In this document: positions 1-64,000 of the stretch, one piece after another
Numbering within the stretch: position 1 is the stretch's first letter
How the letters are laid out: each line of letters starts with the position of its first letter
Source of the DNA: a bacterium
Lineage (GTDB): Bacteria; Patescibacteriota; Minisyncoccia; Phycocordibacterales; UBA9973
Length of the DNA: 64,000 bases
Direction: 5' to 3'
NCBI GenBank assembly: GCA_021824345.1
Contig: JAKAKW010000002.1
Location: 22,552-86,551 of the forward strand
Made by a program: the position numbers and the translations under genes
Notes under the pieces: generated by a model
What the model was told of the DNA's origin: nothing
Databases searched by the model: none
What the model saw: only the letters and a program-made list of their open reading frames with translations

Positions 1-93
1 GTTCTATATTATTTTTCCAGTTAAAGCCACCTTGCTCATCTTTTGTCAGTAAATCATCTACCTTGTCATATGTTTCTTCTTGCGGTGATATTT

Positions 94-915
94 TCATATT
101 GGAGAATAAGGATCAAAATCGTCATCCCTTCGGTTAGAATTGAACCGCTCGTTGAATATCTGTTCGCGGATCTTGTCTATGATAATATCTTTTGCAATTT
201 GAATATCAGTCATTCTCAGCTCTTCTAAAAAGTCATCAAGCAGATCGAACGATACAACATCAATTAGAAAATATTTGTTTATTTGGCGATCCTTTTTTAG
301 GTAAGAATAATCAACTCCTAGTTGAAAATTGTTTTCAATCTTTTCATACTTATTTGTGCTATCTTCGGCAACTCTGTATGTTCTTTTAAAAGAATCGAGA
401 ATGATTATAGGATAATCTAGACGATAGCTTTCATAATTGTAATTTTCAAGCGATATTAAGCTGTGAAGCGATCCATTCGTTCCATCATAAAAAATGTCTA
501 CATTTCCAGATTTGGCATTTAGTTTAGCAACAGGCTCATTCTTCAGATAGTGATGAGGTCTTGCTTTTAATTCTTCTGTTACCATAAGCTCGGTGTCTGC
601 ACAGTCTCTCATTATTTGATTTTCTTGAATAAGGTCTTTCGTTTTTTTCATATCCTTTTCCACGAACCACAATACATTGTCATTGTCTACATACTTACAC
701 TCTGCAAAAAGCCGGACAGAAAGTCTCTGACCGCTGTCGCCAATAGAAAATTTCTTTTGCGCCAATATATCAATTTCACGAGGTTTATCTGTAACAGGAT
801 CCGCATAATATTGTCCAACAGTTGCTTCCCACCCAAGAGACTCCAAATGTTTGGCAACCTTTAAATGAAAGCCGTTGCCACTTTTTTCTATTATTTTTAG
901 GATAGAATCATTCAT
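94..915 (-). CDS. hypothetical protein with a PD-(D/E)xK-like nuclease motif; candidate restriction endonuclease partner of the adjacent Vsr/MTase
   Basis: 273-aa ORF. Motif PREIDILAQ...RLFAECKYV matches the D...(D/E)xK spacing. Lies directly downstream of vsr on the same strand with a 13-bp gap. Confidence 0.4.
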   Translation of the reverse strand: MNDSILKIIEKSGNGFHLKVAKHLESLGWEATVGQYYADPVTDKPREIDILAQKKFSIGDSGQRLSVRLFAECKYVDNDNVLWFVEKDMKKTKDLIQENQIMRDCADTELMVTEELKARPHHYLKNEPVAKLNAKSGNVDIFYDGTNGSLHSLISLENYNYESYRLDYPIIILDSFKRTYRVAEDSTNKYEKIENNFQLGVDYSYLKKDRQINKYFLIDVVSFDLLDDFLEELRMTDIQIAKDIIIDKIREQIFNERFNSNRRDDDFDPYSPI

Positions 916-928
916 TTTTCTAGTTTAC

Positions 929-1372
929 TCATTCATCCCTTAGAAAATCTTCAATATTATTTAATGTGTTTCTTTCTGTATTTAATAAATCCCTTCCCCA
1001 AACTCTTAAAACTTTCCATCCCTCTCTCCGTAATTTTGCCCTGTTTCTTTTGTCTCGCGCAATATTGCCCTCTATCTTTTCCCGCCAATACTTCTTCGGC
1101 AACCTGTTCTTTTCTTTTGCAAAATTCCTTCCGTGCCAGAAATCTCCGTCTATGAATATGGCTATCTTCTTGCGGGGCAGGGCGATATCAGGGGTTCCAG
1201 GGGCTTTTTTGTAATGCTTTTGGAAATAAATCTTCCTTTTCCTGAGCTCCTTGAATGCTATAAGCTCCGGCCTTGTGTTTTTAGAGCGTATTTTCGACAT
1301 TATTTCGCTCCGCTTCTTTTTTGTGAATACGTCCATCGTTTTTCTGTCTTGCCAATGGCTATTGCCTTGCAT
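929..1372 (-). CDS. vsr: very short patch repair (Vsr) endonuclease
   Basis: 147 aa. Carries the Vsr hallmark FIDGDFWHG plus RSKNTRPE and LRREGWKVLRVW motifs. Transcribed divergently from a C5-MTase. Confidence 0.85.
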   Translation of the reverse strand: MQGNSHWQDRKTMDVFTKKKRSEIMSKIRSKNTRPELIAFKELRKRKIYFQKHYKKAPGTPDIALPRKKIAIFIDGDFWHGRNFAKEKNRLPKKYWREKIEGNIARDKRNRAKLRREGWKVLRVWGRDLLNTERNTLNNIEDFLRDE

Positions 1373-1386
1373 TTCGGTTTTTGTTC

Positions 1387-1407
1387 GGTATAATAGGATT
1401 ATATACC
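1387..1407. promoter_or_regulatory. imperfect palindrome GGTATAATAGGATTATATACC whose two halves each contain a TATAAT-like -10 box for the divergent vsr and MTase promoters; candidate operator for the LexA-like domain
   Basis: Read directly from the 55-bp divergent intergenic region. TATAAT at 1389-1394 on the plus strand and ATTATA at 1398-1403 (TATAAT on the minus strand). ATG of the MTase at 1427. Confidence 0.3.
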
Positions 1408-1426
1408 TAATATTTTTTATCGCAAT

Positions 1427-3010
1427 ATGGAAACGTTAACAAAAAAGCAGAAGCAGGTTCTTGATTTCATAAACGCATACAGGGCGGAGAACGGCATTTC
1501 GCCCACGATCGAGGAAATAAGAAAAGGCCTGAAGCTGAAGGCGGTTTCTACCGTGCACGAGCACGTGAATGCCTTGAAGGAGAAAGGATACATATCCGGC
1601 GAGGAAAATTCTGCAAGAAGCCTTGTTCCTAAAAAGGCGATAAAGACGATAGTTGAAATCCCCATAGTGGGAAGAATAGCCGCGGGCGACCCTATTGAGG
1701 CTATTGAAGACTTTCAGGACACTGTTTCCATATCCGATCCTTCAATAAAAAGCCACAAAGATTATTACGCCTTGAAAGTGGCAGGCGATAGCATGATAGA
1801 AGAGGGAATATTCGACGGAGATATAGTGGTGATAAAAAAGCAGTCTTCGGCGGAAAACGGGCAGACGGTTGTTGCTATCATTGATGATGAAAAAGCCACC
1901 TTGAAGAAGCTATACAGGGAAAAAGACCGATTCAGGCTGCAGCCGGCAAATTCAAGGATGAAGCCTCTTTTTAGGACGGAAGTAGAGGTAAGGGGAGTTG
2001 TGGCGCAAATAATCAGAAACTTGGCTAATGCGCAAAATACCGCAGAGGAGAAAAAGGTGACAACAAGCAAATTCAGGACAATTGATTTATTCGCGGGGAT
2101 AGGAGGAATAAGGATAGGGTTCGAGAAGGCAGGGTTTAATACCGTCTTTGCAAACGATTTCGATGAACAGTGCAAGAAAACCTATGATTTGAATTTTCCT
2201 ACTTCTAAATTGGTGGTGGAAGACATAAGAAAACTAGGAATAGAGGATCTACCTGATTTTGATTTTCTCTTGGGCGGGTTTCCTTGCCAGGCCTTTTCCA
2301 TAGCGGGGTATAGGCAGGGCTTCAAGGATGAAAAGGGAAGAGGAAACTTGTTTTTTGATATTGCCAGGATAATTGAAGCGCGGAAGCCTGAAGGGTTCCT
2401 GTTGGAAAACGTTAAGAATCTTAAAAGCCACGACAATGGCAAGACTTTCAGAGTGATAGAAAAAACCTTGAAAGAATTGGGATATCACATACAAACAAAA
2501 GTTTTGAATACCATGGACTACGGCAATGTTCCGCAGAATAGGGAAAGGATATACATAGTCGGGTTCAAGGATAAAAATCGCGCGGATAGGTTTTCCTTCC
2601 CCGAGCCCGTAAAGCTTAGGAGGAAAGTCACCCATTTATTGGATAAGAAAGTTCCAGAAAAATATTACTATAACGGCAAGCCTCTTTATGAAAAGCTCAA
2701 GCATTTTGTAAAAGAAGAGGGAAAAGTATATCAGTGGAGGCGCCAGTATGTGAGAGAAAATAAGAGCGGAGTATGTCCGACCTTGACGGCGAATATGGGA
2801 ATGGGGGGGCATAATGTGCCCATTATCAAAGACAAGAAAGGAATACGGAAGCTTACTCCCCGGGAGTGCGCCCGCATACAGGGATTCTCCGATGATTACA
2901 AGCTTCCCGAAATTGCGGATTCCGCGCTATATAAGCAATTAGGGAATTCTGTCAGCGTGCCTGTTATAGAAGCAGTAGCCAAGCAGATGAAGAAAGTTCT
3001 AAACGGCTAA
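1427..3010 (+). CDS. fusion protein: full-length LexA (winged-helix domain, Ala-Gly cleavage site, S24 Ser/Lys dyad) fused to a C5-cytosine DNA methyltransferase
   Basis: N-terminal 205 aa aligns with LexA: VGRIAAGDP (cleavage site), GDSM (Ser), KKLYR (Lys), VVAQIIRN. C-terminal domain carries MTase motifs I (DLFAGIGG), IV (GFPCQAFS), VI (ENVKNL) and X (QLGNSVSVPV). Confidence 0.85.
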   Translation: METLTKKQKQVLDFINAYRAENGISPTIEEIRKGLKLKAVSTVHEHVNALKEKGYISGEENSARSLVPKKAIKTIVEIPIVGRIAAGDPIEAIEDFQDTVSISDPSIKSHKDYYALKVAGDSMIEEGIFDGDIVVIKKQSSAENGQTVVAIIDDEKATLKKLYREKDRFRLQPANSRMKPLFRTEVEVRGVVAQIIRNLANAQNTAEEKKVTTSKFRTIDLFAGIGGIRIGFEKAGFNTVFANDFDEQCKKTYDLNFPTSKLVVEDIRKLGIEDLPDFDFLLGGFPCQAFSIAGYRQGFKDEKGRGNLFFDIARIIEARKPEGFLLENVKNLKSHDNGKTFRVIEKTLKELGYHIQTKVLNTMDYGNVPQNRERIYIVGFKDKNRADRFSFPEPVKLRRKVTHLLDKKVPEKYYYNGKPLYEKLKHFVKEEGKVYQWRRQYVRENKSGVCPTLTANMGMGGHNVPIIKDKKGIRKLTPRECARIQGFSDDYKLPEIADSALYKQLGNSVSVPVIEAVAKQMKKVLNG

Positions 3011-3571
3011 GCCTTTCATTTTTTTGAACAGGTTTTCCATATCCTTTAAATCATCCCAATATACGAACATGTTATCATTATTAAAAGACATGCCTTTAAA
3101 GTTTTTACCCGCGGCTAGTTCCTGAAAATCATTCCTAGAGGCCCAGCCCCTTCTTTCAACTCGTATGCCGTTAAGAGCCGGAAAATCAGAAAATATTTCT
3201 TCTCCCCGGCCTCCCAAGCTCCTGAAAAATCTCTGCCCGGTGCTGGATTTTTTCCAATGCACTTTATAGCCTATGAATAATCCCGCTTGCCTGTCTCCCT
3301 CGAATTCATTTTTTGAAATCAGCATGAAATACTGCACGTCTTTTACCTGTATCTTGGTTTTTGGGGCAAAATAAGAACCTCCGGAAAACTTTATTTTCTT
3401 TACATCCTGCCCCTCATCTGTGTTTGAGGTTCCGATATAAAAATCCCTGTTCAGTTCTATACCTATACCATGTTTCTCGCAGTCCATCTTAAAGGCCACT
3501 TCATTTAAAAGGCCTTTAGTAATATCCATCATGGCCTCTATATCATATCTTGTTTTTCCGCTTGAATACAA
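2999..3571 (-). CDS. hypothetical protein
   Basis: 190-aa ORF with no recognisable motifs. Overlaps the MTase 3' end by 12 nt on the opposite strand. Confidence 0.35.
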   Translation of the reverse strand: MYSSGKTRYDIEAMMDITKGLLNEVAFKMDCEKHGIGIELNRDFYIGTSNTDEGQDVKKIKFSGGSYFAPKTKIQVKDVQYFMLISKNEFEGDRQAGLFIGYKVHWKKSSTGQRFFRSLGGRGEEIFSDFPALNGIRVERRGWASRNDFQELAAGKNFKGMSFNNDNMFVYWDDLKDMENLFKKMKGLAV

Positions 3572-3618
3572 TGTAATAAAATTTTCATTTACCGCTTTCT
3601 TTGCCCAATTAAATTCCC

Positions 3619-4164
3619 CTATAATGCTTCCAGGGGGATTAAAATAGAGTTATCAAGGACAGATTGGCAATATTCCGAAATTTTTTTAAAACTAGTAAAT
3701 CCGTTTTTAATCGATCCGTTTCCCTGTGCGAGATTCTCAATCTTATTTGAGGAATTGGCTGATCCGCCTGCTACTCTCCTAAATTGGCCCAAGGATACGC
3801 TTTCATATCCGTAAGGTCCAAGTATTTCATTTACAATTTCAAATACTCTAGGCAGGGCGTTTTCTTCTTCAAAGAAAATGTTTGTGTCTTCCTTTATGCC
3901 CCGGTTTGCTATGTTATCAGGGATTTTTATTTTCTCATTATTCATTTGTCCCCGGGCCAGGAGATTATTATAACTATCCTGTCGGACGGGGAATATATGG
4001 GGAGTTTGCATAACAAGCTCCTTTTTATCAGGGAAATGAGATAGGATAGGGGCGCTTTTAATTATTGTTTTAATTATTGCGGTTCCAAGGCATTGAACCA
4101 TTACGATACCTTGACATATAGCATAAAATGCTGTATTATATTTATAATTTCTGATCGTTGACAA
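3619..4164 (-). CDS. hypothetical protein (doubtful; TTG start; overlaps small-peptide copy 1 on the opposite strand)
   Basis: 181-aa ORF. Its reading frame through the repeat element is not conserved in the other three copies (stop codon in copy 2). Confidence 0.2.
   Translation of the reverse strand: MSTIRNYKYNTAFYAICQGIVMVQCLGTAIIKTIIKSAPILSHFPDKKELVMQTPHIFPVRQDSYNNLLARGQMNNEKIKIPDNIANRGIKEDTNIFFEEENALPRVFEIVNEILGPYGYESVSLGQFRRVAGGSANSSNKIENLAQGNGSIKNGFTSFKKISEYCQSVLDNSILIPLEAL
3946..4044 (+). CDS. small ORF family member 1 (32 aa: LSPGQEIIITILSDGEYMGSLHNKLLFIREMR)
   Basis: One of four paralogous copies. Substitutions between copies fall mainly at third codon positions in this frame. TTG start. 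Confidence 0.45.
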   Translation: MSPGQEIIITILSDGEYMGSLHNKLLFIREMR

Positions 4165-4264
4165 TCATCTCTTGTCTCGATTTGTTGATTAGTTTTTGTC
4201 TCCTTCTTAAAGGAGGTAGAAACTAATTAACAAATCTAAACAATCAATATAGGAGAAAATCTAA

Positions 4265-5056
4265 ATGGAAAAAAATATCAAAGTGTTCGCTTTAGGAAGC
4301 GAAAATGATACTGTATTACTTGCCTTGAAACAGGCACTTTCTATAACCGGCATAACTTTCATTAAGGACGTTGTAGAATCCGATCTAGTGGTTTCAACAT
4401 CAATTCACGACGTTGGCAGGATATATAATCCTGAGAAAAACTACGCTGTTGTCTCGATGGGGGAAAAGAAAACTGCTACATTACCTCGTAATGTAGAAAT
4501 TTTCAACGGCCCGCCTAATCTTCTTGAAATTCTGAAATATATTTCTTCAATTGAGGTCTCTCAAGAAGAAGAAATACAAAAAGCAGAATTACTTCCTGAT
4601 GCAAAAAAGATTCTTGTTGTTGACGATACTCTTAGGCATCGAAATAGCGCAAAGGATCTATTAAAAGGTCATATTTTGACAATAGTTGATGGATACGAAC
4701 TGGCGCTTGACGCTCTTTCGTCGCAGAAGTTTGATGTCGTTCTTACAGATCTTAAACTTCCCATGAGCTCTTCCATACTTTCCCCGAACGTATTTAAATG
4801 GGGTGAGCTGGAAAATTATGGAGTGTTTATCATGTTAGAGGCTGCAAGGGTTGGTGTAAAGCACATAGCAATTGTCACTGACCTAAATCATCATCTTGAT
4901 CCTTTTTCCGCCGCTTTTGATCACTTTTCTCAGTATTTGTTTAATATTAACGGCTCGGATGCAGTCATGATTCATGCCAACTTGGTTGATAACAAAAAAG
5001 GAGAGACGGTAAAAGATTGGGGAGAAGCACTATCACGGGTTATGTCTGCTGAATAA
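4265..5056 (+). CDS. REC (CheY-like receiver) domain protein, no recognised output domain
   Basis: KKILVVDD...FDVVLTDLKLP receiver motifs in the C-terminal two thirds. Good AGGAG ribosome-binding site. Confidence 0.5.
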   Translation: MEKNIKVFALGSENDTVLLALKQALSITGITFIKDVVESDLVVSTSIHDVGRIYNPEKNYAVVSMGEKKTATLPRNVEIFNGPPNLLEILKYISSIEVSQEEEIQKAELLPDAKKILVVDDTLRHRNSAKDLLKGHILTIVDGYELALDALSSQKFDVVLTDLKLPMSSSILSPNVFKWGELENYGVFIMLEAARVGVKHIAIVTDLNHHLDPFSAAFDHFSQYLFNINGSDAVMIHANLVDNKKGETVKDWGEALSRVMSAE

Positions 5057-5093
5057 AGTGACTTGTTAAATAACTATTTTAGGAGGAACAGAC

Positions 5094-6221
5094 GTGAAAA
5101 GACAACTCAAAAAATTCCAACTAGAAGGTTTTCCATCCAAGAAAGAAATCATTAAAGCAGAAAAAGAAATCTTTCCATTAGTCTTATCTCCTTCCGTGAG
5201 TGCGCTCTGTAATCTGAGGTGTATATACTGTTATACTCGTGCTGGAAAAAAATTACCCGGAGAATTAGATTTTGCAGATCATGCGAAAGCAATCAATGAA
5301 TTTACTGAGCTTAATAGGCACAACAAATACATGATTATTGCAATGATGGGGGAAACTTTTTTGGATAAAAGTCTTTATAATGTAAAGGGAAAAAATATTG
5401 TTGATCCTATTACAAAAAAGAACTTTGTATCCAAGTTTCCCATTATAGATTATGCAAATAGATGCGGTATCAAGGTGGTCTTTTTCACAAACACTACCGT
5501 AATAAATAAAAAGATAGCCGAAGAACTAAAGGGTAAAAATGTTTCCATCATAGGTAAACTTAACACACTCAATCCTAAATTACAGGAAGAAATGACGGGC
5601 GGAAAAGGATTCTTTGTTGAAGAAGAATGGGTAGACTACGAATATTTGGTTGGAGGCAAGAAAAAAAAGATAAAAATCCCGAAAGGTCTTAATGCTTTGA
5701 TTGAAGCAGGATTTAACAAAATCAACGAAAGAGGCAATACAAGTTTAGGAGTTGATATAATCCTTACTGAAAAAAATTACAAGGATGTTCCTAAGGTTGT
5801 AGAATTTTGTCTAGAGAATTTTATTCATCCTGTTTTAGATACAATGCTTCCTATAGGATCAGCGGCAGAAAATTATTTTGAGCTGAAACTAAAAACGGAA
5901 ACAAACAGATGGCTATACAAAAGATTGCTTCAGCTGCTAGGTTCAAATTTTGCCGAGGCGGAATTTACCGGCAATCCATGTTCAACTTTTCGCGCCGGCA
6001 TTGCCTATGATAATTTCGGTAATGTGCGAATGTGTTGCGGAGGTGAAGCTGACGGTATAGGCAATATCAAAAGGGATAGCCTTAAGGATATTTATCAAAA
6101 AATGATTAGATACAAGGGGAATTTCCTGTCTAATTTAAGAGAAAATAAACTTGGCAATGACGTATTTCCTGAATGTCCAGTAGCAAATTATTTTCGAAAA
6201 GAATTAGAGAAAAGTATCTAA
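5094..6221 (+). CDS. radical SAM enzyme with a C-terminal Cys-rich SPASM/twitch-like domain
   Basis: CNLRCIYCY is a CxxxCxxC radical SAM motif near the N-terminus. The C-terminal segment NPCS...MCCGG...ECP carries auxiliary-cluster cysteines. Confidence 0.75.
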   Translation: MKRQLKKFQLEGFPSKKEIIKAEKEIFPLVLSPSVSALCNLRCIYCYTRAGKKLPGELDFADHAKAINEFTELNRHNKYMIIAMMGETFLDKSLYNVKGKNIVDPITKKNFVSKFPIIDYANRCGIKVVFFTNTTVINKKIAEELKGKNVSIIGKLNTLNPKLQEEMTGGKGFFVEEEWVDYEYLVGGKKKKIKIPKGLNALIEAGFNKINERGNTSLGVDIILTEKNYKDVPKVVEFCLENFIHPVLDTMLPIGSAAENYFELKLKTETNRWLYKRLLQLLGSNFAEAEFTGNPCSTFRAGIAYDNFGNVRMCCGGEADGIGNIKRDSLKDIYQKMIRYKGNFLSNLRENKLGNDVFPECPVANYFRKELEKSI

Positions 6222-6239
6222 TTATATTAACTTCTTGAA

Positions 6240-6270
6240 GGCCGGACTGGTAAACAGTCTGGCCTTTTAT
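6240..6270 (+). terminator. rho-independent terminator hairpin GGCCGGACTG-gtaaa-CAGTCTGGCC followed by TTTT
   Basis: Seen directly downstream of the radical SAM gene stop codon. Confidence 0.6.
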
Positions 6271-6343
6271 ATATCTTATCTTGGAGGCGGTTCGATTCCT
6301 GTCTGGTCAAAACCCCTTGCTATTGTTAGCTTAGAGAAAATCC

Positions 6344-6448
6344 GTGTCCCCGGCTCAGGAGATTATTATAACCATCCTATCGGATGGGGAATATATGGGA
6401 AGTTTGTATAATAAACTGTTGTTAATAAAGGAAATGACAGCAATCTGA
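6344..6448 (+). CDS. small ORF family member 2 (34 aa: VSPAQEIIITILSDGEYMGSLYNKLLLIKEMTAI)
   Basis: GTG start preceded by the conserved upstream leader ttgttagcttagagaaaatcc shared with copy 3. Confidence 0.45.
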   Translation: MSPAQEIIITILSDGEYMGSLYNKLLLIKEMTAI

Positions 6449-6494
6449 AAAAGATTAGTCTAAGGCTGTAAGATAGCTGTATAATAATAGAGAG

Positions 6495-7277
6495 ATGAAA
6501 ACAGCAATGCCACAAAAAGTAAAAAAAGTACTTGAAGAACTTTCAAATTTTTTTCAAGAAGTTCTAGGGAGAAATTTGGTTGGAATATATTTACACGGCT
6601 CATTAGCTATGGGGTGTTTTAATCCGGCTTCAAGCGATATAGATATTATTGCAGTTATAAAAGGCAAATTATCTTTACAGGCGAAGAATAAATTGCAGGC
6701 CGGAATTAGATTATCATCAAAAAAGTATCCACAGAACGAGTTTGAGATAAGCGTAGTGAAACAAGATGTATTGCGTAAGTTTAAATATCCTACGCCTTTT
6801 GAATTTCATTTTTCAAAATCATCTAAAAATGTAAGTGCCAAAAACAATACGGGTTACGATAATGACTTGGTTGCCCATTTTGCCATGGTTAAAAAGAGAG
6901 GACTCTGTTTATATGGAAAACCAATTAGGTCAATTTTTCCCAACATACCCAAAAAGTATTTTCTTAAGTCTATAGCGCAGGATGCCAAATGGAGTGCGGA
7001 AAATGTGCGCAAGGCAAAAGAGAAAGGAAAATGTCCTGTACCGACTTATGCCGTATTGAACTTTTGCCGGGCCATTGCTTTCATCAGAAGTAATGAGTTC
7101 TTTTCAAAGAAGGAAGGCGGTGAATGGGGTCTAAAGCATCTACCGAAGAAATATGCGCCAATAATAAAAGAGGCGTTAAAAAAATACAGGAAAAGAAATT
7201 CCGCAAAGACGGTTGATTCCGAACTATTGAAACAGTTTAGCGAATATTCTTGGAATGTAATAAAGAAATATTACTAG
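6495..7277 (+). CDS. AadA/ANT(3'')(9)-like nucleotidyltransferase (NTase fold plus DUF4111-like C-terminal domain)
   Basis: GIYLHGSLAMGCFNPASSDIDIIAV fits the GS...DxD NTase motif. C-terminal LPKKYAPIIKEALKKY resembles the AadA C-terminus. About 260 aa, as in AadA. Confidence 0.6.
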   Translation: MKTAMPQKVKKVLEELSNFFQEVLGRNLVGIYLHGSLAMGCFNPASSDIDIIAVIKGKLSLQAKNKLQAGIRLSSKKYPQNEFEISVVKQDVLRKFKYPTPFEFHFSKSSKNVSAKNNTGYDNDLVAHFAMVKKRGLCLYGKPIRSIFPNIPKKYFLKSIAQDAKWSAENVRKAKEKGKCPVPTYAVLNFCRAIAFIRSNEFFSKKEGGEWGLKHLPKKYAPIIKEALKKYRKRNSAKTVDSELLKQFSEYSWNVIKKYY

Positions 7278-7330
7278 CTCGATCCCGGTCTGGTCAGAAT
7301 ACCTTGCCATTGTTAGCTTAGAGAAAATCC

Positions 7331-7435
7331 GTGTCCCGGCGGGAGGAGTTTATTATAACCATCCTTTCGGATGGGGAATATATGGGGAACTTATATAATA
7401 AATTGTTGTTTATAAATTCCCTGAAAAATTCTTAA
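7331..7435 (+). CDS. small ORF family member 3 (34 aa: VSRREEFIITILSDGEYMGNLYNKLLFINSLKNS)
   Basis: GTG start, same upstream leader as copy 2. Confidence 0.45.
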   Translation: MSRREEFIITILSDGEYMGNLYNKLLFINSLKNS

Positions 7436-7452
7436 ATGGTTTTTAGTAAAAA

Positions 7453-8091
7453 CTATTTGCCTAATTCTTGAGCTGATTTAGCAACTTCATCGTTGAACAT
7501 TCCTTGAATACCTGCTACGTATTTGTTCGCTTCTTCACCCGTAACCTCGGTTGATTCACCTGTGGCAAAATTTACCGCCTTAACAACATACCCGTTATTT
7601 TCGGCAGAAATGTCGTAAATAAATACATTCTCCGGGTCAAGGTCAGCCTCGACTTTCGCATTTTCTTGTAATTTGTCCAATGGTGTGAATGCGTCCATTT
7701 CATTAAAAGCTGATTTCTCACCTTTTATACCCGAGGTTTTATTCAAAACCATTCTGTCAGCTGAGCCATCAAGATTGTTATCGATAAGTAGTCGCCCTCC
7801 ATTCTTTTCTTCACTCATCATCCATTTTGCCTTTCCATTTTCATCATAACCCACGATTAATTTCTGACCATCGGGCGATACCCATTTCTCTACTTTTGTA
7901 TTTCCAATATTGCCTTTCTGGCCTTTCTCTGATATTTGCAAAACAATCTTTTGCTCATTCTGTTTAGCCAGAGCTTTTAGGTCATCTATGTTTTTTCCTC
8001 CTTTTTCTAAAGCTTGGGCAAACCCGGGAAGATTCATAAGTACGGACAATGCTACTACTTTTGATACAGTCTTTATCTTTTCAAAATTCAT
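7453..8091 (-). CDS. secreted hypothetical protein (signal peptide)
   Basis: N-terminal hydrophobic segment ALSVLMNLPGFAQA. Confidence 0.45.
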   Translation of the reverse strand: MNFEKIKTVSKVVALSVLMNLPGFAQALEKGGKNIDDLKALAKQNEQKIVLQISEKGQKGNIGNTKVEKWVSPDGQKLIVGYDENGKAKWMMSEEKNGGRLLIDNNLDGSADRMVLNKTSGIKGEKSAFNEMDAFTPLDKLQENAKVEADLDPENVFIYDISAENNGYVVKAVNFATGESTEVTGEEANKYVAGIQGMFNDEVAKSAQELGK

Positions 8092-8252
8092 AATATTTGC
8101 TAGTTATTCTTAAATTAAGATATGGTGATTGCGACGTTTTATTTATACAATTTTTTTGTAAATGATACAAGATAGCCAAGTGACTAGGACACTTCTAGTT
8201 ATAAGTACCATCTCCTAACGACAAAAGAGCCTTAGTTTATAAGGACGAAAAT

Positions 8253-8351
8253 TTGTCCGCGGTCCAGGAGATTATTATAACCATTCTTTCGGATGGGGAA
8301 TATATGGGGAGCTTGTATAACAAGCTTCTTTTTATTAAGGAAATGAGATAA
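8253..8351 (+). CDS. small ORF family member 4 (32 aa: LSAVQEIIITILSDGEYMGSLYNKLLFIKEMR)
   Basis: TTG start with AGGA 8 nt upstream. Confidence 0.45.
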   Translation: MSAVQEIIITILSDGEYMGSLYNKLLFIKEMR

Positions 8352-8379
8352 AATAAAATATTTTAATTTCCAAGAACCT

Positions 8380-9468
8380 TCATACTGCTTGTTGGCTACC
8401 TTTTATTTTTTCAAACAAAGACCGTAGAAAGTTTAAATACATTTCTAATAATTTTTTATGAATATATTGAAAATCTTCTTTCAAATAAGATTCTGATAAT
8501 TTATTCTCCTTTAATACTTTTGAAAGTTTTTCCTCTGACTGAGGATGTGCGGCAATCCTTATTACTATATTATTCAAGGTCCTTAGCCCGTATAAATCTT
8601 CTCCCACCTTTATTTTTTTGGATAGAAGGTATAGATGCAATAAATTTATACTTCCAGAAAGTTCATTTAACCCATTTATTTCTTTTCTTGCCTGATCTAA
8701 AGAAAATCCATGTTTTGAGAGATCCTCAGCATTTAGATCCTGGATGAACACTCTCAAATCCATGCAACGCCCCATTAATTCTGCTAATTTAGTCGGGCCC
8801 TCAATCTGCGAAATTATTCGTTCAGAGTCTGGAAATAAAGTAAATTTAAATCGATTATCTTCCACAGCTAACAAATTTATTTTTTTTCTTAATTCTGAAA
8901 TCTCTTTTACAATTTCAGTATTGTTGTATTTTTTTTCCTGTTCTTCTTCTTTCTCAATTTCTTTTCTCTTTATATTTTTTGAATTATTCTCTATAAGTTC
9001 TTGCGCACGATCAGAACCTTCCTTTGAAATTTTCTCTTTAATTTTTTCTATATTAGAGCCTTTCCATTTTAAAATTTCTTTTACGAATATAATCTCTGAG
9101 CTTTTACCCTTTATACTTTCGAAATTTTTTGAATAATATTCAAGCTGGTCTTTTGGATTTTCTCTAAGAAGATATTGTAACGATAGAACTCTTATGTCGC
9201 GTCTTACATTTTCGTTTTCAAATATTTCCTTCAAAAGAAAAACAATTTTGTTTAAGGATTTTGTTCTTAACATATATCCTAACAATGTGGTAATAATAGA
9301 TTCATTGGGGTCTGACGAATTCAATTCTTTTAGAGTCAAAGTGAATACTCTATCTGAAATGAAGTGTTCTTCCAAATTGTTTTCATTTAGAAACTCCACA
9401 GCATAAGAAAAATTAATGTCCCTTGTCTCTTGTTTTGAAAGGATTTCGCGGAAAGCCAAGCAGAGCAA
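8380..9468 (-). CDS. hypothetical protein, Lys/Glu-rich coiled-coil
   Basis: 362-aa ORF, AT-rich, no recognised motifs. Confidence 0.35.
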   Translation of the reverse strand: MLCLAFREILSKQETRDINFSYAVEFLNENNLEEHFISDRVFTLTLKELNSSDPNESIITTLLGYMLRTKSLNKIVFLLKEIFENENVRRDIRVLSLQYLLRENPKDQLEYYSKNFESIKGKSSEIIFVKEILKWKGSNIEKIKEKISKEGSDRAQELIENNSKNIKRKEIEKEEEQEKKYNNTEIVKEISELRKKINLLAVEDNRFKFTLFPDSERIISQIEGPTKLAELMGRCMDLRVFIQDLNAEDLSKHGFSLDQARKEINGLNELSGSINLLHLYLLSKKIKVGEDLYGLRTLNNIVIRIAAHPQSEEKLSKVLKENKLSESYLKEDFQYIHKKLLEMYLNFLRSLFEKIKGSQQAV

Positions 9469-9623
9469 TCAAAGTACGAGGTCAGCTGCGGCATCGCAAC
9501 CCCCAACCTGACTCAAGCGGAGAAGAAAGTTGAGAATTCTAGCCAATAAAATTGTAATTACCTACGCAATTTCAAAAAGGGAATACCAATCTAATAATAT
9601 TGATTCAAGACAATCACAAAACT

Positions 9624-11255
9624 TTATTCCATGATTTGGCCATCCCCGTCGTCAAGTTTGAATAAAAATTTCTGATTTTTTTTATCGAATGTAACGACCG
9701 GAAGGAGAACTTCCTCGAAGGTTGTTTTTTTATCTGCCATGAGTTCCCCGCTCAAAATTTTTGGTTTTATATCCTTGTAAAGAAATTCGATCATCTTTTT
9801 TCTTTCCTTACCTACTATACTTACTTCAGTCCCGTTAACCTTAAATCCAATGATATACAAATATACCTTCAAGACTGAAGGGAAAAATCCTTTTACATTA
9901 GACATAAAATCACCATTTATTTTTTCCCAGATTAGACCTATGATGGTTTCTGATAGTTTTTCAAATCCAGAAGTAAGGGAATGGAGTGGAATCGTCTCTC
10001 CCACAGTTTCCATTGCTAATATTCTTATTTTCCCATTGTATTCTTCCTTTACCTGGGCTAGGGATTCAATAAAACCACAAACAGTTTTTGCATAGGCAAA
10101 ATTTATGCTTGAACGGAATTCGTTGTCTTTTTTAACTTCCGTTTCATATATAGAGGCCTGTTTCCTCTTTAATGCTTCTTTATATTCTCGTATATAAGTA
10201 TGACCAAGAAAAAAACTTATTGTCTGGAGCCGAGATACAGCTTCTTTATGTTTGTTTTTTTCTTTACTTGAAAAAGCAAGTGACTGCGAGTAATCATTTA
10301 GTTTATCCAGTCCATTACAGATCTCTCTTCTCATTTCTACTGGACAATTATTTTCCCAATATCCTTTGATAGCATATTCTAAAGATTTTAAATAAACTGC
10401 CAAATATTTTTCATGTAGTCTGTCAAATTTACAGAAACTATAATCATTTCCGAATACACAAAAATTGTCTAGAAAATATGGTTCTGAAAATATTGCCTCA
10501 AAGGCATTAAGGGCTAGGGAAGTACCCCTATAATCAAGTTGACTATAAAAATATGAACTCTCTTCTCTAAACAATAATTCGATAATTCTGTCTAGTCCTA
10601 ATTGAGTATGGGCAGATGTGATTCTATATTTCTTGAATGTAGCTAGCAAATATAAAATAAAATCTATCCTCCCGGTTGCAATATATCTTGCTACTCTCTC
10701 TTCGCTTAAAATTACAGTTGTGACGGCATTGGCATAAATAGCATATTTTTCCTCATCGGAAAGGATATAATCCTTATCTCTTTGAAAAGGTATTGAGCTG
10801 ATACCAGCCAGTGCCTTCGTTATATTTTCAAGGTTGGCTCCCAGAATATCAATACAGACATCGATGTTATCAATTTTAGGTTTAGTTATTTCTCGTAGAA
10901 TAATGTTATAAAACTTTTCTGCACGCCTCTTGTTGAATAGCCCCTTCTTTCTTTTTCCGAAAAGTAGCAAACTTAATGGGGCAAAAATAAAACATAAGTA
11001 TCCTAAGAACTGCCAAAGAAATGTATTGTTCAAAAAAGAAAGGGGTAAACTAAAGAATTTTTGTTGGATAGTGATAGCAATGGCTATAGATACAAGCCCC
11101 CCAACACCCATGTACCATATTAAGTTTCTTTGCCATGAATCTCTAATTTTCAAAACAATGTCCCAAGATTTGTCTTTGAGTTGAAATACGGCAAAAATTA
11201 AACCGAAGGCGGCTACGGCCTCACCTAAAGAAAAATGTATTATGTTATCTGCCAT
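9624..11255 (-). CDS. membrane protein (N-terminal TM helices plus large cytoplasmic domain), last gene of the type I R-M operon
   Basis: Hydrophobic N-terminal 100 aa. Starts 43 bp downstream of the hsdR stop on the same strand. Confidence 0.45.
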   Translation of the reverse strand: MADNIIHFSLGEAVAAFGLIFAVFQLKDKSWDIVLKIRDSWQRNLIWYMGVGGLVSIAIAITIQQKFFSLPLSFLNNTFLWQFLGYLCFIFAPLSLLLFGKRKKGLFNKRRAEKFYNIILREITKPKIDNIDVCIDILGANLENITKALAGISSIPFQRDKDYILSDEEKYAIYANAVTTVILSEERVARYIATGRIDFILYLLATFKKYRITSAHTQLGLDRIIELLFREESSYFYSQLDYRGTSLALNAFEAIFSEPYFLDNFCVFGNDYSFCKFDRLHEKYLAVYLKSLEYAIKGYWENNCPVEMRREICNGLDKLNDYSQSLAFSSKEKNKHKEAVSRLQTISFFLGHTYIREYKEALKRKQASIYETEVKKDNEFRSSINFAYAKTVCGFIESLAQVKEEYNGKIRILAMETVGETIPLHSLTSGFEKLSETIIGLIWEKINGDFMSNVKGFFPSVLKVYLYIIGFKVNGTEVSIVGKERKKMIEFLYKDIKPKILSGELMADKKTTFEEVLLPVVTFDKKNQKFLFKLDDGDGQIME

Positions 11256-11298
11256 TTCTTATAATAAACTCAACTAGAAATATCCTAATAACGAAATG

Positions 11299-13755
11299 TT
11301 AATTCACTAAAGCATATACCTTTTCTTTTAAACCCAGCACGAACCCGAAAAGCCCTCCGGGGTACTTGGCCTGGATGGCTTCCTTTTTTGCGTTCATATT
11401 AGGCAATAGGAATGCTTGCGACGATAGATTTTCCTCACCACTGGTTTTGTACTTCTCCATAATGTCACGAATGGCTTCGCCGATTTCCTTGCCATATTGG
11501 TCAAGTGTTTGAGTATTTGCGCGCATGAATTGTTTAACTCGGTCCTCACGAGTCAGAAGGGGAGCGTCAAATGCTATATGCGCTATAACGTCGAAAGCGT
11601 CACTATCCTCTAAGTTCTCTATGGATTTGATTAGTGGAATGTTCACGTGTTTAGTTTCTAGGTCGGTTATGAGTAGTTCGCGTTTCTCTGGGTCAAGCCA
11701 TATTTTACGGAGTTCATCAGTGGTGTGTACCATTTCGGTTATCCTTTCACCGGAATACTTGCGATACTCTGCTTTTGAGAGCTTGATGCCGTCGAATTCT
11801 ATCTCAACCTCCTCATCAATACTCACCTCAATGCCTTTGACTATAATTTTCTTAGGAGTACCCTTGAGCGGCTTCAGGCGGAATTCATAGGGTGTTTCTG
11901 CTTCTGATTCATGCGGTTCAAGACGCTTGCTCAAATTTTTGTAATCGGCGTGCTCAATTTGTACAGACACTTCACCATTTGTCGGCAAACCGAATATCCT
12001 AAATAGACCGTCGTTGTCGGTTTTACCGATCTTCTCCCAGCGCCCGAGCTTAACTTTCACCACAGCGCTTGCCACATGCTCTTCTGTCTTGTTATTGACC
12101 ACTACACCTGTGATTAGTTTATCAAAAGGCGGTATCGGTTCTTCTGGGGTCGTAGGAGGCACTGGCGGTTGAGGAGCTACGTCCCACTCGTCCAGGAGCC
12201 GGGTAGCGTTTGTAAAATCAATAACGCGGAAGAAACCCTTACCTTCAGAAAGACGAGAACCTCGTCCTAATATCTGTTTAAACAGCACCCGTGAAGCTAT
12301 AGGACGCATAAAGACGATATTTTGTACGTGGGGGATGTCTACCCCAGTAGAAAGCAAATCTACTGTTGTTGCAACGACTGGTAAGGTACGTTCTTTGTCT
12401 CGAAAGGCAGTTAAGTCATCTTTGTCCTCAGCTACAATACGGGTAGCGTAGTCCTCGCGTCCCTTTAGTTCGTTTAATTTATCTTGTACCGCCTGTGCGT
12501 GTGCCATATCAACACAGAAAACGATAGTTTTTCCATAAGGGTTTGTTTCGTCAATCAGCTCAACCACCTTTTTTGCCAGCAGACCTATTTGCTCGGGAAT
12601 AGTGACGGCGCGTTCGTATTCTGATGGTTCGTAGAAATCTTTAATATCTTCTGGTTCAACTTCATCGTCGTATATAATTTCTTCTGCTGCGGCGACGGAG
12701 AGCCCTTTACGGTACAGATTCGTAGTGACCTTGTAGATTTTGTACGGTACGAGATAGCCGTCTTCAATAGCTTGCCCTAGGGAATACTGGAATACCGGTT
12801 CACCGAAGTATTCGTATACGTCAATATTGTCTTCCCGGCGTGGAGTTGCTGTCATGCCGAAGTGTACAGCAGAAGTGAAGTGATCAAGAATTTCTCCCCA
12901 GTCACCAAATCGCGAGCGGTGACATTCATCAATGACAATCAGATCAAAAAAGTCAGCTGGTATCTGCTTGTAGAGATCATTCGCGAAGAGCGTCTGGTAT
13001 GTTGAGAAATAAACGTCCCGGTTGCGATTGAAGTCACCACCTTCTATCTTTGCGCGGCCTTCGCCAAATGGTTCAAAATCTCGGCTATAGGCATCATCGC
13101 GCAGAATTATACGGTCACAAAGAAAAAGGATACGATGCATCGTTTTTGATTTCATCAATTTCCAAACAATTTGAAAGGCAGTGAATGTTTTACCAGTGCC
13201 GGTGGCCATTGTAAGAAGTGTTGTACGATTTCCTTTGATAATGTTTCTAACTACTGCATTGATCGCGGTTTCTTGATATGAACGCGGGCGCTTGGTACCA
13301 CTAATGTGAAGCGGATATTCGAGTGCAGACAACTTAGCATTTTCTAACCCTTTCCATTCTATGTATGCTTTATACATATCTTCAGGCGATAGGAAAGAAG
13401 AAACTGACTCTGGCGCTTTATTTGTGCGCCGATCATATAGGTATGAGGACTTGCCGTTAGATATATAGGCAAATGGTACGTCAAGACGCTCAGCATAATT
13501 TTGCACCTGTTTAATATGTTTCATCAAGTCCTCGTCCTCTGCTTTTGCTTCAAGCACTGCTACTGTAACTTGGTTGAACTGGACCACATAATCAGCAAAG
13601 AGCGAAGTCGGAAGACGTTTATATTCTTCTCCTTCAACGTAAAAACGATCGTCAGAAATAGGGTAGTTGCGAAGAATATATTCCTCTTTCCACCCTGCCT
13701 CGTGTATTTTGGGATCTATTATTTTGACTCTTGTGTCGTCCTCTGAAAAGGTCAT
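11299..13755 (-). CDS. hsdR: type I restriction enzyme R subunit (HsdR) with a C-terminal extension
   Basis: N-terminal PD-(D/E)xK (ADYVV...LEAKA). Helicase motifs TGTGKT and DECH. C-terminal region has a transthyretin/CarbopepD-reg-like segment (TDNDGLFRIFGLPTNGEVSVQ) and an EcoEI_R_C-like tail. Confidence 0.85.
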   Translation of the reverse strand: MTFSEDDTRVKIIDPKIHEAGWKEEYILRNYPISDDRFYVEGEEYKRLPTSLFADYVVQFNQVTVAVLEAKAEDEDLMKHIKQVQNYAERLDVPFAYISNGKSSYLYDRRTNKAPESVSSFLSPEDMYKAYIEWKGLENAKLSALEYPLHISGTKRPRSYQETAINAVVRNIIKGNRTTLLTMATGTGKTFTAFQIVWKLMKSKTMHRILFLCDRIILRDDAYSRDFEPFGEGRAKIEGGDFNRNRDVYFSTYQTLFANDLYKQIPADFFDLIVIDECHRSRFGDWGEILDHFTSAVHFGMTATPRREDNIDVYEYFGEPVFQYSLGQAIEDGYLVPYKIYKVTTNLYRKGLSVAAAEEIIYDDEVEPEDIKDFYEPSEYERAVTIPEQIGLLAKKVVELIDETNPYGKTIVFCVDMAHAQAVQDKLNELKGREDYATRIVAEDKDDLTAFRDKERTLPVVATTVDLLSTGVDIPHVQNIVFMRPIASRVLFKQILGRGSRLSEGKGFFRVIDFTNATRLLDEWDVAPQPPVPPTTPEEPIPPFDKLITGVVVNNKTEEHVASAVVKVKLGRWEKIGKTDNDGLFRIFGLPTNGEVSVQIEHADYKNLSKRLEPHESEAETPYEFRLKPLKGTPKKIIVKGIEVSIDEEVEIEFDGIKLSKAEYRKYSGERITEMVHTTDELRKIWLDPEKRELLITDLETKHVNIPLIKSIENLEDSDAFDVIAHIAFDAPLLTREDRVKQFMRANTQTLDQYGKEIGEAIRDIMEKYKTSGEENLSSQAFLLPNMNAKKEAIQAKYPGGLFGFVLGLKEKVYALVN

Positions 13756-13775
13756 ATTTTTATAAATTGCTATTT

Positions 13776-14456
13776 CTATCCTTCGCTTGGTTTTTTCTTT
13801 GATTCAGCGAGTGCTTTTAATTTTTCTGAACGAGTGCGCCGGTTTTCTCGATCAACATACCAGTCATCCACTAATTGTTCAATTAGGCCAATTAGAAGCT
13901 GGGCTTCTTCTGGCTCAACTTCAATGATGACGTTTATATCTTTTTCCATGTGTGCTCCAATATTCCCTACGCTTCTCACAGCATCAATACTAGTCCATGT
14001 GTCCGGATCAACTTTTTCTTCCAGAGCGTCAATCTCATCTTTCAAACGTGCCATTTTAATGTTCCAGAAGTCGCGTATCATCCCCTGGAGACATCGTCGT
14101 GCAAGCGTAGCCGATGCCTTTGGGCTTAGATCACGTATACGGCACGCTTCGTAGTAATTTTCTTGTATAGGTTTCGGTATATACTCTGGAAGTACTTTTG
14201 CCTCTGACTCCGGGAGTAAGCGCCACGTCTTTAGAGCTGCAGATTTTTTCCATTCACCATATTGCCAATAGGTACCGGTAAGCTCTGCAACAAGTGTTAG
14301 CTGTTGGCATTCTTTGTTAGGGCAAGTGACAGCAGAAATTCCGAAGCCAATATCCCCAAGGGTAGGTTTGGATATATTAATCTTATACCACATCGAATCT
14401 CGATTGGGATCAGTGATTGTTGTATGTCTTCCGCAAAATGGGCAAGTGTAGTTCAT
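13776..14456 (-). CDS. DUF4145-like protein with an N-terminal zinc ribbon, common in type I R-M loci
   Basis: CPFCG...CPNKEC zinc ribbon. Helical C-terminal domain with ARRCLQGMIRD. Confidence 0.5.
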   Translation of the reverse strand: MNYTCPFCGRHTTITDPNRDSMWYKINISKPTLGDIGFGISAVTCPNKECQQLTLVAELTGTYWQYGEWKKSAALKTWRLLPESEAKVLPEYIPKPIQENYYEACRIRDLSPKASATLARRCLQGMIRDFWNIKMARLKDEIDALEEKVDPDTWTSIDAVRSVGNIGAHMEKDINVIIEVEPEEAQLLIGLIEQLVDDWYVDRENRRTRSEKLKALAESKKKPSEG

Positions 14457-14467
14457 GAATAAATTTA

Positions 14468-16735
14468 TTATTTAATAAATGCTTGGCCTAGCACTGATGG
14501 ACGAAACCTAGCAAAATACTTTGCTTGTTTTGAAAACAATTCCCCTAACTCCTTGGACATGTCAAACATCTTGTCCAGAGTGTTTGCAATATACTTTTGT
14601 TTTTCAACGTCAAGTTTTCCATCCTTAAATGGAATTGGTATCTCAACTTTTCCAAGATTAGTGCGGCTAATTCTCTTTCGTGAAGAACCTGTGACCATTT
14701 GGTATACCTGAGATCGTGCATCATCTGAGTTTAGGAAGTAGTTAATGTAACGTGGGTCATAATCTTGTCCCAAGCGGACGATAGTACAATCAACCGCTGT
14801 GAGCATACGATGCCCTGTTTTTGGTACGATACATGATCGTCCGACCGGGTCAGGGAGTCGAGATACAAGAATATCTCCAGGCAAAATCTCTGTACAGTGT
14901 AAGCGCTGAAAAGTTTGCTCATTTACAAAACGCTTAGTTTCCTTATCTCGAAAGTCAATCACTCCTATGTTTCCGGTCTGTACCAGCCAATACCCTTGAG
15001 AAGATTGATCTTTACTCTCAATCCAGTTGCCGTCGTTGAAGAATGTACAAATGTCTGCAAGTGCAAAGCGTTCAACATCAGTATTGGAAAATGTTCTTTC
15101 TAATTCACTCTTAAGTGATGCTAATATTAATTTAATTTCTTTCTGCTTATCCTCTATTTTTATAATGATTTCAGCAGGCGGTAAGAGTACTTCATTCTCA
15201 ACACTACTAGGGTTCTTGGGTGAAATATCCCAGCCGTGCTCCTTTATGGTATCCACTGAAACGATCCACGATGTGTTAGATACCTCGCGACGTTTCCATT
15301 TCTCGAATATATCTTGTAAGTGCTCATCCTGTACCGTCTTCTTTTTCGTAAATTTACCTTGTACTTCGCCGTACCATATTTCCTTTGTCGCGCCTGTTTT
15401 CTCAAAGAAGACAAGGTTCGTTTTTACGCCCGCGCCCATCTGTGAGAATGTACCTTGCGGAAGTGAAATTATAGCGGAAACATTGAATTTTGTTAGAAGT
15501 TCTTCACGAATACGAGCCGTTGCGCCACCTCCGAACATAATGTTTCCTTCAGGTAAAATAATGCCACAGCGCCCTCCATTTTTAAGGCGTTTCATCACAT
15601 ATTGCAACGCAAGACCTTCAGTTGCCCCTATTTGGATAGGATAGTTGTTTTGTACTGCTTTTGATTCTTCCGCACCGAACGGTGGATTGGTAAGAATTAC
15701 ATCAACTTTCTCGCTTTCCGGCATATTATGCACGTCTTCCATGAATGTGTTGGTGCGTGTAAGGTTTGGAACGAGTATGTGATGGAGAATAAGGTTCATC
15801 GTACCTATGAGAAACGGTAGCGGTTTCTTTTCCTGCCCATATAGGGTGGAAGTTTGGAGAGTATTCCATGCACGCACGTCTTTCGCAGAGTTCTCGAACA
15901 TGTGGTTAAAACTCTCAACGAGGAAACCGCCAGAGCCAACAAATGGGTCCAGAACTGTTTCGCCTAACTTTGGGTTGACGATGCTTACCATAAGGCGTAT
16001 AAGCGGTCTTGGACTATAAAACTCTCCGGACCAGCCGCCCTCGCTACCCATCGCCTGCAGTATTTCTTCGTATACCTGTGAGAGCAGGTTTGTGTCTTGA
16101 AAATGATGCTTCTCTATTTTATCTAGCACATCGATAACATCCAACAAGTTGTGAGCAGAACGGACACGATTGCCCGGCAGTTCGCGAAAAATCTCTCCGA
16201 TTTTATCTCGGCGTGGATCTCCTTTCAGTGCTTGAAGATAAGGGAAGAGTTTTTGGTTTACAAAATGCATTAATTCATCCTTATCTTTCCAATCTTTCTT
16301 CGCCCATGCTGACCACTGGTACTCTGCATCGATGACCGGCTTGTACTTACGGCCTTCTGCCTCCTCGAGTTCTTTTAGTTGCGTCTCAACGCCTTCAAAT
16401 ATTTTTAGGAAGAGGATCCACGAGAACTGCTCGATATAATCCTTTGCCCCTACACCATCGTCACGACGAAGAATATCGCAAACATGCTTAATGTCCGCCT
16501 TTGTTAAACTCTCACGTTTAGAAACCATTTCTTTCTCTACTTTATGCGCCATCTCTGGGATTTTACCTTCAACGAATGTTTTTAGATCGCTTGTGGAAAT
16601 GCGCCATGTCCCCCCTACCTTCTTCGCAGATAGTTTTTTATTGTGAATGTAACGGAAAGCAGTCCGCTCACTCACGTGGAGCATATCTGCAACTTCTTCC
16701 AAGGTATAAAGGCGATCAGATGTATCTTTTGTCAT
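14468..16735 (-). CDS. hsdM: type I R-M HsdM N6-adenine methyltransferase fused to a single HsdS target-recognition domain; N-terminal excisionase/MerR-like HTH
   Basis: Motif I DPFVGSGGFL and motif IV NPPFG. C-terminal Methylase_S-like TRD. N-terminal LYTLEEVADMLHVSERTAFRYI HTH. Start probably MTKDTS at 16735; the ORF is open up to 16795. Confidence 0.8.
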   Translation of the reverse strand: MTKDTSDRLYTLEEVADMLHVSERTAFRYIHNKKLSAKKVGGTWRISTSDLKTFVEGKIPEMAHKVEKEMVSKRESLTKADIKHVCDILRRDDGVGAKDYIEQFSWILFLKIFEGVETQLKELEEAEGRKYKPVIDAEYQWSAWAKKDWKDKDELMHFVNQKLFPYLQALKGDPRRDKIGEIFRELPGNRVRSAHNLLDVIDVLDKIEKHHFQDTNLLSQVYEEILQAMGSEGGWSGEFYSPRPLIRLMVSIVNPKLGETVLDPFVGSGGFLVESFNHMFENSAKDVRAWNTLQTSTLYGQEKKPLPFLIGTMNLILHHILVPNLTRTNTFMEDVHNMPESEKVDVILTNPPFGAEESKAVQNNYPIQIGATEGLALQYVMKRLKNGGRCGIILPEGNIMFGGGATARIREELLTKFNVSAIISLPQGTFSQMGAGVKTNLVFFEKTGATKEIWYGEVQGKFTKKKTVQDEHLQDIFEKWKRREVSNTSWIVSVDTIKEHGWDISPKNPSSVENEVLLPPAEIIIKIEDKQKEIKLILASLKSELERTFSNTDVERFALADICTFFNDGNWIESKDQSSQGYWLVQTGNIGVIDFRDKETKRFVNEQTFQRLHCTEILPGDILVSRLPDPVGRSCIVPKTGHRMLTAVDCTIVRLGQDYDPRYINYFLNSDDARSQVYQMVTGSSRKRISRTNLGKVEIPIPFKDGKLDVEKQKYIANTLDKMFDMSKELGELFSKQAKYFARFRPSVLGQAFIK

Positions 16736-16851
16736 GCTGGGTATGATAGTCCAAGATAAATATTTTGTCAAGTTTTGGCAAGTATTGTAATACACTTGCC
16801 ATTTTATGACAACTTTATATTTGACATGTTCCCGTCTTTTTATTTTCTAGA

Positions 16852-17342
16852 TCTCCCGCGCGCGTAGGAAAAATCCGATTTTATCCCAGTACTATTTTTG
16901 CTTTTCTACTTTGTTACTACTAGCTATTTCTTCATTTTACCCCTATTCGGATTGAATTTTGGTTTTCGGGCAGTTTTTTCAGGTAACCCGGGGGTATTTT
17001 TTCTTGCCCTGACAGCTCTAAGACGTTCCCGGCATTCCCTGAGTTTTTATTTTCCCTCACGCGCGCGAGAAAATCCAAATCTATCACAGTCATATTTTCA
17101 GGATTTTTCTTTGTTATCATTAGGTATTTTCCCATTCTACCCCAATTGTGATTGGCAGTGCCGTTTTTTGTCTCTTTTTGGACGAAATCTTTTTTAGTTG
17201 AGTTATAATTTATAGATCACCTCGCGCGCCCGCGTGCGTAGAATAGAAATTTATGAAAGAGCTATTTTTGTGTTTTACGTTGTAATTACTAGATATTTCT
17301 CGTTTTTTGCCTATTTCAATTGAATTCTTGCAATTAAAGAGC
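16852..17342. repeat. three degenerate direct repeats of about 150-200 bp, each beginning with a CGCGCG box in otherwise AT-rich DNA
   Basis: Units begin near 16855, 17060 and 17222 (cgcgcgcgtaggaaaaatcc / cacgcgcgcgagaaaatcc / cgcgcgcccgcgtgcgtagaatagaaa) and share downstream tracts such as ctatttttg...ttactactag. Confidence 0.5.
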
Positions 17343-18281
17343 ATAACCAGGAGTTTTTGCGTAGGCCAACTGCCTCGTTCCGCCGTCCGCGAGCTCGTTC
17401 AGGGGGTGCTTGGTCATCTGCGATCGCAGGTGCTCCGCGCTGGCTGCCAGGTATATCGTGGTGGTCTTTATGTCGCTATGTCCCATCATTTTGGATAGGG
17501 AATAGATGTCGCACCCGCCCTCAAGCATCAGGGTTGCGAAAGTATGTCTCAGCTTGTGGACCGTAAACCTTATCTTCGATACCTCCCGTATTCTGTCTGT
17601 CAACACTTTCAGCCCGGAGTCTGTGAATCCCATGTTGCATCTGGATGACACGAAGAATTCCGGGCACGTTCTCCCTAGTTTTTTCCTTTCTTCCAGGTAT
17701 CTTTTCAGCGTCTGCGCCAGCGTGTAGCTCATCGGTATTATCCTATCCTTACTCCCTTTCCCTTGCCTTACGAAAATGGTCAGGTTTTCCAGGTCCACGT
17801 CCGTAAATTTAAGGTTTAGAAGCTCTTGTTTGCGCAGGCCGGCGAAGATGAAGGTAGAAAAGATCGCATGGTTGCGATAGCGCAGAAACTTTGTCCCATA
17901 AGGATAATTGTAAACAACCTCCAACAGCCGGAGCGCGTCCTGTTTGGTCAGCTTCGGCGGGAGCTTCTTCTCCAGCTTTGGCTTTTCAATGTCTATCACC
18001 GGATTCTTTTCCATGTAGCCCTGCTTTATGCACCAGCGGAAGAATACCAGCAGGGTTTTGTGGTAAATGATGAACGTATTTGTGGACCAGCTGCGCTGGA
18101 TCCGTCCGTAATAGAACAGCTCTCGCACATTCTCGTCCGTGACCTGGCTGATTTCCTTTACGCCGGCGGATCGGCAGTAATAGTTTATGATGCTCTTGTA
18201 TCTTTTAATGGTGGCTTTTGAATAGCCGCGAATGGAATCTGAATAGTCGCAAAATCTTTGCGCTAAAATTTCCATGTCCAT
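17334..18281 (-). CDS. tyrosine site-specific recombinase/integrase (XerC/XerD-like)
   Basis: R...HxLRHTFAT...Y catalytic motifs (HKLRHTFATLML, TTTIYL). Adjacent to tRNA-Lys. Confidence 0.85.
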   Translation of the reverse strand: MDMEILAQRFCDYSDSIRGYSKATIKRYKSIINYYCRSAGVKEISQVTDENVRELFYYGRIQRSWSTNTFIIYHKTLLVFFRWCIKQGYMEKNPVIDIEKPKLEKKLPPKLTKQDALRLLEVVYNYPYGTKFLRYRNHAIFSTFIFAGLRKQELLNLKFTDVDLENLTIFVRQGKGSKDRIIPMSYTLAQTLKRYLEERKKLGRTCPEFFVSSRCNMGFTDSGLKVLTDRIREVSKIRFTVHKLRHTFATLMLEGGCDIYSLSKMMGHSDIKTTTIYLAASAEHLRSQMTKHPLNELADGGTRQLAYAKTPGYAL

Positions 18282-18412
18282 ATGTTTGTTTGGCGTTCGG
18301 CGGAGCGTTTTATCCTGGAAAATTCTTTTTGGCCTCTCGACCTGTTTACTGCGGGAACTGGTCTAGGAAACAGCCCTATTTTCCAAAATACCCTTATTTA
18401 GCTTATATAATG

Positions 18413-18485
18413 TCCGCCCACTCGGGATCGAACCGAGGACCTTCTCCTTAAAAGGGAGCTGCTCTACCATCTGAGCTATGGGCGG
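18413..18485 (-). tRNA. tRNA-Lys (anticodon UUU)
   Basis: Cloverleaf folded by hand from the reverse complement: acceptor CCGCCCA/TGGGCGG, anticodon loop CUUUUAA, T-arm CTCGG-TTCGATC-CCGAG. No encoded CCA. Confidence 0.8.
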
Positions 18486-18581
18486 AATTGAACTTATCGC
18501 AATGCCTGGCCTTTGCGCGCAAAGGGGAAGCATCGCGGAACAAGCCAAATATATAAGAAAATTACGGGAAAATCAAATTAT

Positions 18582-19130
18582 CTACCCTTGCTGTTTCAGC
18601 CAGTCGATCATTTTTTGGAACGTACCCGGCCCGGCATTGCCGTCTGCGGTGAGCCCTTGCGCTTTCTGGAAGGCCGATACGGCCGTGACAGTGCTTTTGC
18701 CGTAGTCGTTATCTGCCTTCAAGGACGAGTTTCCGTATACCTGCAGGAACTTTTGAACCGTACCTACGCGGGTGCCCTGGGATTTTTCTTTCATTACGAT
18801 ATTATCGCTGATCAGCTTCTGCAGTTGGCCTATCAGATCCTGATATTTATATGTTGTCGAAGGGGTCTGGCTCTGGGAAGGAGACGGGGCCGGCTGTTCC
18901 GCCGAAGGGGCGCCGGAGGCGGGCTGGTTTTCCGATTGCAAAGCCGCCAGCTGGTCTTGCAGACTGCTCACCTGGTCCTGTAATTCCTGGTTCTGCTTGG
19001 AAAGCTCGGCCTCTTTCTGTTTTTCCGCGCTCAAGCTTCCGGGTTCTAGAGTTGCGAAGGCCCAATATCCCACGATGGCCAAAGCGACCAAGACGATTAA
19101 AAGAATCAATGCCGATTTAAATTTTTTCAT
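18582..19130 (-). CDS. membrane-anchored protein with a coiled coil and a C-terminal peptidoglycan-binding (PG_binding_1-like) domain
   Basis: N-terminal TM segment. The C-terminal YGKSTVTAVSAFQKAQGLTADGNAGPGT matches the PG-binding motif. Confidence 0.55.
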   Translation of the reverse strand: MKKFKSALILLIVLVALAIVGYWAFATLEPGSLSAEKQKEAELSKQNQELQDQVSSLQDQLAALQSENQPASGAPSAEQPAPSPSQSQTPSTTYKYQDLIGQLQKLISDNIVMKEKSQGTRVGTVQKFLQVYGNSSLKADNDYGKSTVTAVSAFQKAQGLTADGNAGPGTFQKMIDWLKQQG

Positions 19131-19302
19131 CGCATTTTGATTATATCATTCTTGTGTGAAATGCAAAAATACTGTAACATTTAGAGATGTTGAAGTTTAG
19201 GATAAACAAAACATTGATCTATCTTTTGATTTTTACCGTAGCCACCTCCGCAATTGCGTACAATCTGGTCGTGCGGGCGTATGACGACGCTTTTAATATC
19301 GG

Positions 19303-20931
19303 TTACTTGTCCGCCGGAATGTAATTTTTTATCAAACCGTCCACCATTTCCGGCTGGCTCGGATACAGGAACGAAAGCCAGTGCTTGGCCATGGCGCCGT
19401 TTCCCTCGGCCAAATAAAGAAATGCAAGGTTTTCATAAGCGCCGGCATACGGATATTGCTGTTCCAGGGCTTCAATATATAACTCTCTTGCCTTGGCATA
19501 ATCGCCTAGCTTGAAATATACCAGGCCGAGATTATTCAAACCTTTTGAATATACAGGCTTGATGCTTCTTGAATGTTCCAGTTCCTGTTTTGCCTTTTCC
19601 AAATCCCCGTCAAGGATATATACCGCTCCGGCGTTGGAGGATGAAAGCACGCTGTCCGGAGCGCATTTTGCATCGGCAAGAAACAGCTGTTTTTCCGTGA
19701 GCCAATCGCTTTGGCGGTTGAAAGCGATAATCGTGTATGCAAGGAAAATGGCAATCGCAAGAAAAGCCGTTATCCAAAAGGCTCCGGTTTTGCCCCGCCT
19801 TGCCCGTTCAAATATCCAGCCGGATGTTTTCCACAGCAGAAAAATCACCAGGAAGCATATTCCCAGGGAGGGGAACAGGAAAAGGCGCTCCCCGGCGATG
19901 GTCCCTATTCCGAAGAAGAAATTGGAAACGGGCAGAAATGAAAAGATGAAAATTCCTGCGCCGAGCGAAACCGCCGGCTGTTTTTTTATGAACGCGAAGA
20001 ACAGAAAGACCATGAGGATGAAAAAAGCGAGGCCGAGCAGGGCGTCCGCGCTTTCAAAATTATGGATTACCGGTATCTGATTGAAGGAATAGTCGGAGCA
20101 AAGGTTTAAGGGTACGAATGTTTTTGAAACATACATCCACAGCACCTTCAAAGCGGTCGCTACGCGCGATATGGGATCTGCGTATAGAAGCGGATTTTCC
20201 ACCATGCTGGTTTTTACTCCGCCGATATAGTTTTGGGGAGTCAGGGCGAAAAAGCGGGCGAAGAAGTAGAAAGCGGCGGCAAGTATTGCGGCGTAAATCG
20301 GGCGGAAATTTTCTTTCCAGAATTTCCGGCCGAAGCTTTTTTCCCTGAAGAAAAGAATCAGAAAGACCAGCGGAACAGCCGCCACGGCGATTTCTTTTGA
20401 ACAGATTGCCAGGAATACCCATAGTCCCACGAGCCAGAATCTGGGCTTCTTTTCTCTGGCGGATTCGAGCATGGCCAGTATGGAAAAGAGCAGGGCCAAG
20501 ATATCCGCTCGGCCGGTAATATTCGCCACCGCTTCGGTATGAATGGGAAGGACAAGAAAAAGCAAAGCCGCCGCAAGCGCCGGAGCTTTGCTTTTGAATA
20601 TTCTTTCGGCCAAGAGATATATGAAGAAACAGGCCAATAAGTACAGCAAGATGTTTTCCAAATGAAACCAAGCGGGGCTTTGACCGAAAGCGGAAAGATC
20701 AAAAGCGAAATTTGCGATGGACAATGGGCGGTACAGCGCCGTGCCGCTGTCCCAATACGGATGCAAAAGTATTTGTCCGAGATTGCCGCCCGTCAGCCAA
20801 CTCGAGTTATCCAAAATATAGATATCGTCCTTTACAAAGTTTCCCGCCAGAGACTGGCCGTAGATTAAAATGACCAGAAAGAAAAAAAGGAAGAATATGG
20901 CCCGCTTCTTTTTCAGCATGTCTTTCAGCAT
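19303..20931 (-). CDS. polytopic membrane GT-C (PMT/TMTC-like) glycosyltransferase candidate with C-terminal TPR repeats
   Basis: Many TM helices. DD motif (VKDDIYILDN) in the first loop. C-terminal TPR-like LGLVYFKLGDYAKARELYIEAL. Confidence 0.5.
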   Translation of the reverse strand: MLKDMLKKKRAIFFLFFFLVILIYGQSLAGNFVKDDIYILDNSSWLTGGNLGQILLHPYWDSGTALYRPLSIANFAFDLSAFGQSPAWFHLENILLYLLACFFIYLLAERIFKSKAPALAAALLFLVLPIHTEAVANITGRADILALLFSILAMLESAREKKPRFWLVGLWVFLAICSKEIAVAAVPLVFLILFFREKSFGRKFWKENFRPIYAAILAAAFYFFARFFALTPQNYIGGVKTSMVENPLLYADPISRVATALKVLWMYVSKTFVPLNLCSDYSFNQIPVIHNFESADALLGLAFFILMVFLFFAFIKKQPAVSLGAGIFIFSFLPVSNFFFGIGTIAGERLFLFPSLGICFLVIFLLWKTSGWIFERARRGKTGAFWITAFLAIAIFLAYTIIAFNRQSDWLTEKQLFLADAKCAPDSVLSSSNAGAVYILDGDLEKAKQELEHSRSIKPVYSKGLNNLGLVYFKLGDYAKARELYIEALEQQYPYAGAYENLAFLYLAEGNGAMAKHWLSFLYPSQPEMVDGLIKNYIPADK

Positions 20932-21011
20932 CCATTTATGATATCACTTTTTTGGTGTATATTGGGATGACGGAATCGTTCCGGCGGCTGTCGGGACGGA
21001 CAACAGGAACT

Positions 21012-23243
21012 ATGGCCAAAACAGGCAAAAACTTCATATTAAAAAGCCCGTTTGCTCCCGCTGGGGACCAGCCCAAGGCTATTGCCGAACTCTCAAAAGG
21101 ATTGCAAAAAGGAATGCGAAAGCAGACCTTGCTCGGCGCCACCGGCACGGGCAAGACTTTTACCATGGCCAACGTGATTGCGGAATATGACAAGCCGACC
21201 CTGGTCATCGCGCACAACAAAACCCTGGCCGCCCAACTGGCCCAGGAATTTCGCGAATTTTTTCCGGATGCCGCCGTGCACTATTTCGTTTCATACTACG
21301 ACTATTATCAGCCGGAAGCGTATATGCCGGTGTCGGACACATATATAGAGAAGGACGCGCAGATAAATCAGGAGATCGACCGCCTGCGCCACGCCAGCAC
21401 CCAGGCTCTGCTTACCCGGCGGGACGTGATCATTGTGGCGAGCGTTTCCTGCATCTACGGATTGGGATCTCCGGAGGAATATGAGCGGGTAAACTTGAAA
21501 CTGGAGGTCGGCATGAAGGCGGACCGCACGGCCCTGATGAAAAAACTCATCAGCATATACTTTGAACGCACCAATGCAGACCTTCTGCCGGGCACCTTCC
21601 GTGCAATCGGTTCGCGGGTGGAATTCATGCCCGTATCCGAGACGGTAATGTATCAGGCGGAGCTTGAGGGAGGAAAAATTTCCAAGATTTTGAAAGTAGA
21701 CCCGGTGTCTTCGCATGTGCTGTCAGAGGAAAAAAGCGTTTTTATTTTCCCCGCCAAGCATTTCATCACGGAAGAGTCCGCAAAGAAAAGAGCGGTCGCC
21801 GATATCCGGGCTGAACTGAAGCAGCAGCTTAAAAAGTTTGAAAAAGAAGGAAAACTTTTAGAGGCTGAACGCTTAAAACGCAGGACGAATTATGATTTGG
21901 CAATGATCCAGGAAATCGGCTATTGCAACGGCATAGAAAATTATTCCAGGCATCTTTCCGGGAAGTCCCCCGGCCAGCCTCCGGAGACGCTGCTGTCATA
22001 TTTTCCGCACGCAAGTGCTGGAACAGGCAAGAACCTTTCTCTTCGGGGTGTCTCGCAGCGCGTCGGCGCGAGAGGCAGCGCCGGCCCAGCGGGGCCAGAC
22101 AGCGACCCCGAAAAGGAAGGCTCCTTACCTGTTCCGGATTTCCTTACGATCATAGACGAATCACATGTGACCTTGCCCCAGCTTTCCGGCATGTATGCCG
22201 GGGACGCATCCCGCAAAGAAACCTTGGTGGAGTATGGCTTCCGCCTGCCGAGCGCCAAGGACAATCGTCCTTTAAAATATGAGGAATTTCAGGAACGTAT
22301 AGGACCGGTGATTTACACCAGTGCCACGCCGGGAGAACAGGAGAGGGAAGAAAGCGCCCAGATAGTGGAGCAAATAATACGGCCGACAGGGCTTTTGGAT
22401 CCGGAGATATCCGTTCGTCCGATCAGTGAAAAAGGGAAATACCCCGGCCAGATACAGGATTTCATCGCGGAGGCAGAGAAGACAGTAAAGAATGGATTTA
22501 GGGTGTTGGCGACCACTCTCACCAAAAAAATGGCGGAGGATTTGTCCGCATATCTTAAAGAAAGAAAAATCAAGGCCGAATATTTGCATAGCGAGATAAA
22601 GACCATATACCGCATCCGCATTATCACCAAATTCCGCAAAGGCGAGTTTGACATTCTGGTGGGAGTGAACCTGTTGCGCGAGGGATTGGATCTTCCGGAG
22701 GTCGCCCTGATCGGAATCTTGGATGCGGACAAGGAAGGATTCCTCCGCTCTGAAACCGCCCTTGTCCAAACCATTGGCCGGGCCGCCCGGAATTCCGAAG
22801 GGCGGGTGATTCTTTATGCGGATGTTCCGACCGGTTCAATGCAGAGGGCTATAGAAGAAACCAACCGCCGGCGGGAGATCCAGATTGCGTACAACAAAAA
22901 ACATGGCATCACCCCGAAAACGATCATGAAGAATATCAAGGACATTGCCCAGGAACTGGAAAGCGAACACGACAAGGCGGTGGGGGCGGAGCTGTCTCTT
23001 GATACCGAGCTGTTTAAAAAAATATATGCCAAAGAGCTCGGGAATAAAGGGAAGACAGAGAGCCAAACACTCCGGAACGCGGCCCTGTCGGATGATGAAA
23101 GGGACAAGCTGGTGTATGAAAAAATAATCAAGATAAAAGAAAAAGACATGAGGAAAGCGGTAAAAGAGCTGGATTTTGAAACCGCGGCCATTCTTCGGGA
23201 CGAAATTTCCGCGCTGAAAGAGAAAATGGAAAAAGCCGAGTAG
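21012..23243 (+). CDS. uvrB: excinuclease ABC subunit B
   Basis: FKL.SPFAPAGDQP, GATGTGKTF, DESH and C-terminal UVR motifs. Start taken at MAKTGKNF (the ORF is open from 20952). Confidence 0.9.
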   Translation: MAKTGKNFILKSPFAPAGDQPKAIAELSKGLQKGMRKQTLLGATGTGKTFTMANVIAEYDKPTLVIAHNKTLAAQLAQEFREFFPDAAVHYFVSYYDYYQPEAYMPVSDTYIEKDAQINQEIDRLRHASTQALLTRRDVIIVASVSCIYGLGSPEEYERVNLKLEVGMKADRTALMKKLISIYFERTNADLLPGTFRAIGSRVEFMPVSETVMYQAELEGGKISKILKVDPVSSHVLSEEKSVFIFPAKHFITEESAKKRAVADIRAELKQQLKKFEKEGKLLEAERLKRRTNYDLAMIQEIGYCNGIENYSRHLSGKSPGQPPETLLSYFPHASAGTGKNLSLRGVSQRVGARGSAGPAGPDSDPEKEGSLPVPDFLTIIDESHVTLPQLSGMYAGDASRKETLVEYGFRLPSAKDNRPLKYEEFQERIGPVIYTSATPGEQEREESAQIVEQIIRPTGLLDPEISVRPISEKGKYPGQIQDFIAEAEKTVKNGFRVLATTLTKKMAEDLSAYLKERKIKAEYLHSEIKTIYRIRIITKFRKGEFDILVGVNLLREGLDLPEVALIGILDADKEGFLRSETALVQTIGRAARNSEGRVILYADVPTGSMQRAIEETNRRREIQIAYNKKHGITPKTIMKNIKDIAQELESEHDKAVGAELSLDTELFKKIYAKELGNKGKTESQTLRNAALSDDERDKLVYEKIIKIKEKDMRKAVKELDFETAAILRDEISALKEKMEKAE

Positions 23244-23295
23244 CCGTGCTATACTAAACGGAGTTTAATATGTAGATACACACCCCCATGGAACA

Positions 23296-26007
23296 ATGCG
23301 GGGTGCGATTGTCGTTATGCCAAAGAAAACGGCCGAGAGCCGAAAAAACCAAGAAAATAAAGGGTCAATTGCCCGCCAGGGAGGAGAACACTCACATGAT
23401 GAATCCGGACGGATAGTGATAAAGGGCGCCCGCACTCACAATCTCAAGAGCATAAATGTGGAGATGCCCCGCAACAAAATGATCGTACTGACGGGGGTAT
23501 CCGGATCGGGCAAAAGTTCTCTCGCTTTTGACACCGTCTTTGCCGAAGGCCAGCGCCGTTACGTGGAGTCGCTTTCTTCTTATGCCCGCCAGTTTCTGAA
23601 TCAGATGCCCAAGCCCGACGTGGATGAAATCAGCGGACTCTCTCCGGCCATTTCCATAGATCAAAAATCCCGTTCCAACAATCCGCGTTCCACAGTGGCG
23701 ACCATTACGGAAATATACGACTATCTGCGCGTGATGTACGCTCGCATCGGCCATCCGCACTGCCCGGTGTGCGGAGAGGAAATCAAAAAGCTTTCCAATG
23801 AGGAAATTTTCAACTTCATCATGGGCAAGTTGAAGGATTTTGAGAAGAAGAACAAGCGAAAGGTAATGGGCGTTGAATGGAACGAGACCGAAATGAGCAT
23901 TTTTTCTCCGGTCGTGCGAGGCCGCAAAGGCGAGTATTATCAATTGCTTTACGACTTGCTGGGCAAGGGCTTTTCCGAGGTGCGCCTGGACGGGACAATA
24001 AAGAAACTTCGCGAACAGATCGTACTTTCCAAGAATAAGGCGCACAATATTGATGTGCTGGTGGATCGTTTCTCTCTGCATGAATTTGACGCGGACAAGG
24101 AAGGAAGCGCGATGCGCTTGTCCGAAGCCATTGAGCGGGCCCTGCTTGAATCCGAGGGGCTGGTGGCCATCAAAATAGGGGAGGAAGAGGAGTTTATCAT
24201 GTCTGCCAAGTTCGCCTGCAAGAACGACGGATTTTCTTTTCCGGAAGTGGAGCCCCGGCTTTTTTCTTTCAACTCTCCGTACGGAGCCTGCCCCTCTTGC
24301 AACGGGCTGGGCACCAAATACTTCGGCGGGACGGAGCTGTGCGACGAATGCCGCGGCGCCCGCTTGCGCTCCGAGGCTTTGCACGTATATTTATATGCCG
24401 GGCCCGAACATTCTTCCGCCAAGGAAAATAGAAAAAATATTTTAGACCTGTCTTCCTTGTCCATCGCCGAGGCGGCTGAATTTTTTAAGAAGCTGAAGCT
24501 GTCTGAAAAAGAGCGGGAGATATCTCTGCCGGTGGTAAAGGAAATAGAGGCCCGCCTCCAATTCATGCTGGACGTGGGTTTGGATTATCTGCAATTGTCC
24601 CGCAAGGCAAACACCCTTTCCGGCGGAGAGGCCCAGCGCATAAGGCTGGCCAGCCAATTGGGTTCCCGGCTGGTGGGCGCCCTGTATGTGCTCGACGAAC
24701 CCACTATCGGCCTGCATCAGCGCGACAACGACCGGCTGATCCGAACTCTTTTAAACTTGCGGGACTTGGGCAACACCATTTTGGTGGTGGAGCACGACGA
24801 AGACACGATTTATGCTTCCGATTATATCGTAGATATAGGGCCGAAGGCGGGAGTGCACGGCGGAGAAGTGGTGGTTTCCGGATATTTGGACGATCTGCTT
24901 ACCGCAAAAAAGAACGCGAGCGAATCCCGCACTCTTTCGTATTTGCGGGGAGAAGAAAAAATATTAGTGCCGGAAAAGCGGCGGAGCGGGAAAGGCGCTC
25001 TGCGGGTGGCGGGAGGAAAAATTTTCAACATCAAGAACATGAATGTGGATATTCCGCTCGGAGTGATGAGCGTGATCACCGGCGTGTCCGGGAGCGGAAA
25101 AAGCTCCCTTATGTATGAGATTATATACAAAAACCTGCAAGCCAGATTTGAGCGCAAATATCGTTCCGCGCAGACGTTCAATTGCGCTTCTTTTTCGGGC
25201 ACGGAGTATCTCTCTCGGGCCATACTCATAGACCAGTCGCCCATCGGCAGAACTCCCCGCTCCAATCTTGCCACCTACACGGGCGCTTTTACTCATATCC
25301 GGGAGCTTTTTGCCGCCACTGAAGACGCCAGGCTGAGAGGATGGAAGCTGAATCGATTTTCTTTCAATGTTAAAGGGGGCCGGTGCGAGGCCTGCGAAGG
25401 GAACGGCATGATCGCGGTGGAAATGCACTTCTTGCCGACGGTATACGTTACTTGCGACGTGTGCGGAGGCAAGCGCTTTGACAAAGAAACCCTGACGGTA
25501 AAATACAAGAAGAAAAATATTTATGAGGTGCTGAAAATGACAGTCGAAGAAGGATTGGAATTTTTCAAAGACATTCCCGCCATTGCCGACCGCTTGCATA
25601 CTCTGTTTGACGTGGGGCTCGGATATCTTGAACTCGGCCAGCCAGCCACCACTTTGTCCGGCGGAGAGGCGCAAAGAGTGAAAATATCCAGCGAGCTGTA
25701 CCGCCCGCATCTGGAAAAGACCATATATCTCTTGGACGAACCGACTGTCGGCCTGCATTATGACGATGTGGCAAAGCTTCTGGAGGTTCTCGGAAAGCTT
25801 GTTGCGCACGGCAATACAGTGGTGCTCATCGAGCACAACCTGGACATTGTGAAGAGCGCGGATTATATAATAGATATCGGGCCGGAAGGGGGAGTGGGTG
25901 GTGGAACGCTCGTCGCCAAGGGTACGCCGGAGGATGTGGCCAATAATTCCAAGAGTTATACCGGACAGTATCTGAAAAAAGTTCTAAGAAATGCGGGAAG
26001 AATATGA
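23296..26007 (+). CDS. uvrA: excinuclease ABC subunit A
   Basis: Two ABC ATPase modules (GVSGSGKSSL twice), LSGGEAQR signature, zinc-finger CxxC motifs. Confidence 0.9.
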   Translation: MRGAIVVMPKKTAESRKNQENKGSIARQGGEHSHDESGRIVIKGARTHNLKSINVEMPRNKMIVLTGVSGSGKSSLAFDTVFAEGQRRYVESLSSYARQFLNQMPKPDVDEISGLSPAISIDQKSRSNNPRSTVATITEIYDYLRVMYARIGHPHCPVCGEEIKKLSNEEIFNFIMGKLKDFEKKNKRKVMGVEWNETEMSIFSPVVRGRKGEYYQLLYDLLGKGFSEVRLDGTIKKLREQIVLSKNKAHNIDVLVDRFSLHEFDADKEGSAMRLSEAIERALLESEGLVAIKIGEEEEFIMSAKFACKNDGFSFPEVEPRLFSFNSPYGACPSCNGLGTKYFGGTELCDECRGARLRSEALHVYLYAGPEHSSAKENRKNILDLSSLSIAEAAEFFKKLKLSEKEREISLPVVKEIEARLQFMLDVGLDYLQLSRKANTLSGGEAQRIRLASQLGSRLVGALYVLDEPTIGLHQRDNDRLIRTLLNLRDLGNTILVVEHDEDTIYASDYIVDIGPKAGVHGGEVVVSGYLDDLLTAKKNASESRTLSYLRGEEKILVPEKRRSGKGALRVAGGKIFNIKNMNVDIPLGVMSVITGVSGSGKSSLMYEIIYKNLQARFERKYRSAQTFNCASFSGTEYLSRAILIDQSPIGRTPRSNLATYTGAFTHIRELFAATEDARLRGWKLNRFSFNVKGGRCEACEGNGMIAVEMHFLPTVYVTCDVCGGKRFDKETLTVKYKKKNIYEVLKMTVEEGLEFFKDIPAIADRLHTLFDVGLGYLELGQPATTLSGGEAQRVKISSELYRPHLEKTIYLLDEPTVGLHYDDVAKLLEVLGKLVAHGNTVVLIEHNLDIVKSADYIIDIGPEGGVGGGTLVAKGTPEDVANNSKSYTGQYLKKVLRNAGRI

Positions 26008-26011
26008 ACAA

Positions 26012-26092
26012 GAAAAAAAGAGGTGGGAGGCCTTGCCTCCCACCAAAAAAGATGTGTTCTGCCAGAACATAAAATAAAAAGTGGGAGGCAAG
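26012..26092. repeat. pair of GC-rich palindromes (family A): GTGGGAGGC-ctt-GCCTCCCAC and GTGGGAGGC-aag-GCCTCCCAC
   Basis: Perfect 9-bp stems at 26013-26033 and 26071-26091. Located inside the N-terminal extension of the uvrC ORF, upstream of its likely start. Confidence 0.7.
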
Positions 26093-26124
26093 GCCTCCCA
26101 CCGGGCCTCGCTGACTTCAAAATC

Positions 26125-27432
26125 ATGAGAGCAGAAACATTTAAAAAATATAATTTGCCTGACAAGCCCGGAGTGTATTTTTTTCTGAAAGGGAAGCAGA
26201 TCCTATACATCGGCAAAGCAACTTCGCTCAAGAGCAGGGTGAAAAGCTATTTCTCCCGCGATCTTTTTGAAACCCGCGGTCCGCTTTTGGTGGAGATGCT
26301 CGCCAAGGCTACTCGCATTGAATGGCAAGCAACCGACAGCGTACTGGAAGCGCTGATCCTTGAAGCCAAACTGATCAAAAAGCGCCAGCCGAAATACAAT
26401 ACGGATCAGAAATCTGACAAAAGCTGGAACTATGTCTGTATTACCAAAGACCCTCTGCCGAAAGTGGTGCTGAAAAGAGAGCGCCAGCTTGAATTTGATG
26501 AAGAGAAAGCATATCGCGCGAGCTACGGGCCGTTCACCCAGGGCGGTCAGCTGCGCGAAGCTCTGAAAATCATTCGGCGCATCTTTCCTTATCTGGATGG
26601 CAGTTCAAAGCAGGGTTATGAGTTTTACAAACAGCTGGGTTTGGCGCCGGATTTGGCAAAAAAGAAAGCGTATTTGGAAAATATAAAAAATATCAGGCTT
26701 CTTTTTGAAGGAAAAAAGAAGAAAATTCTGAAAGACCTGGAGAAGAAGATGAAGGAATTTGCCAAAAGGAGTGAGTTTGAAATGGCCGGAGAATTCAAGC
26801 GCCAGCTTTTCGCCCTTAAGCATATAAATGACATCGCTTTGCTCAAGAACGAAAGCACGGCTTCGCAAAGATATGTTTTTCCTCAGGTCCTCGGTTCTCC
26901 TCGCCATAGGTCTGCTCCTGCGGAGCTGGAAGCTCGGCCAGACCATTCGGAAAGACATATCTTTGCTTTTCCGTTTAGGATTGAGGCATATGACGTTGCC
27001 CACATGGGCGGGAAGAATATGGTGGGGGTGATGACGGTGGTGGAAGACGGGCAGGCGGTAAAAAGCCAGTATCGCAAATTCAAAATCCGTACCAGGGAAG
27101 ATGCCGATGATACCGGCGCATTGCAGGAGGTGCTCTCCCGCCGCTGGGCGCACGAAGAGTGGCAATATCCGAACCTTATAGTGGTGGACGGCAGTACGGC
27201 GCAGATAAATGCGGCAGAAAAGGTTTTGCGGGAGGCCGGCTTGCCCGCAAAAGGCGCCGGCATTCCCGTTCTCTCCGTAGTCAAGGACGAGCGCCATCGC
27301 CCCAAGGCCATAAAAGGGGACAGAACCCTGGCCCGCAAGTATGAAGCTGAGGTTCTCCTTGCCAACAGCGAGGCTCACCGCTTTGCCATCGCCTACCACA
27401 AGAATCTCCGCAACCGGAATTTTTTGAACTAG
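26125..27432 (+). CDS. uvrC: UvrC-like excinuclease (GIY-YIG domain plus RNase H-like endonuclease domain) lacking the C-terminal (HhH)2 domain
   Basis: GIY-YIG motif PGVYFF...ILYIGKA..LKSRV.SYF. YDVAHMGG endonuclease domain. Ends at about 436 aa with no helix-hairpin-helix. Confidence 0.75.
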   Translation: MRAETFKKYNLPDKPGVYFFLKGKQILYIGKATSLKSRVKSYFSRDLFETRGPLLVEMLAKATRIEWQATDSVLEALILEAKLIKKRQPKYNTDQKSDKSWNYVCITKDPLPKVVLKRERQLEFDEEKAYRASYGPFTQGGQLREALKIIRRIFPYLDGSSKQGYEFYKQLGLAPDLAKKKAYLENIKNIRLLFEGKKKKILKDLEKKMKEFAKRSEFEMAGEFKRQLFALKHINDIALLKNESTASQRYVFPQVLGSPRHRSAPAELEARPDHSERHIFAFPFRIEAYDVAHMGGKNMVGVMTVVEDGQAVKSQYRKFKIRTREDADDTGALQEVLSRRWAHEEWQYPNLIVVDGSTAQINAAEKVLREAGLPAKGAGIPVLSVVKDERHRPKAIKGDRTLARKYEAEVLLANSEAHRFAIAYHKNLRNRNFLN

Positions 27433-27457
27433 GGCGTAGGGTACCCCTCCGCCCTAG
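27429..27457. repeat. GC-rich palindrome (family B): ctaGGGCGTAGGGTACCCCTCCGCCCtag
   Basis: Seen directly; one mismatch in the stem. Confidence 0.65.
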
Positions 27458-27488
27458 AATTTTGGTGTAAAGATGGTACTATTAATTT

Positions 27489-29228
27489 ATGACGGCTGAA
27501 ACCAGGCAATGCCAAAACTGCAAGCAAAACTTCGCCATCGCGCCCGATGATTTTTCCTTTTATGAGAAAATCCGCGTTCCTCCGCCGACTTTCTGTCCGG
27601 GGTGTCGGATGCAGAGACGGCTGGCGTATAGGAATACGCATGCATTTTACAAACGGAAGGATAGTTTTTCCGGAAAAGAAATGATTTCCATGTATTCTCC
27701 GGACAAGAACTTAACGGTCATAGACAGGAAGGCCTGGTGGGGAGATAGTTGGGATCCGATAAATTATGGCATTAATTATGATTTTACTAAATCTTTTTTT
27801 TCTCAGTGGAAAGAGTTTCGCGATAAATTTCCCCTGCAAAATTTACAGCAGACAAAATCAGTGAATAGCGAATATTGCAATGTGGCCGAAGAAAGCAAAG
27901 ATTGTTATCTTATATCAGCTTCTTGGAAAAATGAGAGAGTGTTGTATTCCGATTCTATTACTGAAATAAAAGATTCAGCGGATCTGCATGTTGTACGCAG
28001 GAGCCAGTTTTCGTATGAAGATACGGTATGTGCCGACTCTTACCAGCTTTTTTATAGCGAGGACTCTCATAATTGTGTAAATTCATATTTCCTTTTTGAT
28101 TGTCGAAACTGCACTGATTGTTTCATGTGCTCGGGCTTAAGAAGTAAGAGTCACTGTTTTTATAATCAACAATTAAACAAGGAGGAATATCAAAAGAAAA
28201 TGTCTAAAATGGATGTCGGCTCTCATACTCTAATTGAGAATCTGAAGAAAGATTTTGAGGGCATGAAATTGAAATCAATCCGCAAGTTCGCGCACATAGT
28301 AAATTCTTATGATGTTACAGGCGATAATATAGTAAACGCAAAGAATTGCCATATGTGTTTCGACTTGATGAGCGAATTGCAAGATTGCAAATATTCCTTT
28401 TGGGGCGTGCAAGGGAAAGACATATTTGATTGCGGTCCCGGGTTCGGGGTAGTGGAACTGATGTACGAAACCTTCGATGCGGGTCCTGGCGGGAAGAGCA
28501 TCCTTCTGAGCCACAGTATCCACACCTCCGAAAATGTGGAGTATAGTTTTTATTGCCACGATTGCTCTAATATCTTCGCTTGTTTCGGTCTTCGGAACAA
28601 GAGTTACTGCATATTTAACAAGCAGTATTCAAAAGACGAGTATAACGAATTGAGAGAGAAAATTATAAATCATATGAACGAAATGCCATACAAGGACGGC
28701 AAAGAAAACGTTTATAAATATGGCGAATTCTTTCCAGCGGATCTTTCTCCTTTCTGCTATAACGAAACAGTTGCCCAGGATCATTTTCCTATAAAAAAAG
28801 AGGATGCTTTGAAAACCGGCCTTTCCTGGAAAGATATGGAGACGCGCAACTATGTGCCCACTCTTTTTTCAAAAGACATTCCGGATAATATAAAGGATGT
28901 TCCTGACACTATCTTGAGTGAAGTAATAGAATGCGCGCATAAGGGCGCATGTTCTGACAGGTGCACCACTGCTTTTAGAGTTATTCCAAACGAGCTGACT
29001 TTTTATAGAAAGTTCAATATTCCGATTCCTAGGTTATGTTATGGGTGTCGTCATTATGCCAGATTGCACAAGCGCAATCCCATGAAACTCTGGCACAGGC
29101 AGTGCATGTGCGACAAATCCGGCCATGATCATTCAGACAAGTGTCCGAATGAATTTGAAACCAGCTATTCACCCAAGCGGCCGGAAGCGGTATACTGCGA
29201 GCAATGCTATCAAAAAGAAGTTTATTAA
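27489..29228 (+). CDS. Cys-rich protein family member P1 (579 aa) with N- and C-terminal zinc-ribbon modules
   Basis: N-terminal CQNC...CPGCR and C-terminal LCYGCRH...CMC...CEQC. About 35 Cys. Paralog of the genes at 57346-64000. Confidence 0.7.
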   Translation: MTAETRQCQNCKQNFAIAPDDFSFYEKIRVPPPTFCPGCRMQRRLAYRNTHAFYKRKDSFSGKEMISMYSPDKNLTVIDRKAWWGDSWDPINYGINYDFTKSFFSQWKEFRDKFPLQNLQQTKSVNSEYCNVAEESKDCYLISASWKNERVLYSDSITEIKDSADLHVVRRSQFSYEDTVCADSYQLFYSEDSHNCVNSYFLFDCRNCTDCFMCSGLRSKSHCFYNQQLNKEEYQKKMSKMDVGSHTLIENLKKDFEGMKLKSIRKFAHIVNSYDVTGDNIVNAKNCHMCFDLMSELQDCKYSFWGVQGKDIFDCGPGFGVVELMYETFDAGPGGKSILLSHSIHTSENVEYSFYCHDCSNIFACFGLRNKSYCIFNKQYSKDEYNELREKIINHMNEMPYKDGKENVYKYGEFFPADLSPFCYNETVAQDHFPIKKEDALKTGLSWKDMETRNYVPTLFSKDIPDNIKDVPDTILSEVIECAHKGACSDRCTTAFRVIPNELTFYRKFNIPIPRLCYGCRHYARLHKRNPMKLWHRQCMCDKSGHDHSDKCPNEFETSYSPKRPEAVYCEQCYQKEVY

Positions 29229-29251
29229 ATACCGGCGAAGAAAAAAAACAA

Positions 29252-29274
29252 GGGCGGAGGGTACCCCTCCGCCC
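29252..29274. repeat. GC-rich palindrome (family B): GGGCGGAGGGTACCCCTCCGCCC
   Basis: Perfect 10-bp stem. Confidence 0.7.
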
Positions 29275-29293
29275 CAGAAGGAGTGAAAATGTC

Positions 29294-29743
29294 GTGGTGT
29301 TGCACAATATTCGCAGTTCCGAAAATGTCGGGGCGATGTTGCGTACATGCGACGCGGCCGGGGCGGGGAAGGTATATTTAGCCGGCTATACTCCGGCGCC
29401 GACCGACCGCTTCGGCCGGCCGAATAAAAAGATTGCCAAGTCCGCTCTTGGAGCGGAGAAGTTCGTGCCTTGGGAACATAAGAAAACAATCACCGCGCTT
29501 CTTGCCAAGTTGAAAAAGGAAGGATATCAGATCGTCGGCGTGGAGCAGGCGCCGAGTTCCGTGAACTACAAAAAAATTCCGCTGAAAAAGAAAAACGCGT
29601 TTATCATGGGCGCGGAAGTGGCCGGCATTCCCGAAAGCGTGTTAAAAAAATGCGACGTAATCTCCGAGATTCCAATGTATGGGAAAAAAGAGTCGCTGAA
29701 TGTCTCCGTGGCGCTCGGGGTAATGCTGTTCGGGCGCTTATAG
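29294..29743 (+). CDS. SpoU/TrmH-family RNA 2'-O-methyltransferase (SPOUT)
   Basis: VVVLHNIRSSENVGAMLRTCDAAG and C-terminal IPMYGKKESLNVSVALGVMLF. Start uncertain (GTG/TTG near 29294-29300); the ORF is open from 29204 through the palindrome. Confidence 0.6.
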   Translation: MVLHNIRSSENVGAMLRTCDAAGAGKVYLAGYTPAPTDRFGRPNKKIAKSALGAEKFVPWEHKKTITALLAKLKKEGYQIVGVEQAPSSVNYKKIPLKKKNAFIMGAEVAGIPESVLKKCDVISEIPMYGKKESLNVSVALGVMLFGRL

Positions 29744-29784
29744 ATTGCGATGCGCGGCGCCCCGGCCTAGGCCGGGGCGCCGCT

Positions 29785-30696
29785 TCATTTCTGATGCACC
29801 GGACAAAAATGGGCGCTTCGTCCATTTATCACTTTCCGGACAATCTTTCCGCGGCAGCCGGGCTTTCTGCATTTTTCTCCGGTGCGCCGGTAGGCCTGGT
29901 GCTGGGATTGGAATTTTCCCGGCTTCCCGTATACGTTGCGATAGTCGGACATCGAGTCTCCTCCGAAATTTATGCCTTTTTTCAAAGTCGCTTTCATGGC
30001 TTTGAACATTTTTTGCAATTCAGGTTCCGTGACGGCCGAGACCCTTCGTTCCGGGCGCACTCCGGCTCGCCACAAAATTTCATCCGAATATATATTGCCG
30101 ATGCCGGCGATAATCGTCTGGTCCATCAGCGTCGTTTTAATCTTTCCGTTTGGTTTTTTCAACAGCCTCTCCTTAAATTTTCCGAAGGTGAAATTTTTTT
30201 CCAGCGGTTCCGGGCCTATTCCGAATAGGTGCTTGCTGTCATGAGCCATTTTCGTATTGAGAAGGGTAATCTTGCCGAACTTTCGCATGTCCGAAAGGGC
30301 CAGCTGTTTTCCTCCCGAGAGGGTGAAGACCACATGCAGAAAACGGTTGAACGGATCCGCCAAGGGTCCGCGGGGGCTTGCCGGAACCCATTTGTTTTCT
30401 TTCACTGAGAATTTGTATTTTCCGCAAAGCAAATGGCCGGTCATCTTCAAATGCACCAGCATAGTGTGCTTGCCGGAAAGGTTTATCAGAATATTTTTTG
30501 CCCGGCGCTCTACGGACAGGATTTTTTTGCCGGTCACTCCCTTTTTAAACCCGGCGAAATACTTCGGATTTGAAATAGTGTCGCCCTTTCGTTTGTCTTT
30601 GGTGGAAAGGTCGGTCCAGACGTCCAGAATAAAGCGTCCCGCGATTTCTTTTTGCAGTCCTCTTTTGGTCGTTTCCACTTCCGGCAGTTCAGGCAT
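29785..30696 (-). CDS. mutM: formamidopyrimidine-DNA glycosylase (Fpg/MutM)
   Basis: N-terminal MPELPEVE, H2TH region, C-terminal zinc finger CRKPGCRGKI...CPVHQ. Confidence 0.85.
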   Translation of the reverse strand: MPELPEVETTKRGLQKEIAGRFILDVWTDLSTKDKRKGDTISNPKYFAGFKKGVTGKKILSVERRAKNILINLSGKHTMLVHLKMTGHLLCGKYKFSVKENKWVPASPRGPLADPFNRFLHVVFTLSGGKQLALSDMRKFGKITLLNTKMAHDSKHLFGIGPEPLEKNFTFGKFKERLLKKPNGKIKTTLMDQTIIAGIGNIYSDEILWRAGVRPERRVSAVTEPELQKMFKAMKATLKKGINFGGDSMSDYRNVYGKPGKFQSQHQAYRRTGEKCRKPGCRGKIVRKVINGRSAHFCPVHQK

Positions 30697-30723
30697 GGCA
30701 TTAATTACACAACATTTTTAAAA

Positions 30724-30750
30724 ATGGGAGGCAAGGCCTCCCCCTGTTTT
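30724..30750. terminator. family A palindrome GGGAGGC-aag-GCCTCCC flanked by an A-tract and a T-tract; bidirectional terminator-like
   Basis: Seen between fpg and ruvA: aaaaatgggaggcaaggcctccccctgttttt. Confidence 0.55.
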
Positions 30751-31316
30751 TATTTGCCTCCGAGAATCTTTAGAGCCTCTTTTATTTTCCCGTTCGTGCT
30801 TCCTTCCGCGGAGACTTTTTTCAGCGCTTCGCGCGCTTCTCCCTCGCGATACCCGAGCGAGCGCAGAGCTTCCAAGGCATCCAGCTCTTCGTGCAGGGAA
30901 TTTTCCTCTCCGGCCGTTTCAATCTTGTCGCGCAGTTCCAACACGATTTTTTCCGCCGTTTTCTTTCCGATGCCGGATACCCGGGTGAGATAGGCGGTGT
31001 CGCCGGAGCTGACCGCTTTTTCCAAAGTGTCCACGCTGGCAATACCCAGGATGCCCAAAGCGCTTTTTGGACCTATGCCGGGCACATTCATGAGCATTTC
31101 AAAAAATTCAAGTTCTTTTCTGTCGGGGAATCCGTAAAGTTCCAATGCGTCCTCTCTGACATAAGTGTGGATCCAAAGAAAAATCTTGTCTTCCGCCTTG
31201 CCCGCCCTGGACAAAGTGTCCGACGAAACGCTTATTTTATACCCTATGCCGTTTGTCTCCACTATGAGGAATTTGTTCGTTTTGAGCTTTAGATTTCCGC
31301 TTATGCTTCCTATCAT
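30750..31316 (-). CDS. ruvA: Holliday junction DNA helicase subunit RuvA
   Basis: MIGSISG...GIGYKI N-terminus, HhH motifs (GIGPKSA, GIGKKTAEKI), 188 aa. Confidence 0.85.
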   Translation of the reverse strand: MIGSISGNLKLKTNKFLIVETNGIGYKISVSSDTLSRAGKAEDKIFLWIHTYVREDALELYGFPDRKELEFFEMLMNVPGIGPKSALGILGIASVDTLEKAVSSGDTAYLTRVSGIGKKTAEKIVLELRDKIETAGEENSLHEELDALEALRSLGYREGEAREALKKVSAEGSTNGKIKEALKILGGK

Positions 31317-31370
31317 GCCTATATTTTAGCATCATTTGCAAATTCTCGCTTCTTCTGTTAGATTATACCC

Positions 31371-31622
31371 ATGCCAATAACCAAATCAGCAAAGAAGGCG
31401 ATCCGCGGTTCCGCTCGAAAGCGGGCTTATAACGAGCGCAATAAGCGGGCCGTAAAGGAAGCCGTAAAGAAACTCGAAAAGCTGGCAAAAGAGGACAAAT
31501 CCAAAGCGGCGGAAAACCTGTCCCAGGCGTATGCCGCCATTGATAAAGCGGCCAAGCGGGGAGTAATAAAGAAAAACACCGCGGCCCGCAAAAAGTCCCG
31601 TCTTGCCAGGCTGTCCAGATAA
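31371..31622 (+). CDS. rpsT: 30S ribosomal protein S20
   Basis: MPITKSAKKAIRGSARKRAYNERNK, 83 aa, basic. Confidence 0.85.
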   Translation: MPITKSAKKAIRGSARKRAYNERNKRAVKEAVKKLEKLAKEDKSKAAENLSQAYAAIDKAAKRGVIKKNTAARKKSRLARLSR

Positions 31623-31649
31623 TTTTGCGCAAACCTAATTAAGGCTTAA

Positions 31650-31680
31650 AAGAAAAACCCTCCAATGGAGGGTTTTTCTT
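31650..31680. terminator. bidirectional intrinsic terminator AAAAACCCTCC-aatg-GAGGGTTTTT
   Basis: Between the convergent genes rpsT and the giant surface protein gene. Confidence 0.7.
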
Positions 31681-34600
31681 TTAAGCATGATGTTCTCCCG
31701 AAGGCGGGGCGACTATTACCGCCGCCGATCCATAAGCGGATCTTTCGTACAACCATCGAATCGCCGCAACCAGAAGAAGAATCAAAAGGATCAAGAGCAG
31801 CCAGCCGAGCAAGGTGGCGGGCAGGAAGCCCGTGCCGAAGATTGCCGCCGCTCCGAGCGATACGCCCCTGTCTTCCACCAGGTTTTCAAGATAAGCGAAC
31901 ACTTCCTGCTGGTCTCCGGTTCTCTGTATGGTATAAGCAAGGTCCGCGGTAACCACCACATTTTTGCCGGTTACGGCGCTGTCCAGCACCAGGACTGTAA
32001 CTTGAATGCTTCCTTCCTGCTGGGGAGCAAGGTTGCCGATATTGGCGATCACCATGTTATTTTGCGCGGAGTAAGTTCCGAGAGAAGTGCTGCGCCACTC
32101 AAGCTCTTTCGGCAAGGCCACTCTCAGAAGCACGTTGGTCAGGTTTTCCGTGGAAACATTTTTGTAATAGATGATATAGCTGACCGTGTCTCCCTTGTAT
32201 ATGATTTGGGTGTTGGTTGAGATGGAAAGGAATACGAGAGAAGGCTGAGCAGTCCCTCCGGTGACGGAAGAAGTATTGCTGGAAGTGTTGCTTACCACCG
32301 TGGTGTATCTATACACCGTATTGGATCCCGTATCGTTGGTATACACTATCGTGCTTCCGGTGCGGAAAGTATATATGGTTCCCCTGGAAGTGCCGTATGA
32401 GTTTACGACGACGGCCCGGAAATAATACGTGGTATTCGGAGCCAGGCCGGAAACGCCGGAGAAGAACGGCACCGAAGATACATTGCCCATCGGCTGGGAG
32501 TTGGTGGTAAGTCCGAGAGACTGAGTAGTTCCGTATTCAAAGTATCCGGTAGTGCTGGCATTTACATTGCTTCCGATTACCGCCGTTCCGTTCAAAGTTG
32601 CGGAGGTCTGGCCGATATTGCTGGCCGGCATGGTAATGGCTGTCGGGGCGCAGGTGCCGGTGGTAGAGCAGTCTCCGGGATTGATATATGACCCGGTGGT
32701 AGTAAAGGTGTAAGTATTTCCATATACCACATTGCCGTTTGAATCTCTGGCCGCGGCGCGATAGCGATAAGTAGTATTAGGGGAAAGACTGTAAATAGAC
32801 TGGTTGAAGTTTCCGCCTCCGCTGTATTGGCTGGTTTCGTTTGTTCTATTGTTCAAGTAACCGTTCGGGCCCCATTCAAACCATCTTGAAACGTAGTTGT
32901 TATAACTGTATCCGCTGGTGCTGATGTATCCATTCAAAGTGGCGGAAGTGTCAGTCACTCCGGTGGCGGAATAGGTGCTTACATACAGTTGGTTGTTATT
33001 ATTGCAGTTTCCGTAGTTGTTGTAGTAATTGCAGTTTCCGTTATTGTTGGTGGTGAAGCTTATCTGGTTTCCATATACAATCTGCCCGCTGTCGCCCTGG
33101 GCCACCGCGCGGTAGTAGTAAGTGGTATTCGGAGCCAGGCCGGAGAGGTAATAAGTGAAGCTGGTGCCTCCGGTAGACCCGTAGCTATTCTGGTTGGTTT
33201 GGTTATAGAAGTTTGAATTGGTGCCCCATTGGAACCAAGCCGTGGTGTTGTTCCCGCCGTTCGAGGTGACATATCCGTTCAAAGTTGCGCTGCCGTAGTC
33301 CACATTGGAAGCGTTCTGGGTGCTGACAGTAGGAGTGGTGTTGTTATTATTGTTGGTGTAAATGGTCACCGAACTGCTGGCAGACTGGCCCGAGCTGTTC
33401 TGGCAGGAAATGCTGTAAGTGGTAGTGCCGTAGAGCGTTCCGGTATTGAAGCTTCCGCTGGTGCCCCTGCTTCCGGACCACCCGTTGGTTCCTCCGCTGG
33501 CGCTGCAGGAGGTCGCGTTCTGAGAAGTCCAGCGCACGGTAGTGGAGCCGTTGTTATTTAGATTCGTATTATCCGCGGTAATGTTCACGCTCACCGGGTT
33601 GTTTTGCTGGTTCACGTATACGGTGACTGAATTTGTGGCTACCGCTCCGCTTGAACCTCCGCAGGTAATGGTGAAAGTAGAAGTCTGATACAAGGCTCCC
33701 GTGCTGGCGGAACCTGACATAGGCTTATTGCCGGACCAATTTCCTCCGCTTCCCGTACAATATGTGGCGTTCTGGGAATTCCAATTAAGGGTGGAGGAGT
33801 TTCCATAATCAACTGTTGTCGGATTGGCAGTAATAGTAACCGTCGGGTTGTTCGGAACATTTGTCATGCAGGCGGTGCCGTTCCAGGTGGTTCCATAGGC
33901 GCAGGAAGAGGTTGCCACCTTGCTGTCCAAGACAGAGCCTGAATTCTTCAGATAATAGATAGTGGAAGGATAGGCTACCCACGCGGTAATATTTCCGTTA
34001 GCCTGAGAGGAAAGGGTATTTCCGGTATTGCCGTCCACTACCGTTACGCTGTTTGCATTCTGGGTATTCCAGGAAGCGTTTACCGTACAAGTGCTCGCCC
34101 CGGTAGGAATGGTGCAAGAAGTGGGGGAAACCGTAAGGGTGCCTGTTGCGATGGGCTGGTTGCCGACGTTAACGGTCGCGGATCCGTATGCCACTGCGCC
34201 CGTGGAACCGTAACAATTAATGTTGTATGTAGTACTCTGAGTAAGAGCTCCGGTATTAAAACTTCCGGAAATGCTTTGCTGTCCGTTCGGCGCGTTCGTG
34301 CCTCCGGTGAAACTGCAGTAAGAGGCGTTTTGGGAAGTCCAGTTTATGGTAGAAGTTCCATTGTACTGCACGCTGGTCGGGTTGGCCGTTATGGTAACCG
34401 TAGGATTGTTAGGAACATTCGTCATGCAGGCGGTGCCGTTCCAGCTGGTTCCATAGGCGCAAGACGCGTTGGCGGTCTTCTGATCCAAAGTAACGCCGTT
34501 GTTTTTCAGATAATAAGTCGTGGAAGGATATGCCACCCACACCGTCTGGTAAGAGCTGTTCGGGGAAGTGGAAAGCACGTTGCCCGTATTTCCATCTACA

Positions 34601-36369
34601 ACTGAAACATTGTTTTCATTCTGCGTGCTCCAAGAAGCGTTTACCGTACAAGTGCTCTGTCCCGACTGAATAGTGCAGGAAACGGGGGAAACCGTAAGGG
34701 TGCCGGTGGCAACAGGCTGATTGCCGACGGTTACCGTGACGGAATCATAAGCCACCGCGCCGGTGGAATTATAACAATTGATGCTGTAAGTGGTACCGCT
34801 TTTTAGATTACCGCTATTGAAACTGCCGTAAGTATTTTGTTTTCCGCTCGGTGCGTTCGTGCCTCCGGTGAAACTACAGTAAGTGGCGTTTTGGGAAGTC
34901 CAGTTTATGGTAGAAGTTCCATTGTACTGCACGCTGGTCGGGTTGGCGGAAAGAGCTACCGTCGGGTTGCTCTGAGGGCCTACACTGACGGTAACCGATT
35001 GGCTGGCAGACTGTCCGTTTGAACCGTAACAAGTTATTCCGTAATTAGTATCAGCAGTCAGAGCCCCGGTGTTGAAAGAGCCGCCGGTTCCTTTTGAACC
35101 GCCCCAGTTTGTTCCGTTGCCGTAGGCGACGCAACTGCTTGCGCTCAAAGAGGACCAGGTGATGGTGGAAGATCCGCCATACTGAACGCTGGAAGGATTG
35201 GCGGAGATGGTGACGCTTACCGTAGGATTGGGCTGTCTGCTGACGTTGACCGTGACCGAGTTGGAAGCTGATTGGCCGGCGCTGTTGTAGCAGGTGATTC
35301 CGTAAGTAACAGTGGAAGTGAGGGAACCGGTGCTCTGGCTGCCGGAAGTGTTTATACTTCCGCCCCAGCTGTTCGCTCCGCCGGTGGCTGTGCAAGAAGT
35401 GGCGTACTGAGAAGACCAGCGGATGATTGTGGAACCTCCGTAGGAAAGATTGGTGTTGTCTGCGGAAATGCTCGCGGTAGGCGCCTGAATCTGCGGGTCC
35501 ACGGTGATAGTTACCGAATCGGAAGCGGATTTCCCTGCGCTGTTCTGGCAGGTGATGCTGTAAGTAGTGCTTGCGGTAAGATTGCCGGTGTAAGAGCTTC
35601 CATTCAGATTTTTGTTTCCTGCCCATCCGGCAGAACCGCCGTTAGCGATGCAGGAGCTGGCATACTGGGAGCTCCAAGTAATGGTGGTTCCGGTGTTGTA
35701 CGGTATGCGGGTCTGATTGGCGGAGATGCTGACAATCGGATCGGGAAGAGAATTTACTATTACCGTCGCCGACTGGGTGGGGGAGGTGCCTCCGGGCCCG
35801 GTGCAGTTGATGGAATAGGTGGTGGTGCTGGTGAGATTATTTGCATAAAAAGTTCCGCCTGTGCCCACGGTTCCCGCCCAATTGCTTGAGCCTCCGGTGG
35901 CGTTGCAGGAAGTGGCGTTCTGCGAACTCCAGGTGATGGCGGAAGAACCGCCATTCGCTACATTTGAAGGATTGGCGGAGATGGTGGCGGTGGGAGCGGA
36001 AACGGGACAGGCGGGAGTTTGAAAATTATTTATGTTCAGATAACTTGTGCCATAGTTGTTTGTCACTTCCAGCCTATAGTAGTAGGTGGTGCTTTCAGAG
36101 AGACCGTCAATATACTGCTGAATAGGAAAACTGCCTTGCGTATTGAAGGTCTGTACGGTCGTAGGAATGCCCGCTCCGCTTTGTACCTGGCTATAGCTGG
36201 TTCCGTATGTAAACCTGGCCCTAGTAGGCGGAGTTCCGGTGTCTACCGTACCTGTCAGAGTTGCGCTATGACAGGTCATTGCATAGGCCGGAGTCGCGAC
36301 GGAAAACGCCCCAACAAGGGTAACTATGCTGAGCACCGATATTACGCACAATTTTATTTTCCTATTCAT
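31681..36369 (-). CDS. giant repetitive cell-surface protein (1562 aa): signal peptide, about 14 repeats of roughly 85 aa rich in Ser/Thr/Asn/Gly, C-terminal TM anchor
   Basis: Signal peptide MNRKIKLCVISVLSIVTLVGAFSVATPAYA. The unit ANPSSVQYGGSSTITWSS..A.SC.A.GG...W.G.K...GS..TG.LT..T.Y.I.C recurs. C-terminal hydrophobic LLGWLLLILLILLLVAAI. Confidence 0.75.
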   Translation of the reverse strand: MNRKIKLCVISVLSIVTLVGAFSVATPAYAMTCHSATLTGTVDTGTPPTRARFTYGTSYSQVQSGAGIPTTVQTFNTQGSFPIQQYIDGLSESTTYYYRLEVTNNYGTSYLNINNFQTPACPVSAPTATISANPSNVANGGSSAITWSSQNATSCNATGGSSNWAGTVGTGGTFYANNLTSTTTYSINCTGPGGTSPTQSATVIVNSLPDPIVSISANQTRIPYNTGTTITWSSQYASSCIANGGSAGWAGNKNLNGSSYTGNLTASTTYSITCQNSAGKSASDSVTITVDPQIQAPTASISADNTNLSYGGSTIIRWSSQYATSCTATGGANSWGGSINTSGSQSTGSLTSTVTYGITCYNSAGQSASNSVTVNVSRQPNPTVSVTISANPSSVQYGGSSTITWSSLSASSCVAYGNGTNWGGSKGTGGSFNTGALTADTNYGITCYGSNGQSASQSVTVSVGPQSNPTVALSANPTSVQYNGTSTINWTSQNATYCSFTGGTNAPSGKQNTYGSFNSGNLKSGTTYSINCYNSTGAVAYDSVTVTVGNQPVATGTLTVSPVSCTIQSGQSTCTVNASWSTQNENNVSVVDGNTGNVLSTSPNSSYQTVWVAYPSTTYYLKNNGVTLDQKTANASCAYGTSWNGTACMTNVPNNPTVTITANPTSVQYNGTSTINWTSQNASYCSFTGGTNAPNGQQSISGSFNTGALTQSTTYNINCYGSTGAVAYGSATVNVGNQPIATGTLTVSPTSCTIPTGASTCTVNASWNTQNANSVTVVDGNTGNTLSSQANGNITAWVAYPSTIYYLKNSGSVLDSKVATSSCAYGTTWNGTACMTNVPNNPTVTITANPTTVDYGNSSTLNWNSQNATYCTGSGGNWSGNKPMSGSASTGALYQTSTFTITCGGSSGAVATNSVTVYVNQQNNPVSVNITADNTNLNNNGSTTVRWTSQNATSCSASGGTNGWSGSRGTSGSFNTGTLYGTTTYSISCQNSSGQSASSSVTIYTNNNNNTTPTVSTQNASNVDYGSATLNGYVTSNGGNNTTAWFQWGTNSNFYNQTNQNSYGSTGGTSFTYYLSGLAPNTTYYYRAVAQGDSGQIVYGNQISFTTNNNGNCNYYNNYGNCNNNNQLYVSTYSATGVTDTSATLNGYISTSGYSYNNYVSRWFEWGPNGYLNNRTNETSQYSGGGNFNQSIYSLSPNTTYRYRAAARDSNGNVVYGNTYTFTTTGSYINPGDCSTTGTCAPTAITMPASNIGQTSATLNGTAVIGSNVNASTTGYFEYGTTQSLGLTTNSQPMGNVSSVPFFSGVSGLAPNTTYYFRAVVVNSYGTSRGTIYTFRTGSTIVYTNDTGSNTVYRYTTVVSNTSSNTSSVTGGTAQPSLVFLSISTNTQIIYKGDTVSYIIYYKNVSTENLTNVLLRVALPKELEWRSTSLGTYSAQNNMVIANIGNLAPQQEGSIQVTVLVLDSAVTGKNVVVTADLAYTIQRTGDQQEVFAYLENLVEDRGVSLGAAAIFGTGFLPATLLGWLLLILLILLLVAAIRWLYERSAYGSAAVIVAPPSGEHHA
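34276..35022. repeat. near-identical direct repeats at the DNA level, about 560 bp apart, inside the giant gene
   Basis: Plus-frame ORFs 34276.. and 34837.. encode the identical peptide LSVRRVRASGETAVRGVLGSPVYGRSSIVLHAGRVG. The tract ggaagtccagtttatggtagaagttccattgtactgcacgctggtcgggttggc occurs twice. Confidence 0.7.
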
Positions 36370-36534
36370 ATATTTCTGATAATTTACCGATAATTATTGA
36401 TTTTACTAATTTGGCACAAGTAGAAAATCTGACCTGATTTCTACTCTTCAAAATCATGGATAACTGCGAACTACTTTCATGACTTTGAAGAGTACAGGAA
36501 GAAAAGTAATATGTTCTGTACTCCTCTTCCTGAA

Positions 36535-37287
36535 TTAGAAACTTAGTTGAGCCCCTATACCCAGCATTCTCCCGACCGTTTGCAGGAAGATCTTGAACAC
36601 TGGACCCGTAACTCCACTAGGCGGTGTTCCCCCGGTTGTAGCAACCTGATGGCCATTGTCATCATGGTTGTGGTGTGTAACCAGGAGGGCAATTCCTATA
36701 CCCAAGGCTGTTGCCGCAACAATTGCTACAATAACTTCAAGCCAAGGAAAGCTATTTGACACCGCGGTTGCAGATGATTCACTGGAAGTTTTTTCCCTAG
36801 GAATTTGAATGCCATCTATTTTTTTTGTCAAAGATGACACGTATCCTTCTAAACTTACAATTTTGTTTTGCAGAAGGTTTAACTCTTCCGCGATCAATTG
36901 AAGTTTGGGATCCTGCACAAACTTAACTTCATTATTGACGATCACTCTTTTTACTACAAGGACGCGTGAACGGTCAATGTAGTCCGGAAACTCGGAGAAG
37001 TTACCACATGCATAGACTGTCCCCTTGCCTATTTTTTTTCCTGGAGTAAAAAAATCAGCGGAATCTACGTCTACAATCAAGCCTGGTCTTGCCAAACCTG
37101 TCGTAAATTTCCCTGAGGCCCCCTCCGTAATAACCTTAGTTTCATAGAGAAGTTTTAAGGTTATTTTGCCTTGGGCCCCGTTGTAATTAATATTCATTGG
37201 ATCTGCCCCCCAATTGATATATTGAGCAGAAGCAGTTCCAAGAAAAAAAAAGGTAACAAAGGTAAAAAATAAAAGATTTACTTTCAT
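36535..37287 (-). CDS. secreted, C-terminally membrane-anchored hypothetical protein
   Basis: Signal peptide MKVNLLFFTFVTFFFLGTASA. C-terminal TM segment VIVAIVAATALGIGIALLV. AT-rich. Confidence 0.45.
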   Translation of the reverse strand: MKVNLLFFTFVTFFFLGTASAQYINWGADPMNINYNGAQGKITLKLLYETKVITEGASGKFTTGLARPGLIVDVDSADFFTPGKKIGKGTVYACGNFSEFPDYIDRSRVLVVKRVIVNNEVKFVQDPKLQLIAEELNLLQNKIVSLEGYVSSLTKKIDGIQIPREKTSSESSATAVSNSFPWLEVIVAIVAATALGIGIALLVTHHNHDDNGHQVATTGGTPPSGVTGPVFKIFLQTVGRMLGIGAQLSF

Positions 37288-37501
37288 TTTTAAACACCTT
37301 CCTTTCTAATTTATTGTTATAAAATAACATTATTTATTTCATTAAATTTTCCATAGAATAGCATTTTCGGCCTAAAATGTCAAGGGCACGTGCGGGGCGC
37401 ATACAAAGGCGGGAAAGGGCCCTAAAAACAGCCTAAAAAACTGGGAAATTGCCTGAAAAATGAAAATCGCTCCAGGCTGTGGCCGGAGCGATTTTCGTTT
37501 T

Positions 37502-37903
37502 TCATTTTCTTTTTTCCAATTCAATTTCTTTCCTGGTCCGGTCGAATTTAACGACGAAATTGTCGAAGAATCCATTTTGTCCGGCTATTCCATAGGGCAT
37601 TTCATTCTCTGTCATGTTTAGCATGAATCCAGCTTCAATTTCAAAATTTTGTCTTCCTACTCGCATAATTATCTTATGGAGATAGTAAGGAGAAATCTTT
37701 CCTCCAGCCCCAAGCGCTTCGCCTGTTCTTCCCTTTTGAATGTCTAAGCCCAATTCTATTCCTGTTTGAGAACTGAAAACGCAAAAATCAGCTCCAGAAT
37801 CAATGAGAACATCCTGATGTAAAGCGCGAAGCGGAGTTATTAAAGTAATTTCTATAACCGGACGAAATATCCCGGGATAGCATTCCGTATATTTCCACCT
37901 CAT
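37502..37903 (-). CDS. retropepsin-like (clan AA) aspartic protease
   Basis: VLIDSGADFCVF carries the D-S-G-A active-site motif. 133 aa from MRWKY. The ORF is open further upstream only in an overlapping frame. Confidence 0.55.
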   Translation of the reverse strand: MRWKYTECYPGIFRPVIEITLITPLRALHQDVLIDSGADFCVFSSQTGIELGLDIQKGRTGEALGAGGKISPYYLHKIIMRVGRQNFEIEAGFMLNMTENEMPYGIAGQNGFFDNFVVKFDRTRKEIELEKRK

Positions 37904-38097
37904 AGGATGCCTATATAGGCATCGTGTGTCTTTGGCACATAATTCATAATAGGGGATTTGTATCCCTTTTTTTCCGCTTTTGTTAGAGCAGAATGCAGAG
38001 TTCTGCCGGAAGCCAAAACAGTCACCTGATCGCCGGCTAAGGCGACCCATTTTCCAGGGTAATCTTTATACATTTGTGTCCAATCTATCGCTTTCAT
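37900..38097 (-). CDS. small protein (65 aa, DUF5678-like), translationally coupled to the protease (ATGA overlap)
   Basis: The stop TGA overlaps the ATG of the downstream protease gene. KWVALAGDQV motif. Confidence 0.35.
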   Translation of the reverse strand: MKAIDWTQMYKDYPGKWVALAGDQVTVLASGRTLHSALTKAEKKGYKSPIMNYVPKTHDAYIGIL

Positions 38098-38168
38098 TTC
38101 CGGATTATATGTTCATTTGACGCTTGCTTGCAACGCTTAATCCGTGCTCTGGTTATGTAAAAGAAGAA

Positions 38169-38216
38169 GCCGGACTGGCGAGGTCAGACCTCGCCAGTCC
38201 GGCATACGTGTCTTTT
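38169..38216. terminator. strong hairpin GCCGGACTGGCGAGGTC-aga-CCTCGCCAGTCCGGC (17-bp stem) flanked by an A-rich tract upstream and a T-tract downstream
   Basis: Downstream of the 38222..38698 gene on the minus strand. Probably terminates the ABC/MFP operon. Confidence 0.65.
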
Positions 38217-38221
38217 TCTTT

Positions 38222-38698
38222 TTACTGCTGCCCTTGGGGATTTCCGGGCGGTACCGCCGGACGAATCTGAATGGAATTGGCGCTGACACTGCCGTCGGAG
38301 TTGGTTGAACCGAGCACATTCACTTCTTCGCCGACCGAAAGGTCGCTTGCGGCCGCCGCGGCTGTCTTCATCACCTGCGTACTTCCGTTATAGAAGATTA
38401 TTTTTGATCCTCCGTCGCGAGTTTTGATGGTGATGCTCTCTGCATCCTTGGCTATGATAGTTCCCGCATCCATTCCTCCTGCTCCTCTGCTGACAAAAGT
38501 TCCGCTCCCGCTTCCGGCGAACCTTCCGGCGAAGTTTCCTCCGCTAAAATTCCCGGTGCGAGTTCCGTTTTGGGTAAATGTCGGTCCGGAAGTTCCGGCC
38601 TGTCCTTTTCCGACCATCATCCCCGCGTAAAACGCGAGCGCCAAAACGATAATTCCGACCGCAATGTAAACCACTTTCTTATTATTTGTATTTTGCAT
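38222..38698 (-). CDS. small membrane-anchored Gly-rich protein with a C-terminal beta-rich domain (paralogous to the 42486..43004 product)
   Basis: N-terminal TM helix. C-terminus GTIIAKDAESITIKTRDGGSKIIFYNGS...SANSIQIRP resembles the 42486 protein (GKIVKVSLPVIIVEDKDNTEKTVLIGNGT...AASLIRVMP). Confidence 0.45.
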   Translation of the reverse strand: MQNTNNKKVVYIAVGIIVLALAFYAGMMVGKGQAGTSGPTFTQNGTRTGNFSGGNFAGRFAGSGSGTFVSRGAGGMDAGTIIAKDAESITIKTRDGGSKIIFYNGSTQVMKTAAAAASDLSVGEEVNVLGSTNSDGSVSANSIQIRPAVPPGNPQGQQ

Positions 38699-38794
38699 GA
38701 CTTTTTTGATTAATTAATAATGCTTTGCAAGAAAACAATATATGCATCGCGAATCATTGCGCGATGAGCGGGGCATATATTGTTTTCTTGCTTG

Positions 38795-40018
38795 CTATTC
38801 ATAACGTAACGCATCTATCGGGCTCATTTCCGCCGCTTTCTTGGCAGGGTAGTAGCCGAAAACTATGCCGATGGCCGCCGAAACCCCGAAAGCGAGCAAC
38901 ACCGAATCAAGAGAAACGCTGGTATCCAAAACTCCGAGCTTGGTAATGGCAAAAGACCCGAGCCATCCGAGCGCCACCCCTATCAATCCGCCCAAGAAAG
39001 TAAGCATTACCGCTTCAGTCAGAAATTGCCTGTTTATATCCTTCTTCTTTGCTCCAATCGCCTTGCGCAGGCCGATCTCCCGGGTGCGTTCGGTGACGGT
39101 GGTGAGCATCATGTTCATAATGCCGATGCCGCCGACCAAAAGGGAAATGCCGGCAACGGCCGCCAAAAGGGTGGTGAATGTTCCGGTTACGGAAGAGGCG
39201 GTGGCGATTATGTCAGACTGATTCAAAGTATTGAAGTCGGCGCTGGCCGGGTTGGAAATATGGTGCCTCTCCAACAGCAGGGAAGTTATATCATTCTGCA
39301 CCTGGGTGGTATTTTGCGCGTCGTTCGCCGATACGTTAATGGTATTCACATACTTGTTGCCTGATAAAAGCAATTGCGCGGTAGAAATGGGAACGTAAAT
39401 CACGTCGTCCGCATTTGAAAATCCCGATCCTCCTTTTGATACCGTAACTCCTATTACCCTGAAAGGCTGTCCTTTGATGCGAATTTGCTGGCCCACCGCT
39501 TCTGACCCTGTTCCAAAAAGATCGTCGCTGGTGGTGGGTCCGAGCACCGCCACTCTGGCATTCCCGGCCACGTCTTGATCGCTGATGAAAGAGCCATCCG
39601 CCACTTCTACGTTTCGGACAGTGGTATAGGAACTGGTTACTCCGTCCACGGAGGTGTTGGTATTGGTGCCCGGGGCGGTAACCTGATATCTGCCGGACAC
39701 TTGCGGAGCGACCGCCTCTATATTCGTCACATTGGCCGCGATAGCATTTGCATCGTCTATGGTAAGCGACTGCGCCGAACCTCGGCCGGCCGATACCTGG
39801 AAGCCTGGCCCGCGTTCCGTTCCGGGCATCACGATGATCAGGTTTGAACCGATCGATTGAATGCTTGCTTGGATGGAGTTTTGGGCGCCCTGCCCGATAG
39901 CGGTCATGGCGATAACCGAAGCGATGCCGATAATTATGCCGAGCATGGTAAGCCCCGAACGGACTTTGTTGCCCGACAGCGCCGCATACGTTTGTTGCAA
40001 GAGGTCGTAAGTTTTCAT
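38795..40018 (-). CDS. ABC transporter permease, MacB/FtsX family
   Basis: 407 aa: N-terminal TM helix, periplasmic domain, C-terminal FtsX 3-TM bundle (GIGIMNMMLTTVTERTREIG). Confidence 0.8.
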   Translation of the reverse strand: MKTYDLLQQTYAALSGNKVRSGLTMLGIIIGIASVIAMTAIGQGAQNSIQASIQSIGSNLIIVMPGTERGPGFQVSAGRGSAQSLTIDDANAIAANVTNIEAVAPQVSGRYQVTAPGTNTNTSVDGVTSSYTTVRNVEVADGSFISDQDVAGNARVAVLGPTTSDDLFGTGSEAVGQQIRIKGQPFRVIGVTVSKGGSGFSNADDVIYVPISTAQLLLSGNKYVNTINVSANDAQNTTQVQNDITSLLLERHHISNPASADFNTLNQSDIIATASSVTGTFTTLLAAVAGISLLVGGIGIMNMMLTTVTERTREIGLRKAIGAKKKDINRQFLTEAVMLTFLGGLIGVALGWLGSFAITKLGVLDTSVSLDSVLLAFGVSAAIGIVFGYYPAKKAAEMSPIDALRYE

Positions 40019-40839
40019 TTTTTTGCGGGAAGCGTGGGAAGCCTTGCTTCCCCCTTATTATTTTTGTGGTCTGGCAGGACACGTATTTTAGAGGGGGAAG
40101 CAAGGCTTCCCACCGTTCCCGCCGTTTCTTCCTCCGCATTATGATTGGCCACTCTTTTTACATGCGTTCCGCGCTCTTCCAATAATCCATCCTTTATAAA
40201 AAGAATTCTGTCGGCGTGTTCCGCTATGTCCTGTTCGTGGGTTATGAGTACCACTGTCCTTCCAAGTTCGGTGTTTAATTTTTGAAAAGTGCCCAACACT
40301 ATTTCGCTTGTTTTTGAATCCAAGTTTCCCGTCGGTTCGTCCGCCAGAATAAGGGATGGTTGATTTACCAAGGCCCGGGCGATGGCCACGCGTTGAATCT
40401 GTCCTCCGGAAAGCTGGTTTGAAAGGTGCGTAAAGTATTCTTTATCCAATCCGGCGGAGGCGAGCGCTTTTTCAGCTCTTTTTTCCCGCTCTTCAGCATT
40501 TATGCCGTCATATACCAAGGGCAGCATCACGTTTGCCATAACCGTAGTGCGGGGAAGGAGGTTGAATGCCTGGAATACGAATCCGATTTTATTCTTTCGA
40601 ATGTCCGCCAGTTCATCATCGGAAAGAGTGGAAACATCTTTTCCGTCCAAAAGATATTTCCCATTGGTCGGAGTGTCCAGGCATCCGAGAATGTGCATAA
40701 GGGTGGATTTTCCGCTGCCCGACGGCCCCATGATGGCCACAAACTCGCCGTCTTTTATCGTGAAAGACACTCCTCGGAGCGCTGAGAATTCCACGTCTTC
40801 CGTCTTGTATACTTTTGTAATGTTTTGTACTTCTATCAT
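40015..40839 (-). CDS. ABC transporter ATP-binding protein (MacB/LolD-like) with a C-terminal extension of about 45 aa that reads through two palindromic repeats
   Basis: Walker A GPSGSGKST, signature LSGGQIQRVAIARAL, Walker B LILADEPTGNLD. The tail ...GEARLPTLPAKK is encoded by the palindromes at 40036-40111. ATGA overlap with the permease gene. Confidence 0.85.
   Translation of the reverse strand: MIEVQNITKVYKTEDVEFSALRGVSFTIKDGEFVAIMGPSGSGKSTLMHILGCLDTPTNGKYLLDGKDVSTLSDDELADIRKNKIGFVFQAFNLLPRTTVMANVMLPLVYDGINAEEREKRAEKALASAGLDKEYFTHLSNQLSGGQIQRVAIARALVNQPSLILADEPTGNLDSKTSEIVLGTFQKLNTELGRTVVLITHEQDIAEHADRILFIKDGLLEERGTHVKRVANHNAEEETAGTVGSLASPSKIRVLPDHKNNKGEARLPTLPAKK
40036..40111. repeat. 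pair of family A-variant palindromes GGGAAGC-ctt-GCTTCCC and GGGAAGC-aag-GCTTCCC
   Basis: 40036-40052 and 40095-40111. Same paired arrangement with inverted loops as at 26012-26092. Confidence 0.7.
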
Positions 40840-42473
40840 CTTCCCAATCTTGTCGCTCCTCCTCTTGCGGCATTAAGTATGCTTGGCGCGGAAGCGGAGC
40901 TGGTACTGCTTCCGGAAATTGTTTTGGTTACGATTTTGTCTCCCTCTTTCAGTCCGGATATGATTTCAGTGGAAGTGCTGTCGGAAATTCCGGTTTGCAC
41001 CGACACATCTTTCGGCGGAATCGCGGAAGGAGATCCTTGCTGGCCGAGAGCCGGATCGGGCAGAGCTGAGTCAAACATCTCCACATAGCTTGCGCCATTT
41101 GACGTTTTTACCGCTCCGTTCGGTACGGTGAGAACGTCTTGTTTTACAGCCGTGATTATGGCGGCATTCACAGTCATGCCCGGTTTTACCCGCTGGTCTT
41201 CCGTATCAAAAGAAATTTTTACGTCATAGCTCACCACTCCCTGAGAAACGGTGCCGATTGTGTCTATTTCCGCCACTTTTCCGGCCACGGTCAGATCCGG
41301 TAGCGCGTCGAAAGTCAGAGTTGCTTTTTGCCCGAGCTGTATCTTTGCGGCGTCCACTTCGTTTAGGGAAATAACCGCTGTCTTATCGGCAGTGATGATG
41401 GTGCCTATGGCAGTTCCGGTGCTGGCGTTATCTCCGACCTTTCCGTCTACCGCGGCCATTATTCCGCTGAAGGGCGCCGTGACATAATAATCCGCCAAAT
41501 TGCTCTTTGCGTCATCCAGGGCGTTCTGCGCTTTTTGTACCGAAAGCTGGCTGGACTGGATGTCCAAACCGGCGGTTGACTGCGAATCCCTCGCCGATTG
41601 GATGCTCGCCTGATCCGCAAGCAGGCTGGTTATGTCGGAGTTCACGGTATCGGCATAACCGGAGAGCGAACTCTGGGTGGAAGTATAGTTGCTGGCGCGG
41701 TTGGTGCTAATGGACAGATAATCCGCCAAGTCGCGGGTGCTTTTCACGGCATTAAAGAGCAGTTTTGAGGCGGACAGGGTTTCTTGCAGCATTTTGTCTA
41801 TCTCCGCATTGGAAGAACTGCTGTTGATGTTCGCATAGTTCAGCGTGGCCTGATCGAAGGCGCTGTTCGCCTTGTAGTATGCATCTTCCGCCGCCGTGCG
41901 ATAGCCGGCGCCGGTGTTTCCGCCGTTTGACCTCGCCGTATCCAAAGACATTGTTTTTTCCGCCAAGACACTTTGAACGTCATCTACAATAGAGGGTTCG
42001 TCCTGGAACGCCGAAGCGATGCCGCTTAATGCCGCGGTATACGCTTTTTCCAAACCCTGGTTCAAGTTCTGGCTGGAATTCTGGAGTTCCAGCTGTTGCA
42101 GGGACAATTTTGCGCTGTCCAAGCTCACTTGCGCGTCTCGCACTGTTTTTTCCGCGTCCGTGGTATCTATGGAAAAAAGAGTCTGCCCCTCCCGCACACT
42201 GTCTCCCGGATTTACTCCGACATAGGTTATGGTTCCGGATACTTTCGGCTTAATGTCGATTTGGTTTTCCGCAGACACTTGGCCGGATCCTTCCACGGAG
42301 GATACGATAGTTCCGCGGCTTACCGTGCCGAGCGCATATAATGTTTCTCCCGCCGTGCTGGTGGCATTTTTATATATCGCGTATCCGGCATATATGACGG
42401 CGATTGCCGCAACAATGCTTATGATCTTGTGCGCCCAAACAAACAGCTTTATTTTTTGAAAAAATTTAATCAT
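40836..42473 (-). CDS. periplasmic adaptor / membrane fusion protein (HlyD/MacA family), long coiled-coil variant
   Basis: N-terminal TM helix. Biotinyl-lipoyl-like beta segments flank long coiled coils; C-terminal beta-barrel. Overlaps the ATPase gene start by 4 nt. Confidence 0.75.
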   Translation of the reverse strand: MIKFFQKIKLFVWAHKIISIVAAIAVIYAGYAIYKNATSTAGETLYALGTVSRGTIVSSVEGSGQVSAENQIDIKPKVSGTITYVGVNPGDSVREGQTLFSIDTTDAEKTVRDAQVSLDSAKLSLQQLELQNSSQNLNQGLEKAYTAALSGIASAFQDEPSIVDDVQSVLAEKTMSLDTARSNGGNTGAGYRTAAEDAYYKANSAFDQATLNYANINSSSSNAEIDKMLQETLSASKLLFNAVKSTRDLADYLSISTNRASNYTSTQSSLSGYADTVNSDITSLLADQASIQSARDSQSTAGLDIQSSQLSVQKAQNALDDAKSNLADYYVTAPFSGIMAAVDGKVGDNASTGTAIGTIITADKTAVISLNEVDAAKIQLGQKATLTFDALPDLTVAGKVAEIDTIGTVSQGVVSYDVKISFDTEDQRVKPGMTVNAAIITAVKQDVLTVPNGAVKTSNGASYVEMFDSALPDPALGQQGSPSAIPPKDVSVQTGISDSTSTEIISGLKEGDKIVTKTISGSSTSSASAPSILNAARGGATRLGR

Positions 42474-42485
42474 GGCTGTGCGTTT

Positions 42486-43004
42486 CTAGTTGCCGGACGG
42501 AGTTGTTCCGGAACTGTTGTTAAAGATCAGGTTCGGGTCGGGCATTACCCGGATCAAACTGGCCGCAATTTGCCCGTTTTGGTTTGGATTTCCGATAACC
42601 ACAACGAAATCGCCCGTTTTAAGATTTGAGGAGCTTATATTTTCCCTTCGTTCCCGTATATCCGTTCCGTTTCCGATCAAAACGGTTTTCTCGGTATTGT
42701 CTTTATCCTCCACAATAATGACAGGCAAGGACACTTTGACTATTTTCCCGGTTGCGCCGTAAGCATTCGGCAGGTTTCCGCTTTCCGGTCCGAAACCCGG
42801 GAAAAGGCGCCCTCGCTGCATAGCTCCGAAATTTCTTTCATAATTTCTCTGCCAGGCGTCTCCGAAGGAAGCTCGGCGGAAGCCCAGGTTCATGCCCGCG
42901 GCAAACACGACCAGGAGCACCAGTAATGCGCCGATGCCGATCAAAACGCCGACAACGATTTTCGATTCAAACACTTTTTTTATTTCTTCGCTTATTTTTT
43001 TCAT
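42486..43004 (-). CDS. small membrane-anchored protein (paralogous C-terminal domain to the 38222..38698 product)
   Basis: N-terminal TM helix. C-terminal domain similarity noted above. Confidence 0.45.
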   Translation of the reverse strand: MKKISEEIKKVFESKIVVGVLIGIGALLVLLVVFAAGMNLGFRRASFGDAWQRNYERNFGAMQRGRLFPGFGPESGNLPNAYGATGKIVKVSLPVIIVEDKDNTEKTVLIGNGTDIRERRENISSSNLKTGDFVVVIGNPNQNGQIAASLIRVMPDPNLIFNNSSGTTPSGN

Positions 43005-43038
43005 CTTTTTTGACGAGGCATGCCCCCGCCGGTGATTT

Positions 43039-43440
43039 TTAAAATGATAATGCCGCCCCTTCTATATGTTTGCCCGCCTGTCTGGCCGACAGGAAGAATA
43101 TAAAAAGCAGAGACAGGGAAAACGCCATGCTTACGACCGGCATGGATTCAAGAAGAGACATTGAGAATTCGTTGAAATGGGAAAGCACTGTCTGCCCGTT
43201 TGAAAAGGCAAGGGATAGGTATTCATAGAAGCCGGAACCGGACATGGTTTTGAGAGTGGCGCCGATGGCCGGAACAGCCGCCACAAAGGAAGCCAGGCCC
43301 AATCCGGAAAGCAACCATAATTTCCGCCGAGCGGTTCTTTTTTCCCGCACTTTAATTGCGAGCCATATCCCGCCGGACAGGTCCTCTTCCGGCTCATATT
43401 TGGCTTCCGCCATAAGTTTTCTGAATTTTTCTTCCCTCAT
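43039..43440 (-). CDS. putative anti-sigma factor-like membrane protein
   Basis: Downstream of the ECF sigma gene on the same strand. Single TM segment after a charged N-terminal region. Confidence 0.3.
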   Translation of the reverse strand: MREEKFRKLMAEAKYEPEEDLSGGIWLAIKVREKRTARRKLWLLSGLGLASFVAAVPAIGATLKTMSGSGFYEYLSLAFSNGQTVLSHFNEFSMSLLESMPVVSMAFSLSLLFIFFLSARQAGKHIEGAALSF

Positions 43441-43492
43441 ATATTACATATATACGGGAAAGATCTTCATTTTGGTGCATTGGAGTAAAAAA

Positions 43493-43527
43493 GTAGAAGG
43501 GCGGAGGGTAACCCTCCGCCCTTCTAC
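43493..43527. repeat. family B palindrome with an extended 16-bp stem GTAGAAGGGCGGAGGG-taa-CCCTCCGCCCTTCTAC
   Basis: Seen between the sigma and the putative anti-sigma genes. Confidence 0.7.
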
Positions 43528-43540
43528 GCCCATCGGCTTG

Positions 43541-44083
43541 TTAAAGCATTTTGCGCAGGGATATGAGCGCCCGCCTATGCGAGCTTTTTACCGTATTCAG
43601 CGGCATTTTCATTACTTCTCCGATTTCTTTGAAAGTCATTTCTTCCTGATAATAGAGAACAAGTATTGCCTTGTAGTTTTCGGGAAGTTTTTCCAGGACC
43701 TGTTCCAGCAGCTTTTTGTCTTCAATTTTTGCCAAGGCTTCATCCGGCAAGAGCTCTTCGTCGGGAAGGTCCGCAAACGGCTCTTCATCCGTTCCAAGGT
43801 CTGAAAAGGACGGTATTTTCTTTCTTCGCAAATAGTCCGTAGCGGTATTTCTGGCGATGGCGAAAAGCCAGGTCTTAAAACATGCCTTTTTAGGATTAAA
43901 TTTTTTCAAGTGTTTCCACGCCTTCAAAAACGTGTCTTGAGTCAGATCTGAAGCATTTTCCCTGCCAGCCAAGCGGGCGCAAACATTAAAAACGGGCGAA
44001 GCATATTTTTCCACCAATTCCCGGAAATAGTCGTCGTTTCCGTTCCGGCATTCCAGAACTTTTTCTTCGTCTGACTTTTCCAT
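43541..44083 (-). CDS. RNA polymerase sigma-70 factor, ECF subfamily
   Basis: Region 2 (DLTQDTFLKAWKHLKKF, WLFAIARNTATDYLRRKK) and region 4 (KAILVLYYQEEMTFKEIGEVMKMPLNTVKS). Confidence 0.8.
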   Translation of the reverse strand: MEKSDEEKVLECRNGNDDYFRELVEKYASPVFNVCARLAGRENASDLTQDTFLKAWKHLKKFNPKKACFKTWLFAIARNTATDYLRRKKIPSFSDLGTDEEPFADLPDEELLPDEALAKIEDKKLLEQVLEKLPENYKAILVLYYQEEMTFKEIGEVMKMPLNTVKSSHRRALISLRKML

Positions 44084-44170
44084 GAGGGTAACAATACCAC
44101 GCCGTCAATGCCGCAGGGCATTTTATTAGAACGCAAATTGGTCACAACTCTCGCCCTTGCAGCAGCTCGG

Positions 44171-44217
44171 GCTCGGTCGCACCATTTGCTTCGCAAATGG
44201 TGCTCCCGGCAGGAATC
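44171..44217. repeat. 47-bp direct repeat copy containing the last 20 nt of tRNA-Arg plus 27 nt of 3' flank (second copy at 44319-44365, which includes the tRNA 3' end)
   Basis: gctcggtcgcaccatttgcttcgcaaatggtgctcccggcaggaatc occurs identically at both positions. Confidence 0.7.
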
Positions 44218-44345
44218 TCCCCCTACGGGGGCGGGTGCTTTTCCATTCGCTGGCGGTTTACCGCCAGCTCATAAGGAAAAGCCTTTCGATTCCCGCACGC
44301 GGGCAAAGCAGTTTGCCCGCTCGGTCGCACCATTTGCTTCGCAAA

Positions 44346-44420
44346 TGGTGCTCCCGGCAGGAATCGAACCTGCATCACAACTTCCGCAAAGTTGCATTCT
44401 ATCCATTGAACTACGGGAGC
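44346..44420 (-). tRNA. tRNA-Arg with an apparent GCG anticodon (unusual), encoded CCA
   Basis: Hand-folded: acceptor GCTCCCG/CGGGAGC, D-arm GTTC-AATGGATA-GAAT, anticodon stem CAACT/AGTTG with loop TTGCGGA, T-arm GCAGG-TTCGATT-CCTGC, then ACCA. Confidence 0.6.
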
Positions 44421-44513
44421 GTTCAAGCGTTTTAAGCGCTTGCCTGCCTGCCGGCAGGCTAATTTAAGTTAGCAGTTTTCCGGAGAAAAATCCACTGTAA
44501 TTTTCGTTGGAAG

Positions 44514-45026
44514 CTAGAATCCCAAAAATTCCATCACCGCGTCCGAGAAATGCTCTTTCATCTTTTCCTCCTCCACGTCGTGGTTTCTGAAAATATTCCG
44601 GATATTGTCCGCCAATTCTTCTTCTATCGGAACGGAAAGTATGGGCATCAGCCACCCTTCGGATTTTATGAACAAAGTCGGCCGTATTTCCTCTTCCGGC
44701 AGGCTTCCATGCAGTTCCCGCTCTTCGTCGGTCGGATTTTTTTGCACCCAGAAAGATTTGATTTTTTCGTAAGGGTAGATGCGGTTCTTGATTTTAAAAC
44801 CCATTCGGTTCAGTTCGTAGGTAATGTTCTCCGGTTCCTTTACGGAAAAGAAAGCCATGAGCACTCCGCTTACCACAAGAAGAAGGGCGAAAAAGAAGTT
44901 TCCAAAAAGAATTGAGGCAATCGCTCCCGCCACCACCACTATTCCCAACGCCCAAAACCAGTCCGGAGTTTTTTCTTTCAATTCATATTCCAGAGCCGAC
45001 CATTGCAATTTATTCGGCATGTCCAT
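44514..45026 (-). CDS. hypothetical membrane protein
   Basis: Two hydrophobic helices near the N-terminus. 170 aa. Confidence 0.4.
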   Translation of the reverse strand: MDMPNKLQWSALEYELKEKTPDWFWALGIVVVAGAIASILFGNFFFALLLVVSGVLMAFFSVKEPENITYELNRMGFKIKNRIYPYEKIKSFWVQKNPTDEERELHGSLPEEEIRPTLFIKSEGWLMPILSVPIEEELADNIRNIFRNHDVEEEKMKEHFSDAVMEFLGF

Positions 45027-45126
45027 ATTATGGTAATTATAACAACAAGCGGGATGTTAAACAAATGCAAAAGGGCATTTGTTTGGAGCCTGGGCGCCGT
45101 TATTCGGCGATAATCATCATATCGTG

Positions 45127-46662
45127 ATGCAAAATTTGGAAAAGTTAAAGAAAAGCTGGAAAGAGGGGAAGTATTTGTGCGTAGGACTGGATACGGATCC
45201 GGCCAAGATTCCCGATTTTCTGGCCGGGAGCGCGAGTGACATACCCGCGGCCATGCTTGATTTCAATAAGCGAATTATAGATTCCACCCGCGATCTGGTG
45301 TGCGCCTATAAGCTTAATTCCGCTTTTTACGAAAAATACCGGCAGGGGATGAAAGTGATGAAAGACACCGTAGATTATATAAAAGAAACCGCCCCGGAAG
45401 CTTTTGTTATCGCGGATGCCAAGCGCGGAGATATCGGCAATACCAATCTCGGATATGAATATTTCATCAATGATGGAAAACCCGATTCATTGCTCGGATT
45501 TGACTCTGTTTCTGCCGGAGAATGGTCCATGGGATTTGATGCGATGACCATGCACGGGTATCTCGGCCGGGAGGCTAACGGGCCCTTCCTTTCGCACAAT
45601 GATAAGTTTTTCTTCATACTCGGCAAGACTTCCAATCCCGGATCCGGAGAATTTCAGGATCTGGAAACGGAAGGACTGCCTCTGTATCTGCGAGTGGCAA
45701 AAAACGTGAAAAAAGATTGGAACGCGAATGGAAACTGCGGGCTTGTAGTCGGTGCCCCTTACCCGGAACACCTTATGCGCGCAAGGAATATGGCTGGAGA
45801 AGGCGTCGTTTTTCTGGTGCCGGGCGTGGGAGCTCAGGGCGGGAACTTGAAAGACGTAATTCAGTGCGGAATGAATTCGCAAAACGAAGGAGTGATAGTG
45901 AATATGAGCCGGTCGGTCATTTATGCCTCAGCAGGGGAAGATTTTGCCGAAGCGGCCCGCGATCAGGCGATGAAGTTCAATAAGGAAGCGAAAGATTTCC
46001 TGAAGCTGCCCAAGCGTCTTTGGCCGGAGGAAAGAGCCGAAACATATAAAAAGCGAACCATGGAAATTTTTGAAAAAACCGGAGCTTTGATTGCCGGCGG
46101 GCATTTTGTATATCAAACCAAAACTCACGGCGACACTTATATGACCAAGGACCGCCTTCTGCAGGACCCGATAGTGATAAACGAAGTGGGAATGATGCTG
46201 GCGGATATGATCAAAGAAAAAGACATAGAAACAGTGGCCGTGCCGGCCGTGGGCGGAATCGTTCTCGGCCACGTGGTTGCCAAGTACTTAAGCTATTTCA
46301 AGGGTAAAACGGTGAACAGCGTATTTATTGAAAAGTCCGGCAAGGACGCGGGAGGGCGGGATACTTTCAAGATTACCCGCGGATACGATAAATTCCTGTC
46401 GGGCAAAAAAGTGGCGGTAGTTGAAGACACGGTAAATACCGGCTACAGCGTAAAGAGGGTCATTGATTGCGTGAAGGATGCAGGGGGAAAGGTTGAGACG
46501 CTGGCGGTAATTTTTAATCGCGGATCGGCGGGAGAAGATCTGGAAAAAGAAACAAAGATGATCAGCCTTGTAAAAATGAATTTGAAGAAATACGATCCAA
46601 ATGACTGCCCTCTATGCAAAGCGGGAGTGCCGATTAATACCGACTTCGGCCACGGGAAGTAA
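45127..46662 (+). CDS. pyrF-pyrE: bifunctional orotidine-5'-phosphate decarboxylase (type 2) / orotate phosphoribosyltransferase fusion
   Basis: N-terminal LCVGLDTDP...DAKRGDIGNT (ODCase type 2). C-terminal GGHFVYQTKTHGDTYM and PRTase motif KVAVVEDTVNTGYS (OPRTase). Confidence 0.75.
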   Translation: MQNLEKLKKSWKEGKYLCVGLDTDPAKIPDFLAGSASDIPAAMLDFNKRIIDSTRDLVCAYKLNSAFYEKYRQGMKVMKDTVDYIKETAPEAFVIADAKRGDIGNTNLGYEYFINDGKPDSLLGFDSVSAGEWSMGFDAMTMHGYLGREANGPFLSHNDKFFFILGKTSNPGSGEFQDLETEGLPLYLRVAKNVKKDWNANGNCGLVVGAPYPEHLMRARNMAGEGVVFLVPGVGAQGGNLKDVIQCGMNSQNEGVIVNMSRSVIYASAGEDFAEAARDQAMKFNKEAKDFLKLPKRLWPEERAETYKKRTMEIFEKTGALIAGGHFVYQTKTHGDTYMTKDRLLQDPIVINEVGMMLADMIKEKDIETVAVPAVGGIVLGHVVAKYLSYFKGKTVNSVFIEKSGKDAGGRDTFKITRGYDKFLSGKKVAVVEDTVNTGYSVKRVIDCVKDAGGKVETLAVIFNRGSAGEDLEKETKMISLVKMNLKKYDPNDCPLCKAGVPINTDFGHGK

Positions 46663-46711
46663 CGTTGAAGAAAGCGGAAGCCCTGTCTCCCGCTTTCTTT
46701 CACTTTCCACG

Positions 46712-47287
46712 CTAGTTTTTTCTGCCGTAGAGTCCGGTAAGCTCAAAATTTTCCAAAATGTGTCTTTCCATCGCTTTTTCAAGCGCTTCTTTGCCAGAAG
46801 AAGGCGGCAGAGAGAGTTTTTTATCCAGAGCGTAAAGCTTGAAAATATAGCGGTGCGTTCCGGCCGGAGGACAGGGCGCCACGAAGCCGGGCTTGCCCAA
46901 GCTGGTCGTTCCCTGCACCGATCCTTCCGGCGGATTGTCGGTGGAAAGAACGGAAGTTTTCGGATCTATGTTCCAGATCACCCAATGCACAAATGTGCCG
47001 GAAGGCGCGTCCGGATCGTCCGCAATTATAGCCAGGCTTTTGGTTTCCGCAGGTACGCCGGAAACTCTAAGCGGTATGGCTTGAGCGGTCCCGTAGCAAG
47101 AGTATTGCTCGGGAATCTTGCCATTGTTTGAAAAGGCGTCGCTTTCTATTTTCATGGCATTGTTCGGAGTCAGGCTGTTAACATTATTTATGACGTATGA
47201 ACCGTTATTTTCTTTCCGGACAAAAAGAAGCCAAATGGCTGCCAGCGCCAAGCAAATCGCTGCAGCTATTAGGATTTTCTTCTTCAT
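46712..47287 (-). CDS. PEBP/YbhB/YbcL-family protein with N-terminal signal/anchor
   Basis: HRYIFKLYALD and DPDAPSGTFVHWV motifs. Start taken at MKKKILIAAA. Confidence 0.6.
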   Translation of the reverse strand: MKKKILIAAAICLALAAIWLLFVRKENNGSYVINNVNSLTPNNAMKIESDAFSNNGKIPEQYSCYGTAQAIPLRVSGVPAETKSLAIIADDPDAPSGTFVHWVIWNIDPKTSVLSTDNPPEGSVQGTTSLGKPGFVAPCPPAGTHRYIFKLYALDKKLSLPPSSGKEALEKAMERHILENFELTGLYGRKN

Positions 47288-47288
47288 T

Positions 47289-48428
47289 TTAATTTGAGGC
47301 GGAAACGATTCTGGCGTTTCCGGGCACATCGTTGTGCGGAGTATAGCTGAAAGACAGAAGCTTGTATCTGTTGAGAAGCGAACCGATGAAAACTTGGTCG
47401 AACATTTTTGCTTTCGGTTCGTCTGAAAGGCGGGAAAATCCGCCGAAGACCGCGAAGTATGCGGGGCCGGTTGAGGTATAAGCGATGCCTGCGTAGTTGA
47501 GATGATAATCAACCGAGCCTGATTTTGCCACGATACCCAAAGTGTCGGGAATAGTGGGGAAGGCTTTGTCTAAAACTCCCGGATCAACTCGCGGTACGGA
47601 CATAATGTTGAAAATTCCGATGCTGAGAGAGCCGGCAGTGTACTCCAAATGCTTCATTACCTTTATAGTCAGTCCGCAAGTGGTGTAATTGCCGGACAAT
47701 CCGGATCCTGTACTAAATTTTATCGTTGAACTGTTTACCCCGTAGGTTTTTTGCATGTATTTTGTGAACGCGTCCGCTCCTCCCGCCTTTTCAAACATCA
47801 TGTCGGCGGTGAGGTTGTTGGACCAGTTGTTGGTCTGCTTTATGAGCATGTAAAGGGGGGCCGATTGGAGCTGGTATTTTAAGCCCCGGCCGTAATAGGG
47901 GACGGAGGAATAGTTTACGGAAAAGTTCGGATCAATCGGAGCCCCGGAATCTTCCTTGAGTGATGCTGTTATCGATGAAGCGACATCGGCCGGATCTGTT
48001 TTCCAATTGAAATAAAAGTTTGGCGAGAATACGAAGCGGGAAATGGTTATATGACGCTCATTGCTTATTTTTTTTACAATTGAACGAAGGTTTTCAATCA
48101 CAAAATGCGGGTCGCCTCCGCCGTTCAGATATAAAGTGGTGCCGTCTAGGAAAGTATCGGTGGTGTAACGGAAATTCTTGCCAATGGTGTTTAGAGCAAA
48201 ATCAAAAGTATAAAGCTTTGAAATTGAAGCCGGGATGACCCGTACGCTGTCGCTGTCATTATATCCCGCTATCCTGCCCGCGGAATTATACGCGCAAAAG
48301 ACTTCCTTATTGAGCGGAAGGCCGTATACTTTTGCCAGGGAAGTGAAGGTGTCCGTGATGCCGGAAGCGTGGGCGGAGAAAAAAGGTGAAAGCAGCAGTA
48401 TTATGGTTGCGGCGGCGATTTTCTTCAT
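47289..48428 (-). CDS. secreted D-Ala-D-Ala carboxypeptidase/endopeptidase, peptidase S13 (PBP4) family candidate
   Basis: Signal peptide. SxxK (PASISKLYT), SxN (SNN) and KSG (VAKSGS) motifs in the correct order. Confidence 0.55.
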   Translation of the reverse strand: MKKIAAATIILLLSPFFSAHASGITDTFTSLAKVYGLPLNKEVFCAYNSAGRIAGYNDSDSVRVIPASISKLYTFDFALNTIGKNFRYTTDTFLDGTTLYLNGGGDPHFVIENLRSIVKKISNERHITISRFVFSPNFYFNWKTDPADVASSITASLKEDSGAPIDPNFSVNYSSVPYYGRGLKYQLQSAPLYMLIKQTNNWSNNLTADMMFEKAGGADAFTKYMQKTYGVNSSTIKFSTGSGLSGNYTTCGLTIKVMKHLEYTAGSLSIGIFNIMSVPRVDPGVLDKAFPTIPDTLGIVAKSGSVDYHLNYAGIAYTSTGPAYFAVFGGFSRLSDEPKAKMFDQVFIGSLLNRYKLLSFSYTPHNDVPGNARIVSASN

Positions 48429-48991
48429 GATTTATTTTGCGCTTCTAAGAGCAGTACAGGATACCCTTTCAGAATTTGAGCTTGTTCCACGTCTTTTATG
48501 CCCAGATCTTCCAGAAACTTTTTACATGCTTGTTTTGCCTCCACTGGATTTTTAAAATTTCCTTTTGCTTCTGCTTCTATGAAATCTCCAAGATCTTTTA
48601 TCCGATCTAGGGCGACTTCAATGTCTCCGCACATCCAATATTCCCTTCGTTTGTCAATGATGGCGGATTTTTTAAAATCAAGGAACCCCAAAATTTTTCT
48701 GAAAGCTTCCGGATCTGAAATTTCTGTTTCATATTCCTCCGCATATTCCTGTTCCCCAGTGTCTTTTTTGTTCACTGCCCTGTCGTATTCAAATATTGTT
48801 TTATCCGGATTAGTTCTTATCCTCATCCATTCAATCGGATGGGGTTTGTGGGCGAAGAAATCCCGATGGGGCGGTACATAATAATCATCAATCTGGGTGA
48901 TTGATTTTATCAGTTTTCCTTTTGAGGCGACCTTCTTTTTGATTTCCTCAAAATTGTCTATCTTTACTTTGATTTCAACTTCTATGTTCAT
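48425..48991 (-). CDS. CYTH-domain protein (class IV adenylyl cyclase / triphosphatase fold)
   Basis: N-terminal EVEIKVKI (ExExK) motif and other charged beta-strand motifs. 188 aa. Confidence 0.6.
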   Translation of the reverse strand: MNIEVEIKVKIDNFEEIKKKVASKGKLIKSITQIDDYYVPPHRDFFAHKPHPIEWMRIRTNPDKTIFEYDRAVNKKDTGEQEYAEEYETEISDPEAFRKILGFLDFKKSAIIDKRREYWMCGDIEVALDRIKDLGDFIEAEAKGNFKNPVEAKQACKKFLEDLGIKDVEQAQILKGYPVLLLEAQNKS

Positions 48992-48994
48992 TGT

Positions 48995-49273
48995 TTATTG
49001 CCTCCCGGATCTTTGCTCTTGGTCCCGCCTCTCCCGTTCTTTTCTTTGCTCTTCCTCTTCTTTTCTCCTTTTTTCTTCTTGGTCAGCGCGCGCCAGATTT
49101 TCTTTTGCAAGCCGAAGCCCTTCCTCTGCTTTCCGCACCTCTCCCTTGGCTTCCTCTTCCTTTATCTTCGCTCTTTCCATTTCTCTGCTGGCCTCAACTG
49201 CTCTGTCTTTCCGAAGGCGAAGCTCGTCTTCCCACCATCTTACTTTCTCCTTTAGTTCGTATGTGTCTGCCAT
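48995..49273 (-). CDS. hypothetical highly charged coiled-coil protein
   Basis: 92 aa, Glu/Lys/Arg-rich. Could be spurious. Confidence 0.25.
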   Translation of the reverse strand: MADTYELKEKVRWWEDELRLRKDRAVEASREMERAKIKEEEAKGEVRKAEEGLRLAKENLARADQEEKRRKEEEEQRKERERRDQEQRSGRQ

Positions 49274-49362
49274 AAGAAATATAGATTATTGATAATTTTC
49301 ATATTATAGCATGTTGATTATTTTCATATGAAAAGGCATCGATTTTGGGATATAATGGACAC

Positions 49363-50403
49363 ATGAGCACAAAAGCATATGCGGCCAGCGGGCCGAAGGA
49401 AAAATTAGAACCGTTTTCTATTGAGAGAAGAAAACCCGGTCCAAAGGACGTGAAAATAGACATTCTGTACTGCGGAGTATGCCATTCCGACATTCACGAG
49501 GCAAGAGATGAATGGGGAGGAACCGTTTACCCCGTGGTTCCCGGCCATGAAATTGTGGGCAAAGTTTCAGCTGTCGGCTCCGAGGTAAAAAAGTTCAAAG
49601 AAGGAGATATCGTCGGCGTGGGATGCTTGGTGGATTCATGCAGGACCTGCGAGAATTGCAAACAGGGCTTGGAACAATACTGTCTTCCGGGAGGAACTTT
49701 TACTTACAACAGCATGGATAAAAAAACCGGCGGGGTTACCTACGGAGGATATTCCAAAGACATCGTGGTAGACGAGGATTTCGTATTGCGAGTCACCCAC
49801 AAAGATTCAATTGAGAAAGTTGCTCCGCTTCTTTGCGCCGGCATTACCACTTACTCTCCGCTTCGCCATTGGAAAGCGGGGAAAGGAAGCAAGGTGGGGG
49901 TTGTCGGCTTGGGTGGGCTCGGCCACATGGCAGTGAAGCTGGCATCTTCCTTCGGAGCCGACGTCACCATGTTCAGCACCTCTCCTTCAAAAGAAAAAGA
50001 CGCGGAAAAGCTGGGCGCCCATCATTTTATTTTGACTAAAGATCCAGAATCGGTTAAAAAAGCCGCCGGGAGTTTTGATTTTATTCTGGATACCGTCTCC
50101 GCGCCCCATGACTATAATATGTATCTGAATATGTTAAAAATGGGAGGGCAGATGGTGTGCGTGGGTCTTCCGCCCGTGCCTGCAGAGATTAATATGAGTG
50201 GCTTGATTCACGCCAGAAGGGGATTGAACGGTTCTTTAATCGGAGGACTGCCCGAGACGCAGGAGATGCTTGATTATTGCGCGGAGCATAATATTCTGCC
50301 GGAAGTGGAAATGATCCGCATGGACCAAATCAATGAAGCATATGATCGGGTGGTAAAGGGAGACGTAAAATACCGCTTTGTTATAGATATGAGAACGCTG
50401 TAA
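49363..50403 (+). CDS. zinc-dependent NADP alcohol dehydrogenase (YahK/AdhA-like)
   Basis: GVCHSDIHEARDEWGGTVYPVVPGHEIVGKV, GLGGLGHMAVKLA Rossmann motif. Start at MSTKAY. Confidence 0.85.
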   Translation: MSTKAYAASGPKEKLEPFSIERRKPGPKDVKIDILYCGVCHSDIHEARDEWGGTVYPVVPGHEIVGKVSAVGSEVKKFKEGDIVGVGCLVDSCRTCENCKQGLEQYCLPGGTFTYNSMDKKTGGVTYGGYSKDIVVDEDFVLRVTHKDSIEKVAPLLCAGITTYSPLRHWKAGKGSKVGVVGLGGLGHMAVKLASSFGADVTMFSTSPSKEKDAEKLGAHHFILTKDPESVKKAAGSFDFILDTVSAPHDYNMYLNMLKMGGQMVCVGLPPVPAEINMSGLIHARRGLNGSLIGGLPETQEMLDYCAEHNILPEVEMIRMDQINEAYDRVVKGDVKYRFVIDMRTL

Positions 50404-50539
50404 AAGTTTGCGGAGGCGGTGAGATACTCACCCCGGATGAAGTTTCAATCTACGGGCCACTCGGGTTAAGTGCCGAAGGGTTCAAGCCACGCAAGGGTAT
50501 TTTAGCGCGGTTTGACTACTGGAAACAAGGCACTCGGGT

Positions 50540-51004
50540 CTATATACGTTTTGCGGCAATTGGCTTGTAAAAGTAAAGAAATTGTTCTAGTGACCAAAAA
50601 CAACTGCCGTTTTCAATAGAGGTAGCGTGCCGAACCTCTCTATTCTTTTCTCCTGTATATAAAGCTGTGTGGAGTGAAATAATGTACTCGTCTAGTGATG
50701 AAAAAATCCGCTCGCTTTTGTCTACCTTCTCGCCCTGCCTATCGCGGATCTTCTCGGCGTAGATGATATCGCCATCCGCAAGAGATTCAAAGGAGAATTT
50801 CTGACCCTTATTGATAACGAACGAGCCTGTCTCATTATAGGCTCCAGGACAAAGCACCTGTTCGGGTTTCAAAAATATTTTTTTCTTTTTAAAGATATAA
50901 AGCTGAAGTGCTCGACGGCAATTACCTTCTTTCCAATCGCCTAACAACTCTTCTTGAGTGCCGAATGGACCTTCGTTAAAATTGTAAGCGAATTCTTTTG
51001 TCAT
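50540..51004 (-). CDS. hypothetical protein flanked by 13-bp direct repeats
   Basis: About 155 aa from MTKEF. Direct repeat aggcactcgggtc at 50528-50540 and 51005-51017. Confidence 0.4.
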   Translation of the reverse strand: MTKEFAYNFNEGPFGTQEELLGDWKEGNCRRALQLYIFKKKKIFLKPEQVLCPGAYNETGSFVINKGQKFSFESLADGDIIYAEKIRDRQGEKVDKSERIFSSLDEYIISLHTALYTGEKNREVRHATSIENGSCFWSLEQFLYFYKPIAAKRI

Positions 51005-51038
51005 AGGCACTCGGGTCACCCGATAAAAAAACTTTGGG

Positions 51039-51121
51039 CGGAGGGTAGAGGACTCGAACCTCTAAGGGCTTTCGCCCGCTTGTTTTCAAGACAAGTGCCT
51101 TACCATTCGGCGCAACCCTCC
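51039..51121 (-). tRNA. tRNA-Ser (anticodon UGA), long variable arm
   Basis: Hand-folded: acceptor GGAGGGT/ACCCTCC, anticodon loop CUUGAAA, variable arm CGGGCGAAAGCCC, T-arm GAGG-TTCGAGT-CCTC. Confidence 0.75.
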
Positions 51122-51178
51122 ATTCCGACACCGCAAAAGGTTTCGGCGATGTCCATAATTTATGATAACAAATTCAAG

Positions 51179-51445
51179 TTATCTCTTCTTCGGCACGAAG
51201 ATTTTTTCGAGGATTCTCTTTACATCGCCCCAATTCTTCTTGGCGATCCAGAAGAGGTAGATTATTTCCAGTATTCCAAAAGTGTTTACTATGAGCAGGA
51301 CAACGAACCACACCTTGTGGTTCTTGTGGGCGGCCGTCCAGAGGGCAAATCCTTTCCAAAATACGGTCCACACCAGGATGGGGAAGAATATCCAGCTGTT
51401 CATAATGCCTATTATTGGATTAAATGATGTCATGATGAAAATCAT
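51179..51445 (-). CDS. small hydrophobic membrane protein
   Basis: 88 aa with two predicted TM helices. Confidence 0.3.
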   Translation of the reverse strand: MIFIMTSFNPIIGIMNSWIFFPILVWTVFWKGFALWTAAHKNHKVWFVVLLIVNTFGILEIIYLFWIAKKNWGDVKRILEKIFVPKKR

Positions 51446-51480
51446 ACCAGAAAGTCGGTTTTTATGCTAGCATCAAGCCA

Positions 51481-51864
51481 ATGAGATATCTGGGGATAGA
51501 TTACGGGGAAAAGAGAATAGGCCTGGCCCTGTCGGACGAAGCCGGGAAAATGGCTTTTCCAAAGGAAGTATTGGAAAACGGCCCGAAGGCAATTGGACAA
51601 ATTGGGCAAATGGTAAAAGAGGAAAGCGTGGGCGGGATAATAGTCGGCGAGTCTGTAAATTCTTCCGGCCGGCCGAACTATATCATGAAAGCCATAGAAG
51701 AATTTGCGGAAAAGGCGAGAGCGGAGCTTTGTTTGCCGGTGAATATGCAGAAGGAATTTTTTACCACCGTGGAGGCCAGGCGGCTTGCCGGCTCTGAATC
51801 TCCGGCTGATGCCAACGCCGCCGCTTTGATACTTCAGCGGTATTTGGATAAAATAAACAAATGA
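51481..51864 (+). CDS. ruvX: Holliday junction resolvase-like RuvX/YqgF
   Basis: MRYLGIDYGEKRIGLALSD N-terminal motif. 127 aa. Confidence 0.85.
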   Translation: MRYLGIDYGEKRIGLALSDEAGKMAFPKEVLENGPKAIGQIGQMVKEESVGGIIVGESVNSSGRPNYIMKAIEEFAEKARAELCLPVNMQKEFFTTVEARRLAGSESPADANAAALILQRYLDKINK

Positions 51865-52193
51865 GCATAAGTTTGGATGATTTCAAAAAAGTGGAGATAA
51901 AGGCCGGGAAGATCCTGTCGGCGGAGAAGATTCCGGATACGGACAAGCTTTTGAAGCTTTCTGTGGATATGGGGGAAGAATCTCCGAGGCAGATAATTTC
52001 CGGAATCTCGGCGTATTTTCCGGATTGTTCGGTTTTAGTGGGCAAGAAATGCATGTTCGTAGCAAATCTTGAACCGAGAACCATACGCGGATATGAAAGC
52101 AATGGCATGCTTTTCGCTCTTTCCACTCCGGACGGGAAATTTTCTCTGCTTGAACCGAGTGATGACATCCCGGCAGGGACCGTGGCGGTGTAG
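51861..52193 (+). CDS. tRNA-binding domain protein (CsaA/Trbp111/MetRS C-terminal-like OB fold)
   Basis: VEIKAGKILSAEKIPDTDKLLKLSVDMG...ISGI...ANLEPRTIRGYESNGML. Confidence 0.65.
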   Translation: MSISLDDFKKVEIKAGKILSAEKIPDTDKLLKLSVDMGEESPRQIISGISAYFPDCSVLVGKKCMFVANLEPRTIRGYESNGMLFALSTPDGKFSLLEPSDDIPAGTVAV

Positions 52194-52259
52194 AAAAGAA
52201 AGCGGCGGGCGCCGCCCGGGCGTAGCCGGGCGGCGCCCTTTGTCGTATAATATACGCAT

Positions 52260-53099
52260 ATGTTCAAAAGCTCGCATATAGGCATTTCTTTTTCCGACTC
52301 GGCCGTGAACTTCATAAAGCTTTCAAAAAAGAAAGGCGAATTTTTCCTGGACAATTATGAGGAGATAAAACTTCCTCCGGGCGCGGTGGCGGACGGAAAG
52401 GCTGAAAATTTTAAAGCGGTGGCCTCGGCCATAAGCTCCCTGCGGCAGAAATACGGCATAAAGTTCGCCCGAGTCGTCCTGCCGGAAGAAGAGCAGGATA
52501 TTTTTACAGACTATCTTGATGATTGGAAAGAGGCTTTGAACGGCACCGGAGTGTATGTTCAATCGTATGAACCCCTTGGACAGGCGCTTTTGCGGGCGGT
52601 TATAAAAAAAGGCGATCGCGGAACATACATGGTAGTGAACGTAAACGAAGGGAGCACTGATGTGTTTGTGGCGGATCAGGGGAGAGTGGTGCTCGGCTCC
52701 GTATTAGACACCGGGGGAGAAATGCTCGTGCGCATCGCAGAAAAAGAAAGCATCAGGCGCAGTTCCGGGCTTAGCCGGAGCGTAGTCGTGGCTGAAATAT
52801 CGTCATCCCTGATCGGGGGGATAACCATCCTCCGCGAAGAATTATCAAAAATTTTTATGAACTGGAATAATCTGCGCTACGAGGACGGGAGCAGAATGCC
52901 GGAAATCAGAAAGATCATACTTTGCGGAAAGAGCGCGCACCTGAAAGGCTTAGATGAGTTTCTTTCGGTCAGTTTTAAGATCAAAGCAGAGCTGGCAAAC
53001 GTTTGGACCAATGTTTTTGATCCCGCGGAAAGAGTTCCGGATCTGACTTTCCGGGAATCTCTATCCTACGCCGGCGCTATCGGCGCGGCCCTGAAGTAA
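52260..53099 (+). CDS. type IV pilus assembly protein PilM-like (actin-like ATPase fold)
   Basis: HIGISFSDSAVNFIKL start and C-terminal GAIGAAL, typical of PilM. Confidence 0.5.
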   Translation: MFKSSHIGISFSDSAVNFIKLSKKKGEFFLDNYEEIKLPPGAVADGKAENFKAVASAISSLRQKYGIKFARVVLPEEEQDIFTDYLDDWKEALNGTGVYVQSYEPLGQALLRAVIKKGDRGTYMVVNVNEGSTDVFVADQGRVVLGSVLDTGGEMLVRIAEKESIRRSSGLSRSVVVAEISSSLIGGITILREELSKIFMNWNNLRYEDGSRMPEIRKIILCGKSAHLKGLDEFLSVSFKIKAELANVWTNVFDPAERVPDLTFRESLSYAGAIGAALK

Positions 53100-53180
53100 C
53101 CGAATACTCCGCCGATTTGAAGGCCAGAGATTTTCCGCATTGTTTTCGGCCGTTTTTATGCTAAATTTAGGAATACCTAC

Positions 53181-53254
53181 GCGCGCTTAGCTCAGTTGGT
53201 TAGAGCGTCCCGTTTACACCGGGAAGGTCCAGGGTTCGAATCCTTGAGCGCGCA
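53181..53254 (+). tRNA. tRNA-Val (anticodon UAC)
   Basis: Hand-folded: GCGCGCT acceptor, GCTCAGTTGGTTAGAGC D-arm, anticodon loop TTTACAC, T-arm CCAGGGTTCGAATCCTTG. Confidence 0.8.
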
Positions 53255-53258
53255 CCCC

Positions 53259-53333
53259 GCCCCTGTAGTTAAATGGATATAACTGCGGACTTCTAAGCCG
53301 CTATTCGAGGTTCGATTCCTCGCGGGGGCACCA
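53259..53333 (+). tRNA. tRNA-Arg (anticodon UCU), encoded CCA
   Basis: Hand-folded: acceptor GCCCCTG/CGGGGGC, anticodon loop CTTCTAA, T-arm CGAGG-TTCGATT-CCTCG, then ACCA. Confidence 0.7.
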
Positions 53334-54019
53334 TGAAAAGATTTGCAAGCCGGTATTCAATATACAAAGACAAGAAAAATCTGGCGCGACTGGCCGCGAG
53401 TGTCCTCTTTCTCGCTGTCAGCATTTTCGCCACGTATTTTGCCATATTGTATGCGACTGATCACGCAAGCTTCCCCGTAACTGACATAATATTAAGCAAT
53501 ATTCCAACATACAACGTTGATGCGATATTTTTGTATGGGCCGGTGATATTCTGGACGGTGATCGGCGTATATCTGATATTTTTTGCTCCGGAAAAGATTC
53601 CTTTCTCCTTAAAGACGATCGCTCTTTTTCTCCTAATCCGTTCCGCATTTCTTTGCATGACTCATATCGGGCCTTTCCCTTCTCACGCCTTGATACGCGG
53701 GGGAGGAATCATAGGGGTGTTCAATTCCGGAGACGATTTGTTCTTTTCAAGCCATACCGGCTTGCCGTTTCTTATGGCCCTAATATTATGGGACAAAAAA
53801 CCATGGCGCATTTTCTGCATAATCGGCTCGATATTCTTCGGCATTATAGTGCTCATGGCCCATTTGCATTATTCCATAGACGTCTTTGCCGCCTTTTTCA
53901 TAACTTATGCCATTTATCGCATTGCTTTCCGATTCTTGAAGAGGGAGAAATTGCTTTTTGATAAGCATGTGGAGAACGATCCCGTCGTATCTGCGCTTAA
54001 TTCCGCCGATTTGGAATAA
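53333..54019 (+). CDS. PAP2-superfamily membrane phosphatase-like protein
   Basis: Six TM helices. PAP2 motif 2-like FFSSHTG and motif 3-like AHLHYSIDV. ATG overlaps the last base of the tRNA-Arg CCA. Confidence 0.55.
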   Translation: MKRFASRYSIYKDKKNLARLAASVLFLAVSIFATYFAILYATDHASFPVTDIILSNIPTYNVDAIFLYGPVIFWTVIGVYLIFFAPEKIPFSLKTIALFLLIRSAFLCMTHIGPFPSHALIRGGGIIGVFNSGDDLFFSSHTGLPFLMALILWDKKPWRIFCIIGSIFFGIIVLMAHLHYSIDVFAAFFITYAIYRIAFRFLKREKLLFDKHVENDPVVSALNSADLE

Positions 54020-54049
54020 ATCTTCCTGCAGGTATACTATATTGTAATC

Positions 54050-55369
54050 ATGCCAGAGAAAGAAATGCCGGTTCCGCTTTCCGTTGAAGACAAAGCCCTT
54101 ATCGAACGAGTGGCCAAAGACGCCGTACGCAATCTTGAGAAATGCTACCAGCCGGGTTTCGGCGTTTTTCCCACAGGCGACCCGAATGACGTTTTTTACA
54201 ACATGCTCTGGTCTCGCGATTTCTCTCATGCCGGCGGATATTTTGCTGTTGGAAATATCAATGCCCTTCTGGATTCATTAAACACGATTTTTTCTTTTCA
54301 GAAGAAGGACGGATCTTTGCCATACAGAGTTGAGAAAAAGAGATTCATACTTGAGTACTTCCTTCGCGTTTTGTTCGGGATTGACCCCGGCGCCTTGAGG
54401 AAAATCGGGATTGACTTTGTGACCAGAAGGAAAAAGAGGCCCATATATGAAGGAGAACGAGGTAATAATGCGGAAGATACCATTCCTTCCGTAATTTCGT
54501 CAATCGGGGAATTTTTTATGGCTTCCAAAGAGAGAAGAGAGTTTGCGGAGAATAATTATGAAAAGATCAGGTTGGCCATTGAAAATTTCATAAAAAGGAT
54601 CGATCCGGAAGACGGCCTGGAAAGCTCTGGGGTGAATAATCCAGATTGGGCGGACAGCATAAAACGCGGAGGAAAAAAATTAAGTACGGTAAACATTCGT
54701 TGGGAAATCGCTCTGGAGAGGGCTGAAAAAATTTCGGCGGAGCTGGGAATGGGGGAAGCGAAAAAATACGATGCGCTGGCAAAAAAAGCAAGGAAAGGAA
54801 TAATGGACAAATTATATAACGAGAAGGATCACTATTTCAGAACCGGAGAAGGGGAAGAAAGAATGGATGCCGTTGCGTCAATTCTCGGCTGCCTTCATAT
54901 CTTGCCGGTGGAAGAATCTGTAAGAGTGCAGGAGTCAATGAGGAAGCGCTTGTCCTGCAAGTCCGGCCTAAGAAATTTTTATCCTCCATATCCCAAAAAA
55001 CGCCTTTCCTTTATCCTGCGTATCATCGGCATGGGCGGATATCACAATGAAGCGGTGTGGCCCTGGGTTGCCGCGGTCAATATCCATGCAAAAATTAAAA
55101 TAGCGCAAGAACATCCGGACAAGGAAGTCAGAGAGCAATACAGAAATGAATCAGTGCGGGACTTGCTCAACCTTGCCGCGCTTTTTGAGTCAGCCGGGGG
55201 AGCTTATGAAGTATTCGACCCCGACAGGCCCGAGCAATATCGGAAGCTTCGGACCGGAATAATGAAGTATCAGGTTCCAAAGAATTTCATGGGAAACCTC
55301 GCTTCTTATCAGAGCGTTTATCATCGTTTAAAAAAGCTGGGCTGGATTTCCAGCGACATATCAAAATGA
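54050..55369 (+). CDS. (alpha/alpha)6-barrel glycoside hydrolase candidate (debranching enzyme / GH63-like)
   Basis: GDPNDVFYNMLWSRD and later acidic motifs. Weak family-level call. Confidence 0.4.
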   Translation: MPEKEMPVPLSVEDKALIERVAKDAVRNLEKCYQPGFGVFPTGDPNDVFYNMLWSRDFSHAGGYFAVGNINALLDSLNTIFSFQKKDGSLPYRVEKKRFILEYFLRVLFGIDPGALRKIGIDFVTRRKKRPIYEGERGNNAEDTIPSVISSIGEFFMASKERREFAENNYEKIRLAIENFIKRIDPEDGLESSGVNNPDWADSIKRGGKKLSTVNIRWEIALERAEKISAELGMGEAKKYDALAKKARKGIMDKLYNEKDHYFRTGEGEERMDAVASILGCLHILPVEESVRVQESMRKRLSCKSGLRNFYPPYPKKRLSFILRIIGMGGYHNEAVWPWVAAVNIHAKIKIAQEHPDKEVREQYRNESVRDLLNLAALFESAGGAYEVFDPDRPEQYRKLRTGIMKYQVPKNFMGNLASYQSVYHRLKKLGWISSDISK

Positions 55370-56484
55370 AAATTGCTTATTTCAACGGCTCATTCAAGAA
55401 AGAGGACGGCGTGGTGAGGGTTATTTTGGCGCTGGTGGAGCAGGCAAAAAAACAGGGAGTGGAGACGGCAATAGTCGCAACCAAGTCAAAAGACACTGAA
55501 GTCTCTCCGGTTCCATTAATGGAGATAAATTCGGTGGAAATTCCTTTCTATAGGGATTACTCCCTGGCTTTTCCCGGGATCAAAGGTTTTGAAAAAAAGC
55601 TTGACGAATGGAAGCCGGATATTATCCACATAAACAGCCCCGATACTGTCGGATGGGCTGGTTTGAAATATGCGAAAAAAAATAATATTCCCATAGTGGC
55701 CACTTTTCACACGTATTTTTCTCGATACCTCAGATATTATCACCTATCATTTGCCGAGTCCTTCGCATGGCATCTTCAAAAAAAACTTTATAAGCGCGTC
55801 AGTTTTACTACCGCTCCCTCAACCTCCACGGCCGAAGATATAAAAAAGCACGGCGTACCGAACGTGTATCCGGTTCCCTGGGGCGTGGATTTCAAAAGTT
55901 TTAACCCCGCCTTTCGGTCCCAAGAGTGGCGAACGAAAATTTTCGGGGAAAGCAACAAGGAAAAAGCGATAATACTCTGCATATGTCGGCTGGTATCATA
56001 TAAAGATACCCGGATTCTCTCCGAGGTATACAAGCTCCTTAAGAAAAACAATAAAGATTTTTCTATGGTAATTGCGGGCAACGGACCGGAAAAAGAAAAA
56101 ATGAAATCCGCGATGCCGGAAGCCATTTTTCTCGGGCATCTTGAAGGCAAGGAACTTTCCGAGGCGTACGCTTCGTCAGATATTTTTCTTTTTCCGTCCC
56201 AAACGGAAACATTCGGAAATGTGAATGTGGAAGCCATTGCGTCCGGCCTGCCGCTGGTGGTGGCGAATTCCGGAGGTCCGGCAATGTTTGTCCAACGAGG
56301 CAACGGGTTTGCCGTCCGCCCGGGAGATGCAAATGATTTTTATGAAAAAGTATGCGTAATTTTAGATGATCAAGATTTGCGAAGAAAAATGAGCCAAGCC
56401 AGCCTGGAATACTCCAAGCAGTTCACCTGGGAAAAGACTTTCAGCGAACTGATGTCTCTATATTCGAAGTTTTTAAAAAAATAA
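55366..56484 (+). CDS. GT4-family glycosyltransferase
   Basis: C-terminal domain EAIASGLPLVVANSGGPAMFV and FPSQTETFGNV (E-x7-E motif). Confidence 0.75.
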   Translation: MKIAYFNGSFKKEDGVVRVILALVEQAKKQGVETAIVATKSKDTEVSPVPLMEINSVEIPFYRDYSLAFPGIKGFEKKLDEWKPDIIHINSPDTVGWAGLKYAKKNNIPIVATFHTYFSRYLRYYHLSFAESFAWHLQKKLYKRVSFTTAPSTSTAEDIKKHGVPNVYPVPWGVDFKSFNPAFRSQEWRTKIFGESNKEKAIILCICRLVSYKDTRILSEVYKLLKKNNKDFSMVIAGNGPEKEKMKSAMPEAIFLGHLEGKELSEAYASSDIFLFPSQTETFGNVNVEAIASGLPLVVANSGGPAMFVQRGNGFAVRPGDANDFYEKVCVILDDQDLRRKMSQASLEYSKQFTWEKTFSELMSLYSKFLKK

Positions 56485-56529
56485 AAATGCCCTCCTTTTA
56501 AATGGCATTTTTGTGTTAACATATTCCAT

Positions 56530-57243
56530 ATGAAAATCCTCTACGAAGACGAAGACGTACTGGCCGTAGAAAAGCCCTCCGGGCTCATGGTGCATCCGGA
56601 TGGCCGCAGTTCTGAACCCGCTGTGACCGATTGGGTTTTGAAGCATTATCCGGAATTGAAAGGAGTGGGGGAGCCGGTGACATTCGGGGAGGAGGAAATA
56701 GACCGCCCCGGGATAGTGCACCGGCTGGACCGCGAAACTTCCGGCGTTTTGCTTATTATGAAAAATCCGAAAGCCTTCGCGTATTTCAAGAAGCAGTTCA
56801 TGGAAAGGAAAATAAAGAAGAGATACGCGGCAATAGTATACGGACATGTGAAAAGCGACAGGGGGAAAGTGGACAAGCCCATCGGCCGAAGCCCTTCGGA
56901 TTTTCGCCGCAAACTTGCGGGCCGGGGCGCGAAAGGGGAGCTTCGAGAGGCCGTAACAGAATATAGCGTATTGAAAAGATTTGAAGACAAGGCCGGCGGA
57001 AAATACAGTTTCTTGGAAGTCCGCCCCCGCACCGGGCGAACCCATCAGATCCGAGTGCACATGAAATTTCTGAACCACCCGGTAGTGTGCGACTCCCTGT
57101 ATGCCTCGAAAAACGCATGTCCCTCCGAGCTTGGGCGCCTGGCGCTTCATGCGGAGTCCATAGAATTCAAAACTCCTCACGGCAAAACGGTGAAAGTGGA
57201 ATCGCCCTTGCCGGCGGAATTCAAAAAATTCTCCGGGCTATAA
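56530..57243 (+). CDS. RluA-family pseudouridine synthase
   Basis: HRLDRETSGVLLIMKN catalytic Asp motif. TGRTHQIRVH. Confidence 0.8.
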   Translation: MKILYEDEDVLAVEKPSGLMVHPDGRSSEPAVTDWVLKHYPELKGVGEPVTFGEEEIDRPGIVHRLDRETSGVLLIMKNPKAFAYFKKQFMERKIKKRYAAIVYGHVKSDRGKVDKPIGRSPSDFRRKLAGRGAKGELREAVTEYSVLKRFEDKAGGKYSFLEVRPRTGRTHQIRVHMKFLNHPVVCDSLYASKNACPSELGRLALHAESIEFKTPHGKTVKVESPLPAEFKKFSGL

Positions 57244-57267
57244 TATTGGTGCGGAGGGAAGACGGAG

Positions 57268-57308
57268 AGGGCGGAGGGTAACCCCTGCCTGCCGGCAGGC
57301 AGGCTCCG
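57268..57308. repeat. composite nested palindrome: outer family B stem GGGCGGAG...CTCCGCCC enclosing the perfect palindrome CCTGCCTGCCGGCAGGCAGG
   Basis: Seen directly upstream of the Cys-rich paralog array. Confidence 0.65.
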
Positions 57309-57345
57309 CCCTATGAATTTTCTGCAAGCGTGGTAGAGTTAATTC

Positions 57346-59097
57346 ATGCAAAGCGAAATCAGAGAATGCGCAAAGTGCGGGAAAAACTTCACCATAGAAA
57401 CGGACGATTTTGCATTTTACGAAAAGCTTGGCGTTCCTGCGCCGACATGGTGTCCTCACTGCAGATTTATTCGCAAAGCATCATTTATTAATGAGCGTTT
57501 TTTGTACAAAAGGAACTGCGGGCACTGCGGCAAGTCAATAGTTTCCATGTATCACCCGGATATCCAAATTTCTGCGTTGTGCGCGAAGTGCTATTTGAGC
57601 GATGTTTGGGATGCGCGAGACTACGGGCGGGAATATGATTTTTCAAGAAATTTCTTTGAACAATTCAAGGAGCTGAAATATGCCGTTCCTCAGCGAGCTC
57701 TTGATCAGAATGAAAGGAACGGGGAAGGCTGCGAGTATTCAAACTTATGCTATTCCAGCAAAGGCATCTATCTTTCTTATGATGTTATCGGGAGCGAATA
57801 CATTAAATATTCCAGCCACGTCCTGAAGCGCAATAAAAACTGCTTGGACAGCATGATTATCACCGGCAATGATCGCGGGTACGAACTTGTGCGCTCAGCG
57901 GATAATTTTAATTCTTCCTTTCTGGTGGATTGCGACCAATGCGTGGAATCAAATTTTTTGTATGATTGTTTGAATTGCGTAAATTGCTGCCTATCCTCTA
58001 ATCTGCGGAATAAAAGTTATTATTTTAGAAATAAGCAATTGACAAAAGAAGAATACGATAAAGCTCTGGATATGCTGAAGCTTGGAACGCATTCAGGACA
58101 ATTGAAGACAAAAAACGAATTCAAAGAAATGTCGAAGAAGGCTATCCATCGATATGCCCACATAAAAAATTGTGTTAACTCAGTGGGAGATTTACTGGAA
58201 AATTCAAAAAATATTTATCACGGTTATGCCCTTGCAGACGGGTCGGAAAACACCAAGTATGCCTATATGGGAGGAGGGGTTGCAAAAGATTCTCAAGATC
58301 TTATTTATACGGGACGAATTGAAGAATGCTATGAATTTACGTTGGGTGGCCGAGGAGGAAGCCGAATAATTTTTTCCCTGAGTTGCGCTGGCGGAAACAA
58401 GAACTTGTTTTATTGCGACAGTTGCAGAGGATGCTCCGATTGTTTTGGCTGTATTAGTCTCGTGAAAAAACAATATTGTGTCTTTAATAAACAATACTCA
58501 AAAGAGGAATATGGCGCCCTGGTGGAAAAAATAAAAAAACACATGTGTGAAATGCCGTATATAGATATGAAAGGCATGGTATATAAATTCGGAGAGTGTT
58601 TCCCGACAGAAATATCTATATTTGCCTACAATGAAACTATTGCATTTGAAGAAACACCTCTTTCTAAAGAAGAATCGCTTGCCGAAGGATATAGATGGAG
58701 GGAAACGGAAGAAAAGAAATATACAGCCACTGTGCAAGCTGAAAACTTGCCGGATAATATTAATGATGTGAAAGACGGTATTTGTAATGAAACTCTGGAG
58801 TGTCCGAATAAGGGGACAATGGAAACCCAATGCACTTCCGCATACAGAATATTACCCGACGAACTCGTTTTCTATCGGCAGATGAATTTACCATTGCCCA
58901 GACTATGCCCGAACTGCCGCTATTACGAGAGAAAAAAATGGATAAATCATTTTGAATTCTATAAGCGCCAATGCATGTGCGATCTGGAAAGTCACGGCCA
59001 TGCCGGAGCTTGTCCGAATCAGTTTGAGACAATGTACGCTCCCGAGCGCCCGGAAAAGATATTCTGCGATTCGTGCTATAAAAAAGAAGTGTATTAA
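57346..59097 (+). CDS. Cys-rich protein family member P2 (583 aa)
   Basis: Paralog of P1; same N- and C-terminal zinc-ribbon modules. Confidence 0.7.
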   Translation: MQSEIRECAKCGKNFTIETDDFAFYEKLGVPAPTWCPHCRFIRKASFINERFLYKRNCGHCGKSIVSMYHPDIQISALCAKCYLSDVWDARDYGREYDFSRNFFEQFKELKYAVPQRALDQNERNGEGCEYSNLCYSSKGIYLSYDVIGSEYIKYSSHVLKRNKNCLDSMIITGNDRGYELVRSADNFNSSFLVDCDQCVESNFLYDCLNCVNCCLSSNLRNKSYYFRNKQLTKEEYDKALDMLKLGTHSGQLKTKNEFKEMSKKAIHRYAHIKNCVNSVGDLLENSKNIYHGYALADGSENTKYAYMGGGVAKDSQDLIYTGRIEECYEFTLGGRGGSRIIFSLSCAGGNKNLFYCDSCRGCSDCFGCISLVKKQYCVFNKQYSKEEYGALVEKIKKHMCEMPYIDMKGMVYKFGECFPTEISIFAYNETIAFEETPLSKEESLAEGYRWRETEEKKYTATVQAENLPDNINDVKDGICNETLECPNKGTMETQCTSAYRILPDELVFYRQMNLPLPRLCPNCRYYERKKWINHFEFYKRQCMCDLESHGHAGACPNQFETMYAPERPEKIFCDSCYKKEVY

Positions 59098-59148
59098 AGC
59101 CGTCGAGGTCTTTCCTCGGCAGTAGAATAAATGTGTCATAATAAATAA

Positions 59149-60897
59149 ATGCAAAGCGAAACCAGAAAATGCGGTTTTTGCGGAAAAGATTTTGAAATCC
59201 TGCCAAAGGACTTCGCCTTTTATGCGCAGATAAAAACCCCTCCGCCGACTTGGTGTCCGACATGCCGGTGCATGAGGCGTATGGTCCACAGGAACGAACG
59301 GCATTTATACAAGCGCACCTGCGACGTAACCGGCAAAAATATCATTTCAATATATCGCCCCGACTGTCCGTATGCGGTATGCGACAAGGATTACTATTTC
59401 TCGGAAAAGTTTGATCCGTTTTCTTATGGAGTGAAATACGATCCCGGCCGAAAATTCTTTGAACAGTTTTATGAATTCGCCAAAAAGGTTCCTCTGGCTT
59501 CGCTTTTCGTGCGCAAGTCGGAAAATTGCGCATATAACCAGGATATGGGAGGTTCAAAGAATTGCTATTTATGTTTCCGAACCCACAATTCCGAGAATAT
59601 GCTGTATACCTATCGGGGAAACCATTCCAGCTATTGCGTGGATTGTTTCCAGGCGATTGAGCACTCTGAATTTTTATATGAATGCGTCAATGTCTCTTCC
59701 TGCGGCAACAGCCGTTTCCTGCACTATTGCGAAAAGTGTTCCGACTCCGATTTTTTGTACAATTGCACGGGCTGCGTAGACTGTTTTATGTGCACAGATC
59801 TTAGAAACAAGCAGTGCTGTTTTAAAAACCAACAATATTCCCGGGAAGAATATGAAAAGATACGCGACTCGTACGGTATCCATACGCGCGCGGGCCAATC
59901 AAAAGCTCTGAAAGAATTTGAAGATTTCCTGAAAGAGCATCCGCGGAGAAACCTGACCGTCGTGAGGTCGGTAAACGTGTCAGGCGACATGATTTTTGAT
60001 TCCAAAAACTGCTCCGACGTATTTTTTGTGCGAGATCTGCAAAACTGTTCCCATATATGGGATTCCCACCGGTTCAGCGATTCCATGGACACTTATTCCG
60101 GCATGTCTACCGAGCTTACGTATGAAGCCACGGCCACTACCGGGCACAGCCACAATTGCCATTTCTGCGTAAGAGTTTATGACGGTTCTCGCGACTGCGA
60201 ATACAGTTGGTTCCTCCAGGCGTGCTCAAATTGCTTCGCCTGCGTGGGGCTTAGAAATGCGGAATACTGCATCTTTAATGTTAAATATTCCAAAGAAAAA
60301 TATGAAAAGTTGGTCGGGGAAATTAAATTGCGGATGGCGGAAGACAAGGAGTACGGAGAATTTTTTCCTCTCTATACTTCTCCTTTCCCGTATAACGATA
60401 CGGTGGCCCAGGAATTTTTCCCTTTTGATGAACAAAGCGCTACCGAGAAGAACTTGAAATGGGGCGAGATGGGAGAGAAAAACTACAAGCCTACCATTGA
60501 CGAAGAAAGTATTCCCGGGACCATAGAAGAAACCTCCGATTCTATTTTAAGCGAAGTCATCCGTTGTAATCATGAAGGGAAATGCACCCACGGTTGTACA
60601 AAGGCTTTCAACATAACCGCCGACGAGCTTTCCTTTTACAAGAGGAAAAATATTCCTATTCCAATTCTGTGCCCGAACTGCCGCCATTATCGCCGGTTGG
60701 AATATCGCAATCCCACAAGTTTGAGAAGCACGGTATGCATGTGCCAGGGGAGCAATCCAGCCGGCGGCAAATACAAAAATACTTCTACCCATTCGCACGG
60801 ACCCGCTCCCTGCGGCAAAAAAATCCAGACCGCAATCAAAGACGGTTCCGGTTATATAATTTACTGCGAGGAATGTTATAAAAAAGAAGTGTATTAA
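59149..60897 (+). CDS. Cys-rich protein family member P3 (582 aa)
   Basis: Paralog; C-terminal module partly degenerate (extra Gly/Ser-rich insert). Confidence 0.7.
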   Translation: MQSETRKCGFCGKDFEILPKDFAFYAQIKTPPPTWCPTCRCMRRMVHRNERHLYKRTCDVTGKNIISIYRPDCPYAVCDKDYYFSEKFDPFSYGVKYDPGRKFFEQFYEFAKKVPLASLFVRKSENCAYNQDMGGSKNCYLCFRTHNSENMLYTYRGNHSSYCVDCFQAIEHSEFLYECVNVSSCGNSRFLHYCEKCSDSDFLYNCTGCVDCFMCTDLRNKQCCFKNQQYSREEYEKIRDSYGIHTRAGQSKALKEFEDFLKEHPRRNLTVVRSVNVSGDMIFDSKNCSDVFFVRDLQNCSHIWDSHRFSDSMDTYSGMSTELTYEATATTGHSHNCHFCVRVYDGSRDCEYSWFLQACSNCFACVGLRNAEYCIFNVKYSKEKYEKLVGEIKLRMAEDKEYGEFFPLYTSPFPYNDTVAQEFFPFDEQSATEKNLKWGEMGEKNYKPTIDEESIPGTIEETSDSILSEVIRCNHEGKCTHGCTKAFNITADELSFYKRKNIPIPILCPNCRHYRRLEYRNPTSLRSTVCMCQGSNPAGGKYKNTSTHSHGPAPCGKKIQTAIKDGSGYIIYCEECYKKEVY

Positions 60898-60899
60898 TT

Positions 60900-62600
60900 A
60901 TGCAAAGCGAAATTCGGCAATGTGAAAAGTGCGAGCAGAGCTTCACTATTGAACCTGATGATTTCGCTTACTATAAAAAGATCGGGGTGCTTGTGCCAAA
61001 ACTGTGTCCGGTGTGCCGGGCGCGGCTACGGCTTACTTTCCGCAATGAGCGTTTCTTTTATCATCGCAAGTGCGACAGCTGCGGGAAGGAGATGATTACC
61101 ATGTACAACTCCGACAAATCTTTCCCCGTATGGTGCCATGAATGCTGGTGGAGCGATAAGCTGGATGCGGAAGATTATGGTCTGGAGTATGATCATGCCA
61201 AGCCCTTTTTTGATCAGGTAAAGGAGCTGTGGAACAAGGTTCCGAAGCTCGGCATGGTTTCCACCAACGGAGAAACTTCAAGTTTTCTGAATTATGCGGC
61301 GGATAACAAAAATTGCTACATGATCATTGAGTGTTCAAACAACGAGAATTGCATAAATTGTTACTGGATCCAGTTGTCCAAGGATCTGACAGACTGTTCT
61401 TTCACCCAAAATGTGGAGCTTTCATACGAAGTTGACGATAGTTACGATTCCAGCGGCTTGCAATATTCAAAGGGGTGTTACAACTGCCTGGACAGCGCGT
61501 TTCTTATGGACTGCCGGGGATGCTCCCACTGCCTGGGATGCGTCAATCAGCGCAATCGGCAATACTATATTTTCAACCGTCCGTATTCAAAGGAAGAGTA
61601 CGAGAAAAAGTTGGAGTCTTTACGCCTGGATACCCATTCAGGGGTGGAAGAATTCAAAAGAAGGTTCGCGGATTTTGTAAAAGACAAGCCGAGAAAATTT
61701 GCGGAGATTACCAACGTGATTAATTCCACCGGCACATATTTGAAGGATGTAAAAAATGTCAAAAATTGTTTTCATTCTTACACTGCCGAAGATTGCGCCA
61801 ACTCGGAACATGTGTGGCGGGAAGCTAAAGATTGCGTGGACTGTTCCACTGCCGGCCGTTCCGCTGAACTTGTTTTTAATACCTTAAACACCGGCTTGGG
61901 AGCTTTCGATGTGATATGCGGTTCCATGTGCTGGGGTTCGCAACATATGGAATATTCCGTATATTGTCCAAGTTCCCAATATTGCTTGGGGTGCACCGGC
62001 GCGAAGAACAAAAAATATTGCATTTTAAACAAGCAATATTCAAAAGGAGAGTATGAAAAACTGCGCGCCGAGATAGTCGCCAGATTAAAGAAAGAAGAAA
62101 TTTACGGCGATTTCTTTCCCGCCGAGCTTTCTCCGTTCGGCTACAACGAATCTTCCGCCATTGACGAATTTCCGCTTGAAAAGGAGGAGGCAATCGCGCA
62201 AGGTTTCAAGTGGGAAGATGCCGAGCGGGGGACATACGGCAAAGAAACAATAAATTGGGACAACTTTCCGGATTCTATACGCGACCTTCCTAAAGATTTT
62301 AACGTGAACAAAGAAGTGTTCGTGTGCGTAAAATGCAAAAAGAACTACCGAGTAATCGGAAACGAACTCGCCTTTTACCGCCGAATGGGAATTCCTGTTC
62401 CGCGCGAGTGTCCCGAGTGCCGGCATGTTCGCCGTTTCCGCGCTCGCGGACCGAACAAACTCTGGCGCCGGCAGTGTATGTGCAACAAAGAAAATCATGG
62501 CCATAAAGGCGTTTGTCCGAACGAATTTGAGACGAATTACGCGCCGAAAGGGCCGGATATCATATACTGCGAAAGTTGCTATAATAAAGAGGTATATTGA
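60900..62600 (+). CDS. Cys-rich protein family member P4 (566 aa)
   Basis: Paralog; retains the full second N-terminal CxxC...CxxC ribbon. Confidence 0.7.
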   Translation: MQSEIRQCEKCEQSFTIEPDDFAYYKKIGVLVPKLCPVCRARLRLTFRNERFFYHRKCDSCGKEMITMYNSDKSFPVWCHECWWSDKLDAEDYGLEYDHAKPFFDQVKELWNKVPKLGMVSTNGETSSFLNYAADNKNCYMIIECSNNENCINCYWIQLSKDLTDCSFTQNVELSYEVDDSYDSSGLQYSKGCYNCLDSAFLMDCRGCSHCLGCVNQRNRQYYIFNRPYSKEEYEKKLESLRLDTHSGVEEFKRRFADFVKDKPRKFAEITNVINSTGTYLKDVKNVKNCFHSYTAEDCANSEHVWREAKDCVDCSTAGRSAELVFNTLNTGLGAFDVICGSMCWGSQHMEYSVYCPSSQYCLGCTGAKNKKYCILNKQYSKGEYEKLRAEIVARLKKEEIYGDFFPAELSPFGYNESSAIDEFPLEKEEAIAQGFKWEDAERGTYGKETINWDNFPDSIRDLPKDFNVNKEVFVCVKCKKNYRVIGNELAFYRRMGIPVPRECPECRHVRRFRARGPNKLWRRQCMCNKENHGHKGVCPNEFETNYAPKGPDIIYCESCYNKEVY

Positions 62601-62602
62601 CT

Positions 62603-64000
62603 ATGGGATCTGAAACAAAAACTTGCCAAAACTGCAAAAAGGATTTCACAATTGAGCCGGAAGACTTTAATTTCTATCAAAAAATGCAGGTTCCTCCGCC
62701 GACCTTCTGCCCGCTCTGCCGGGCGCAGAGACGGTTCGCTTTTAGGAACGAGCGCACTTTATATAAGGTAAAAAGTGCATGGAGCGGCAAGGAAATATTC
62801 TCTATGTTTTCTCCCGCTTCCGGTATTACCGTTTATGAGAATGAAGTCTGGCAGGGAGACGAATGGGATCCTATGAGCTTCGGGCGGGAATATGATTTTT
62901 CAAAATCTTTTTTTGAACAATTTTTTGAGCTTGTGAAAGAAGTTCCATTCAGGAATTTAAACGCCCTTTTTACGGTTAATAGCCCTTACACCAATAACAT
63001 CAGCTATCCGAAGAATAGTTACTTGGTATTCAATGCCAAATCTCCCGAAGACTGTATGTATTCGCATGCTATCAATGATTCAAAATGGTGCGCAGACTGC
63101 TCTCACGTATCGAGGTGCGAATATTGTTACGAATGTTTCTGGACGACTGATTGTTCAAACTGTACTTTTTCATCCAGTTGTGAAAGTTCTTACAATATGA
63201 TGTTCTGCAAAAATTGCTCCTGTTGCCATGACTGTTTCGGATGCGCAAATTTACGCAATGCATCATACTATATTTACAACAAGAAATTCTCCAAGGAAGG
63301 GTATTCCGAAAAAATCAAATCTTTGCAACTCAAGTCATTCAATAATGTTGAAAAGATAAAGAAAGAAGCGGAAGAATTCTGGCTTAAGTTTCCGAATAAA
63401 TACTTGCAAGGGTTTCAGAACACGAAAGTGTCCGGAAACTATATTGAACATTCCAAAGAAGTGCAAAACTCCTTTATGGTTCGCGAAGGACAGAATCTGC
63501 ATTACTGCCAATATCTTCAGGAACTTCCGGGTTGTAAAGATTGTTGGGACTATTCCATCTGGGGAGACAATAGCCAGTTTCTTTATGAATGCCACGCTTC
63601 CGGATTCGGAGCCCAGAATTTAAAATTTTGCCTGTTTGGACAAGAAGACGTACGAGATATGGAATATTGCATATTCTGCACCAGGGGATCCGCTGAGCTT
63701 TTTGGCTGCGTAGGGTTAAAAAAGAAGCAGTATTGCATTTTGAACAAGCAATATTCCAAAGAAGAATATATTGGCTTAGTGAAAAAGATTAAAAAGCAAA
63801 TGGACGAAGTTCCATATGTAGACCAAAAAGGCAGGGTATATAAATACGGAGAATATTTCCCCGTTGAGCTTTCTCCATTTTCATACAACACTACCATGGC
63901 CCAAGAATATTTCCCTATTACCGTAAAAAACGCTGAAGAGGAGGGATACTTTTGGGAAAATGCTGCGGAGAGAAGCTACAACCCTGACTATAAACATACC
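62603..64000 (+). CDS. Cys-rich protein family member P5 (partial, continues beyond the window)
   Basis: Paralog; AAAGAGG ribosome-binding site. N-terminus MGSETKTCQNCKKDFTIEPEDFNFYQKMQVPPPTFCPLCR. Confidence 0.65.
   Translation, partial: MGSETKTCQNCKKDFTIEPEDFNFYQKMQVPPPTFCPLCRAQRRFAFRNERTLYKVKSAWSGKEIFSMFSPASGITVYENEVWQGDEWDPMSFGREYDFSKSFFEQFFELVKEVPFRNLNALFTVNSPYTNNISYPKNSYLVFNAKSPEDCMYSHAINDSKWCADCSHVSRCEYCYECFWTTDCSNCTFSSSCESSYNMMFCKNCSCCHDCFGCANLRNASYYIYNKKFSKEGYSEKIKSLQLKSFNNVEKIKKEAEEFWLKFPNKYLQGFQNTKVSGNYIEHSKEVQNSFMVREGQNLHYCQYLQELPGCKDCWDYSIWGDNSQFLYECHASGFGAQNLKFCLFGQEDVRDMEYCIFCTRGSAELFGCVGLKKKQYCILNKQYSKEEYIGLVKKIKKQMDEVPYVDQKGRVYKYGEYFPVELSPFSYNTTMAQEYFPITVKNAEEEGYFWENAAERSYNPDYKHT

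Follow-up and report, generated by a model that had tools for sequence, protein, structure and literature searches.

Genomes of CPR/Patescibacteria are roughly 1 Mb in size, and to our knowledge little is known about how these bacteria acquire and exchange genes. Decayed pathogenicity islands are "anchored" in their hosts, having kept one att side and the integrase and lost the other att. Vibrio VCR arrays, found in sedentary chromosomal integrons, consist of numerous, closely similar co-oriented repeats of ~100–170 nt between short cassettes (toxin-antitoxin pairs, NUDIX, aadA-like and unannotated genes) and lie beside a tyrosine recombinase. Islands integrated into tRNA genes by tyrosine integrases, including a class with an anticodon-loop sublocation, have been catalogued by Islander (PMC4383910). 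Here we analyze a CPR locus in which ~25 kb of the genome is foreign defense and accessory DNA at one tRNA gene. We consider it reasonably probable that this ~25.4-kb acquired island is composed of the decayed remnant of an integrative element, belonging to a recombinase family designated int1, on its tRNA side and a repeat-delimited cassette array on its distal side.

Results

The AT-rich block between tRNA-Lys and core genes is compositionally foreign

The window (the whole 64,000-nt stretch analyzed; negative positions lie beyond its left edge) contains most of an AT-rich block of 25,443 nt (25.4 kb) that spans approximately −7,030 to 18,411, with 7.0 kb outside the window. A preliminary description had set the size at 18.4 kb or more. 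The GC content of the block is 0.385 compared to 0.477 and 0.478 in the flanks, and tetranucleotide distances are 2.4–4.2 within the block and 1.1–1.9 outside it; by both measures the block is foreign in composition. The reported rise from 35% to 50% GC near position 17300 is not a single step: GC is 0.30–0.44 over 1–11.2 kb, 0.42–0.44 across the type I restriction-modification (R-M) genes at 11.3–16.8 kb, 0.49 in the int1 gene and 0.46–0.55 past tRNA-Lys.

The island extends from tRNA-Lys(UUU) to the core genes x184-ROK-...-polA. The 11.4 kb of core genes inspected beyond it includes ROK (a core CPR gene), PolA, RuvB and also ruvC. The same arrangement is found in all 11–15 assemblies or contigs that carry flank or island proteins. 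The nearest genome with the same flanks, L170, has the order uvrB-PMT2-tRNA-Lys-Fic-x215-polA-T2SSE, with 2 kb between the flanks and no int gene. UvrB and PMT2 are 70% and 52% identical between the two loci, and x217, PolA and T2SSE follow the island in the same orientation with 50, 67 and 72% identity to L170. The genes between the flanks differ, with Fic in L170 and x184-ROK-x315-x267 here. The comparison with related genomes yields the same flanks without an integrase, but only at 52–72% protein identity. A UvrB scan of species-representative contigs for an empty site returned relatives of at most 70% identity that lack the tRNA-Lys synteny. PMT2 homologues fall from 100% straight to 70% with no close sister genomes between, and the contig of the 70% homologue is 3.5 kb long and breaks off within the tRNA. 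No close relative yielded an empty site or an excised circle, and no ancestral intact state was observed at this locus. Composition and, at its distance, the L170 arrangement point to the AT-rich block as genuine horizontally acquired DNA in a CPR/Patescibacteria chromosome. The block is made up of two unlike parts, a tRNA-proximal segment of ~10 kb and a distal cassette array of ~15.4 kb.

The tRNA-proximal part resembles an integrase element

The features of the tRNA-proximal part are as follows.

18412–18485 (−), tRNA-Lys(UUU) (ttt), intact, the integration target on the attL side (ARAGORN; Rfam RF00005, 65.6 bits)
18410–18455 (−), counterpart of the family att identity block, which starts in the anticodon loop (CCTTTTAAGG...) and reaches 2 nt past the tRNA 3′ end
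18282–18409 (−), element-derived P′ arm and int leader, with motifs AAATAAGGGTATTTTGG at 18383–18402 and GACCAGTTCCCGCAGTAAACAGGTC at 18339–18363
17334–18281 (−), int1, 315-aa tyrosine recombinase (Pfam Phage_integrase, 2.7e-29; N-terminal SAM_4)
16847–16963, 17049–17164 and 17214–17334 (+), three imperfect ~120-nt direct repeats, each opening CTC(N)CGCGCGCG (repeat search)
14468–16795 (−), HTH_17-HsdM-HsdS fusion (Pfam)
13776–14456 (−), DUF4145 protein (Pfam; PADLOC PD-T7-4 match)
11299–13755 (−), HsdR (Pfam)
11299–16795 (−), the type I R-M module formed by these genes, GC 0.42–0.44 (Pfam)
9624–11255 (−), unannotated 543-aa gene, GC 0.30–0.34
8380–9468 (−), unannotated 362-aa gene, GC 0.30–0.34

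ARAGORN, Rfam and Pfam confirm the order first described, tRNA-Lys(UUU), then a XerC/D-like recombinase, then cargo; the distance from the tRNA 3′ end to the start of int1, which has the orientation of the tRNA, is exactly 130 nt. Homology with "half-site" loci begins at the anticodon loop (alignment A1). Conservation across 16 loci of different hosts covers the P′ arm and int leader but not the sequence that precedes the tRNA, and AAATAAGGGTATTTTGG and GACCAGTTCCCGCAGTAAACAGGTC each occur once in the window. XerA and XerD are the nearest solved structures to int1; the catalytic R..K..HxxR..H..Y residues align in the PDB comparison (XerA, 4a8e) and are intact, and the protein is 100% identical across assemblies. 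The host-like GC of int1 (0.49) fits long residence and would fit a host gene too. The tRNA/int1 boundary is a true attL-type junction from a family of site-specific integrative elements: relatives of the integrase share the order tRNA-Lys, ~127 nt, int, and have it closed by direct repeats of the tRNA 3′ part.

The ~120-nt repeats occupy the stretch that separates the stop of int1 from the start of hsdM and have no Rfam match; a weak homologue lies directly after int1 in L091 (nhmmer, E = 1e-5). The 362-aa and 543-aa genes (8380–11255) are the last before the repeat array and match nothing in Pfam, NCBIfam, PADLOC or PHROGs. Ten unannotated cargo proteins scanned had no PHROG match, and the Pfam content of the cargo is defense and metabolic. 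BLASTP, Pfam, PADLOC and PHROGs detected neither paralogy nor hidden recombinases among the unannotated cargo proteins, and this island copy contains no mobilization genes.

int1 belongs to a family of tRNA-integrating elements

At least 305 metagenomic relatives of int1 were found, the best 80 of which are 63–80% identical to it. A tRNA is located within 140 nt of int1 in 35 of these 80, and in 17 of the 35 it is tRNA-Lys(ttt), 102–137 nt upstream on the same strand. The family resides at several different tRNAs, and the neighbors of int1 differ between loci. The relatives' elements are 3.4–10.5 kb long and bounded by 44–48-nt direct repeats that start in the anticodon loop and reach the 3′ end of the tRNA (L091, L092, L098, L101, L115 and L122); L095, L143, L119 and L111 have equivalents that are shorter or derive from Thr/Lys(ctt). 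The motifs AAACAGGTC and TATTTTGG are conserved in their P and P′ arms. At 38 of the 80 loci a second recombinase, int2, is found either close to attR or immediately upstream of a half-tRNA site beside int1, and in L128/L129 it is 9.9 kb from int1. Among the 13 tRNA-Lys(ttt) relatives that have 6 kb or more of downstream sequence, six have no att copy in the available sequence; the family must therefore include elements of more than 10 kb or further decayed ones, and its norm varies. A ~195-nt insertion in the relatives' tRNA-Thr was considered as a group I intron and set aside, having no Rfam match.

Cargo of the relatives consists mostly of defense genes and includes AbiGi, AAA+subtilase (S8 protease), DUF4145 and R-M genes; L118 carries a relaxase, a coupling protein and ArdC. 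In these relatives, a ~45-nt attP segment with the identical sequence of the tRNA between anticodon loop and 3′ end recombines with the tRNA gene, and the arrangement int2-attP-int1 becomes tRNA(attL)-int1-cargo-int2-attR upon integration. A full-text literature search found no description of the int1/int2 family.

Neither attR nor int2 was detected at this locus

The absence of another att copy from the window, stated in the preliminary description, was confirmed: no second tRNA-Lys 3′ end occurs elsewhere in it. That description had also counted a lack of att duplication within a reasonable distance against a tRNA-integrated island, and none was found within 37 kb. Smith-Waterman searches of both strands over the 37 kb that follow the tRNA downstream gave only null-range scores. 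The P-arm motif is absent from the island and from the 11.4 kb of core genes past its end, and the 82-kb extended sequence contains no P-arm-like cluster. When six int2 proteins were searched by tblastn against the window and L003, int1 was the sole match. The attL features are complete at this locus. No attR, arm motif or int2 was found in the window, L003 or L172. The tRNA T-arm has an interrupted 9+7-nt match within a HAD gene (L003, 16667–16690), and hsdM has an 11-nt match to GGCGGACATTA (E = 2.1); both were judged to be chance. Lacking an att duplication, a P-arm motif and a partner recombinase, the island is therefore not an intact excisable one.

Logan contig breaks within the tRNA and at −7032, 7379 and 8291 were considered first as co-existing variants or att copies. 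The latter three were rejected as variants because they fall inside copies of the ~170-nt repeat described below, and k-mers that other organisms share in their tRNAs can account for the break there.

The distal part is a repeat-delimited cassette array

Eleven ~170-nt repeats, all in one orientation, occur in the distal 15.4 kb. Each contains a conserved micro-ORF of 15–17 codons, and together they delimit ~ten cassettes of one to six genes. The features within the window are as follows.

8195–8358 (+), repeat copy 11, the innermost, micro-ORF MGSLYNKLLFIKEMR
7453–8091 (−), single-gene cassette, unannotated 212 aa
7270–7444 (+), repeat copy 10
6495–7277 (+), single-gene cassette, ANT-like nucleotidyltransferase (AadA_C/NTP_transf_2) that scores under every NCBIfam cut-off for ANT
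6280–6450 (+), repeat copy 9
4265–6221 (+), cassette with a 263-aa protein (weak receiver-domain match) and a radical SAM enzyme
5094–6221 (+), the radical SAM gene, weak SPASM-maturase and viperin-like matches
3888–4059 (+), repeat copy 8
1–3887 (strand not assigned), large cassette, reaching −583 outside the window (Pfam, NCBIfam, translations), which includes a partial x226
2999–3571 and 3619–4011, two unannotated genes of the large cassette
1427–3010, LexA-S24-Dcm fusion (Pfam/NCBIfam)
929–1372, Vsr (Pfam/NCBIfam)
94–915, 273-aa gene with a PD..ECK nuclease-like motif (translation, by inspection)

Seven more repeat copies and six more cassettes lie to the left of the window (L172, 11397–17882). 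All copies are on one strand and within the AT-rich block, the outermost exactly on the GC boundary, at a spacing of 0.5–4.7 kb. The micro-ORF peptide M-G-S-L-Y-N-K-L-L-F-I-K-E-M is conserved, with 6, 4 and 18 variable sites at codon positions 1, 2 and 3. Genes run in both orientations and some cassettes are multi-gene. The cargo comprises a toxin-antitoxin pair, NUDIX, dCMP deaminase, a radical SAM enzyme, the ANT-like gene and a second R-M-like module formed by the 94–915 ORF, Vsr and the LexA-S24-Dcm fusion. The two R-M systems, radical SAM gene and ANT first reported on the low-GC side are thus all present, the last as an ANT-like gene.

Homologous ~170-nt repeats with a conserved peptide occur in L095, where two of them flank a cassette beside an int1 element. 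They are absent from 78 of the 80 int1 relatives, ten long int1 loci have no analogous arrays, and two pattern scans of viral contigs gave zero matches. Homologues of the ANT-like gene sit in arrays of small accessory genes that lack the repeat.

Known identities for the repeat were rejected. Single-stranded DNA folds of three copies on both strands gave several small hairpins with no spanning palindrome (z −1 to −2.6), unlike attC, and inspection of the repeat alignments revealed no RYYYAAC/GTTRRRY box pair. Derivation from the int1 att site was dismissed on null-range alignment scores. The repeat has no Rfam family and was not called by a consensus promoter scan, and one copy only was called terminator-like. 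On the alignments, the array-building mechanism has no detectable relationship to the int1 att site; the array may have grown via repeated recombination at the ~170-nt repeat. The array could pre-date the int1 element or belong to it; in L095 one repeat copy is inside an att-bounded element.

Discussion

The island is real and composite, and probably immobile. Of the original proposal of a tRNA-integrated island, the attL-type junction and the foreign composition stand, and so, as far as a relative of 52–72% protein identity can show, does the absence of int and block from the same flanks; the integrity of the island as an excisable unit and its uniformity do not. The tRNA-proximal ~10 kb is probably what is left of an element from the large CPR integrative family; here attL and int1 alone remain. 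Their absence suggests that attR and int2 were lost here through deletion or overwriting, which would leave the element unable to excise by its own pathway and fixed in the population.

An intact, still excisable element whose attR is farther off or too diverged to recognize is very improbable and already largely refuted. It draws on relatives with int2 or att near or beyond 10 kb from int1, as in L128/L129, and on the six of 13 comparable loci without an att copy, but it has to contend with the null-range scores over 37 kb, the missing arm motifs and the ROK, polA, ruvB and ruvC genes past the block, which are syntenic with the integrase-less relative. Could the recombinase instead be a resident Xer-type host gene beside tRNA-Lys, and the block have been gained by flank homologous recombination or transformation at a hot spot? 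The Xer-like architecture, best matches to XerA/XerC/XerD, host-like GC and missing attR are compatible with this idea, as is the variable inter-flank position in L170 (Fic). We nevertheless regard it as quite unlikely: int1 scores far under the NCBIfam equivalog cut-offs (XerA 183 versus 220, XerC 173 versus 335, XerD 163 versus 330), its family occurs at several tRNAs with att duplications and wholly different neighbors, and L170 retains the tRNA and flanks without such a gene. A shufflon-type invertase for the type I specificity gene, or a prophage remnant, is suggested by a tyrosine recombinase that directly adjoins an hsdMS gene. This reading is scarcely credible and was rejected, given the single S region, the lack of inverted repeats of 22 nt or more in 1–18.6 kb save a palindrome beside the tRNA, the family evidence for tRNA integration and the negative PHROG scan of ten cargo proteins.

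The whole block could alternatively be an integron-like platform, an end recombinase with cassettes captured singly at the ~170-nt repeats. Eleven co-oriented copies strictly confined to the island, cargo typical of chromosomal integrons (a toxin-antitoxin pair, NUDIX, an aadA-like gene, small unannotated genes) and the repeat-flanked cassette beside int1 in L095 argue for it. The repeats, however, lack an attC-like single imperfect hairpin and the box pair and do not significantly resemble the int1 att site; the closest copy lies 9 kb away from int1, which scores under the integron-integrase cut-offs (TIGR02249 112 versus 265; PRK15417 75 versus 435); gene orientation is mixed, and nearly all int1 relatives lack the repeat. 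These points make an integron-like platform unlikely. A related speculation, to which we give a small chance, is that the ~170-nt repeats are recombination or junction sites of an undescribed CPR cassette-accretion system, a functional analogue of the chromosomal integron, that works alongside or was seeded by twin-recombinase int2-attP-int1 tRNA-integrating elements. The reading we prefer remains the decayed int1-family element joined to a distal cassette array.

The tRNA-associated island as first stated is a largely ordinary result. The int1 family is of wider interest: its small integrative elements have a ~45-nt tRNA att site that can be defined precisely, and their attP lies between two recombinases, which is unusual. 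Its loci, at least 305 in number and with R-M and Abi cargo, offer a concrete, testable route for defense-gene traffic between CPR lineages, and int2-attP-int1 elements appear to be an undescribed, widespread vehicle for defense genes in reduced genomes. The repeat-delimited array with its micro-ORF is a second way of organizing accessory genes and can be screened for across CPR genomes.

The island shares clustered R-M genes, a PD-T7-4-like DUF4145 protein, toxin-antitoxin pairs and nucleotide-modifying enzymes with defense islands and integrative mobilizable elements; its relatives have AbiGi, AAA+S8 protease, ArdC, relaxase and coupling protein, and this copy is without mobilization genes. 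It resembles VCR arrays in its co-oriented repeats, comparable cargo and adjacent tyrosine recombinase, but its repeats carry a micro-ORF and are not attC-like hairpins, its cassettes can be multi-gene, with genes in either orientation, and no integron-type integrase or attI was identified. Like decayed islands, it has kept attL and the integrase, lost the other att and is fixed in all sampled genomes; its integrase differs in being intact rather than a pseudogene. The closest parallel to Islander islands is the tyrosine integrase just 3′ of a tRNA, with accessory and defense cargo of foreign composition. The relatives also share the restored tRNA and the 44–48-nt 3′ fragment, from the anticodon loop, displaced to the far end, whereas that fragment is absent at this locus, and the host is a CPR bacterium. 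Intact family members differ further from Islander islands in having two recombinases that flank attP and come to lie at opposite ends of the element after integration.

The tRNA-Lys-int1 junction

The following features lie at the tRNA end of the AT-rich block.

18412-18485, minus strand: tRNA-Lys(ttt) (ARAGORN; Rfam, 65.6 bits)
17334-18281, minus strand: int1, a 315-aa tyrosine recombinase (Phage_integrase, 2.7e-29, plus an N-terminal SAM_4 domain)
16847-17334, plus strand: three ~120-nt direct repeats, imperfect and spaced at 200 and 168 nt, occupying the gap between the int1 stop and the hsdM start

The tRNA and int1 share a strand, with 130 nt between the tRNA 3' end and the int1 start codon, and ARAGORN, Rfam and Pfam confirm the co-oriented tRNA and recombinase of the preliminary description. 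The nearest solved structures to int1 are XerA (4a8e, 5hxy) and XerD, and int1 aligns with them at the catalytic residues R, K, HxxR, H and Y. NCBIfam bit scores are below the cut-offs for XerA (183 vs 220), XerC (173 vs 335) and XerD (163 vs 330). Each ~120-nt repeat opens with CTC(N)CGCGCGCG; none matches Rfam, and a weak homologue of one lies immediately 3' of int1 in the related locus L091 (1225-1315, E=1e-5).

The int1 family

A metagenome contig scan recovered at least 305 int1 relatives, the best 80 of which are 63-80% identical over the full length and have practically no neighbours in common with the window. A tRNA lies within 140 nt of int1 in 35 of these 80 loci. In 17 of the 35, as in the window, a same-strand tRNA-Lys(ttt) precedes int1 by 102-137 nt; the other upstream tRNAs are tRNA-Lys(ctt) (n=2) and tRNA-Thr (n=11), and five loci carry an antisense tRNA-Lys(ctt) just downstream of int1. 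Seven of the 13 tRNA-Lys(ttt) loci with at least 6 kb of downstream sequence contain a direct repeat of the tRNA 3' part.

Direct repeats of the tRNA 3' part at tRNA-Lys(ttt) loci (locus, length, identity, distance downstream)
L091, 46 nt, 100%, 10.1 kb
L092, 45 nt, 100%, 10.1 kb
L098, 48 nt, 98%, 9.6 kb
L101, 46 nt, 91%, 9.3 kb
L115, 44 nt, 98%, 7.0 kb
L122, 44 nt, 100%, 10.4 kb
L095, 21 nt, 100%, 8.0 kb

The same pattern occurs at tRNA-Thr and tRNA-Lys(ctt) loci (L143, L119/L121, L111, L097). In every case the att repeat runs from the anticodon loop (CCTTTTAAGG) to a point 0-4 nt beyond the tRNA. An alignment of 16 loci across the tRNA-int1 interval places the start of conservation at the anticodon loop and defines invariant TATTTT and GACCAC.TCC....AAACAGGTC motifs in the P' arm, the element-derived flank of the tRNA-side junction (attL); the window carries every conserved feature of this alignment. 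On the side of the far junction (attR), the P arm has AAACAGGTC ~100 nt and CCAAAATA ~55 nt upstream, and attR is followed by a terminator hairpin similar to that after the unoccupied tRNA-Lys of L170, a distant relative with the same flanks. The att repeats, the conserved arms and the sub-cut-off Xer scores together argue that the family comprises site-specific tDNA integrases and not Xer dimer resolvases.

A second tyrosine recombinase, int2, is present in all att-bounded tRNA-Lys elements of at least 7 kb except L095, and is seen in 38 of the 80 loci. Its copies share 46-89% identity with one another and 27-33% with int1, and lie 0.2-1.5 kb before attR. At ~15 of the 38 loci (L094, L099, L102, L113, L114, L116, L118, L123, L137, L141, L146, L149, L150, L152 and L161), int2 is immediately upstream of int1, and the ~380 nt between them hold only the 3' half of a tRNA of Lys or Cys type. 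For some of these junctions, on contigs of 43-192 kb, no full tRNA occurs within 10 kb. The int2-half tRNA-int1 arrangement has the features of an attP-like or tandem-array junction, and the layout of intact elements is thus attL-int1-cargo-int2-attR. Among the cargo genes of the relatives are AbiGi, an AAA ATPase with an S8 subtilase, DUF4145 and type I/IIG R-M genes, and in L118 genes for ArdC, a TrwB/TraG-type coupling protein and a MobA relaxase surround the int2-att'-int1 junction.

Other arrangements were seen among the relatives. tRNA-Lys(ctt) is present in two or three complete copies in L111 (3257-10993) and L097 (7200-8681), with one further, partial copy in L111; conserved flanks of 134-169 nt with P-arm motifs accompany the copies, and the two loci resemble tandem arrays in which int1-type elements duplicate the entire tRNA. 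In tRNA-Thr loci L119-L121, L138, L140, L144, L157, L164 and L168, a conserved ~195-nt insertion (GACCGTGGCG..CGCCCGAACGACTGACAAGGG..GATACAGTCTA) apparently splits the tRNA, ~50-320 nt upstream of int1. ARAGORN missed these interrupted genes, and Rfam gave no group I intron match. The same loci, together with L134, L145, L165 and L143, have a separate tRNA-Thr 5' half another 150-170 nt upstream. LOOT RNA (RF03000) scores above gathering a few kb downstream of int1 in L138 (14193-14313) and L157 (12509-12628).

Extent and composition of the block

The reverse complement of the window is identical across 28,281 nt to NCBI contig DAICBP010000002.1 (GCA_027428375.1). Homologues of UvrB and PMT2 put the organism within Patescibacteria/CPR (Parcubacteria/Paceibacterota-like), with at most 70% identity to anything else. 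Contigs L003 and L172, through which the window was extended leftward, show that AT-rich DNA runs 7.0 kb beyond its left edge with genes for an SDR, dCMP deaminase, NUDIX, BrnT/CopG, a HAD hydrolase and several proteins without assigned function. It ends between x234b and x184. Past this boundary lie ROK, x315, x267, x217, PEMT, PolA, T2SSE, GtrA, RuvB, YebC and RuvC genes at GC 0.45-0.55; ROK has homologues 45-64% identical throughout Patescibacteria and is a core gene. From the tRNA 3' end to the x184 boundary the block measures 25,443 nt, which extends the earlier minimum of 18.4 kb.

The block is foreign-looking in composition, with a GC of 0.385 between a left flank of 0.477 (11.4 kb) and a right flank of 0.478 (45.5 kb), and a tetranucleotide distance to bulk of 2.4-4.2 vs 1.1-1.9 elsewhere. 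The GC contrast toward the tRNA is as first described; the single step from 35% to 50% near 17300 is replaced by graded values: 0.30-0.44 from 1 to 11.2 kb, 0.42-0.44 for the type I R-M genes, 0.49 for int1 and 0.46-0.55 past the tRNA. Outside the island, ~31500-35500 also deviates in tetranucleotide usage (3.2 and 2.6 vs the 1.1-1.9 baseline) at normal or high GC.

L170 (GCA_030650315.1) has the order uvrB-PMT2-tRNA-Lys(ttt), terminator, Fic, x215, polA, NYN, T2SSE and lacks an integrase. Its UvrB and PMT2 are 70% and 52% identical to those of the window, and its proteins share 50%, 67% and 72% identity with x217, PolA and T2SSE beyond the island, which lie in the same relative orientation. 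This shared order suggests that the tRNA-Lys-polA neighbourhood is ancestral; the interval is ~2 kb in L170 vs ~30 kb here. The comparison with related genomes thus yields integrase-free flanks from a distant genome (52-72% identity), and the collections searched contained no close sister: the next PMT2 homologue (70% identical) is on a 3.5-kb contig that carries PMT2-PGbind and ends after the 5' part of tRNA-Lys. All 11-15 contigs with exact flank or island proteins have the same arrangement, with no empty-site variant among them.

The direct repeat of the tRNA-Lys 3' end expected of an integrated island was not found across 37 kb downstream. Patterns of 22 and 16 nt with 2-3 mismatches gave nothing relevant in the window, and the 22-nt pattern had no match in L003. 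The top same-strand blastn-short match to the tRNA region was only 11 nt (E=2.1). Smith-Waterman scores for the 48-nt att equivalent on both strands as far as ruvC were 20-22 vs 17-26 for shuffled queries. In tblastn searches with six int2 proteins, int1 alone matched in the window and L003. Neither arm motif recurs in the examined sequence of this genome, and the 82-kb extended sequence has no P-arm-like cluster.

A repeat-delimited cassette array

Repeat finding, pattern searches and an nhmmer profile identified eleven copies of a ~170-nt repeat (rep), all intergenic.

L172, plus strand: rep at 11397-11538, 12968-13140, 13765-13933, 14804-14977, 15872-16019, 16381-16550 and 17714-17882
Window, plus strand: rep at 3888-4059, 6280-6450, 7270-7444 and 8195-8358

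The other 57 kb examined, outside the AT-rich block, contains no copy, and the outermost copy abuts the x184 stop codon exactly at the GC boundary. The repeats bound cassettes of, in order, x234b and HAD; BrnT-CopG; x234a; x149-NUDIX; an empty interval; dCMP deaminase-SDR; x226, a nuclease-like gene, Vsr, LexA-Dcm and two genes without assigned function; a receiver-like gene and radical SAM; the ANT-like gene; and unk212. Every rep holds a conserved ORF of 15-17 codons (MGSLYNKLLFIKEM...), with 6/4/18 variable sites at codon positions 1/2/3 in the ten copies first identified (the eleventh left out). Short Logan contigs from two samples terminate within rep copies; the repeats, in place of strain heterogeneity, explain these assembly breaks.

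L095 carries two homologous copies on the minus strand (7844-7947 and 9279-9382), in the same orientation relative to int1 as here, with ORFs MKGLYNQLMFIKALQRDC and MKSLYNQMMFIKALQK; the pair flanks one unassigned gene and a cytidine/dCMP-deaminase-like gene. Rep was absent from viral contigs and from the remaining int1-family and other loci retrieved, and ten other long int1 loci have no comparable array. Rep has no Rfam match and no significant similarity to the int1 att region. Its folding is not attC-like, and a consensus promoter scan did not call it.

Cargo

The two R-M systems, radical SAM enzyme and ANT of the preliminary description were recovered, the last as an AadA_C/NTP_transf_2 protein scoring far below all ANT cut-offs. 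The type I module consists of an HTH_17-HsdM-HsdS fusion, DUF4145 and HsdR. The second, R-M-like group comprises Vsr, a LexA-S24-Dcm fusion and an adjoining 273-aa ORF in which a PD..ECK nuclease-like motif was seen by inspection.

1427-3010, plus strand: LexA-Dcm fusion, 527 aa, beside Vsr

The LexA half is complete (DNA-binding domain and S24 autopeptidase), clears the TIGR00498 lexA cut-off and is fused to a C5 cytosine methyltransferase. The architecture is rare, because only ~4 of the 150 top matches in a set of 1.84 billion representative proteins cover both halves. P0241 is 66% identical over the full length, and a 78% identical homologue directly follows int1 in L096. Through this fusion, control of the methylase or of R-M may be tied to DNA damage. 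Homologues of the ANT-like protein (48-56% identical) lie in other CPR contigs within runs of small co-oriented accessory genes, among them HAD, cyclase, GATase, NUDIX, metallo-beta-lactamase and cupin genes. In one such contig (L178, 780-9201), several intergenic spacers share a motif like AACATCGCCCAGCCCGGCCAG.

Origin of the island

The best-supported interpretation is a composite island. Of the proposed tRNA-attB insertion, the attL-type junction, int1 and the foreign block stand; attR and a single uniform element do not. The tRNA-proximal ~10 kb, with int1, the three ~120-nt repeats, type I R-M and two unassigned genes, would be, in size and layout, an int1-family element from which int2 and attR have been lost. 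Excision by its own pathway is no longer expected, consistent with the element being found in all assemblies and with an int1 GC close to that of the host. The distal 15.4 kb (two-thirds) is probably a cassette array built on a different repeat, unlike the int1 att.

An intact island with a distant attR is essentially excluded, since core genes lie beyond the block. A housekeeping Xer gene that happens to adjoin an unrelated variable region is disfavoured by the int1 family evidence and by NCBIfam scores under the Xer cut-offs. An integron-like platform is improbable, as the defining integron features tested negative, and a shufflon or prophage is rejected.

Comparison with known islands

Full-text literature searches and a check of the Patescibacteria T4SS paper turned up no account of the int1 family or rep; given incomplete coverage, this counts as weak evidence for novelty. 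An integrase-bearing island at a tRNA gene is of the textbook kind, as in the Islander definition (PMC4383910). What sets this case apart is its CPR host, the family's twin-recombinase attP module, a stranded state with attL alone, and the repeat array with its micro-ORFs.

What the first reader, a model, noticed from the sequence alone, without database searches (positions are those of the whole stretch)
94..3010. Complete LexA fused to a Dcm-type C5-methyltransferase, divergent from vsr plus a PD-(D/E)xK nuclease, with a two-faced -10 palindrome between them
The 1427..3010 product joins a full LexA (DNA-binding domain, intact Ala-Gly cleavage site, Ser/Lys dyad) to a C5-cytosine MTase carrying all core motifs. 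MTase-Vsr pairing is classical. A LexA module in place of a C-protein or HTH controller is not something I recognise as described. The 55-bp divergent intergenic region holds an imperfect palindrome, GGTATAAT-N5-ATTATACC, whose arms are the -10 boxes of the two divergent promoters. A LexA-like dimer bound there would repress both transcripts. Autocleavage during an SOS-like response could derepress or release the MTase and nuclease. Alternatively, this ORF may be the organism's only LexA.
Basis: partly seen in the sequence, partly recalled or inferred. Interest (0 to 1): 0.8.

Follow-up and report, generated by a model that had tools for sequence, protein, structure and literature searches.

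The report
Self-cleaving LexA repressor fused to restriction-modification methyltransferase
The gene really encodes a complete LexA DNA-damage repressor joined to a cytosine methyltransferase, and it belongs to a large, apparently undescribed class of mobile restriction-modification systems in ultra-small (CPR) bacteria whose protective methylase seems to switch itself off at its own promoter and, by inference, back on after DNA damage.

Summary
ORF 1427..3010 is one 527-aa protein: a full LexA (wHTH, Ala86-Gly87 cleavage site, Ser122/Lys160) plus a complete M.HhaI-like C5 methyltransferase. It lies divergent from vsr.

The interpretation needs three corrections.
1. The fusion is common. At least 530 species-level genomes, nearly all Patescibacteria, carry it at 70-80% identity in unrelated contexts.
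2. Its conserved partner is not the 94..915 nuclease (0 of 80 loci) and only occasionally vsr (about 10 of 80). The partner is a convergent tail-to-tail restriction gene from eight unrelated families, including Bsp6I and NgoFVII types. GCNGC is the most depleted pentamer of its class. In this window that gene (2999..3945) is frameshifted.
3. The likely operator is not the -10 palindrome. It is the direct repeat TTCGG-N6-TTCGG (1373..1388), which fills the promoter spacer. It occurs once per locus in 79 of 83 loci and in standalone CPR lexA promoters. It covaries with one recognition-helix residue.

The same LexA module and repeat precede N6/N4, gamma-class and Dam-type methyltransferases of other R-M systems.

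Best reading: an autorepressed methylase that RecA-stimulated self-cleavage derepresses. I found no publication describing this.

The parts
1427..3010 (+). LexA::C5-DNA-methyltransferase fusion gene (527 aa). LexA wHTH is aa 1-64 (1427-1618). The cleavage site Ala86-Gly87 is at 1682-1687. S24 is aa 79-192, with Ser122 (1790-1792) and Lys160 (1904-1906). A poorly conserved linker spans aa 201-215. The M.HhaI-like methyltransferase is aa 216-523 (2072-2995), with catalytic Cys287 (2285-2287).
   Evidence: At least 120 protein clusters at 75-81% identity share the same three domains. At least 530 species genomes carry it.
1373..1388 (+). Probable LexA-module operator: direct repeat TTCGG-N6-TTCGG with an 11-bp period. 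It fills exactly the 16-nt spacer between -35 and -10 of the methyltransferase promoter.
   Evidence: It is the only exact copy in the 64-kb window. An exact copy occurs once per locus, at the same place, in 79 of 83 loci. The same repeat type precedes six other LexA-MTase fusions and three standalone CPR lexA genes. It covaries with recognition-helix residue 45.
1367..1394 (+). Methyltransferase promoter: -35 TTGCAT (1367-1372) and -10 TATAAT (1389-1394).
   Evidence: Sequence. The conserved layout TTGnnT / repeat / TATAAT is seen in 76 aligned loci. The tool's own scan missed it because the -35 matches only 3 of 6 positions.
1398..1425 (-). Divergent promoter for vsr: -35 TTGCGA (1425-1420) and -10 TATAAT (1403-1398).
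   Evidence: scores it 10 of 12. A minus-strand TTGnnn-N16-18-TAnnnT at the same position is present in 49 of 76 loci. The inverted repeat GTTATAAT-N3-ATTGTAGC matches at 5 or more of 8 positions in 60 of 76 loci.
929..1372 (-). vsr (very-short-patch T:G mismatch endonuclease). Its probable true start is 1336 (MDVFTKKK). It is an optional accessory of the cassette.
   Evidence: Pfam Vsr and TIGR00632. A divergent Vsr is found in 9-10 of 80 related loci, with a 90-96 bp gap.
2999..3945 (-). Probable cognate restriction endonuclease gene, frameshifted at about 3625-3627. It is convergent with the methyltransferase gene and overlaps its 3' end by 12 bp. In the window it appears as two ORFs, 2999..3571 and 3619..4164.
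   Evidence: The intact 313-319-aa orthologues in L027 and L048 span both window ORFs. The same split gene calls appear in three assemblies. In 80 loci, the position right after the methyltransferase stop is nearly always occupied by a convergent gene, drawn from 8 families. These include RE_Bsp6I and NgoFVII_C.
94..915 (-). 273-aa PD-(D/E)XK-fold protein downstream of vsr. It is followed by a 226-aa ORF that runs off the window. It is local cargo, not a conserved part of the system.

Best explanation
This is the modification half of a mobile type II restriction-modification cassette, with probable target GCNGC. Its C5 methyltransferase carries a complete, cleavage-competent LexA at the N-terminus.

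Shown by comparison:
- The LexA module travels together with an 11-bp-period direct repeat (TTCGG-N6-TTCGG here) that lies within or next to the core promoter of its own gene.
- The same repeat is the box in front of standalone CPR lexA genes.
- The repeat changes in step with one residue of the recognition helix.

Inferred mechanism:
- The fusion dimerises through its S24 domain and binds the repeat.
- Binding blocks RNA polymerase at the M promoter. In this window it probably also obstructs the back-to-back vsr promoter, whose transcript must read through the repeat. This keeps methylase, and 5mC-driven C-to-T load, low.
- When RecA filaments form on single-stranded DNA, the Ser122/Lys160 dyad cuts Ala86-Gly87. 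Triggers would be DNA damage, including breaks made by the cassette's own endonuclease at under-methylated sites.
- Cleavage detaches the DNA-binding domain and derepresses the promoter, so methylase (and here Vsr) rises.
- The result is a damage-coupled feedback that protects the host chromosome. The same circuit gives a burst of methylase when the cassette enters a naive cell.

In this particular genome the restriction gene looks inactivated. That leaves a LexA-controlled orphan methylase plus Vsr.
For: Architecture and intact catalytic residues.

Mobile cassette: at least 530 genomes carry it at 70-80% identity, while flanking genes differ in nearly every locus. A serine recombinase is adjacent in 7 loci.

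R-M nature: a convergent gene abuts the methyltransferase stop in most loci. It comes from 8 families, including RE_Bsp6I (28 loci), NgoFVII_C (8) and PDDEXK_5 (8). An HTH_3 C-protein gene lies beyond it in 20 loci.

Target: GCNGC is the most depleted XYNY'X' word in the window (156 observed, 311 expected) and in the pooled 80 loci (observed/expected 0.57). It is depleted for every partner family.

Operator:
- The exact repeat occurs once per locus in 79 of 83 loci and once in the 64-kb window.
- It fills the -35/-10 spacer.
- In L065, L079 and L086 it is inverted and lies downstream of the -10, as expected of a repressor site rather than a promoter element.
- The same repeat lies in front of three standalone Dojkabacteria-type lexA genes.
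- Helix motif H-E/Q-H pairs with TTCGG, H-Y/H-H with TTCGA and H-F-H with TTCTA.

Generality:
- The closest relatives of the LexA part are 47 long proteins. Their C-terminal halves are N6_N4 (29), Eco57I/N6_Mtase (7), D12 (5) or C5 (3) methyltransferases.
- Of the six such loci inspected, all have a convergent gene after the methyltransferase gene(s). In five it matches a restriction-enzyme family: Alw26I, Tsp45I, BsoBI, AccI or MwoI.
- An unfused LexA-like gene directly followed by a methyltransferase gene exists in L058.

Direct-repeat LexA boxes have a precedent: GTTC-N7-GTTC in Alphaproteobacteria (PMC8565304).
Against: Nothing here shows binding, cleavage or induction; those steps are inferred. 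recA was not seen in the window or in any fetched locus, so the inducer rests on general knowledge of CPR genomes. The AF2 model of the fusion was unusable (pLDDT 64, S24 below 50), so nothing is known about how S24 and the methyltransferase pack. If the S24-MTase fragment were degraded after cleavage, as LexA fragments are in E. coli, damage would lower methylation rather than raise it. The helix/operator covariation rests on only four non-TTCGG cases. The conserved ATTGTAGC element and the DnaA-box-like TGTGGATAAC in relatives are not explained by this model.
Confidence: 0.6

Rival explanations
1. The fusion is the organism's bona fide, and perhaps only, global SOS repressor. It happens to carry a methyltransferase, and it represses a regulon of repair genes through the same repeat.
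For: It matches the lexA equivalog model. Its operator is the same as that of standalone CPR lexA genes. All NCBI-named 'LexA' entries from Parcubacteria-type organisms among the best hits are fusions. The named standalone relatives come from Dojkabacteria/WS6. No second S24 protein lies in the window.
Against: The exact repeat occurs once in 64 kb, and 1-mismatch hits are at chance level (7 found, 7.0 expected). The uvrB-uvrA-uvrC operon in the window has no repeat in its promoter. Only one repeat occurs per locus across about 820 kb of relatives. The gene moves as an R-M cassette among unrelated contexts and comes with every class of methyltransferase. One genome carries two such cassettes (L017 and L057). 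L058 carries an additional LexA-like gene.
Confidence: 0.15
2. The LexA module is only a dimerising autorepressor, working like the N-terminal HTH of M.SsoII. Self-cleavage and DNA damage play no physiological part.
For: N-terminal DNA-binding domains that autoregulate methyltransferases are well known (SsoII, Ecl18kI, EcoRII and ScrFIA are listed in the references of the review PMC3874152; MspI from my own knowledge). The operator and promoter layout alone would suffice for this role.
Against: Ala-Gly, Ser and Lys are invariant in 41 close fusions and in 47 distant fusions that share only about 40% identity. Such conservation is not expected if the protease were irrelevant.
Confidence: 0.13
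3. The outcome is reversed. Damage-triggered cleavage leads to degradation of the S24-MTase fragment, so methylation falls and the partner endonuclease kills the damaged or infected cell, as in abortive infection or addiction.
For: In E. coli both LexA cleavage fragments become protease substrates (my own knowledge). R-M systems can act as toxin-antitoxin-like addiction modules (PMC3874152).
Against: Cleavage simultaneously derepresses synthesis. The methyltransferase domain stays intact after the cut. Nothing in the sequence data indicates a degron. In this window the endonuclease gene is broken, yet the fusion is kept intact.
Confidence: 0.08
4. One reading: the -10 palindrome at 1387-1407 is the operator of a LexA dimer, and ORF 94..915 is the cognate restriction nuclease released by SOS.
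For: The palindrome's arms are two real -10-like boxes. A related inverted repeat is present in 60 of 76 loci. ORF 94..915 has a PD-(D/E)XK fold.
Against: Standalone lexA promoters and several other fusions carry the repeat but no such palindrome. The repeat, not the palindrome, covaries with the recognition helix. ORF 94..915 accompanies the fusion in 0 of 80 loci.
Confidence: 0.04

Closest known systems
SsoII-type bifunctional C5 methyltransferases (M.SsoII, M.Ecl18kI; also M.EcoRII, M.MspI, M.ScrFIA)
   Same: A type II methyltransferase carries an N-terminal DNA-binding domain that binds its own promoter region and represses its own gene. The effect extends to the neighbouring divergent promoter.
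   Different: Those N-terminal regions are short HTH segments with no protease. They bind a palindrome, and the divergent gene is the endonuclease. Here the module is a full LexA (wHTH plus S24 with a cleavage site). The operator is a direct repeat. The endonuclease is convergent and often has its own C protein. A DNA-damage input is implied.
LexA (SOS repressor; TIGR00498), in particular CPR/Dojkabacteria LexA and alphaproteobacterial LexA with the direct-repeat box GTTC-N7-GTTC
   Same: Same domains, same catalytic residues, and autoregulation through a box in its own promoter. The box is an 11-bp-period direct repeat, nTTC-N7-nTTC, as in Alphaproteobacteria. It is identical in type to the box of standalone CPR lexA genes.
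   Different: It is fused to a 310-aa methyltransferase and carried on a mobile R-M cassette. There is no evidence of a regulon beyond its own promoter.
C-protein (controller) regulated R-M systems (PvuII, Esp1396I and others)
   Same: A dedicated transcription factor inside the cassette times and balances M and R expression. Many relatives also carry an HTH_3 C gene in front of R.
   Different: C proteins are small, separate XRE-type activator-repressors of the C-R operon and have no known damage input. Here the regulator is covalently part of M and acts on the M promoter.
DNA-damage-responsive control of defence systems (CapH/CapP control of CBASS; ClpXP-dependent restriction alleviation of type I R-M after DNA damage)
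   Same: An immune system's activity is coupled to a DNA-damage signal so as to limit or adjust self-damage.
   Different: The molecular parts differ: a separate protease and repressor pair, or proteolysis of HsdR. No case is known to me in which a type II methyltransferase is itself the self-cleaving repressor. This comparison rests on my own knowledge and was not tested here.
M.HhaI / M.Bsp6I-type C5 methyltransferases with Vsr
   Same: Full set of C5 motifs. M.HhaI is the closest solved structure (215 bits, full length). Partner endonucleases of Bsp6I and NgoFVII type suggest GCNGC. Vsr serves as the repair companion for 5mC deamination.
   Different: The N-terminal 215 residues. An unfused relative sharing 65% identity over the methyltransferase domain exists on a viral contig (L092).

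Membership tests
LexA repressor (TIGR00498 equivalog) | N-terminal LexA-type winged HTH plus C-terminal S24 domain, over the full length | tested here: met
   Pfam PF01726 at aa 1-64 and PF00717 at aa 79-192. TIGR00498 over aa 1-199 of 203 model positions, 183 bits against a 111 cut-off. Full-length alignment to T. maritima and E. coli LexA structures.
LexA repressor (TIGR00498 equivalog) | Ala-Gly cleavage site and Ser/Lys catalytic dyad | tested here: met
   A86-G87, S122 and K160 align with E. coli A84-G85, S119 and K156. They are invariant in alignments A1 and A3.
LexA repressor (TIGR00498 equivalog) | Autoregulation through a LexA box in its own promoter | tested here: met
   This rests on comparative evidence only. 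The repeat lies in the promoter spacer in 79 of 83 loci. The same box is found in standalone CPR lexA promoters. It covaries with the recognition helix. Binding itself was not tested.
LexA repressor (TIGR00498 equivalog) | Control of a multi-gene SOS regulon (recA, uvr genes and others) | tested here: not met
   There is no second exact box in 64 kb, and 1-mismatch hits are at chance level. No box lies upstream of uvrBAC. There is one box per locus in relatives. The whole genome was not available, so absence elsewhere is not proven.
LexA repressor (TIGR00498 equivalog) | RecA*-stimulated autocleavage | not testable with these tools
   This needs biochemistry. No recA was seen in the sequence held.
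C5 cytosine DNA methyltransferase (PF00145 / TIGR00675) | Conserved motifs I (FxGxG), IV (PCQ catalytic Cys), VI (ENV), VIII (QxRxR) and X (GN), plus a variable target-recognition region | tested here: met
   PF00145 covers 1-324 of 324 model positions, E 6e-96. TIGR00675 scores 345 bits. F222-A-G-x-G-G, P286-C287-Q288, E327-N-V, Q370-N-R-E-R and G506-N507 are invariant. M.HhaI matches at 215 bits.
Type II restriction-modification system | A cognate restriction endonuclease gene adjacent to the methyltransferase gene | tested here: inconclusive
   In relatives a convergent gene abuts the methyltransferase stop. These include RE_Bsp6I, NgoFVII_C and PDDEXK_5 families. In this window the orthologous gene (2999..3945) is split by a frameshift, so the local system is probably an orphan methylase.
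Type II restriction-modification system | Genomic avoidance of the target word | tested here: met
   GCNGC observed/expected is 0.50 in the window and 0.57 in the pooled loci. It is the lowest of 16 comparable words. Specificity itself is inferred, not measured.
SsoII-type regulatory methyltransferases | N-terminal DNA-binding domain fused to the methyltransferase, with an operator in its own promoter | tested here: met
   Domain order. Operator evidence.
SsoII-type regulatory methyltransferases | Homologous short HTH N-terminal region, palindromic operator, and a divergent R gene activated by methyltransferase binding | tested here: not met
   The N-terminal region here is LexA plus S24. The operator is a direct repeat. 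R is convergent. It resembles the family in logic but is not a member.
Vsr endonuclease (ORF 929..1372) | Match to the Vsr family model over its full length | tested here: met
   PF03852 E 1.6e-22. TIGR00632 scores 109.8 bits against a 97.85 cut-off. PADLOC Vsr.
PD-(D/E)XK nuclease (ORF 94..915) | Restriction-endonuclease-like fold with a D...(D/E)xK motif | tested here: met

The most novel reading that the evidence does not exclude
LexA-methyltransferase fusions form a large, undescribed class of damage-sensing controllers of restriction-modification systems. They span C5, N4/N6 beta, gamma and Dam-type methylases in CPR bacteria and some other uncultivated phyla. RecA-triggered self-cleavage of the methylase's own repressor domain closes a feedback loop between self-restriction breaks and protective methylation. 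These cassettes use the same box as host LexA. They therefore plug selfish R-M elements directly into the SOS network, and in lineages without a standalone lexA they may be the cell's only LexA.
Probability: 0.4. Interest if true: 0.85.

Novelty: new variant of a known kind. Interest (0 to 1): 0.72.

Why it matters
How type II R-M systems avoid killing their own host is an old problem. The known solutions are C proteins, methylation-sensitive promoters and HTH-bearing methylases.

A methylase that is itself a self-cleaving LexA would be a new solution. It would give type II systems a direct DNA-damage input, analogous to restriction alleviation in type I systems.

The case is also easy to test. 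One protein, one 16-bp site and three point mutants (A86/G87, S122, K160) would suffice.

The module is combinatorial: the same LexA and operator are joined to at least four methyltransferase classes. It is abundant in CPR bacteria, which largely lack CRISPR (general knowledge) and cannot be cultured easily. It may therefore be a major regulatory theme of their immunity.

The helix-residue/operator pairs (E/Q with GG, Y/H with GA, F with TA) offer a small natural specificity code for LexA-type wHTH domains.

On the practical side, databases currently name these proteins either 'LexA' or 'cytosine methyltransferase'. Each label hides half of the protein.

Tried and rejected
- AF2 of the full fusion from 41 close homologues gave pLDDT 64, with the S24 region below 50. 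It is unusable, and no structural claim is made from it.
- Cheo-type box GAAC-N4-GTTC in the window: 20 one-mismatch hits against 23.6 expected, none exact. Rejected.
- Repeat with one mismatch in the window: 7 hits in total against 7.0 expected. The six non-exact hits are not evidently promoter-associated; two were checked and lie inside coding sequence.
- Second LexA/S24 protein in the window: none.
- recA in any held sequence: none.
- Phage carriage: IMG/VR holds no LexA-fused copy, only unfused methyltransferases. A prophage-repressor reading was dropped.
- ORF 94..915 as cognate endonuclease: rejected.
- The TGTGGATAA box as a cassette-end repeat: a second direct copy lies beyond R in only 3 loci. 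Not supported.
- att repeat of the neighbouring tRNA within 27 kb to the left: none of 12 nt or more.
- Literature: eight full-text searches and four papers read found no description of a LexA-methyltransferase fusion. The most relevant paper could not be read: Sanchez-Osuna, Barbe and Erill 2017, Environ Microbiol 19:3465, on the Patescibacteria SOS network. It may already report the direct-repeat box or even the fusions.
- The single metagenome scan was not used. Exact-pattern scanning would be dominated by the fusions themselves and could not define a regulon.


Full report
**1. What is at the coordinates**

ORF 1427..3010 (+) is uninterrupted and encodes 527 aa.
- Pfam finds LexA_DNA_bind (aa 1-64), Peptidase_S24 (79-192) and DNA_methylase (216-523, full model, E 6e-96).
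- NCBIfam matches the lexA equivalog over 199 of 203 positions (183 bits, cut-off 111) and dcm (345 bits).
- Among solved structures, the N-terminal 198 residues align end to end with T. maritima and E. coli LexA. Residues 211-525 align with M.HhaI.
- E. coli A84-G85, S119 and K156 correspond to A86-G87, S122 and K160.

ORF 929..1372 (-) is Vsr. Its homologues start at the internal MDVFTKKK, so the true start is probably 1336 and the intergenic region about 90 bp.

ORF 94..915 (-) has no family match. It has invariant D49/E72/K74, and its confident model (pLDDT 92) has a PD-(D/E)XK fold.

**2. The fusion is a large family**

The protein search returned at least 120 clusters at 75-81% identity. 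All are about 525 aa with the same three domains. NCBI names them 'transcriptional repressor LexA' and JGI names them 'DNA (cytosine-5)-methyltransferase 1'. They come from Parcubacteria, Kaiser-, Staskawicz-, Moranbacteria and Paceibacterota.

Nearly all are Patescibacteria.

In 80 fetched loci all domains are under strong constraint. Mean column identity is 0.80 for the DNA-binding domain, 0.80 for S24, 0.88 for the methyltransferase and 0.57 for the linker. The cleavage site, the catalytic dyad and the methyltransferase motifs are invariant in 41 close homologues (alignment A1).

**3. The real partner gene**

Flanking genes differ in almost every locus, so the gene moves as a cassette.
- Vsr is the divergent neighbour in only 9-10 of 80 loci.
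- The 273-aa and 226-aa ORFs of this window are found in none of the 80.
- The 66% homologue of the 273-aa protein sits in an unrelated context.

What is constant is a convergent gene that abuts or overlaps the methyltransferase stop. It is drawn from eight unrelated families.
- The largest family is Pfam RE_Bsp6I (28 loci).
- Others carry NgoFVII_C (8 loci) or PDDEXK_5 (8 loci).
- In 20 loci a 73-aa HTH_3 controller gene lies beyond the convergent gene; a large serine recombinase is adjacent in 7 loci.

The layout is thus [promoter/operator]-LexA::M, then a convergent R, then an optional C upstream of R. This is a type II R-M system.

In this window the corresponding gene is split. ORFs 2999..3571 and 3619..4164 are the two halves of a protein that is one 313-319-aa ORF in L027 and L048. 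The frame changes at about 3625-3627. The same split calls occur in three assemblies. Locally the methylase is probably an orphan, kept together with Vsr.

**4. Target**

Bsp6I and NgoFVII cut GCNGC and GCSGC (family descriptions plus general knowledge).
- In the window, GCNGC is the most depleted of the 16 XYNY'X' words: 156 observed, 311 expected.
- It is also the most depleted word in the pooled 80 loci (observed/expected 0.57).
- It is depleted whatever the partner family (0.32-0.71).

Specificity is inferred, not measured.

**5. The operator**

Upstream regions are strikingly conserved. Anchored alignment gives -35 TTGnnT, then TTCGG-N6-TTCGG filling the spacer, then -10 TATAAT, then ATTGTAGC. 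In the window these elements are TTGCAT 1367-1372, the repeat at 1373-1388 and TATAAT 1389-1394.

Evidence that the repeat is the operator:
- The exact repeat occurs once per locus, always at this place, in 79 of 83 loci.
- It occurs once in the 64-kb window, and one-mismatch hits are at chance level.
- In L065, L079 and L086 the repeat is inverted and lies downstream of the -10. That fits a repressor site, not a promoter element.
- The closest standalone LexA proteins belong to Dojkabacteria/WS6, a CPR lineage. Their own promoters carry the same repeat: TTCGG-N6-TACGG or TTCGG-N6-TTCGG directly before the -10.
- The residue between the two histidines of the recognition helix tracks the repeat. 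H-E/Q-H goes with TTCGG in 68 C5 loci, three other fusions and three standalone LexAs. H-Y-H or H-H-H goes with TTCGA in three cases. H-F-H goes with TTCTA in one case.
- Direct-repeat LexA boxes with the same 11-bp period are known in Alphaproteobacteria (PMC8565304).

**6. The palindrome**

The minus-strand promoter TTGCGA-16-TATAAT scores 10 of 12.

A comparable minus-strand promoter is present at the same position in 49 of 76 loci. The inverted repeat GTTATAAT-N3-ATTGTAGC matches at 5 or more of 8 positions in 60 of 76 loci.

So the 'two-faced -10' idea has support. However, standalone lexA promoters and several other fusions lack it while keeping the repeat. I therefore take it to be a divergent promoter, which drives vsr here, rather than the LexA site. 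A protein on the repeat would sit in the M promoter spacer and just downstream of the minus-strand start. It could thus hinder both transcripts.

**7. Generalisation**

I searched 1.8 billion representatives with the LexA part alone (aa 1-205). The closest relatives (45-58% identity) are almost all long proteins with LexA at the N-terminus.

Of 47 such representatives, 29 carry N6_N4_Mtase, 7 Eco57I/N6_Mtase, 5 D12 (Dam-type) and 3 C5 domains. Ala-Gly, Ser and Lys are invariant across all 47.

Six loci were inspected. Each has a convergent gene after the methyltransferase gene(s):

| Locus | Convergent gene |
|---|---|
| L084 | Alw26I type |
| L086 | Tsp45I type, plus a C gene |
| L087 | BsoBI type |
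| L088 | AccI type, plus a C gene |
| L089 | MwoI type |
| L085 | unannotated 393-aa gene |

All six have the 11-bp-period repeat in the promoter. One of them is from Omnitrophota.

L058 also holds an unfused pair: a 192-aa LexA-like gene directly followed by an N6_N4 methyltransferase gene.

No fused copy is present in IMG/VR viral contigs.

**8. Mechanism**

Shown: the architecture, the intact catalytic apparatus, the cassette mobility, the private conserved operator shared with true lexA genes, and the helix/operator covariation.

Inferred:
- S24-mediated dimers bind the repeat and repress M, and here also vsr.
- RecA filaments stimulate cleavage at A86-G87, which removes the DNA-binding domain and derepresses the promoter.
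- Methylase then rises when the chromosome is damaged, including by self-restriction. It is also produced in a burst when the cassette enters a naive cell.

**9. Rivals**

- Global SOS repressor. This is weakened by the single box per window and locus, the box-less uvrBAC operon at 20952..27432, the cassette mobility, two cassettes on one contig (L017 and L057) and an extra LexA-like gene in L058.
- Mere dimerising autorepressor. This is weakened by the invariant protease residues.
- Damage-triggered loss of methylase. This is possible if the cleaved fragment is degraded; it is untestable here.
The evidence contradicts it.

**10. Novelty and limits**

The logic resembles SsoII-type regulatory methylases and C-protein control. 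The parts (a full self-cleaving LexA, a direct-repeat box, a convergent R) and the implied SOS input differ.

Eight full-text searches and four papers read found no description. The key paper on the Patescibacteria SOS network could not be accessed, and REBASE was not available.

No binding, cleavage, methylation or expression data exist here. The rest of the genome could not be examined.

Noticed in passing
L004-L083, about 22 bp upstream of the repeat (for example L010 5920-5930); absent from the window: A perfect DnaA-box 9-mer, TGTGGATAA(C), sits at a fixed distance (-22 +/-1) upstream of the operator in 46 of 76 loci. That accounts for 46 of all 63 exact copies in 822 kb. It also accompanies other LexA-MTase fusions (L084, L087). 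Its function is unknown. It might be DnaA-dependent timing of methylase expression or a site for another factor.
   Followed up: partly
window 2999..3945 (-), frameshift near 3625-3627: The probable cognate restriction endonuclease gene is split into two ORFs by a one-base frameshift, relative to the intact 313-319-aa orthologues in L027 and L048. The same split appears in three assemblies.
   Followed up: yes
L058 1170..3368 (-): An unfused version of the same idea. A 192-aa LexA-like protein (VTAG, GDSM and a K in the TMKYF motif are all present) is directly followed by a 524-aa N6_N4-type methyltransferase. It lies 2.7 kb from the fused C5 cassette in the same Nomurabacteria contig.
   Followed up: partly
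L065 5926-5941, L079 and L086 (upstream of the fusion genes): In these loci the operator repeat is inverted (CCGAAA or TCGAAA repeats) and lies downstream of the -10 instead of in the spacer. In L065 the DnaA-like box is inverted as well.
   Followed up: partly
L017 and L057 (both ends of contig CAIRHC010000009.1, Vogelbacteria): One 86-kb contig carries two LexA::C5-MTase cassettes with different endonuclease partners (a Bsp6I-like family and the unannotated family c16).
   Followed up: no
window 94..915 and L001 7991..8671 (the ORF that runs off the window's left edge): The vsr operon continues into a 273-aa PD-(D/E)XK-fold protein and an overlapping 226-aa ORF. The 273-aa protein belongs to a family of 79 unannotated proteins found in several phyla. 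Neither ORF is linked to the methylase elsewhere, and their function is unknown.
   Followed up: partly
window 8380..18485: A type I R-M-like set: HsdR-like 11299..13755, DUF4145 13776..14456, and HsdM with an N-terminal HTH_17 at 14468..16795. Next to it lie a tyrosine integrase (17334..18281) and a tRNA gene (18413..18485). The left third of the window looks like an integrated defence island. No att repeat was found within 27 kb.
   Followed up: partly
window 4265..7277: Three genes lie next to the cassette: a weak response-regulator-like protein, a radical SAM protein with a weak PADLOC pVip hit, and a nucleotidyltransferase with a PADLOC PDC-S09 hit. They may be further defence genes.
   Followed up: no
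window 20952..27432; palindrome at 20971..20983: A uvrB-uvrA-uvrC operon. Its leader has no TTCGG repeat but holds a small perfect inverted repeat, CGGAA-TCG-TTCCG, between a -10-like TATATT and the probable ATG at 21013. This may be chance.
   Followed up: no
protein database entries P0012, P0021, P0041, P0089 and others: Public annotation names the same fusion either 'transcriptional repressor LexA' (NCBI) or 'DNA (cytosine-5)-methyltransferase 1' (JGI). Each name hides the other half of the protein.
   Followed up: yes

Follow-up and report, generated by a model that had tools for sequence, protein, structure and literature searches.

How is a stretch of DNA built in which copies of one short repeat alternate with single genes, and what are the repeats themselves? 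In the window (the whole stretch of DNA analysed, 64,000 nt), an earlier note had described four such repeats, all pointing the same way and separating gene units, and had likened them to a chromosomal integron cassette array. The repeats are indeed four direct copies, all in register (3894-4031, 6292-6429, 7279-7416 and 8201-8338); a 43-nt core pattern (≤3 mismatches) matches exactly four times, always on the plus strand, and never in 100 shuffles. The order of units and intervening genes was also given correctly. The array does not start at 3946, however, as had been supposed: seven further units lie left of the window on contig DAICBP010000002.1 (loci L001 and L005), the first, a degenerate one, 7.07 kb away, so that at least 11 co-oriented units cross a low-GC island. 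Nor is the repeat an open reading frame (ORF) alone. The full conserved unit of ~160 nt consists of an upstream arm of 55-60 nt, which is of two types (class A and class B), and an ORF for a micro-protein of 31-40 aa. Identity among the units of one genome is 85-95% over ~100-160 nt. The units of the window contain the following elements.

3946-4044, plus strand: unit 1, micro-protein ORF, TTG start, LSPGQEIIITILSDGEYMGSLHNKLLFIREMR
3947-3953 and 3965-3973, plus strand: unit 1, core TGTCCCC and invariant box TTATTATAA
6289-6343, plus strand: unit 2, class A upstream arm, with T-loop-like box GGTTCGATTCCTGTCTGGTC and small hairpin GCTATTGTTAGC, then the core
6344-6448, plus strand: unit 2, micro-protein ORF, GTG start, 34 aa
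6345-6351 and 6363-6371, plus strand: unit 2, core TGTCCCC and box TTATTATAA
7276-7330, plus strand: unit 3, class A upstream arm
7331-7435, plus strand: unit 3, micro-protein ORF, GTG start, 34 aa, with box TTATTATAA at 7350-7358
8198-8252, plus strand: unit 4, class B upstream arm, starting at GTTATAAGTACCATCTCC, then hairpin AGCCTTA-GTTTA-TAAGGAC
8253-8351, plus strand: unit 4, micro-protein ORF, TTG start, 32 aa
8254-8260, 8272-8280 and 8306-8330, plus strand: unit 4, core TGTCCGC, box TTATTATAA and terminator-like hairpin

Unit 1 has no upstream arm because the start of a minus-strand gene (3619-3942) abuts it. The arm of unit 3, whose ORF is the most divergent copy, begins one base ahead of the final base of the stop codon (7277) of the preceding nucleotidyltransferase gene. 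No unit was found outside the tRNA-anchored island, either elsewhere in the 64-kb window or in other 20-kb loci.

The island is 25 kb of foreign DNA adjoining a tRNA-Lys gene, and the units split it into small gene packets. They span the low-GC region exactly, from the degenerate first unit to the tRNA-Lys gene at 18412; GC is ~0.30-0.44 inside versus ~0.45-0.54 outside, and the composition is foreign throughout that interval. There are at least 10-11 segments of 0.4-4.7 kb, often holding a single gene, and cargo genes occur on both strands, the majority antisense to the unit. In the window it comprises:

94-3942, both strands: large cassette ending at unit 1, five genes, for a 273-aa protein (minus), Vsr (minus), a LexA-S24-Dcm fusion (plus), a 190-aa protein (minus) and a ~107-aa protein (minus)
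4265-6221, plus strand: between units 1 and 2, REC-like gene (4265-5056) and radical SAM gene (5094-6221)
6495-7277, plus strand: between units 2 and 3, AadA_C/NTP_transf_2 (DUF4111-type) nucleotidyltransferase
7453-8091, minus strand: between units 3 and 4, 212-aa protein with a signal-like N-terminus
8380-16795, minus strand: tRNA-proximal segment, 362-aa protein, 543-aa protein, HsdR, DUF4145 protein and HsdM-HsdS fusion

The first of these cassettes starts at a unit that precedes position 1 of the window by 727 nt. The REC-like protein matches Response_reg weakly (E=2.6e-4, under the Pfam cutoff), and a terminator (6237-6267) follows the radical SAM gene. The 212-aa protein has no family match, and 17 nt separate its stop codon from where the unit 3 ORF ends. 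The 362-aa protein (8380-9468) is K/E-rich; HsdR and the HsdM-HsdS fusion make up a type I restriction-modification system. A BrnT/BrnA toxin-antitoxin pair is also among the array cassettes. The nucleotidyltransferase, previously called aadA-like, does have the AadA_C and NTP_transf_2 domains, but it reaches only 81 bits for ANT(9), where the cutoff is 340, and falls under every NCBIfam ANT cutoff; judged by sequence it is a distant AadA_C/DUF4111 relative only, and a resistance role is not implied.

Comparison of gene content across genomes, which the earlier note had called for, shows that it differs completely among arrays. Other genomes carry arrays of 3-10 units with wholly different cargo (10 units in L039, 6 in L040 and 3 in L037). 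In L014 the cargo is Fic, LD-carboxypeptidase plus IS110, 2-hydroxyacid dehydrogenase, and Maf plus HAD plus NUDIX. The same type I restriction module follows a unit both in the window and in L036 (HsdR 75% identical).

The micro-protein belongs to an unannotated, strongly conserved family present in many uncultured CPR bacteria. Its ORF is under strong purifying selection: within the genome the ORF frame has a pN/pS of 0.075, compared with >1.6 for either alternative frame, and overall it is 0.35, with the other frames >1, which bears out the coding-type conservation noticed earlier. Serines toggle between TCN and AGY codons. A profile search gave 42 database clusters, all of them short ORFs with the motif at the C-terminal end, and no longer conserved protein was among them. 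The micro-protein is a real translated product, and it is probably a single amphipathic helix. We would guess, with low confidence, that it is carried by the cassette to assist or regulate either recombination or expression at the junction. The suggestion that these peptide genes are addiction or immunity modules found no support. The TTATTATAA box within the ORF does not vary in its DNA letters. Codon 8 reads ATT in 35/35 copies and codon 9 reads ATA in 34/35, and the remaining Ile codons are free to vary. The box may be either a recombinase-binding site or a -10 element, the latter because the minus strand reads TATAAT, facing across the core.

The earlier reading did not include the tRNA-Lys gene that anchors the island; every unit begins with a copy of that gene's 3' end. 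Three features lie at this end of the island.

17334-18281, minus strand: Xer-like tyrosine recombinase, 315 aa, candidate enzyme for insertion at tRNA-Lys
18282-18417, plus strand: arm between the recombinase gene and the tRNA end, ending in core TGTCCGC (18411-18417)
18412-18485, minus strand: tRNA-Lys(UUU), the island anchor, with its 3' end facing the array

tRNA-Lys(UUU) lies on the opposite strand, right of the last unit, in 13 loci (the window, L008, L009, L010, L013, L014, L015, L018, L022, L028, L035, L037 and L041), separated from that unit by 0.28 to 10 kb of unrelated cargo; in L038 a divergent subfamily is placed likewise beside tRNA-Asn. The match between unit start and tRNA end is 5-8 nt long, and in adjacent unit/tRNA pairs the cores agree in 13/13, with TGTCC in both partners at 8 loci and TGTGC in both at 5. 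The unit 4 core of the window, TGTCCGC, recurs letter for letter in the 7 nt of the tRNA-Lys end, and unit 11892 of L014 has TTGTCCTC in common with its tRNA. Codon 2, when it encodes Ser, is TCC in 24/24.

The homology extends beyond the core. At three loci the left arm at the tRNA end is homologous to the left arm of the unit, in a test that left the core out: L015 (41/42 identical, z=18), L037 (z=10 and 15) and L014 (z=10). This similarity gives way to divergence directly after the core. The tRNA-side arm of the window is homologous to its L010 counterpart (blocks CGACCTGTTT, GGGAA.TGGTC.A, CAAAATA and TGTCCGC) and has CTGGTCTAGGAAAC and TTAGCTTA in common with class A arms; its overall similarity to class A and B arms is not significant (z≤2.2), and the common core is only 7 nt. 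An old junction in L010 (~1320-1405) consists of an arm, then TTGTCCGCTCGG, which is identical in 12/12 positions to the start of the tRNA end of that locus, and then a truncated, reverse-complement tRNA-Lys fragment.

It had been observed that no IntI-type integrase is adjacent. The recombinase present is indeed not IntI, but an Xer-like tyrosine recombinase does exist 9 kb right of the four-unit array, beside the tRNA-Lys gene. Its best matches are XerA and XerC, and it is 76% identical to a counterpart in the same tRNA-proximal position of L010. This recombinase occurs in only 2 of ~19 loci.

Taken together, these features make it fairly probable that the units are the junctions of a segmented island, which arose through successive site-specific insertions at the tRNA-Lys(UUU) 3' end. 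The attachment region of each packet would have three parts: an arm in which a T-loop-like box accompanies a terminator-like hairpin; a short core, reverse complementary to the last tRNA bases and reading TGTCCSC or TGTGCSC; and, ahead of the cargo, a second arm consisting of the micro-protein ORF. If this core recombined with the tRNA end, the arm would come to lie beside the tRNA and the ORF at the opposite side of the new segment. Each further insertion would then displace its predecessors outward, leaving co-oriented units with the newest segment next to the tRNA; in the window, this would be the segment with the recombinase and the type I restriction system. The Xer-like protein may be the enzyme responsible, and cassettes that carry no recombinase may have been moved in trans.

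Several observations count against insertion at the tRNA end. The T-loop-like box (or true tRNA-Lys 3' fragment) of the arms runs in the opposite orientation to that of the intact tRNA, which a simple integration model does not predict, and a pure recombination site would have no need of a conserved protein. The weak arm similarity in the window and its common core of only 7 nt also tell against it, as do the absence of any observed excised circle or empty site and of cassette polymorphism among near-identical genomes. The recombinase is found in few loci, is of a different type in L041, where an element with terS and a large serine recombinase lies between unit and tRNA-Lys, and was not seen in the long arrays (L014, L039, L040 and L037) within the DNA examined. 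In addition, 7 kb of housekeeping genes separate the unit of L004 from its tRNA-Lys gene, a start codon is missing from some units, and no unit was found on viral contigs.

Some of these points would suit a platform for homologous recombination, a reading that we consider unlikely. The unit would then be a multi-copy small gene with its regulatory flank, RecA-dependent exchange between units of ~100-160 bp would allow cassettes to be gained, lost or duplicated (for example, after DNA uptake) with no dedicated site-specific recombinase, and the tRNA would be an ordinary island hotspot. The high identity of units within one genome, the duplicated NUDIX-plus-unit segment of L014, the lack of a nearby recombinase in most arrays, and the differing tRNA-side recombinases (tyrosine in the window and L010, serine in L041) are all consistent with such exchange. 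However, it leaves unexplained why the first 5-8 nt of the unit copy the tRNA 3' end and co-vary with it, why the arm homology stops exactly at the core, and why units are strictly co-oriented relative to the tRNA in 13 loci.

It is improbable that the unit is instead a miniature selfish element, or else a small gene of the toxin or addiction type, that has spread among resident genes rather than bounding cassettes. Class B units do have terminal inverted repeats (GTTATAAGTACCATCTCC in the unit 4 arm is an imperfect inverted copy of GGAGATTATTATAAC within the ORF), a 190-nt insertion with inverted ends adjoins a unit in L010, and the ORF is under selection. Yet the units all point in one direction and are confined to the tRNA-anchored island, the whole interval from first unit to tRNA is foreign in composition, the peptide falls short of the hydrophobicity expected of a membrane toxin, and no recurrent antitoxin partner accompanies it.

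The integron interpretation, in which an IntI-type integrase would recombine the units as attC sites of a chromosomal integron or CALIN, is already contradicted and is very improbable. There are likenesses to sedentary chromosomal integrons (e.g. Vibrio VCR): long arrays of co-oriented, highly similar ~100-160 nt repeats, mostly 1-2-gene cassettes of tightly packed, diverse accessory genes (toxin-antitoxin pairs and nucleotidyltransferases included), content that varies between genomes, and one tyrosine recombinase at one end of the island. To this extent the cassette-array description stands, but the integron part of it does not. The doubt already voiced over classical attC sites was justified, since R''/R' boxes are absent (RYYYAAC-N35-125-GTTRRRY, 0 found vs 3.65 expected in the 15.7-kb array) and there is no conserved imperfect-palindrome fold; single-strand folding is unremarkable (z -0.9 to -2.3), and internal hairpins are not kept in other genomes (48-56% paired). 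With the integron-integrase model (cutoff 265) the recombinase reaches 112 bits, its match to IntI4 is broken into two stretches, and it does not diverge from an attI site; a tRNA end, rather than attI, serves as the insertion point. Unlike integron cassettes, the cargo is mostly antisense to the repeat, and the repeat itself is translated and selected as protein.

RiPP loci commonly hold multiple precursor copies, and the radical SAM gene between units 1 and 2 is weakly similar to SPASM peptide maturases, but the idea that it matures the repeated ORFs as precursor peptides is already disfavoured and hardly credible, given that such a gene is in only 1/10 cassettes and in none of L014, L039, L040, L037 or the single-copy loci (genes scanned or precomputed Pfam hits), that the peptide has no Cys and no leader/core organisation, and that NCBIfam scores reach 41 bits at best, where the cutoffs are 300-650.

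Among known systems, islands of the dusA and trmE/yicC types integrate into the end of a protein gene and bring a replacement end. As there, the attachment region here overlaps coding sequence, and therefore the repeats show coding-type conservation; the ORF, however, is a complete gene in each segment, not a fragment of a larger host gene. In arrays of CIMEs, IMEs and ICEs (e.g. ICESt1-type, IME_Sag2603_tRNAlys), insertion occurs at a tRNA 3' end, often that of tRNA-Lys, and a newcomer enters the att site beside the target, pushing older elements outward; decayed elements that have lost the integrase but kept their att sites persist as cis-mobilizable units (PMC5704250). The restriction of the window's recombinase to the tRNA-proximal segment resembles this arrangement. 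In contrast, the segments here are far smaller and far more numerous, the repeat is a ~160-nt unit encoding a conserved micro-protein rather than a partial tRNA copy, conjugation and mobilization genes are absent, and the hosts are CPR/Patescibacteria. Tycheposon islands of Prochlorococcus likewise lie beside tRNA genes and are built by successive integrations; their elements carry a tyrosine or large serine recombinase, some elements are satellite-like with terS, partial att copies lie between cargo elements, and degenerated remnants are scattered in the island (10.1101/2020.12.28.424599). The L041 element is similar, whereas tycheposon separators are partial tRNAs, not arm-core-micro-protein units with only 5-8 nt matching the tRNA end, and the host phylum differs. 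The best reading, then, is that this array is integron-like in its working but lies outside the integron family, with its closest relatives in the accretion of islands at tRNA genes, as in CIMEs and tycheposons.

The repeats of this region mark a tRNA-anchored island, probably built by accretion, with a conserved micro-protein encoded at every boundary. Each boundary is a conserved block of about 160 nt (the unit), which consists of an upstream arm and a short open reading frame (ORF); a short core lies at the start of the ORF. In the window, four units are present as in-register direct repeats, and a 43-nt repeat pattern, with up to three mismatches allowed, has four matches, all on the plus strand, compared with none in 100 shuffles. 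Thus, the four same-direction repeats between single genes that the earlier note had described are real. Its gene order is also correct: unit 1, a weak REC-like gene with a radical SAM gene, unit 2, an AadA_C/NTP_transf_2 nucleotidyltransferase, unit 3, a 212-aa minus-strand gene with a signal-like N-terminus, unit 4, and a 362-aa K/E-rich minus-strand gene. The array extends well beyond what was described there: seven further units lie left of the window (loci L001 and L005, contig DAICBP010000002.1 of a Minisyncoccia-type (CPR) metagenome-assembled genome, which the window matches), for a total of at least 11, all on one strand.

Main features of the island in the window
3894-4031, plus strand: unit 1
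6292-6429, plus strand: unit 2
6495-7277: nucleotidyltransferase gene
7279-7416, plus strand: unit 3
8201-8338, plus strand: unit 4
17334-18281, minus strand: Xer-like tyrosine recombinase gene, adjoining the tRNA gene
18412-18485, opposite strand to the units: tRNA-Lys(UUU), right boundary of the island, 3' end towards it

GC content is about 0.30-0.44 between the first unit and position 18300 and about 0.45-0.54 on either flank; the steps coincide with the first unit and with the tRNA. The segments separated by the units, from left to right, are as follows.

Cassettes of the array in the window genome
Cassette 1 (leftmost): 234-aa gene and HAD hydrolase
Cassette 2: BrnT/BrnA
Cassette 3: 234-aa gene
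Cassette 4: 149-aa gene and NUDIX
Cassette 5: empty 0.4-kb segment
Cassette 6: dCMP deaminase and short-chain dehydrogenase
Cassette 7: six genes, including Vsr and a LexA-Dcm fusion
Cassette 8: REC-like gene and radical SAM
Cassette 9: nucleotidyltransferase
Cassette 10: 212-aa gene
Segment 11 (rightmost): 10 kb, type I restriction-modification and tyrosine recombinase

The empty segment of about 0.4 kb lies between consecutive units, some 2470-2060 nt before window position 1 (L005 reverse complement 7437-7790). No ORF is called in it, and it opens with a terminator-like hairpin; it could represent a decayed cassette or else non-coding cargo.

The ORF of the window units encodes 32-34 aa from a TTG or GTG start, with the peptide consensus MSPxQEIIITILSDGEYMGSLYNKLLFIKEM. 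Among the 11 copies of the window genome, pS is 0.50 and pN 0.037 in the ORF frame (pN/pS 0.075), compared with pN/pS values of 1.6 and 2.8 in the other two frames, which bears out the coding-type conservation proposed earlier. Across 35 copies from more than 20 genomes, pN/pS is 0.35 in frame versus 1.05 and 1.35 in the other frames. Serine codons switch between TCN and AGY, and leucine codons between CTN and TTR. This substitution pattern indicates that the ORF is under selection at the level of the protein. A profile made from the peptides of the four window units was run against 1.84 billion proteins and retrieved 42 clusters, all of short ORFs (32-143 aa). In these the motif is C-terminal and the N-terminal extensions are unrelated; thus, the real gene encodes about 31-40 aa. 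Gene callers mostly overlook or mis-extend it. Neither Pfam nor NCBIfam contains a family that matches the micro-protein, and the 42 clusters are without either model. AlphaFold2 predicts a single helix (residues 3-32, pLDDT 94 in the best of five models, from a shallow alignment). This prediction, together with the lack of Pfam support at E up to 10, led us to reject a ribbon-helix-helix half-domain like that of CopG.

Upstream of the ORF, two classes of arm are present in the window genome, and distant genomes carry comparable variants (loci L014, L039, L040 and L028).

Arm classes in the window genome
Class A: GGTTCGATTCCGGTCTGGTC..., a small hairpin, then a GTG start
Class B: GTTATAAGTACCATCTCC..., a hairpin, then a TTG start

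A class A arm follows plus-strand cargo in 4/4 cases and a class B arm follows minus-strand cargo in 3/4 (Fisher p ~0.07), which fits arms that belong to the left-hand cassette but is only suggestive. Within the ORF, codon 2 is TCC in all 24 copies that encode serine there, codon 8 is ATT in 35/35 copies and codon 9 is ATA in 34/35, whereas all three isoleucine codons are used freely at codons 11 and 28. Judged by this codon choice, two short stretches, the boxes TGTCC and TTATTATAA, are constrained as DNA rather than as protein. The latter reads TATAAT on the minus strand. In a promoter scan the number of sites was that expected by chance, and no site lay within the arms.

Two local hairpins are paired at 94% and 89% among the window-genome copies, and at 56% and 48%, near slid controls, in other genomes. 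A hairpin followed by a T-run is located inside the ORF at codons 19-27 (8306-8330 in unit 4 of the window, and the corresponding place in each of the ten remaining units of this genome). It is kept in 11/11 window-genome copies through synonymous, partly compensatory changes (AGC/AAG versus AGT/AAA) and is 89% paired, compared with 43-65% for slid controls and 48% in other genomes; convergent cargo genes may use it as a lineage-specific terminator. As for non-coding RNA, Rfam searches of the units gave no match, whether gathering thresholds or a limit of E=5 were applied.

Related loci were collected from a metagenome scan (L008-L028), from one genome (L004) and from contigs that encode the database homologues (L035-L041). 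In 13 loci (the window and 12 others) a tRNA-Lys(UUU) gene lies on the opposite strand to the right of the last unit.

Distance from the last unit to tRNA-Lys
0.28 kb: L028
About 0.8 kb: L018 and L035
1.2-1.9 kb: L009, L013, L014, L015 and L037
7.8-10 kb: L010, L008, L041 and the window

The connection between unit and tRNA is seen at the level of single bases. The core, 5-8 nt long, is the reverse complement of the last bases of the tRNA and co-varies with it in 13/13 adjacent pairs: TGTCC is found in unit and tRNA alike in eight loci, and TGTGC in five. With a TGTGC core, codon 2 becomes Cys instead of Ser. Window unit 4 and the tRNA end have TGTCCGC in common, and the L014 unit at 11892 shares TTGTCCTC with its tRNA. 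In addition, the left-hand arms of the tRNA end and of the units are homologous, and their similarity stops exactly at the core. TRNA-side and unit-side arms are identical at 41/42 positions in L015 (z=18), and they are similar in L037 (z=10 and 15) and L014 (z=10). The tRNA-side arm of the window, compared with the class A and B arms, gives no significant similarity (z of 2.2 or less); located between the recombinase gene and the tRNA, it is homologous to the equivalent arm of L010. L010 also contains a fossil junction, in which an arm is followed by TTGTCCGCTCGG and then by a truncated reverse-complement fragment of tRNA-Lys. A classical attR, that is, the tRNA-Lys 3' end repeated elsewhere in the island, was rejected, as no match of 15 nt or more was found.

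Some arms contain a T-loop-like box. In L010, L013, L014 and L039 this is a true 3' fragment of tRNA-Lys, 24-27 nt long, followed by a terminator hairpin. As a 3' end of a window tRNA, the class A box is a poor candidate, with tRNA-Arg(GCG) the closest at 5 mismatches in 20. Nor is the unit a diverged reverse-complement tRNA-Lys: beyond the core, local alignment gave z below 1.3 in 16/17 tests and 3.3 in one. L010 (1400-1545) and L013 (1190-1335) have, upstream of the unit, a conserved element about 170 nt long, which ends in an inverted tRNA-Lys 3' fragment. The two copies differ in a compensatory manner (GGGCGC...GCGCCC versus GGATGC...GCATCC) and have no Rfam match; the element may be a structured RNA or an attachment-arm structure.

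The sole exception to the unit/tRNA-Lys arrangement is L004. Here (9797-12287) a single unit has its ATG start within a long perfect hairpin; a 711-aa reverse-transcriptase-like ORF comes next, on the opposite strand, and a LOOT RNA (Rfam RF03000, 74.9 bits) is found 4 kb further on at 14106-14224. The block from tRNA-Lys to S20 lies between the two copies of a 120-nt direct repeat (2669-2789 and 9797-9918). A divergent micro-protein subfamily (PEAIISVLSDRNYMENLY...) in L038 (10001-18009) is positioned beside tRNA-Asn(GTT) rather than tRNA-Lys; its unit starts with GCTCC, which matches the end of that tRNA-Asn, and the interval contains a helicase gene flanked by IS3-family copies.

Between arrays, the cargo is unrelated. 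Multiple units are present in L039 (10), L040 (6), L014 (5) and L037 (3), and the gene content between them varies, as it does in integron cassette arrays.

Cargo of other arrays
L039: includes Maf, EamA, methyltransferase, HSP20, kinase/acetyltransferase/HAD, P-type ATPase, NUDIX
L040: includes TrmB, cupin, nucleoside hydrolase, decarboxylase, cyclodipeptide synthase
L014: Fic / LD-carboxypeptidase and IS110 / 2-hydroxyacid dehydrogenase / Maf, HAD and NUDIX

No cassette polymorphism was seen among the near-identical genomes compared. The IS110-family transposase of L014 (10620-11675) sits inside one of the cassettes there. The sole overlap with the window is a type I restriction module that follows a unit in L036 (11377-16430; HsdR 75% and HsdMS 61% identical). 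The L036 module has different small genes and no recombinase; that of the window (11299-16795) comprises an HsdM-HsdS fusion, a DUF4145/PD-T7-4-like gene and an HsdR with a CarboxypepD_reg-like insert. Further to the left, a plus-strand gene at 1427-3010 encodes a 527-aa protein in which a LexA DNA-binding domain is fused to an S24 peptidase and to a C5 cytosine methylase. Its neighbours are a gene for a Vsr mismatch endonuclease (929-1372, minus strand) and an unassigned 190-aa gene (2999-3571, minus strand), and the region 929-3571 could be a damage-responsive methylase or restriction module.

The radical SAM protein (5094-6221), whose partner carries a degenerate receiver domain, has weak matches to SPASM peptide maturases and NirJ (41 bits) and to pVip, the prokaryotic viperin (E=3.5e-6). 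A pairing of RiPP precursor and radical SAM maturase is disfavoured, since radical SAM is confined to a single cassette and was not seen among the genes examined in other arrays; the peptide also has no Cys and no match to an NCBIfam precursor model. The gene called aadA-like in the earlier note does encode an AadA_C/NTP_transf_2 nucleotidyltransferase, but it falls below every cutoff for aminoglycoside nucleotidyltransferases (ANT(9) 81.1 bits, cutoff 340; PRK13746 74.9, cutoff 193; AadA 50.7, cutoff 375). Its closest relatives are CPR proteins annotated as 'DUF4111 domain-containing', with up to 56% identity, and the relatives found in other CPR genomes (L029-L034) have no units nearby.

Recombinases of two families occur. 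The window enzyme has its best matches among XerA (183 bits), XerC (173 bits) and XerD, compared with 111.9 bits on the integron integrase model TIGR02249 (cutoff 265) and 74.7 on PRK15417 (cutoff 435). Against the PDB it matches XerC-like and XerA proteins best, and IntI4 only in two split stretches. The gene is separated from the last unit by 9 kb and points its 3' end at the array, and a 76% identical protein occupies the same tRNA-proximal position in L010 (8428-9321). Among the loci only L010 has such a homologue, other recombinase families having been partly screened in the remaining loci. The second family is the large serine recombinase of L041 (Nomurabacteria), whose gene overlaps the tRNA end with its 3' end. 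There, a satellite-like element (5205-14703) that carries this recombinase gene along with two Dcm methylases and an HNH protein, a small terminase subunit (terS), an AAA_25 protein and replication-like genes lies between the unit and tRNA-Lys.

The simplest and most likely account of these arrays is that packets were inserted site-specifically, one after another, at the 3' end of tRNA-Lys. Each packet would bring an arm, a core and an ORF, and its core would recombine with the tRNA end, so that the arm comes to lie beside the tRNA and the ORF at the opposite end of the inserted segment. Repeated insertion would then generate co-oriented units, and the segment next to the tRNA, which bears the recombinase, would be the newest. 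Growth would thus proceed at the tRNA end, the tRNA-proximal recombinase would be the candidate enzyme, packets could be mobilised in trans, and the micro-protein might take some part. The leftmost unit of the window genome, which has neither core nor start codon, is the most decayed, as is that of L028; this is consistent with serial insertion, as are the tRNA-type core of unit 4 and, only suggestively, the relation of arm class to cargo strand. Several observations are problems for this account. Neither circular forms nor empty sites were seen. Most arrays have no recombinase in the DNA examined, and the recombinases belong to two families. The T-loop-like box or tRNA-Lys fragment of the arms is inverted relative to the intact tRNA, and units without a start codon exist. 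Moreover, a bare recombination site needs no conserved protein. A search for free forms of the element among viral contigs returned no relative.

The main rival is exchange and duplication of segments through homologous recombination between units. A duplication of this kind is seen in L014, where a NUDIX gene and its adjoining unit are present twice (7463-8209 and 14276-15026), the first copy having decayed into two ORF fragments. However, homologous recombination leaves unexplained both the co-variation of the core with the tRNA and the sharp end of the arm homology. A bolder reading, of low probability, is a previously undescribed, integron-like gene-capture platform of CPR/Patescibacteria, in which small, mostly recombinase-less cassettes would enter and leave at the 3' end of tRNA-Lys (tRNA-Asn in one subfamily) through a unit of about 160 nt whose second arm encodes a dedicated recombination or expression micro-protein, with the invariant TATAAT box as an outward promoter or recombinase box. 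The array resembles an integron in its single recombinase, its many co-oriented repeats and its small, diverse cassettes, which include a toxin-antitoxin pair, but it fails the defining attC and IntI tests. On both strands of the 15.7-kb array, no RYYYAAC...GTTRRRY pair is found, versus a mean of 3.65 in 100 shuffles; the units are unremarkable in single-strand DNA folding (z from -0.9 to -2.3), and what is conserved in the units is sequence in a coding pattern, not structure. For these reasons attC is rejected, in agreement with the doubt already expressed in the earlier note. That note's cassette idea was right in spirit, given the co-oriented repeats and variable cargo, but the integron label was wrong. 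Its statement that no IntI-type integrase is adjacent holds insofar as the recombinase is Xer-like, although a tyrosine recombinase is present on the island.

Among known systems, the closest is the accretion in tandem, at tRNA genes, of integrative elements and of decayed derivatives that have lost the integrase (CIMEs; PMC5704250). Also close are the Prochlorococcus tycheposon islands, in which one integration after another at a tRNA gene leaves partial att copies separating the cargo modules (10.1101/2020.12.28.424599). As in CIME-like accretion, the island abuts a tRNA 3' end, is of foreign composition, has cargo that differs among genomes, and has its recombinase near the tRNA (window, L010, L041). 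In contrast to both systems, the segments are smaller and more numerous, the unit encodes a micro-protein under selection, and the host belongs to a different phylum. No description of such arrays in Patescibacteria was found in the literature searched.

CPR bacteria have tiny genomes, and to our knowledge almost nothing is known about how they acquire genes. The locus is a case of recurrent, orderly stacking of accessory and defence genes beside one tRNA gene, in arrays that reach at least 10-11 packets in several lineages, and its boundary marker encodes an unannotated family of micro-proteins. Even if insertion is not the mechanism, it still has to be explained why the micro-protein is so strongly conserved and present in many copies. 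If the units are true recombination sites, they would represent a candidate compact integration system and a case in which a recombination site overlaps a protein gene, and the micro-protein profile together with tRNA-Lys would provide a handle for delimiting mobile cargo in thousands of metagenome-assembled genomes.
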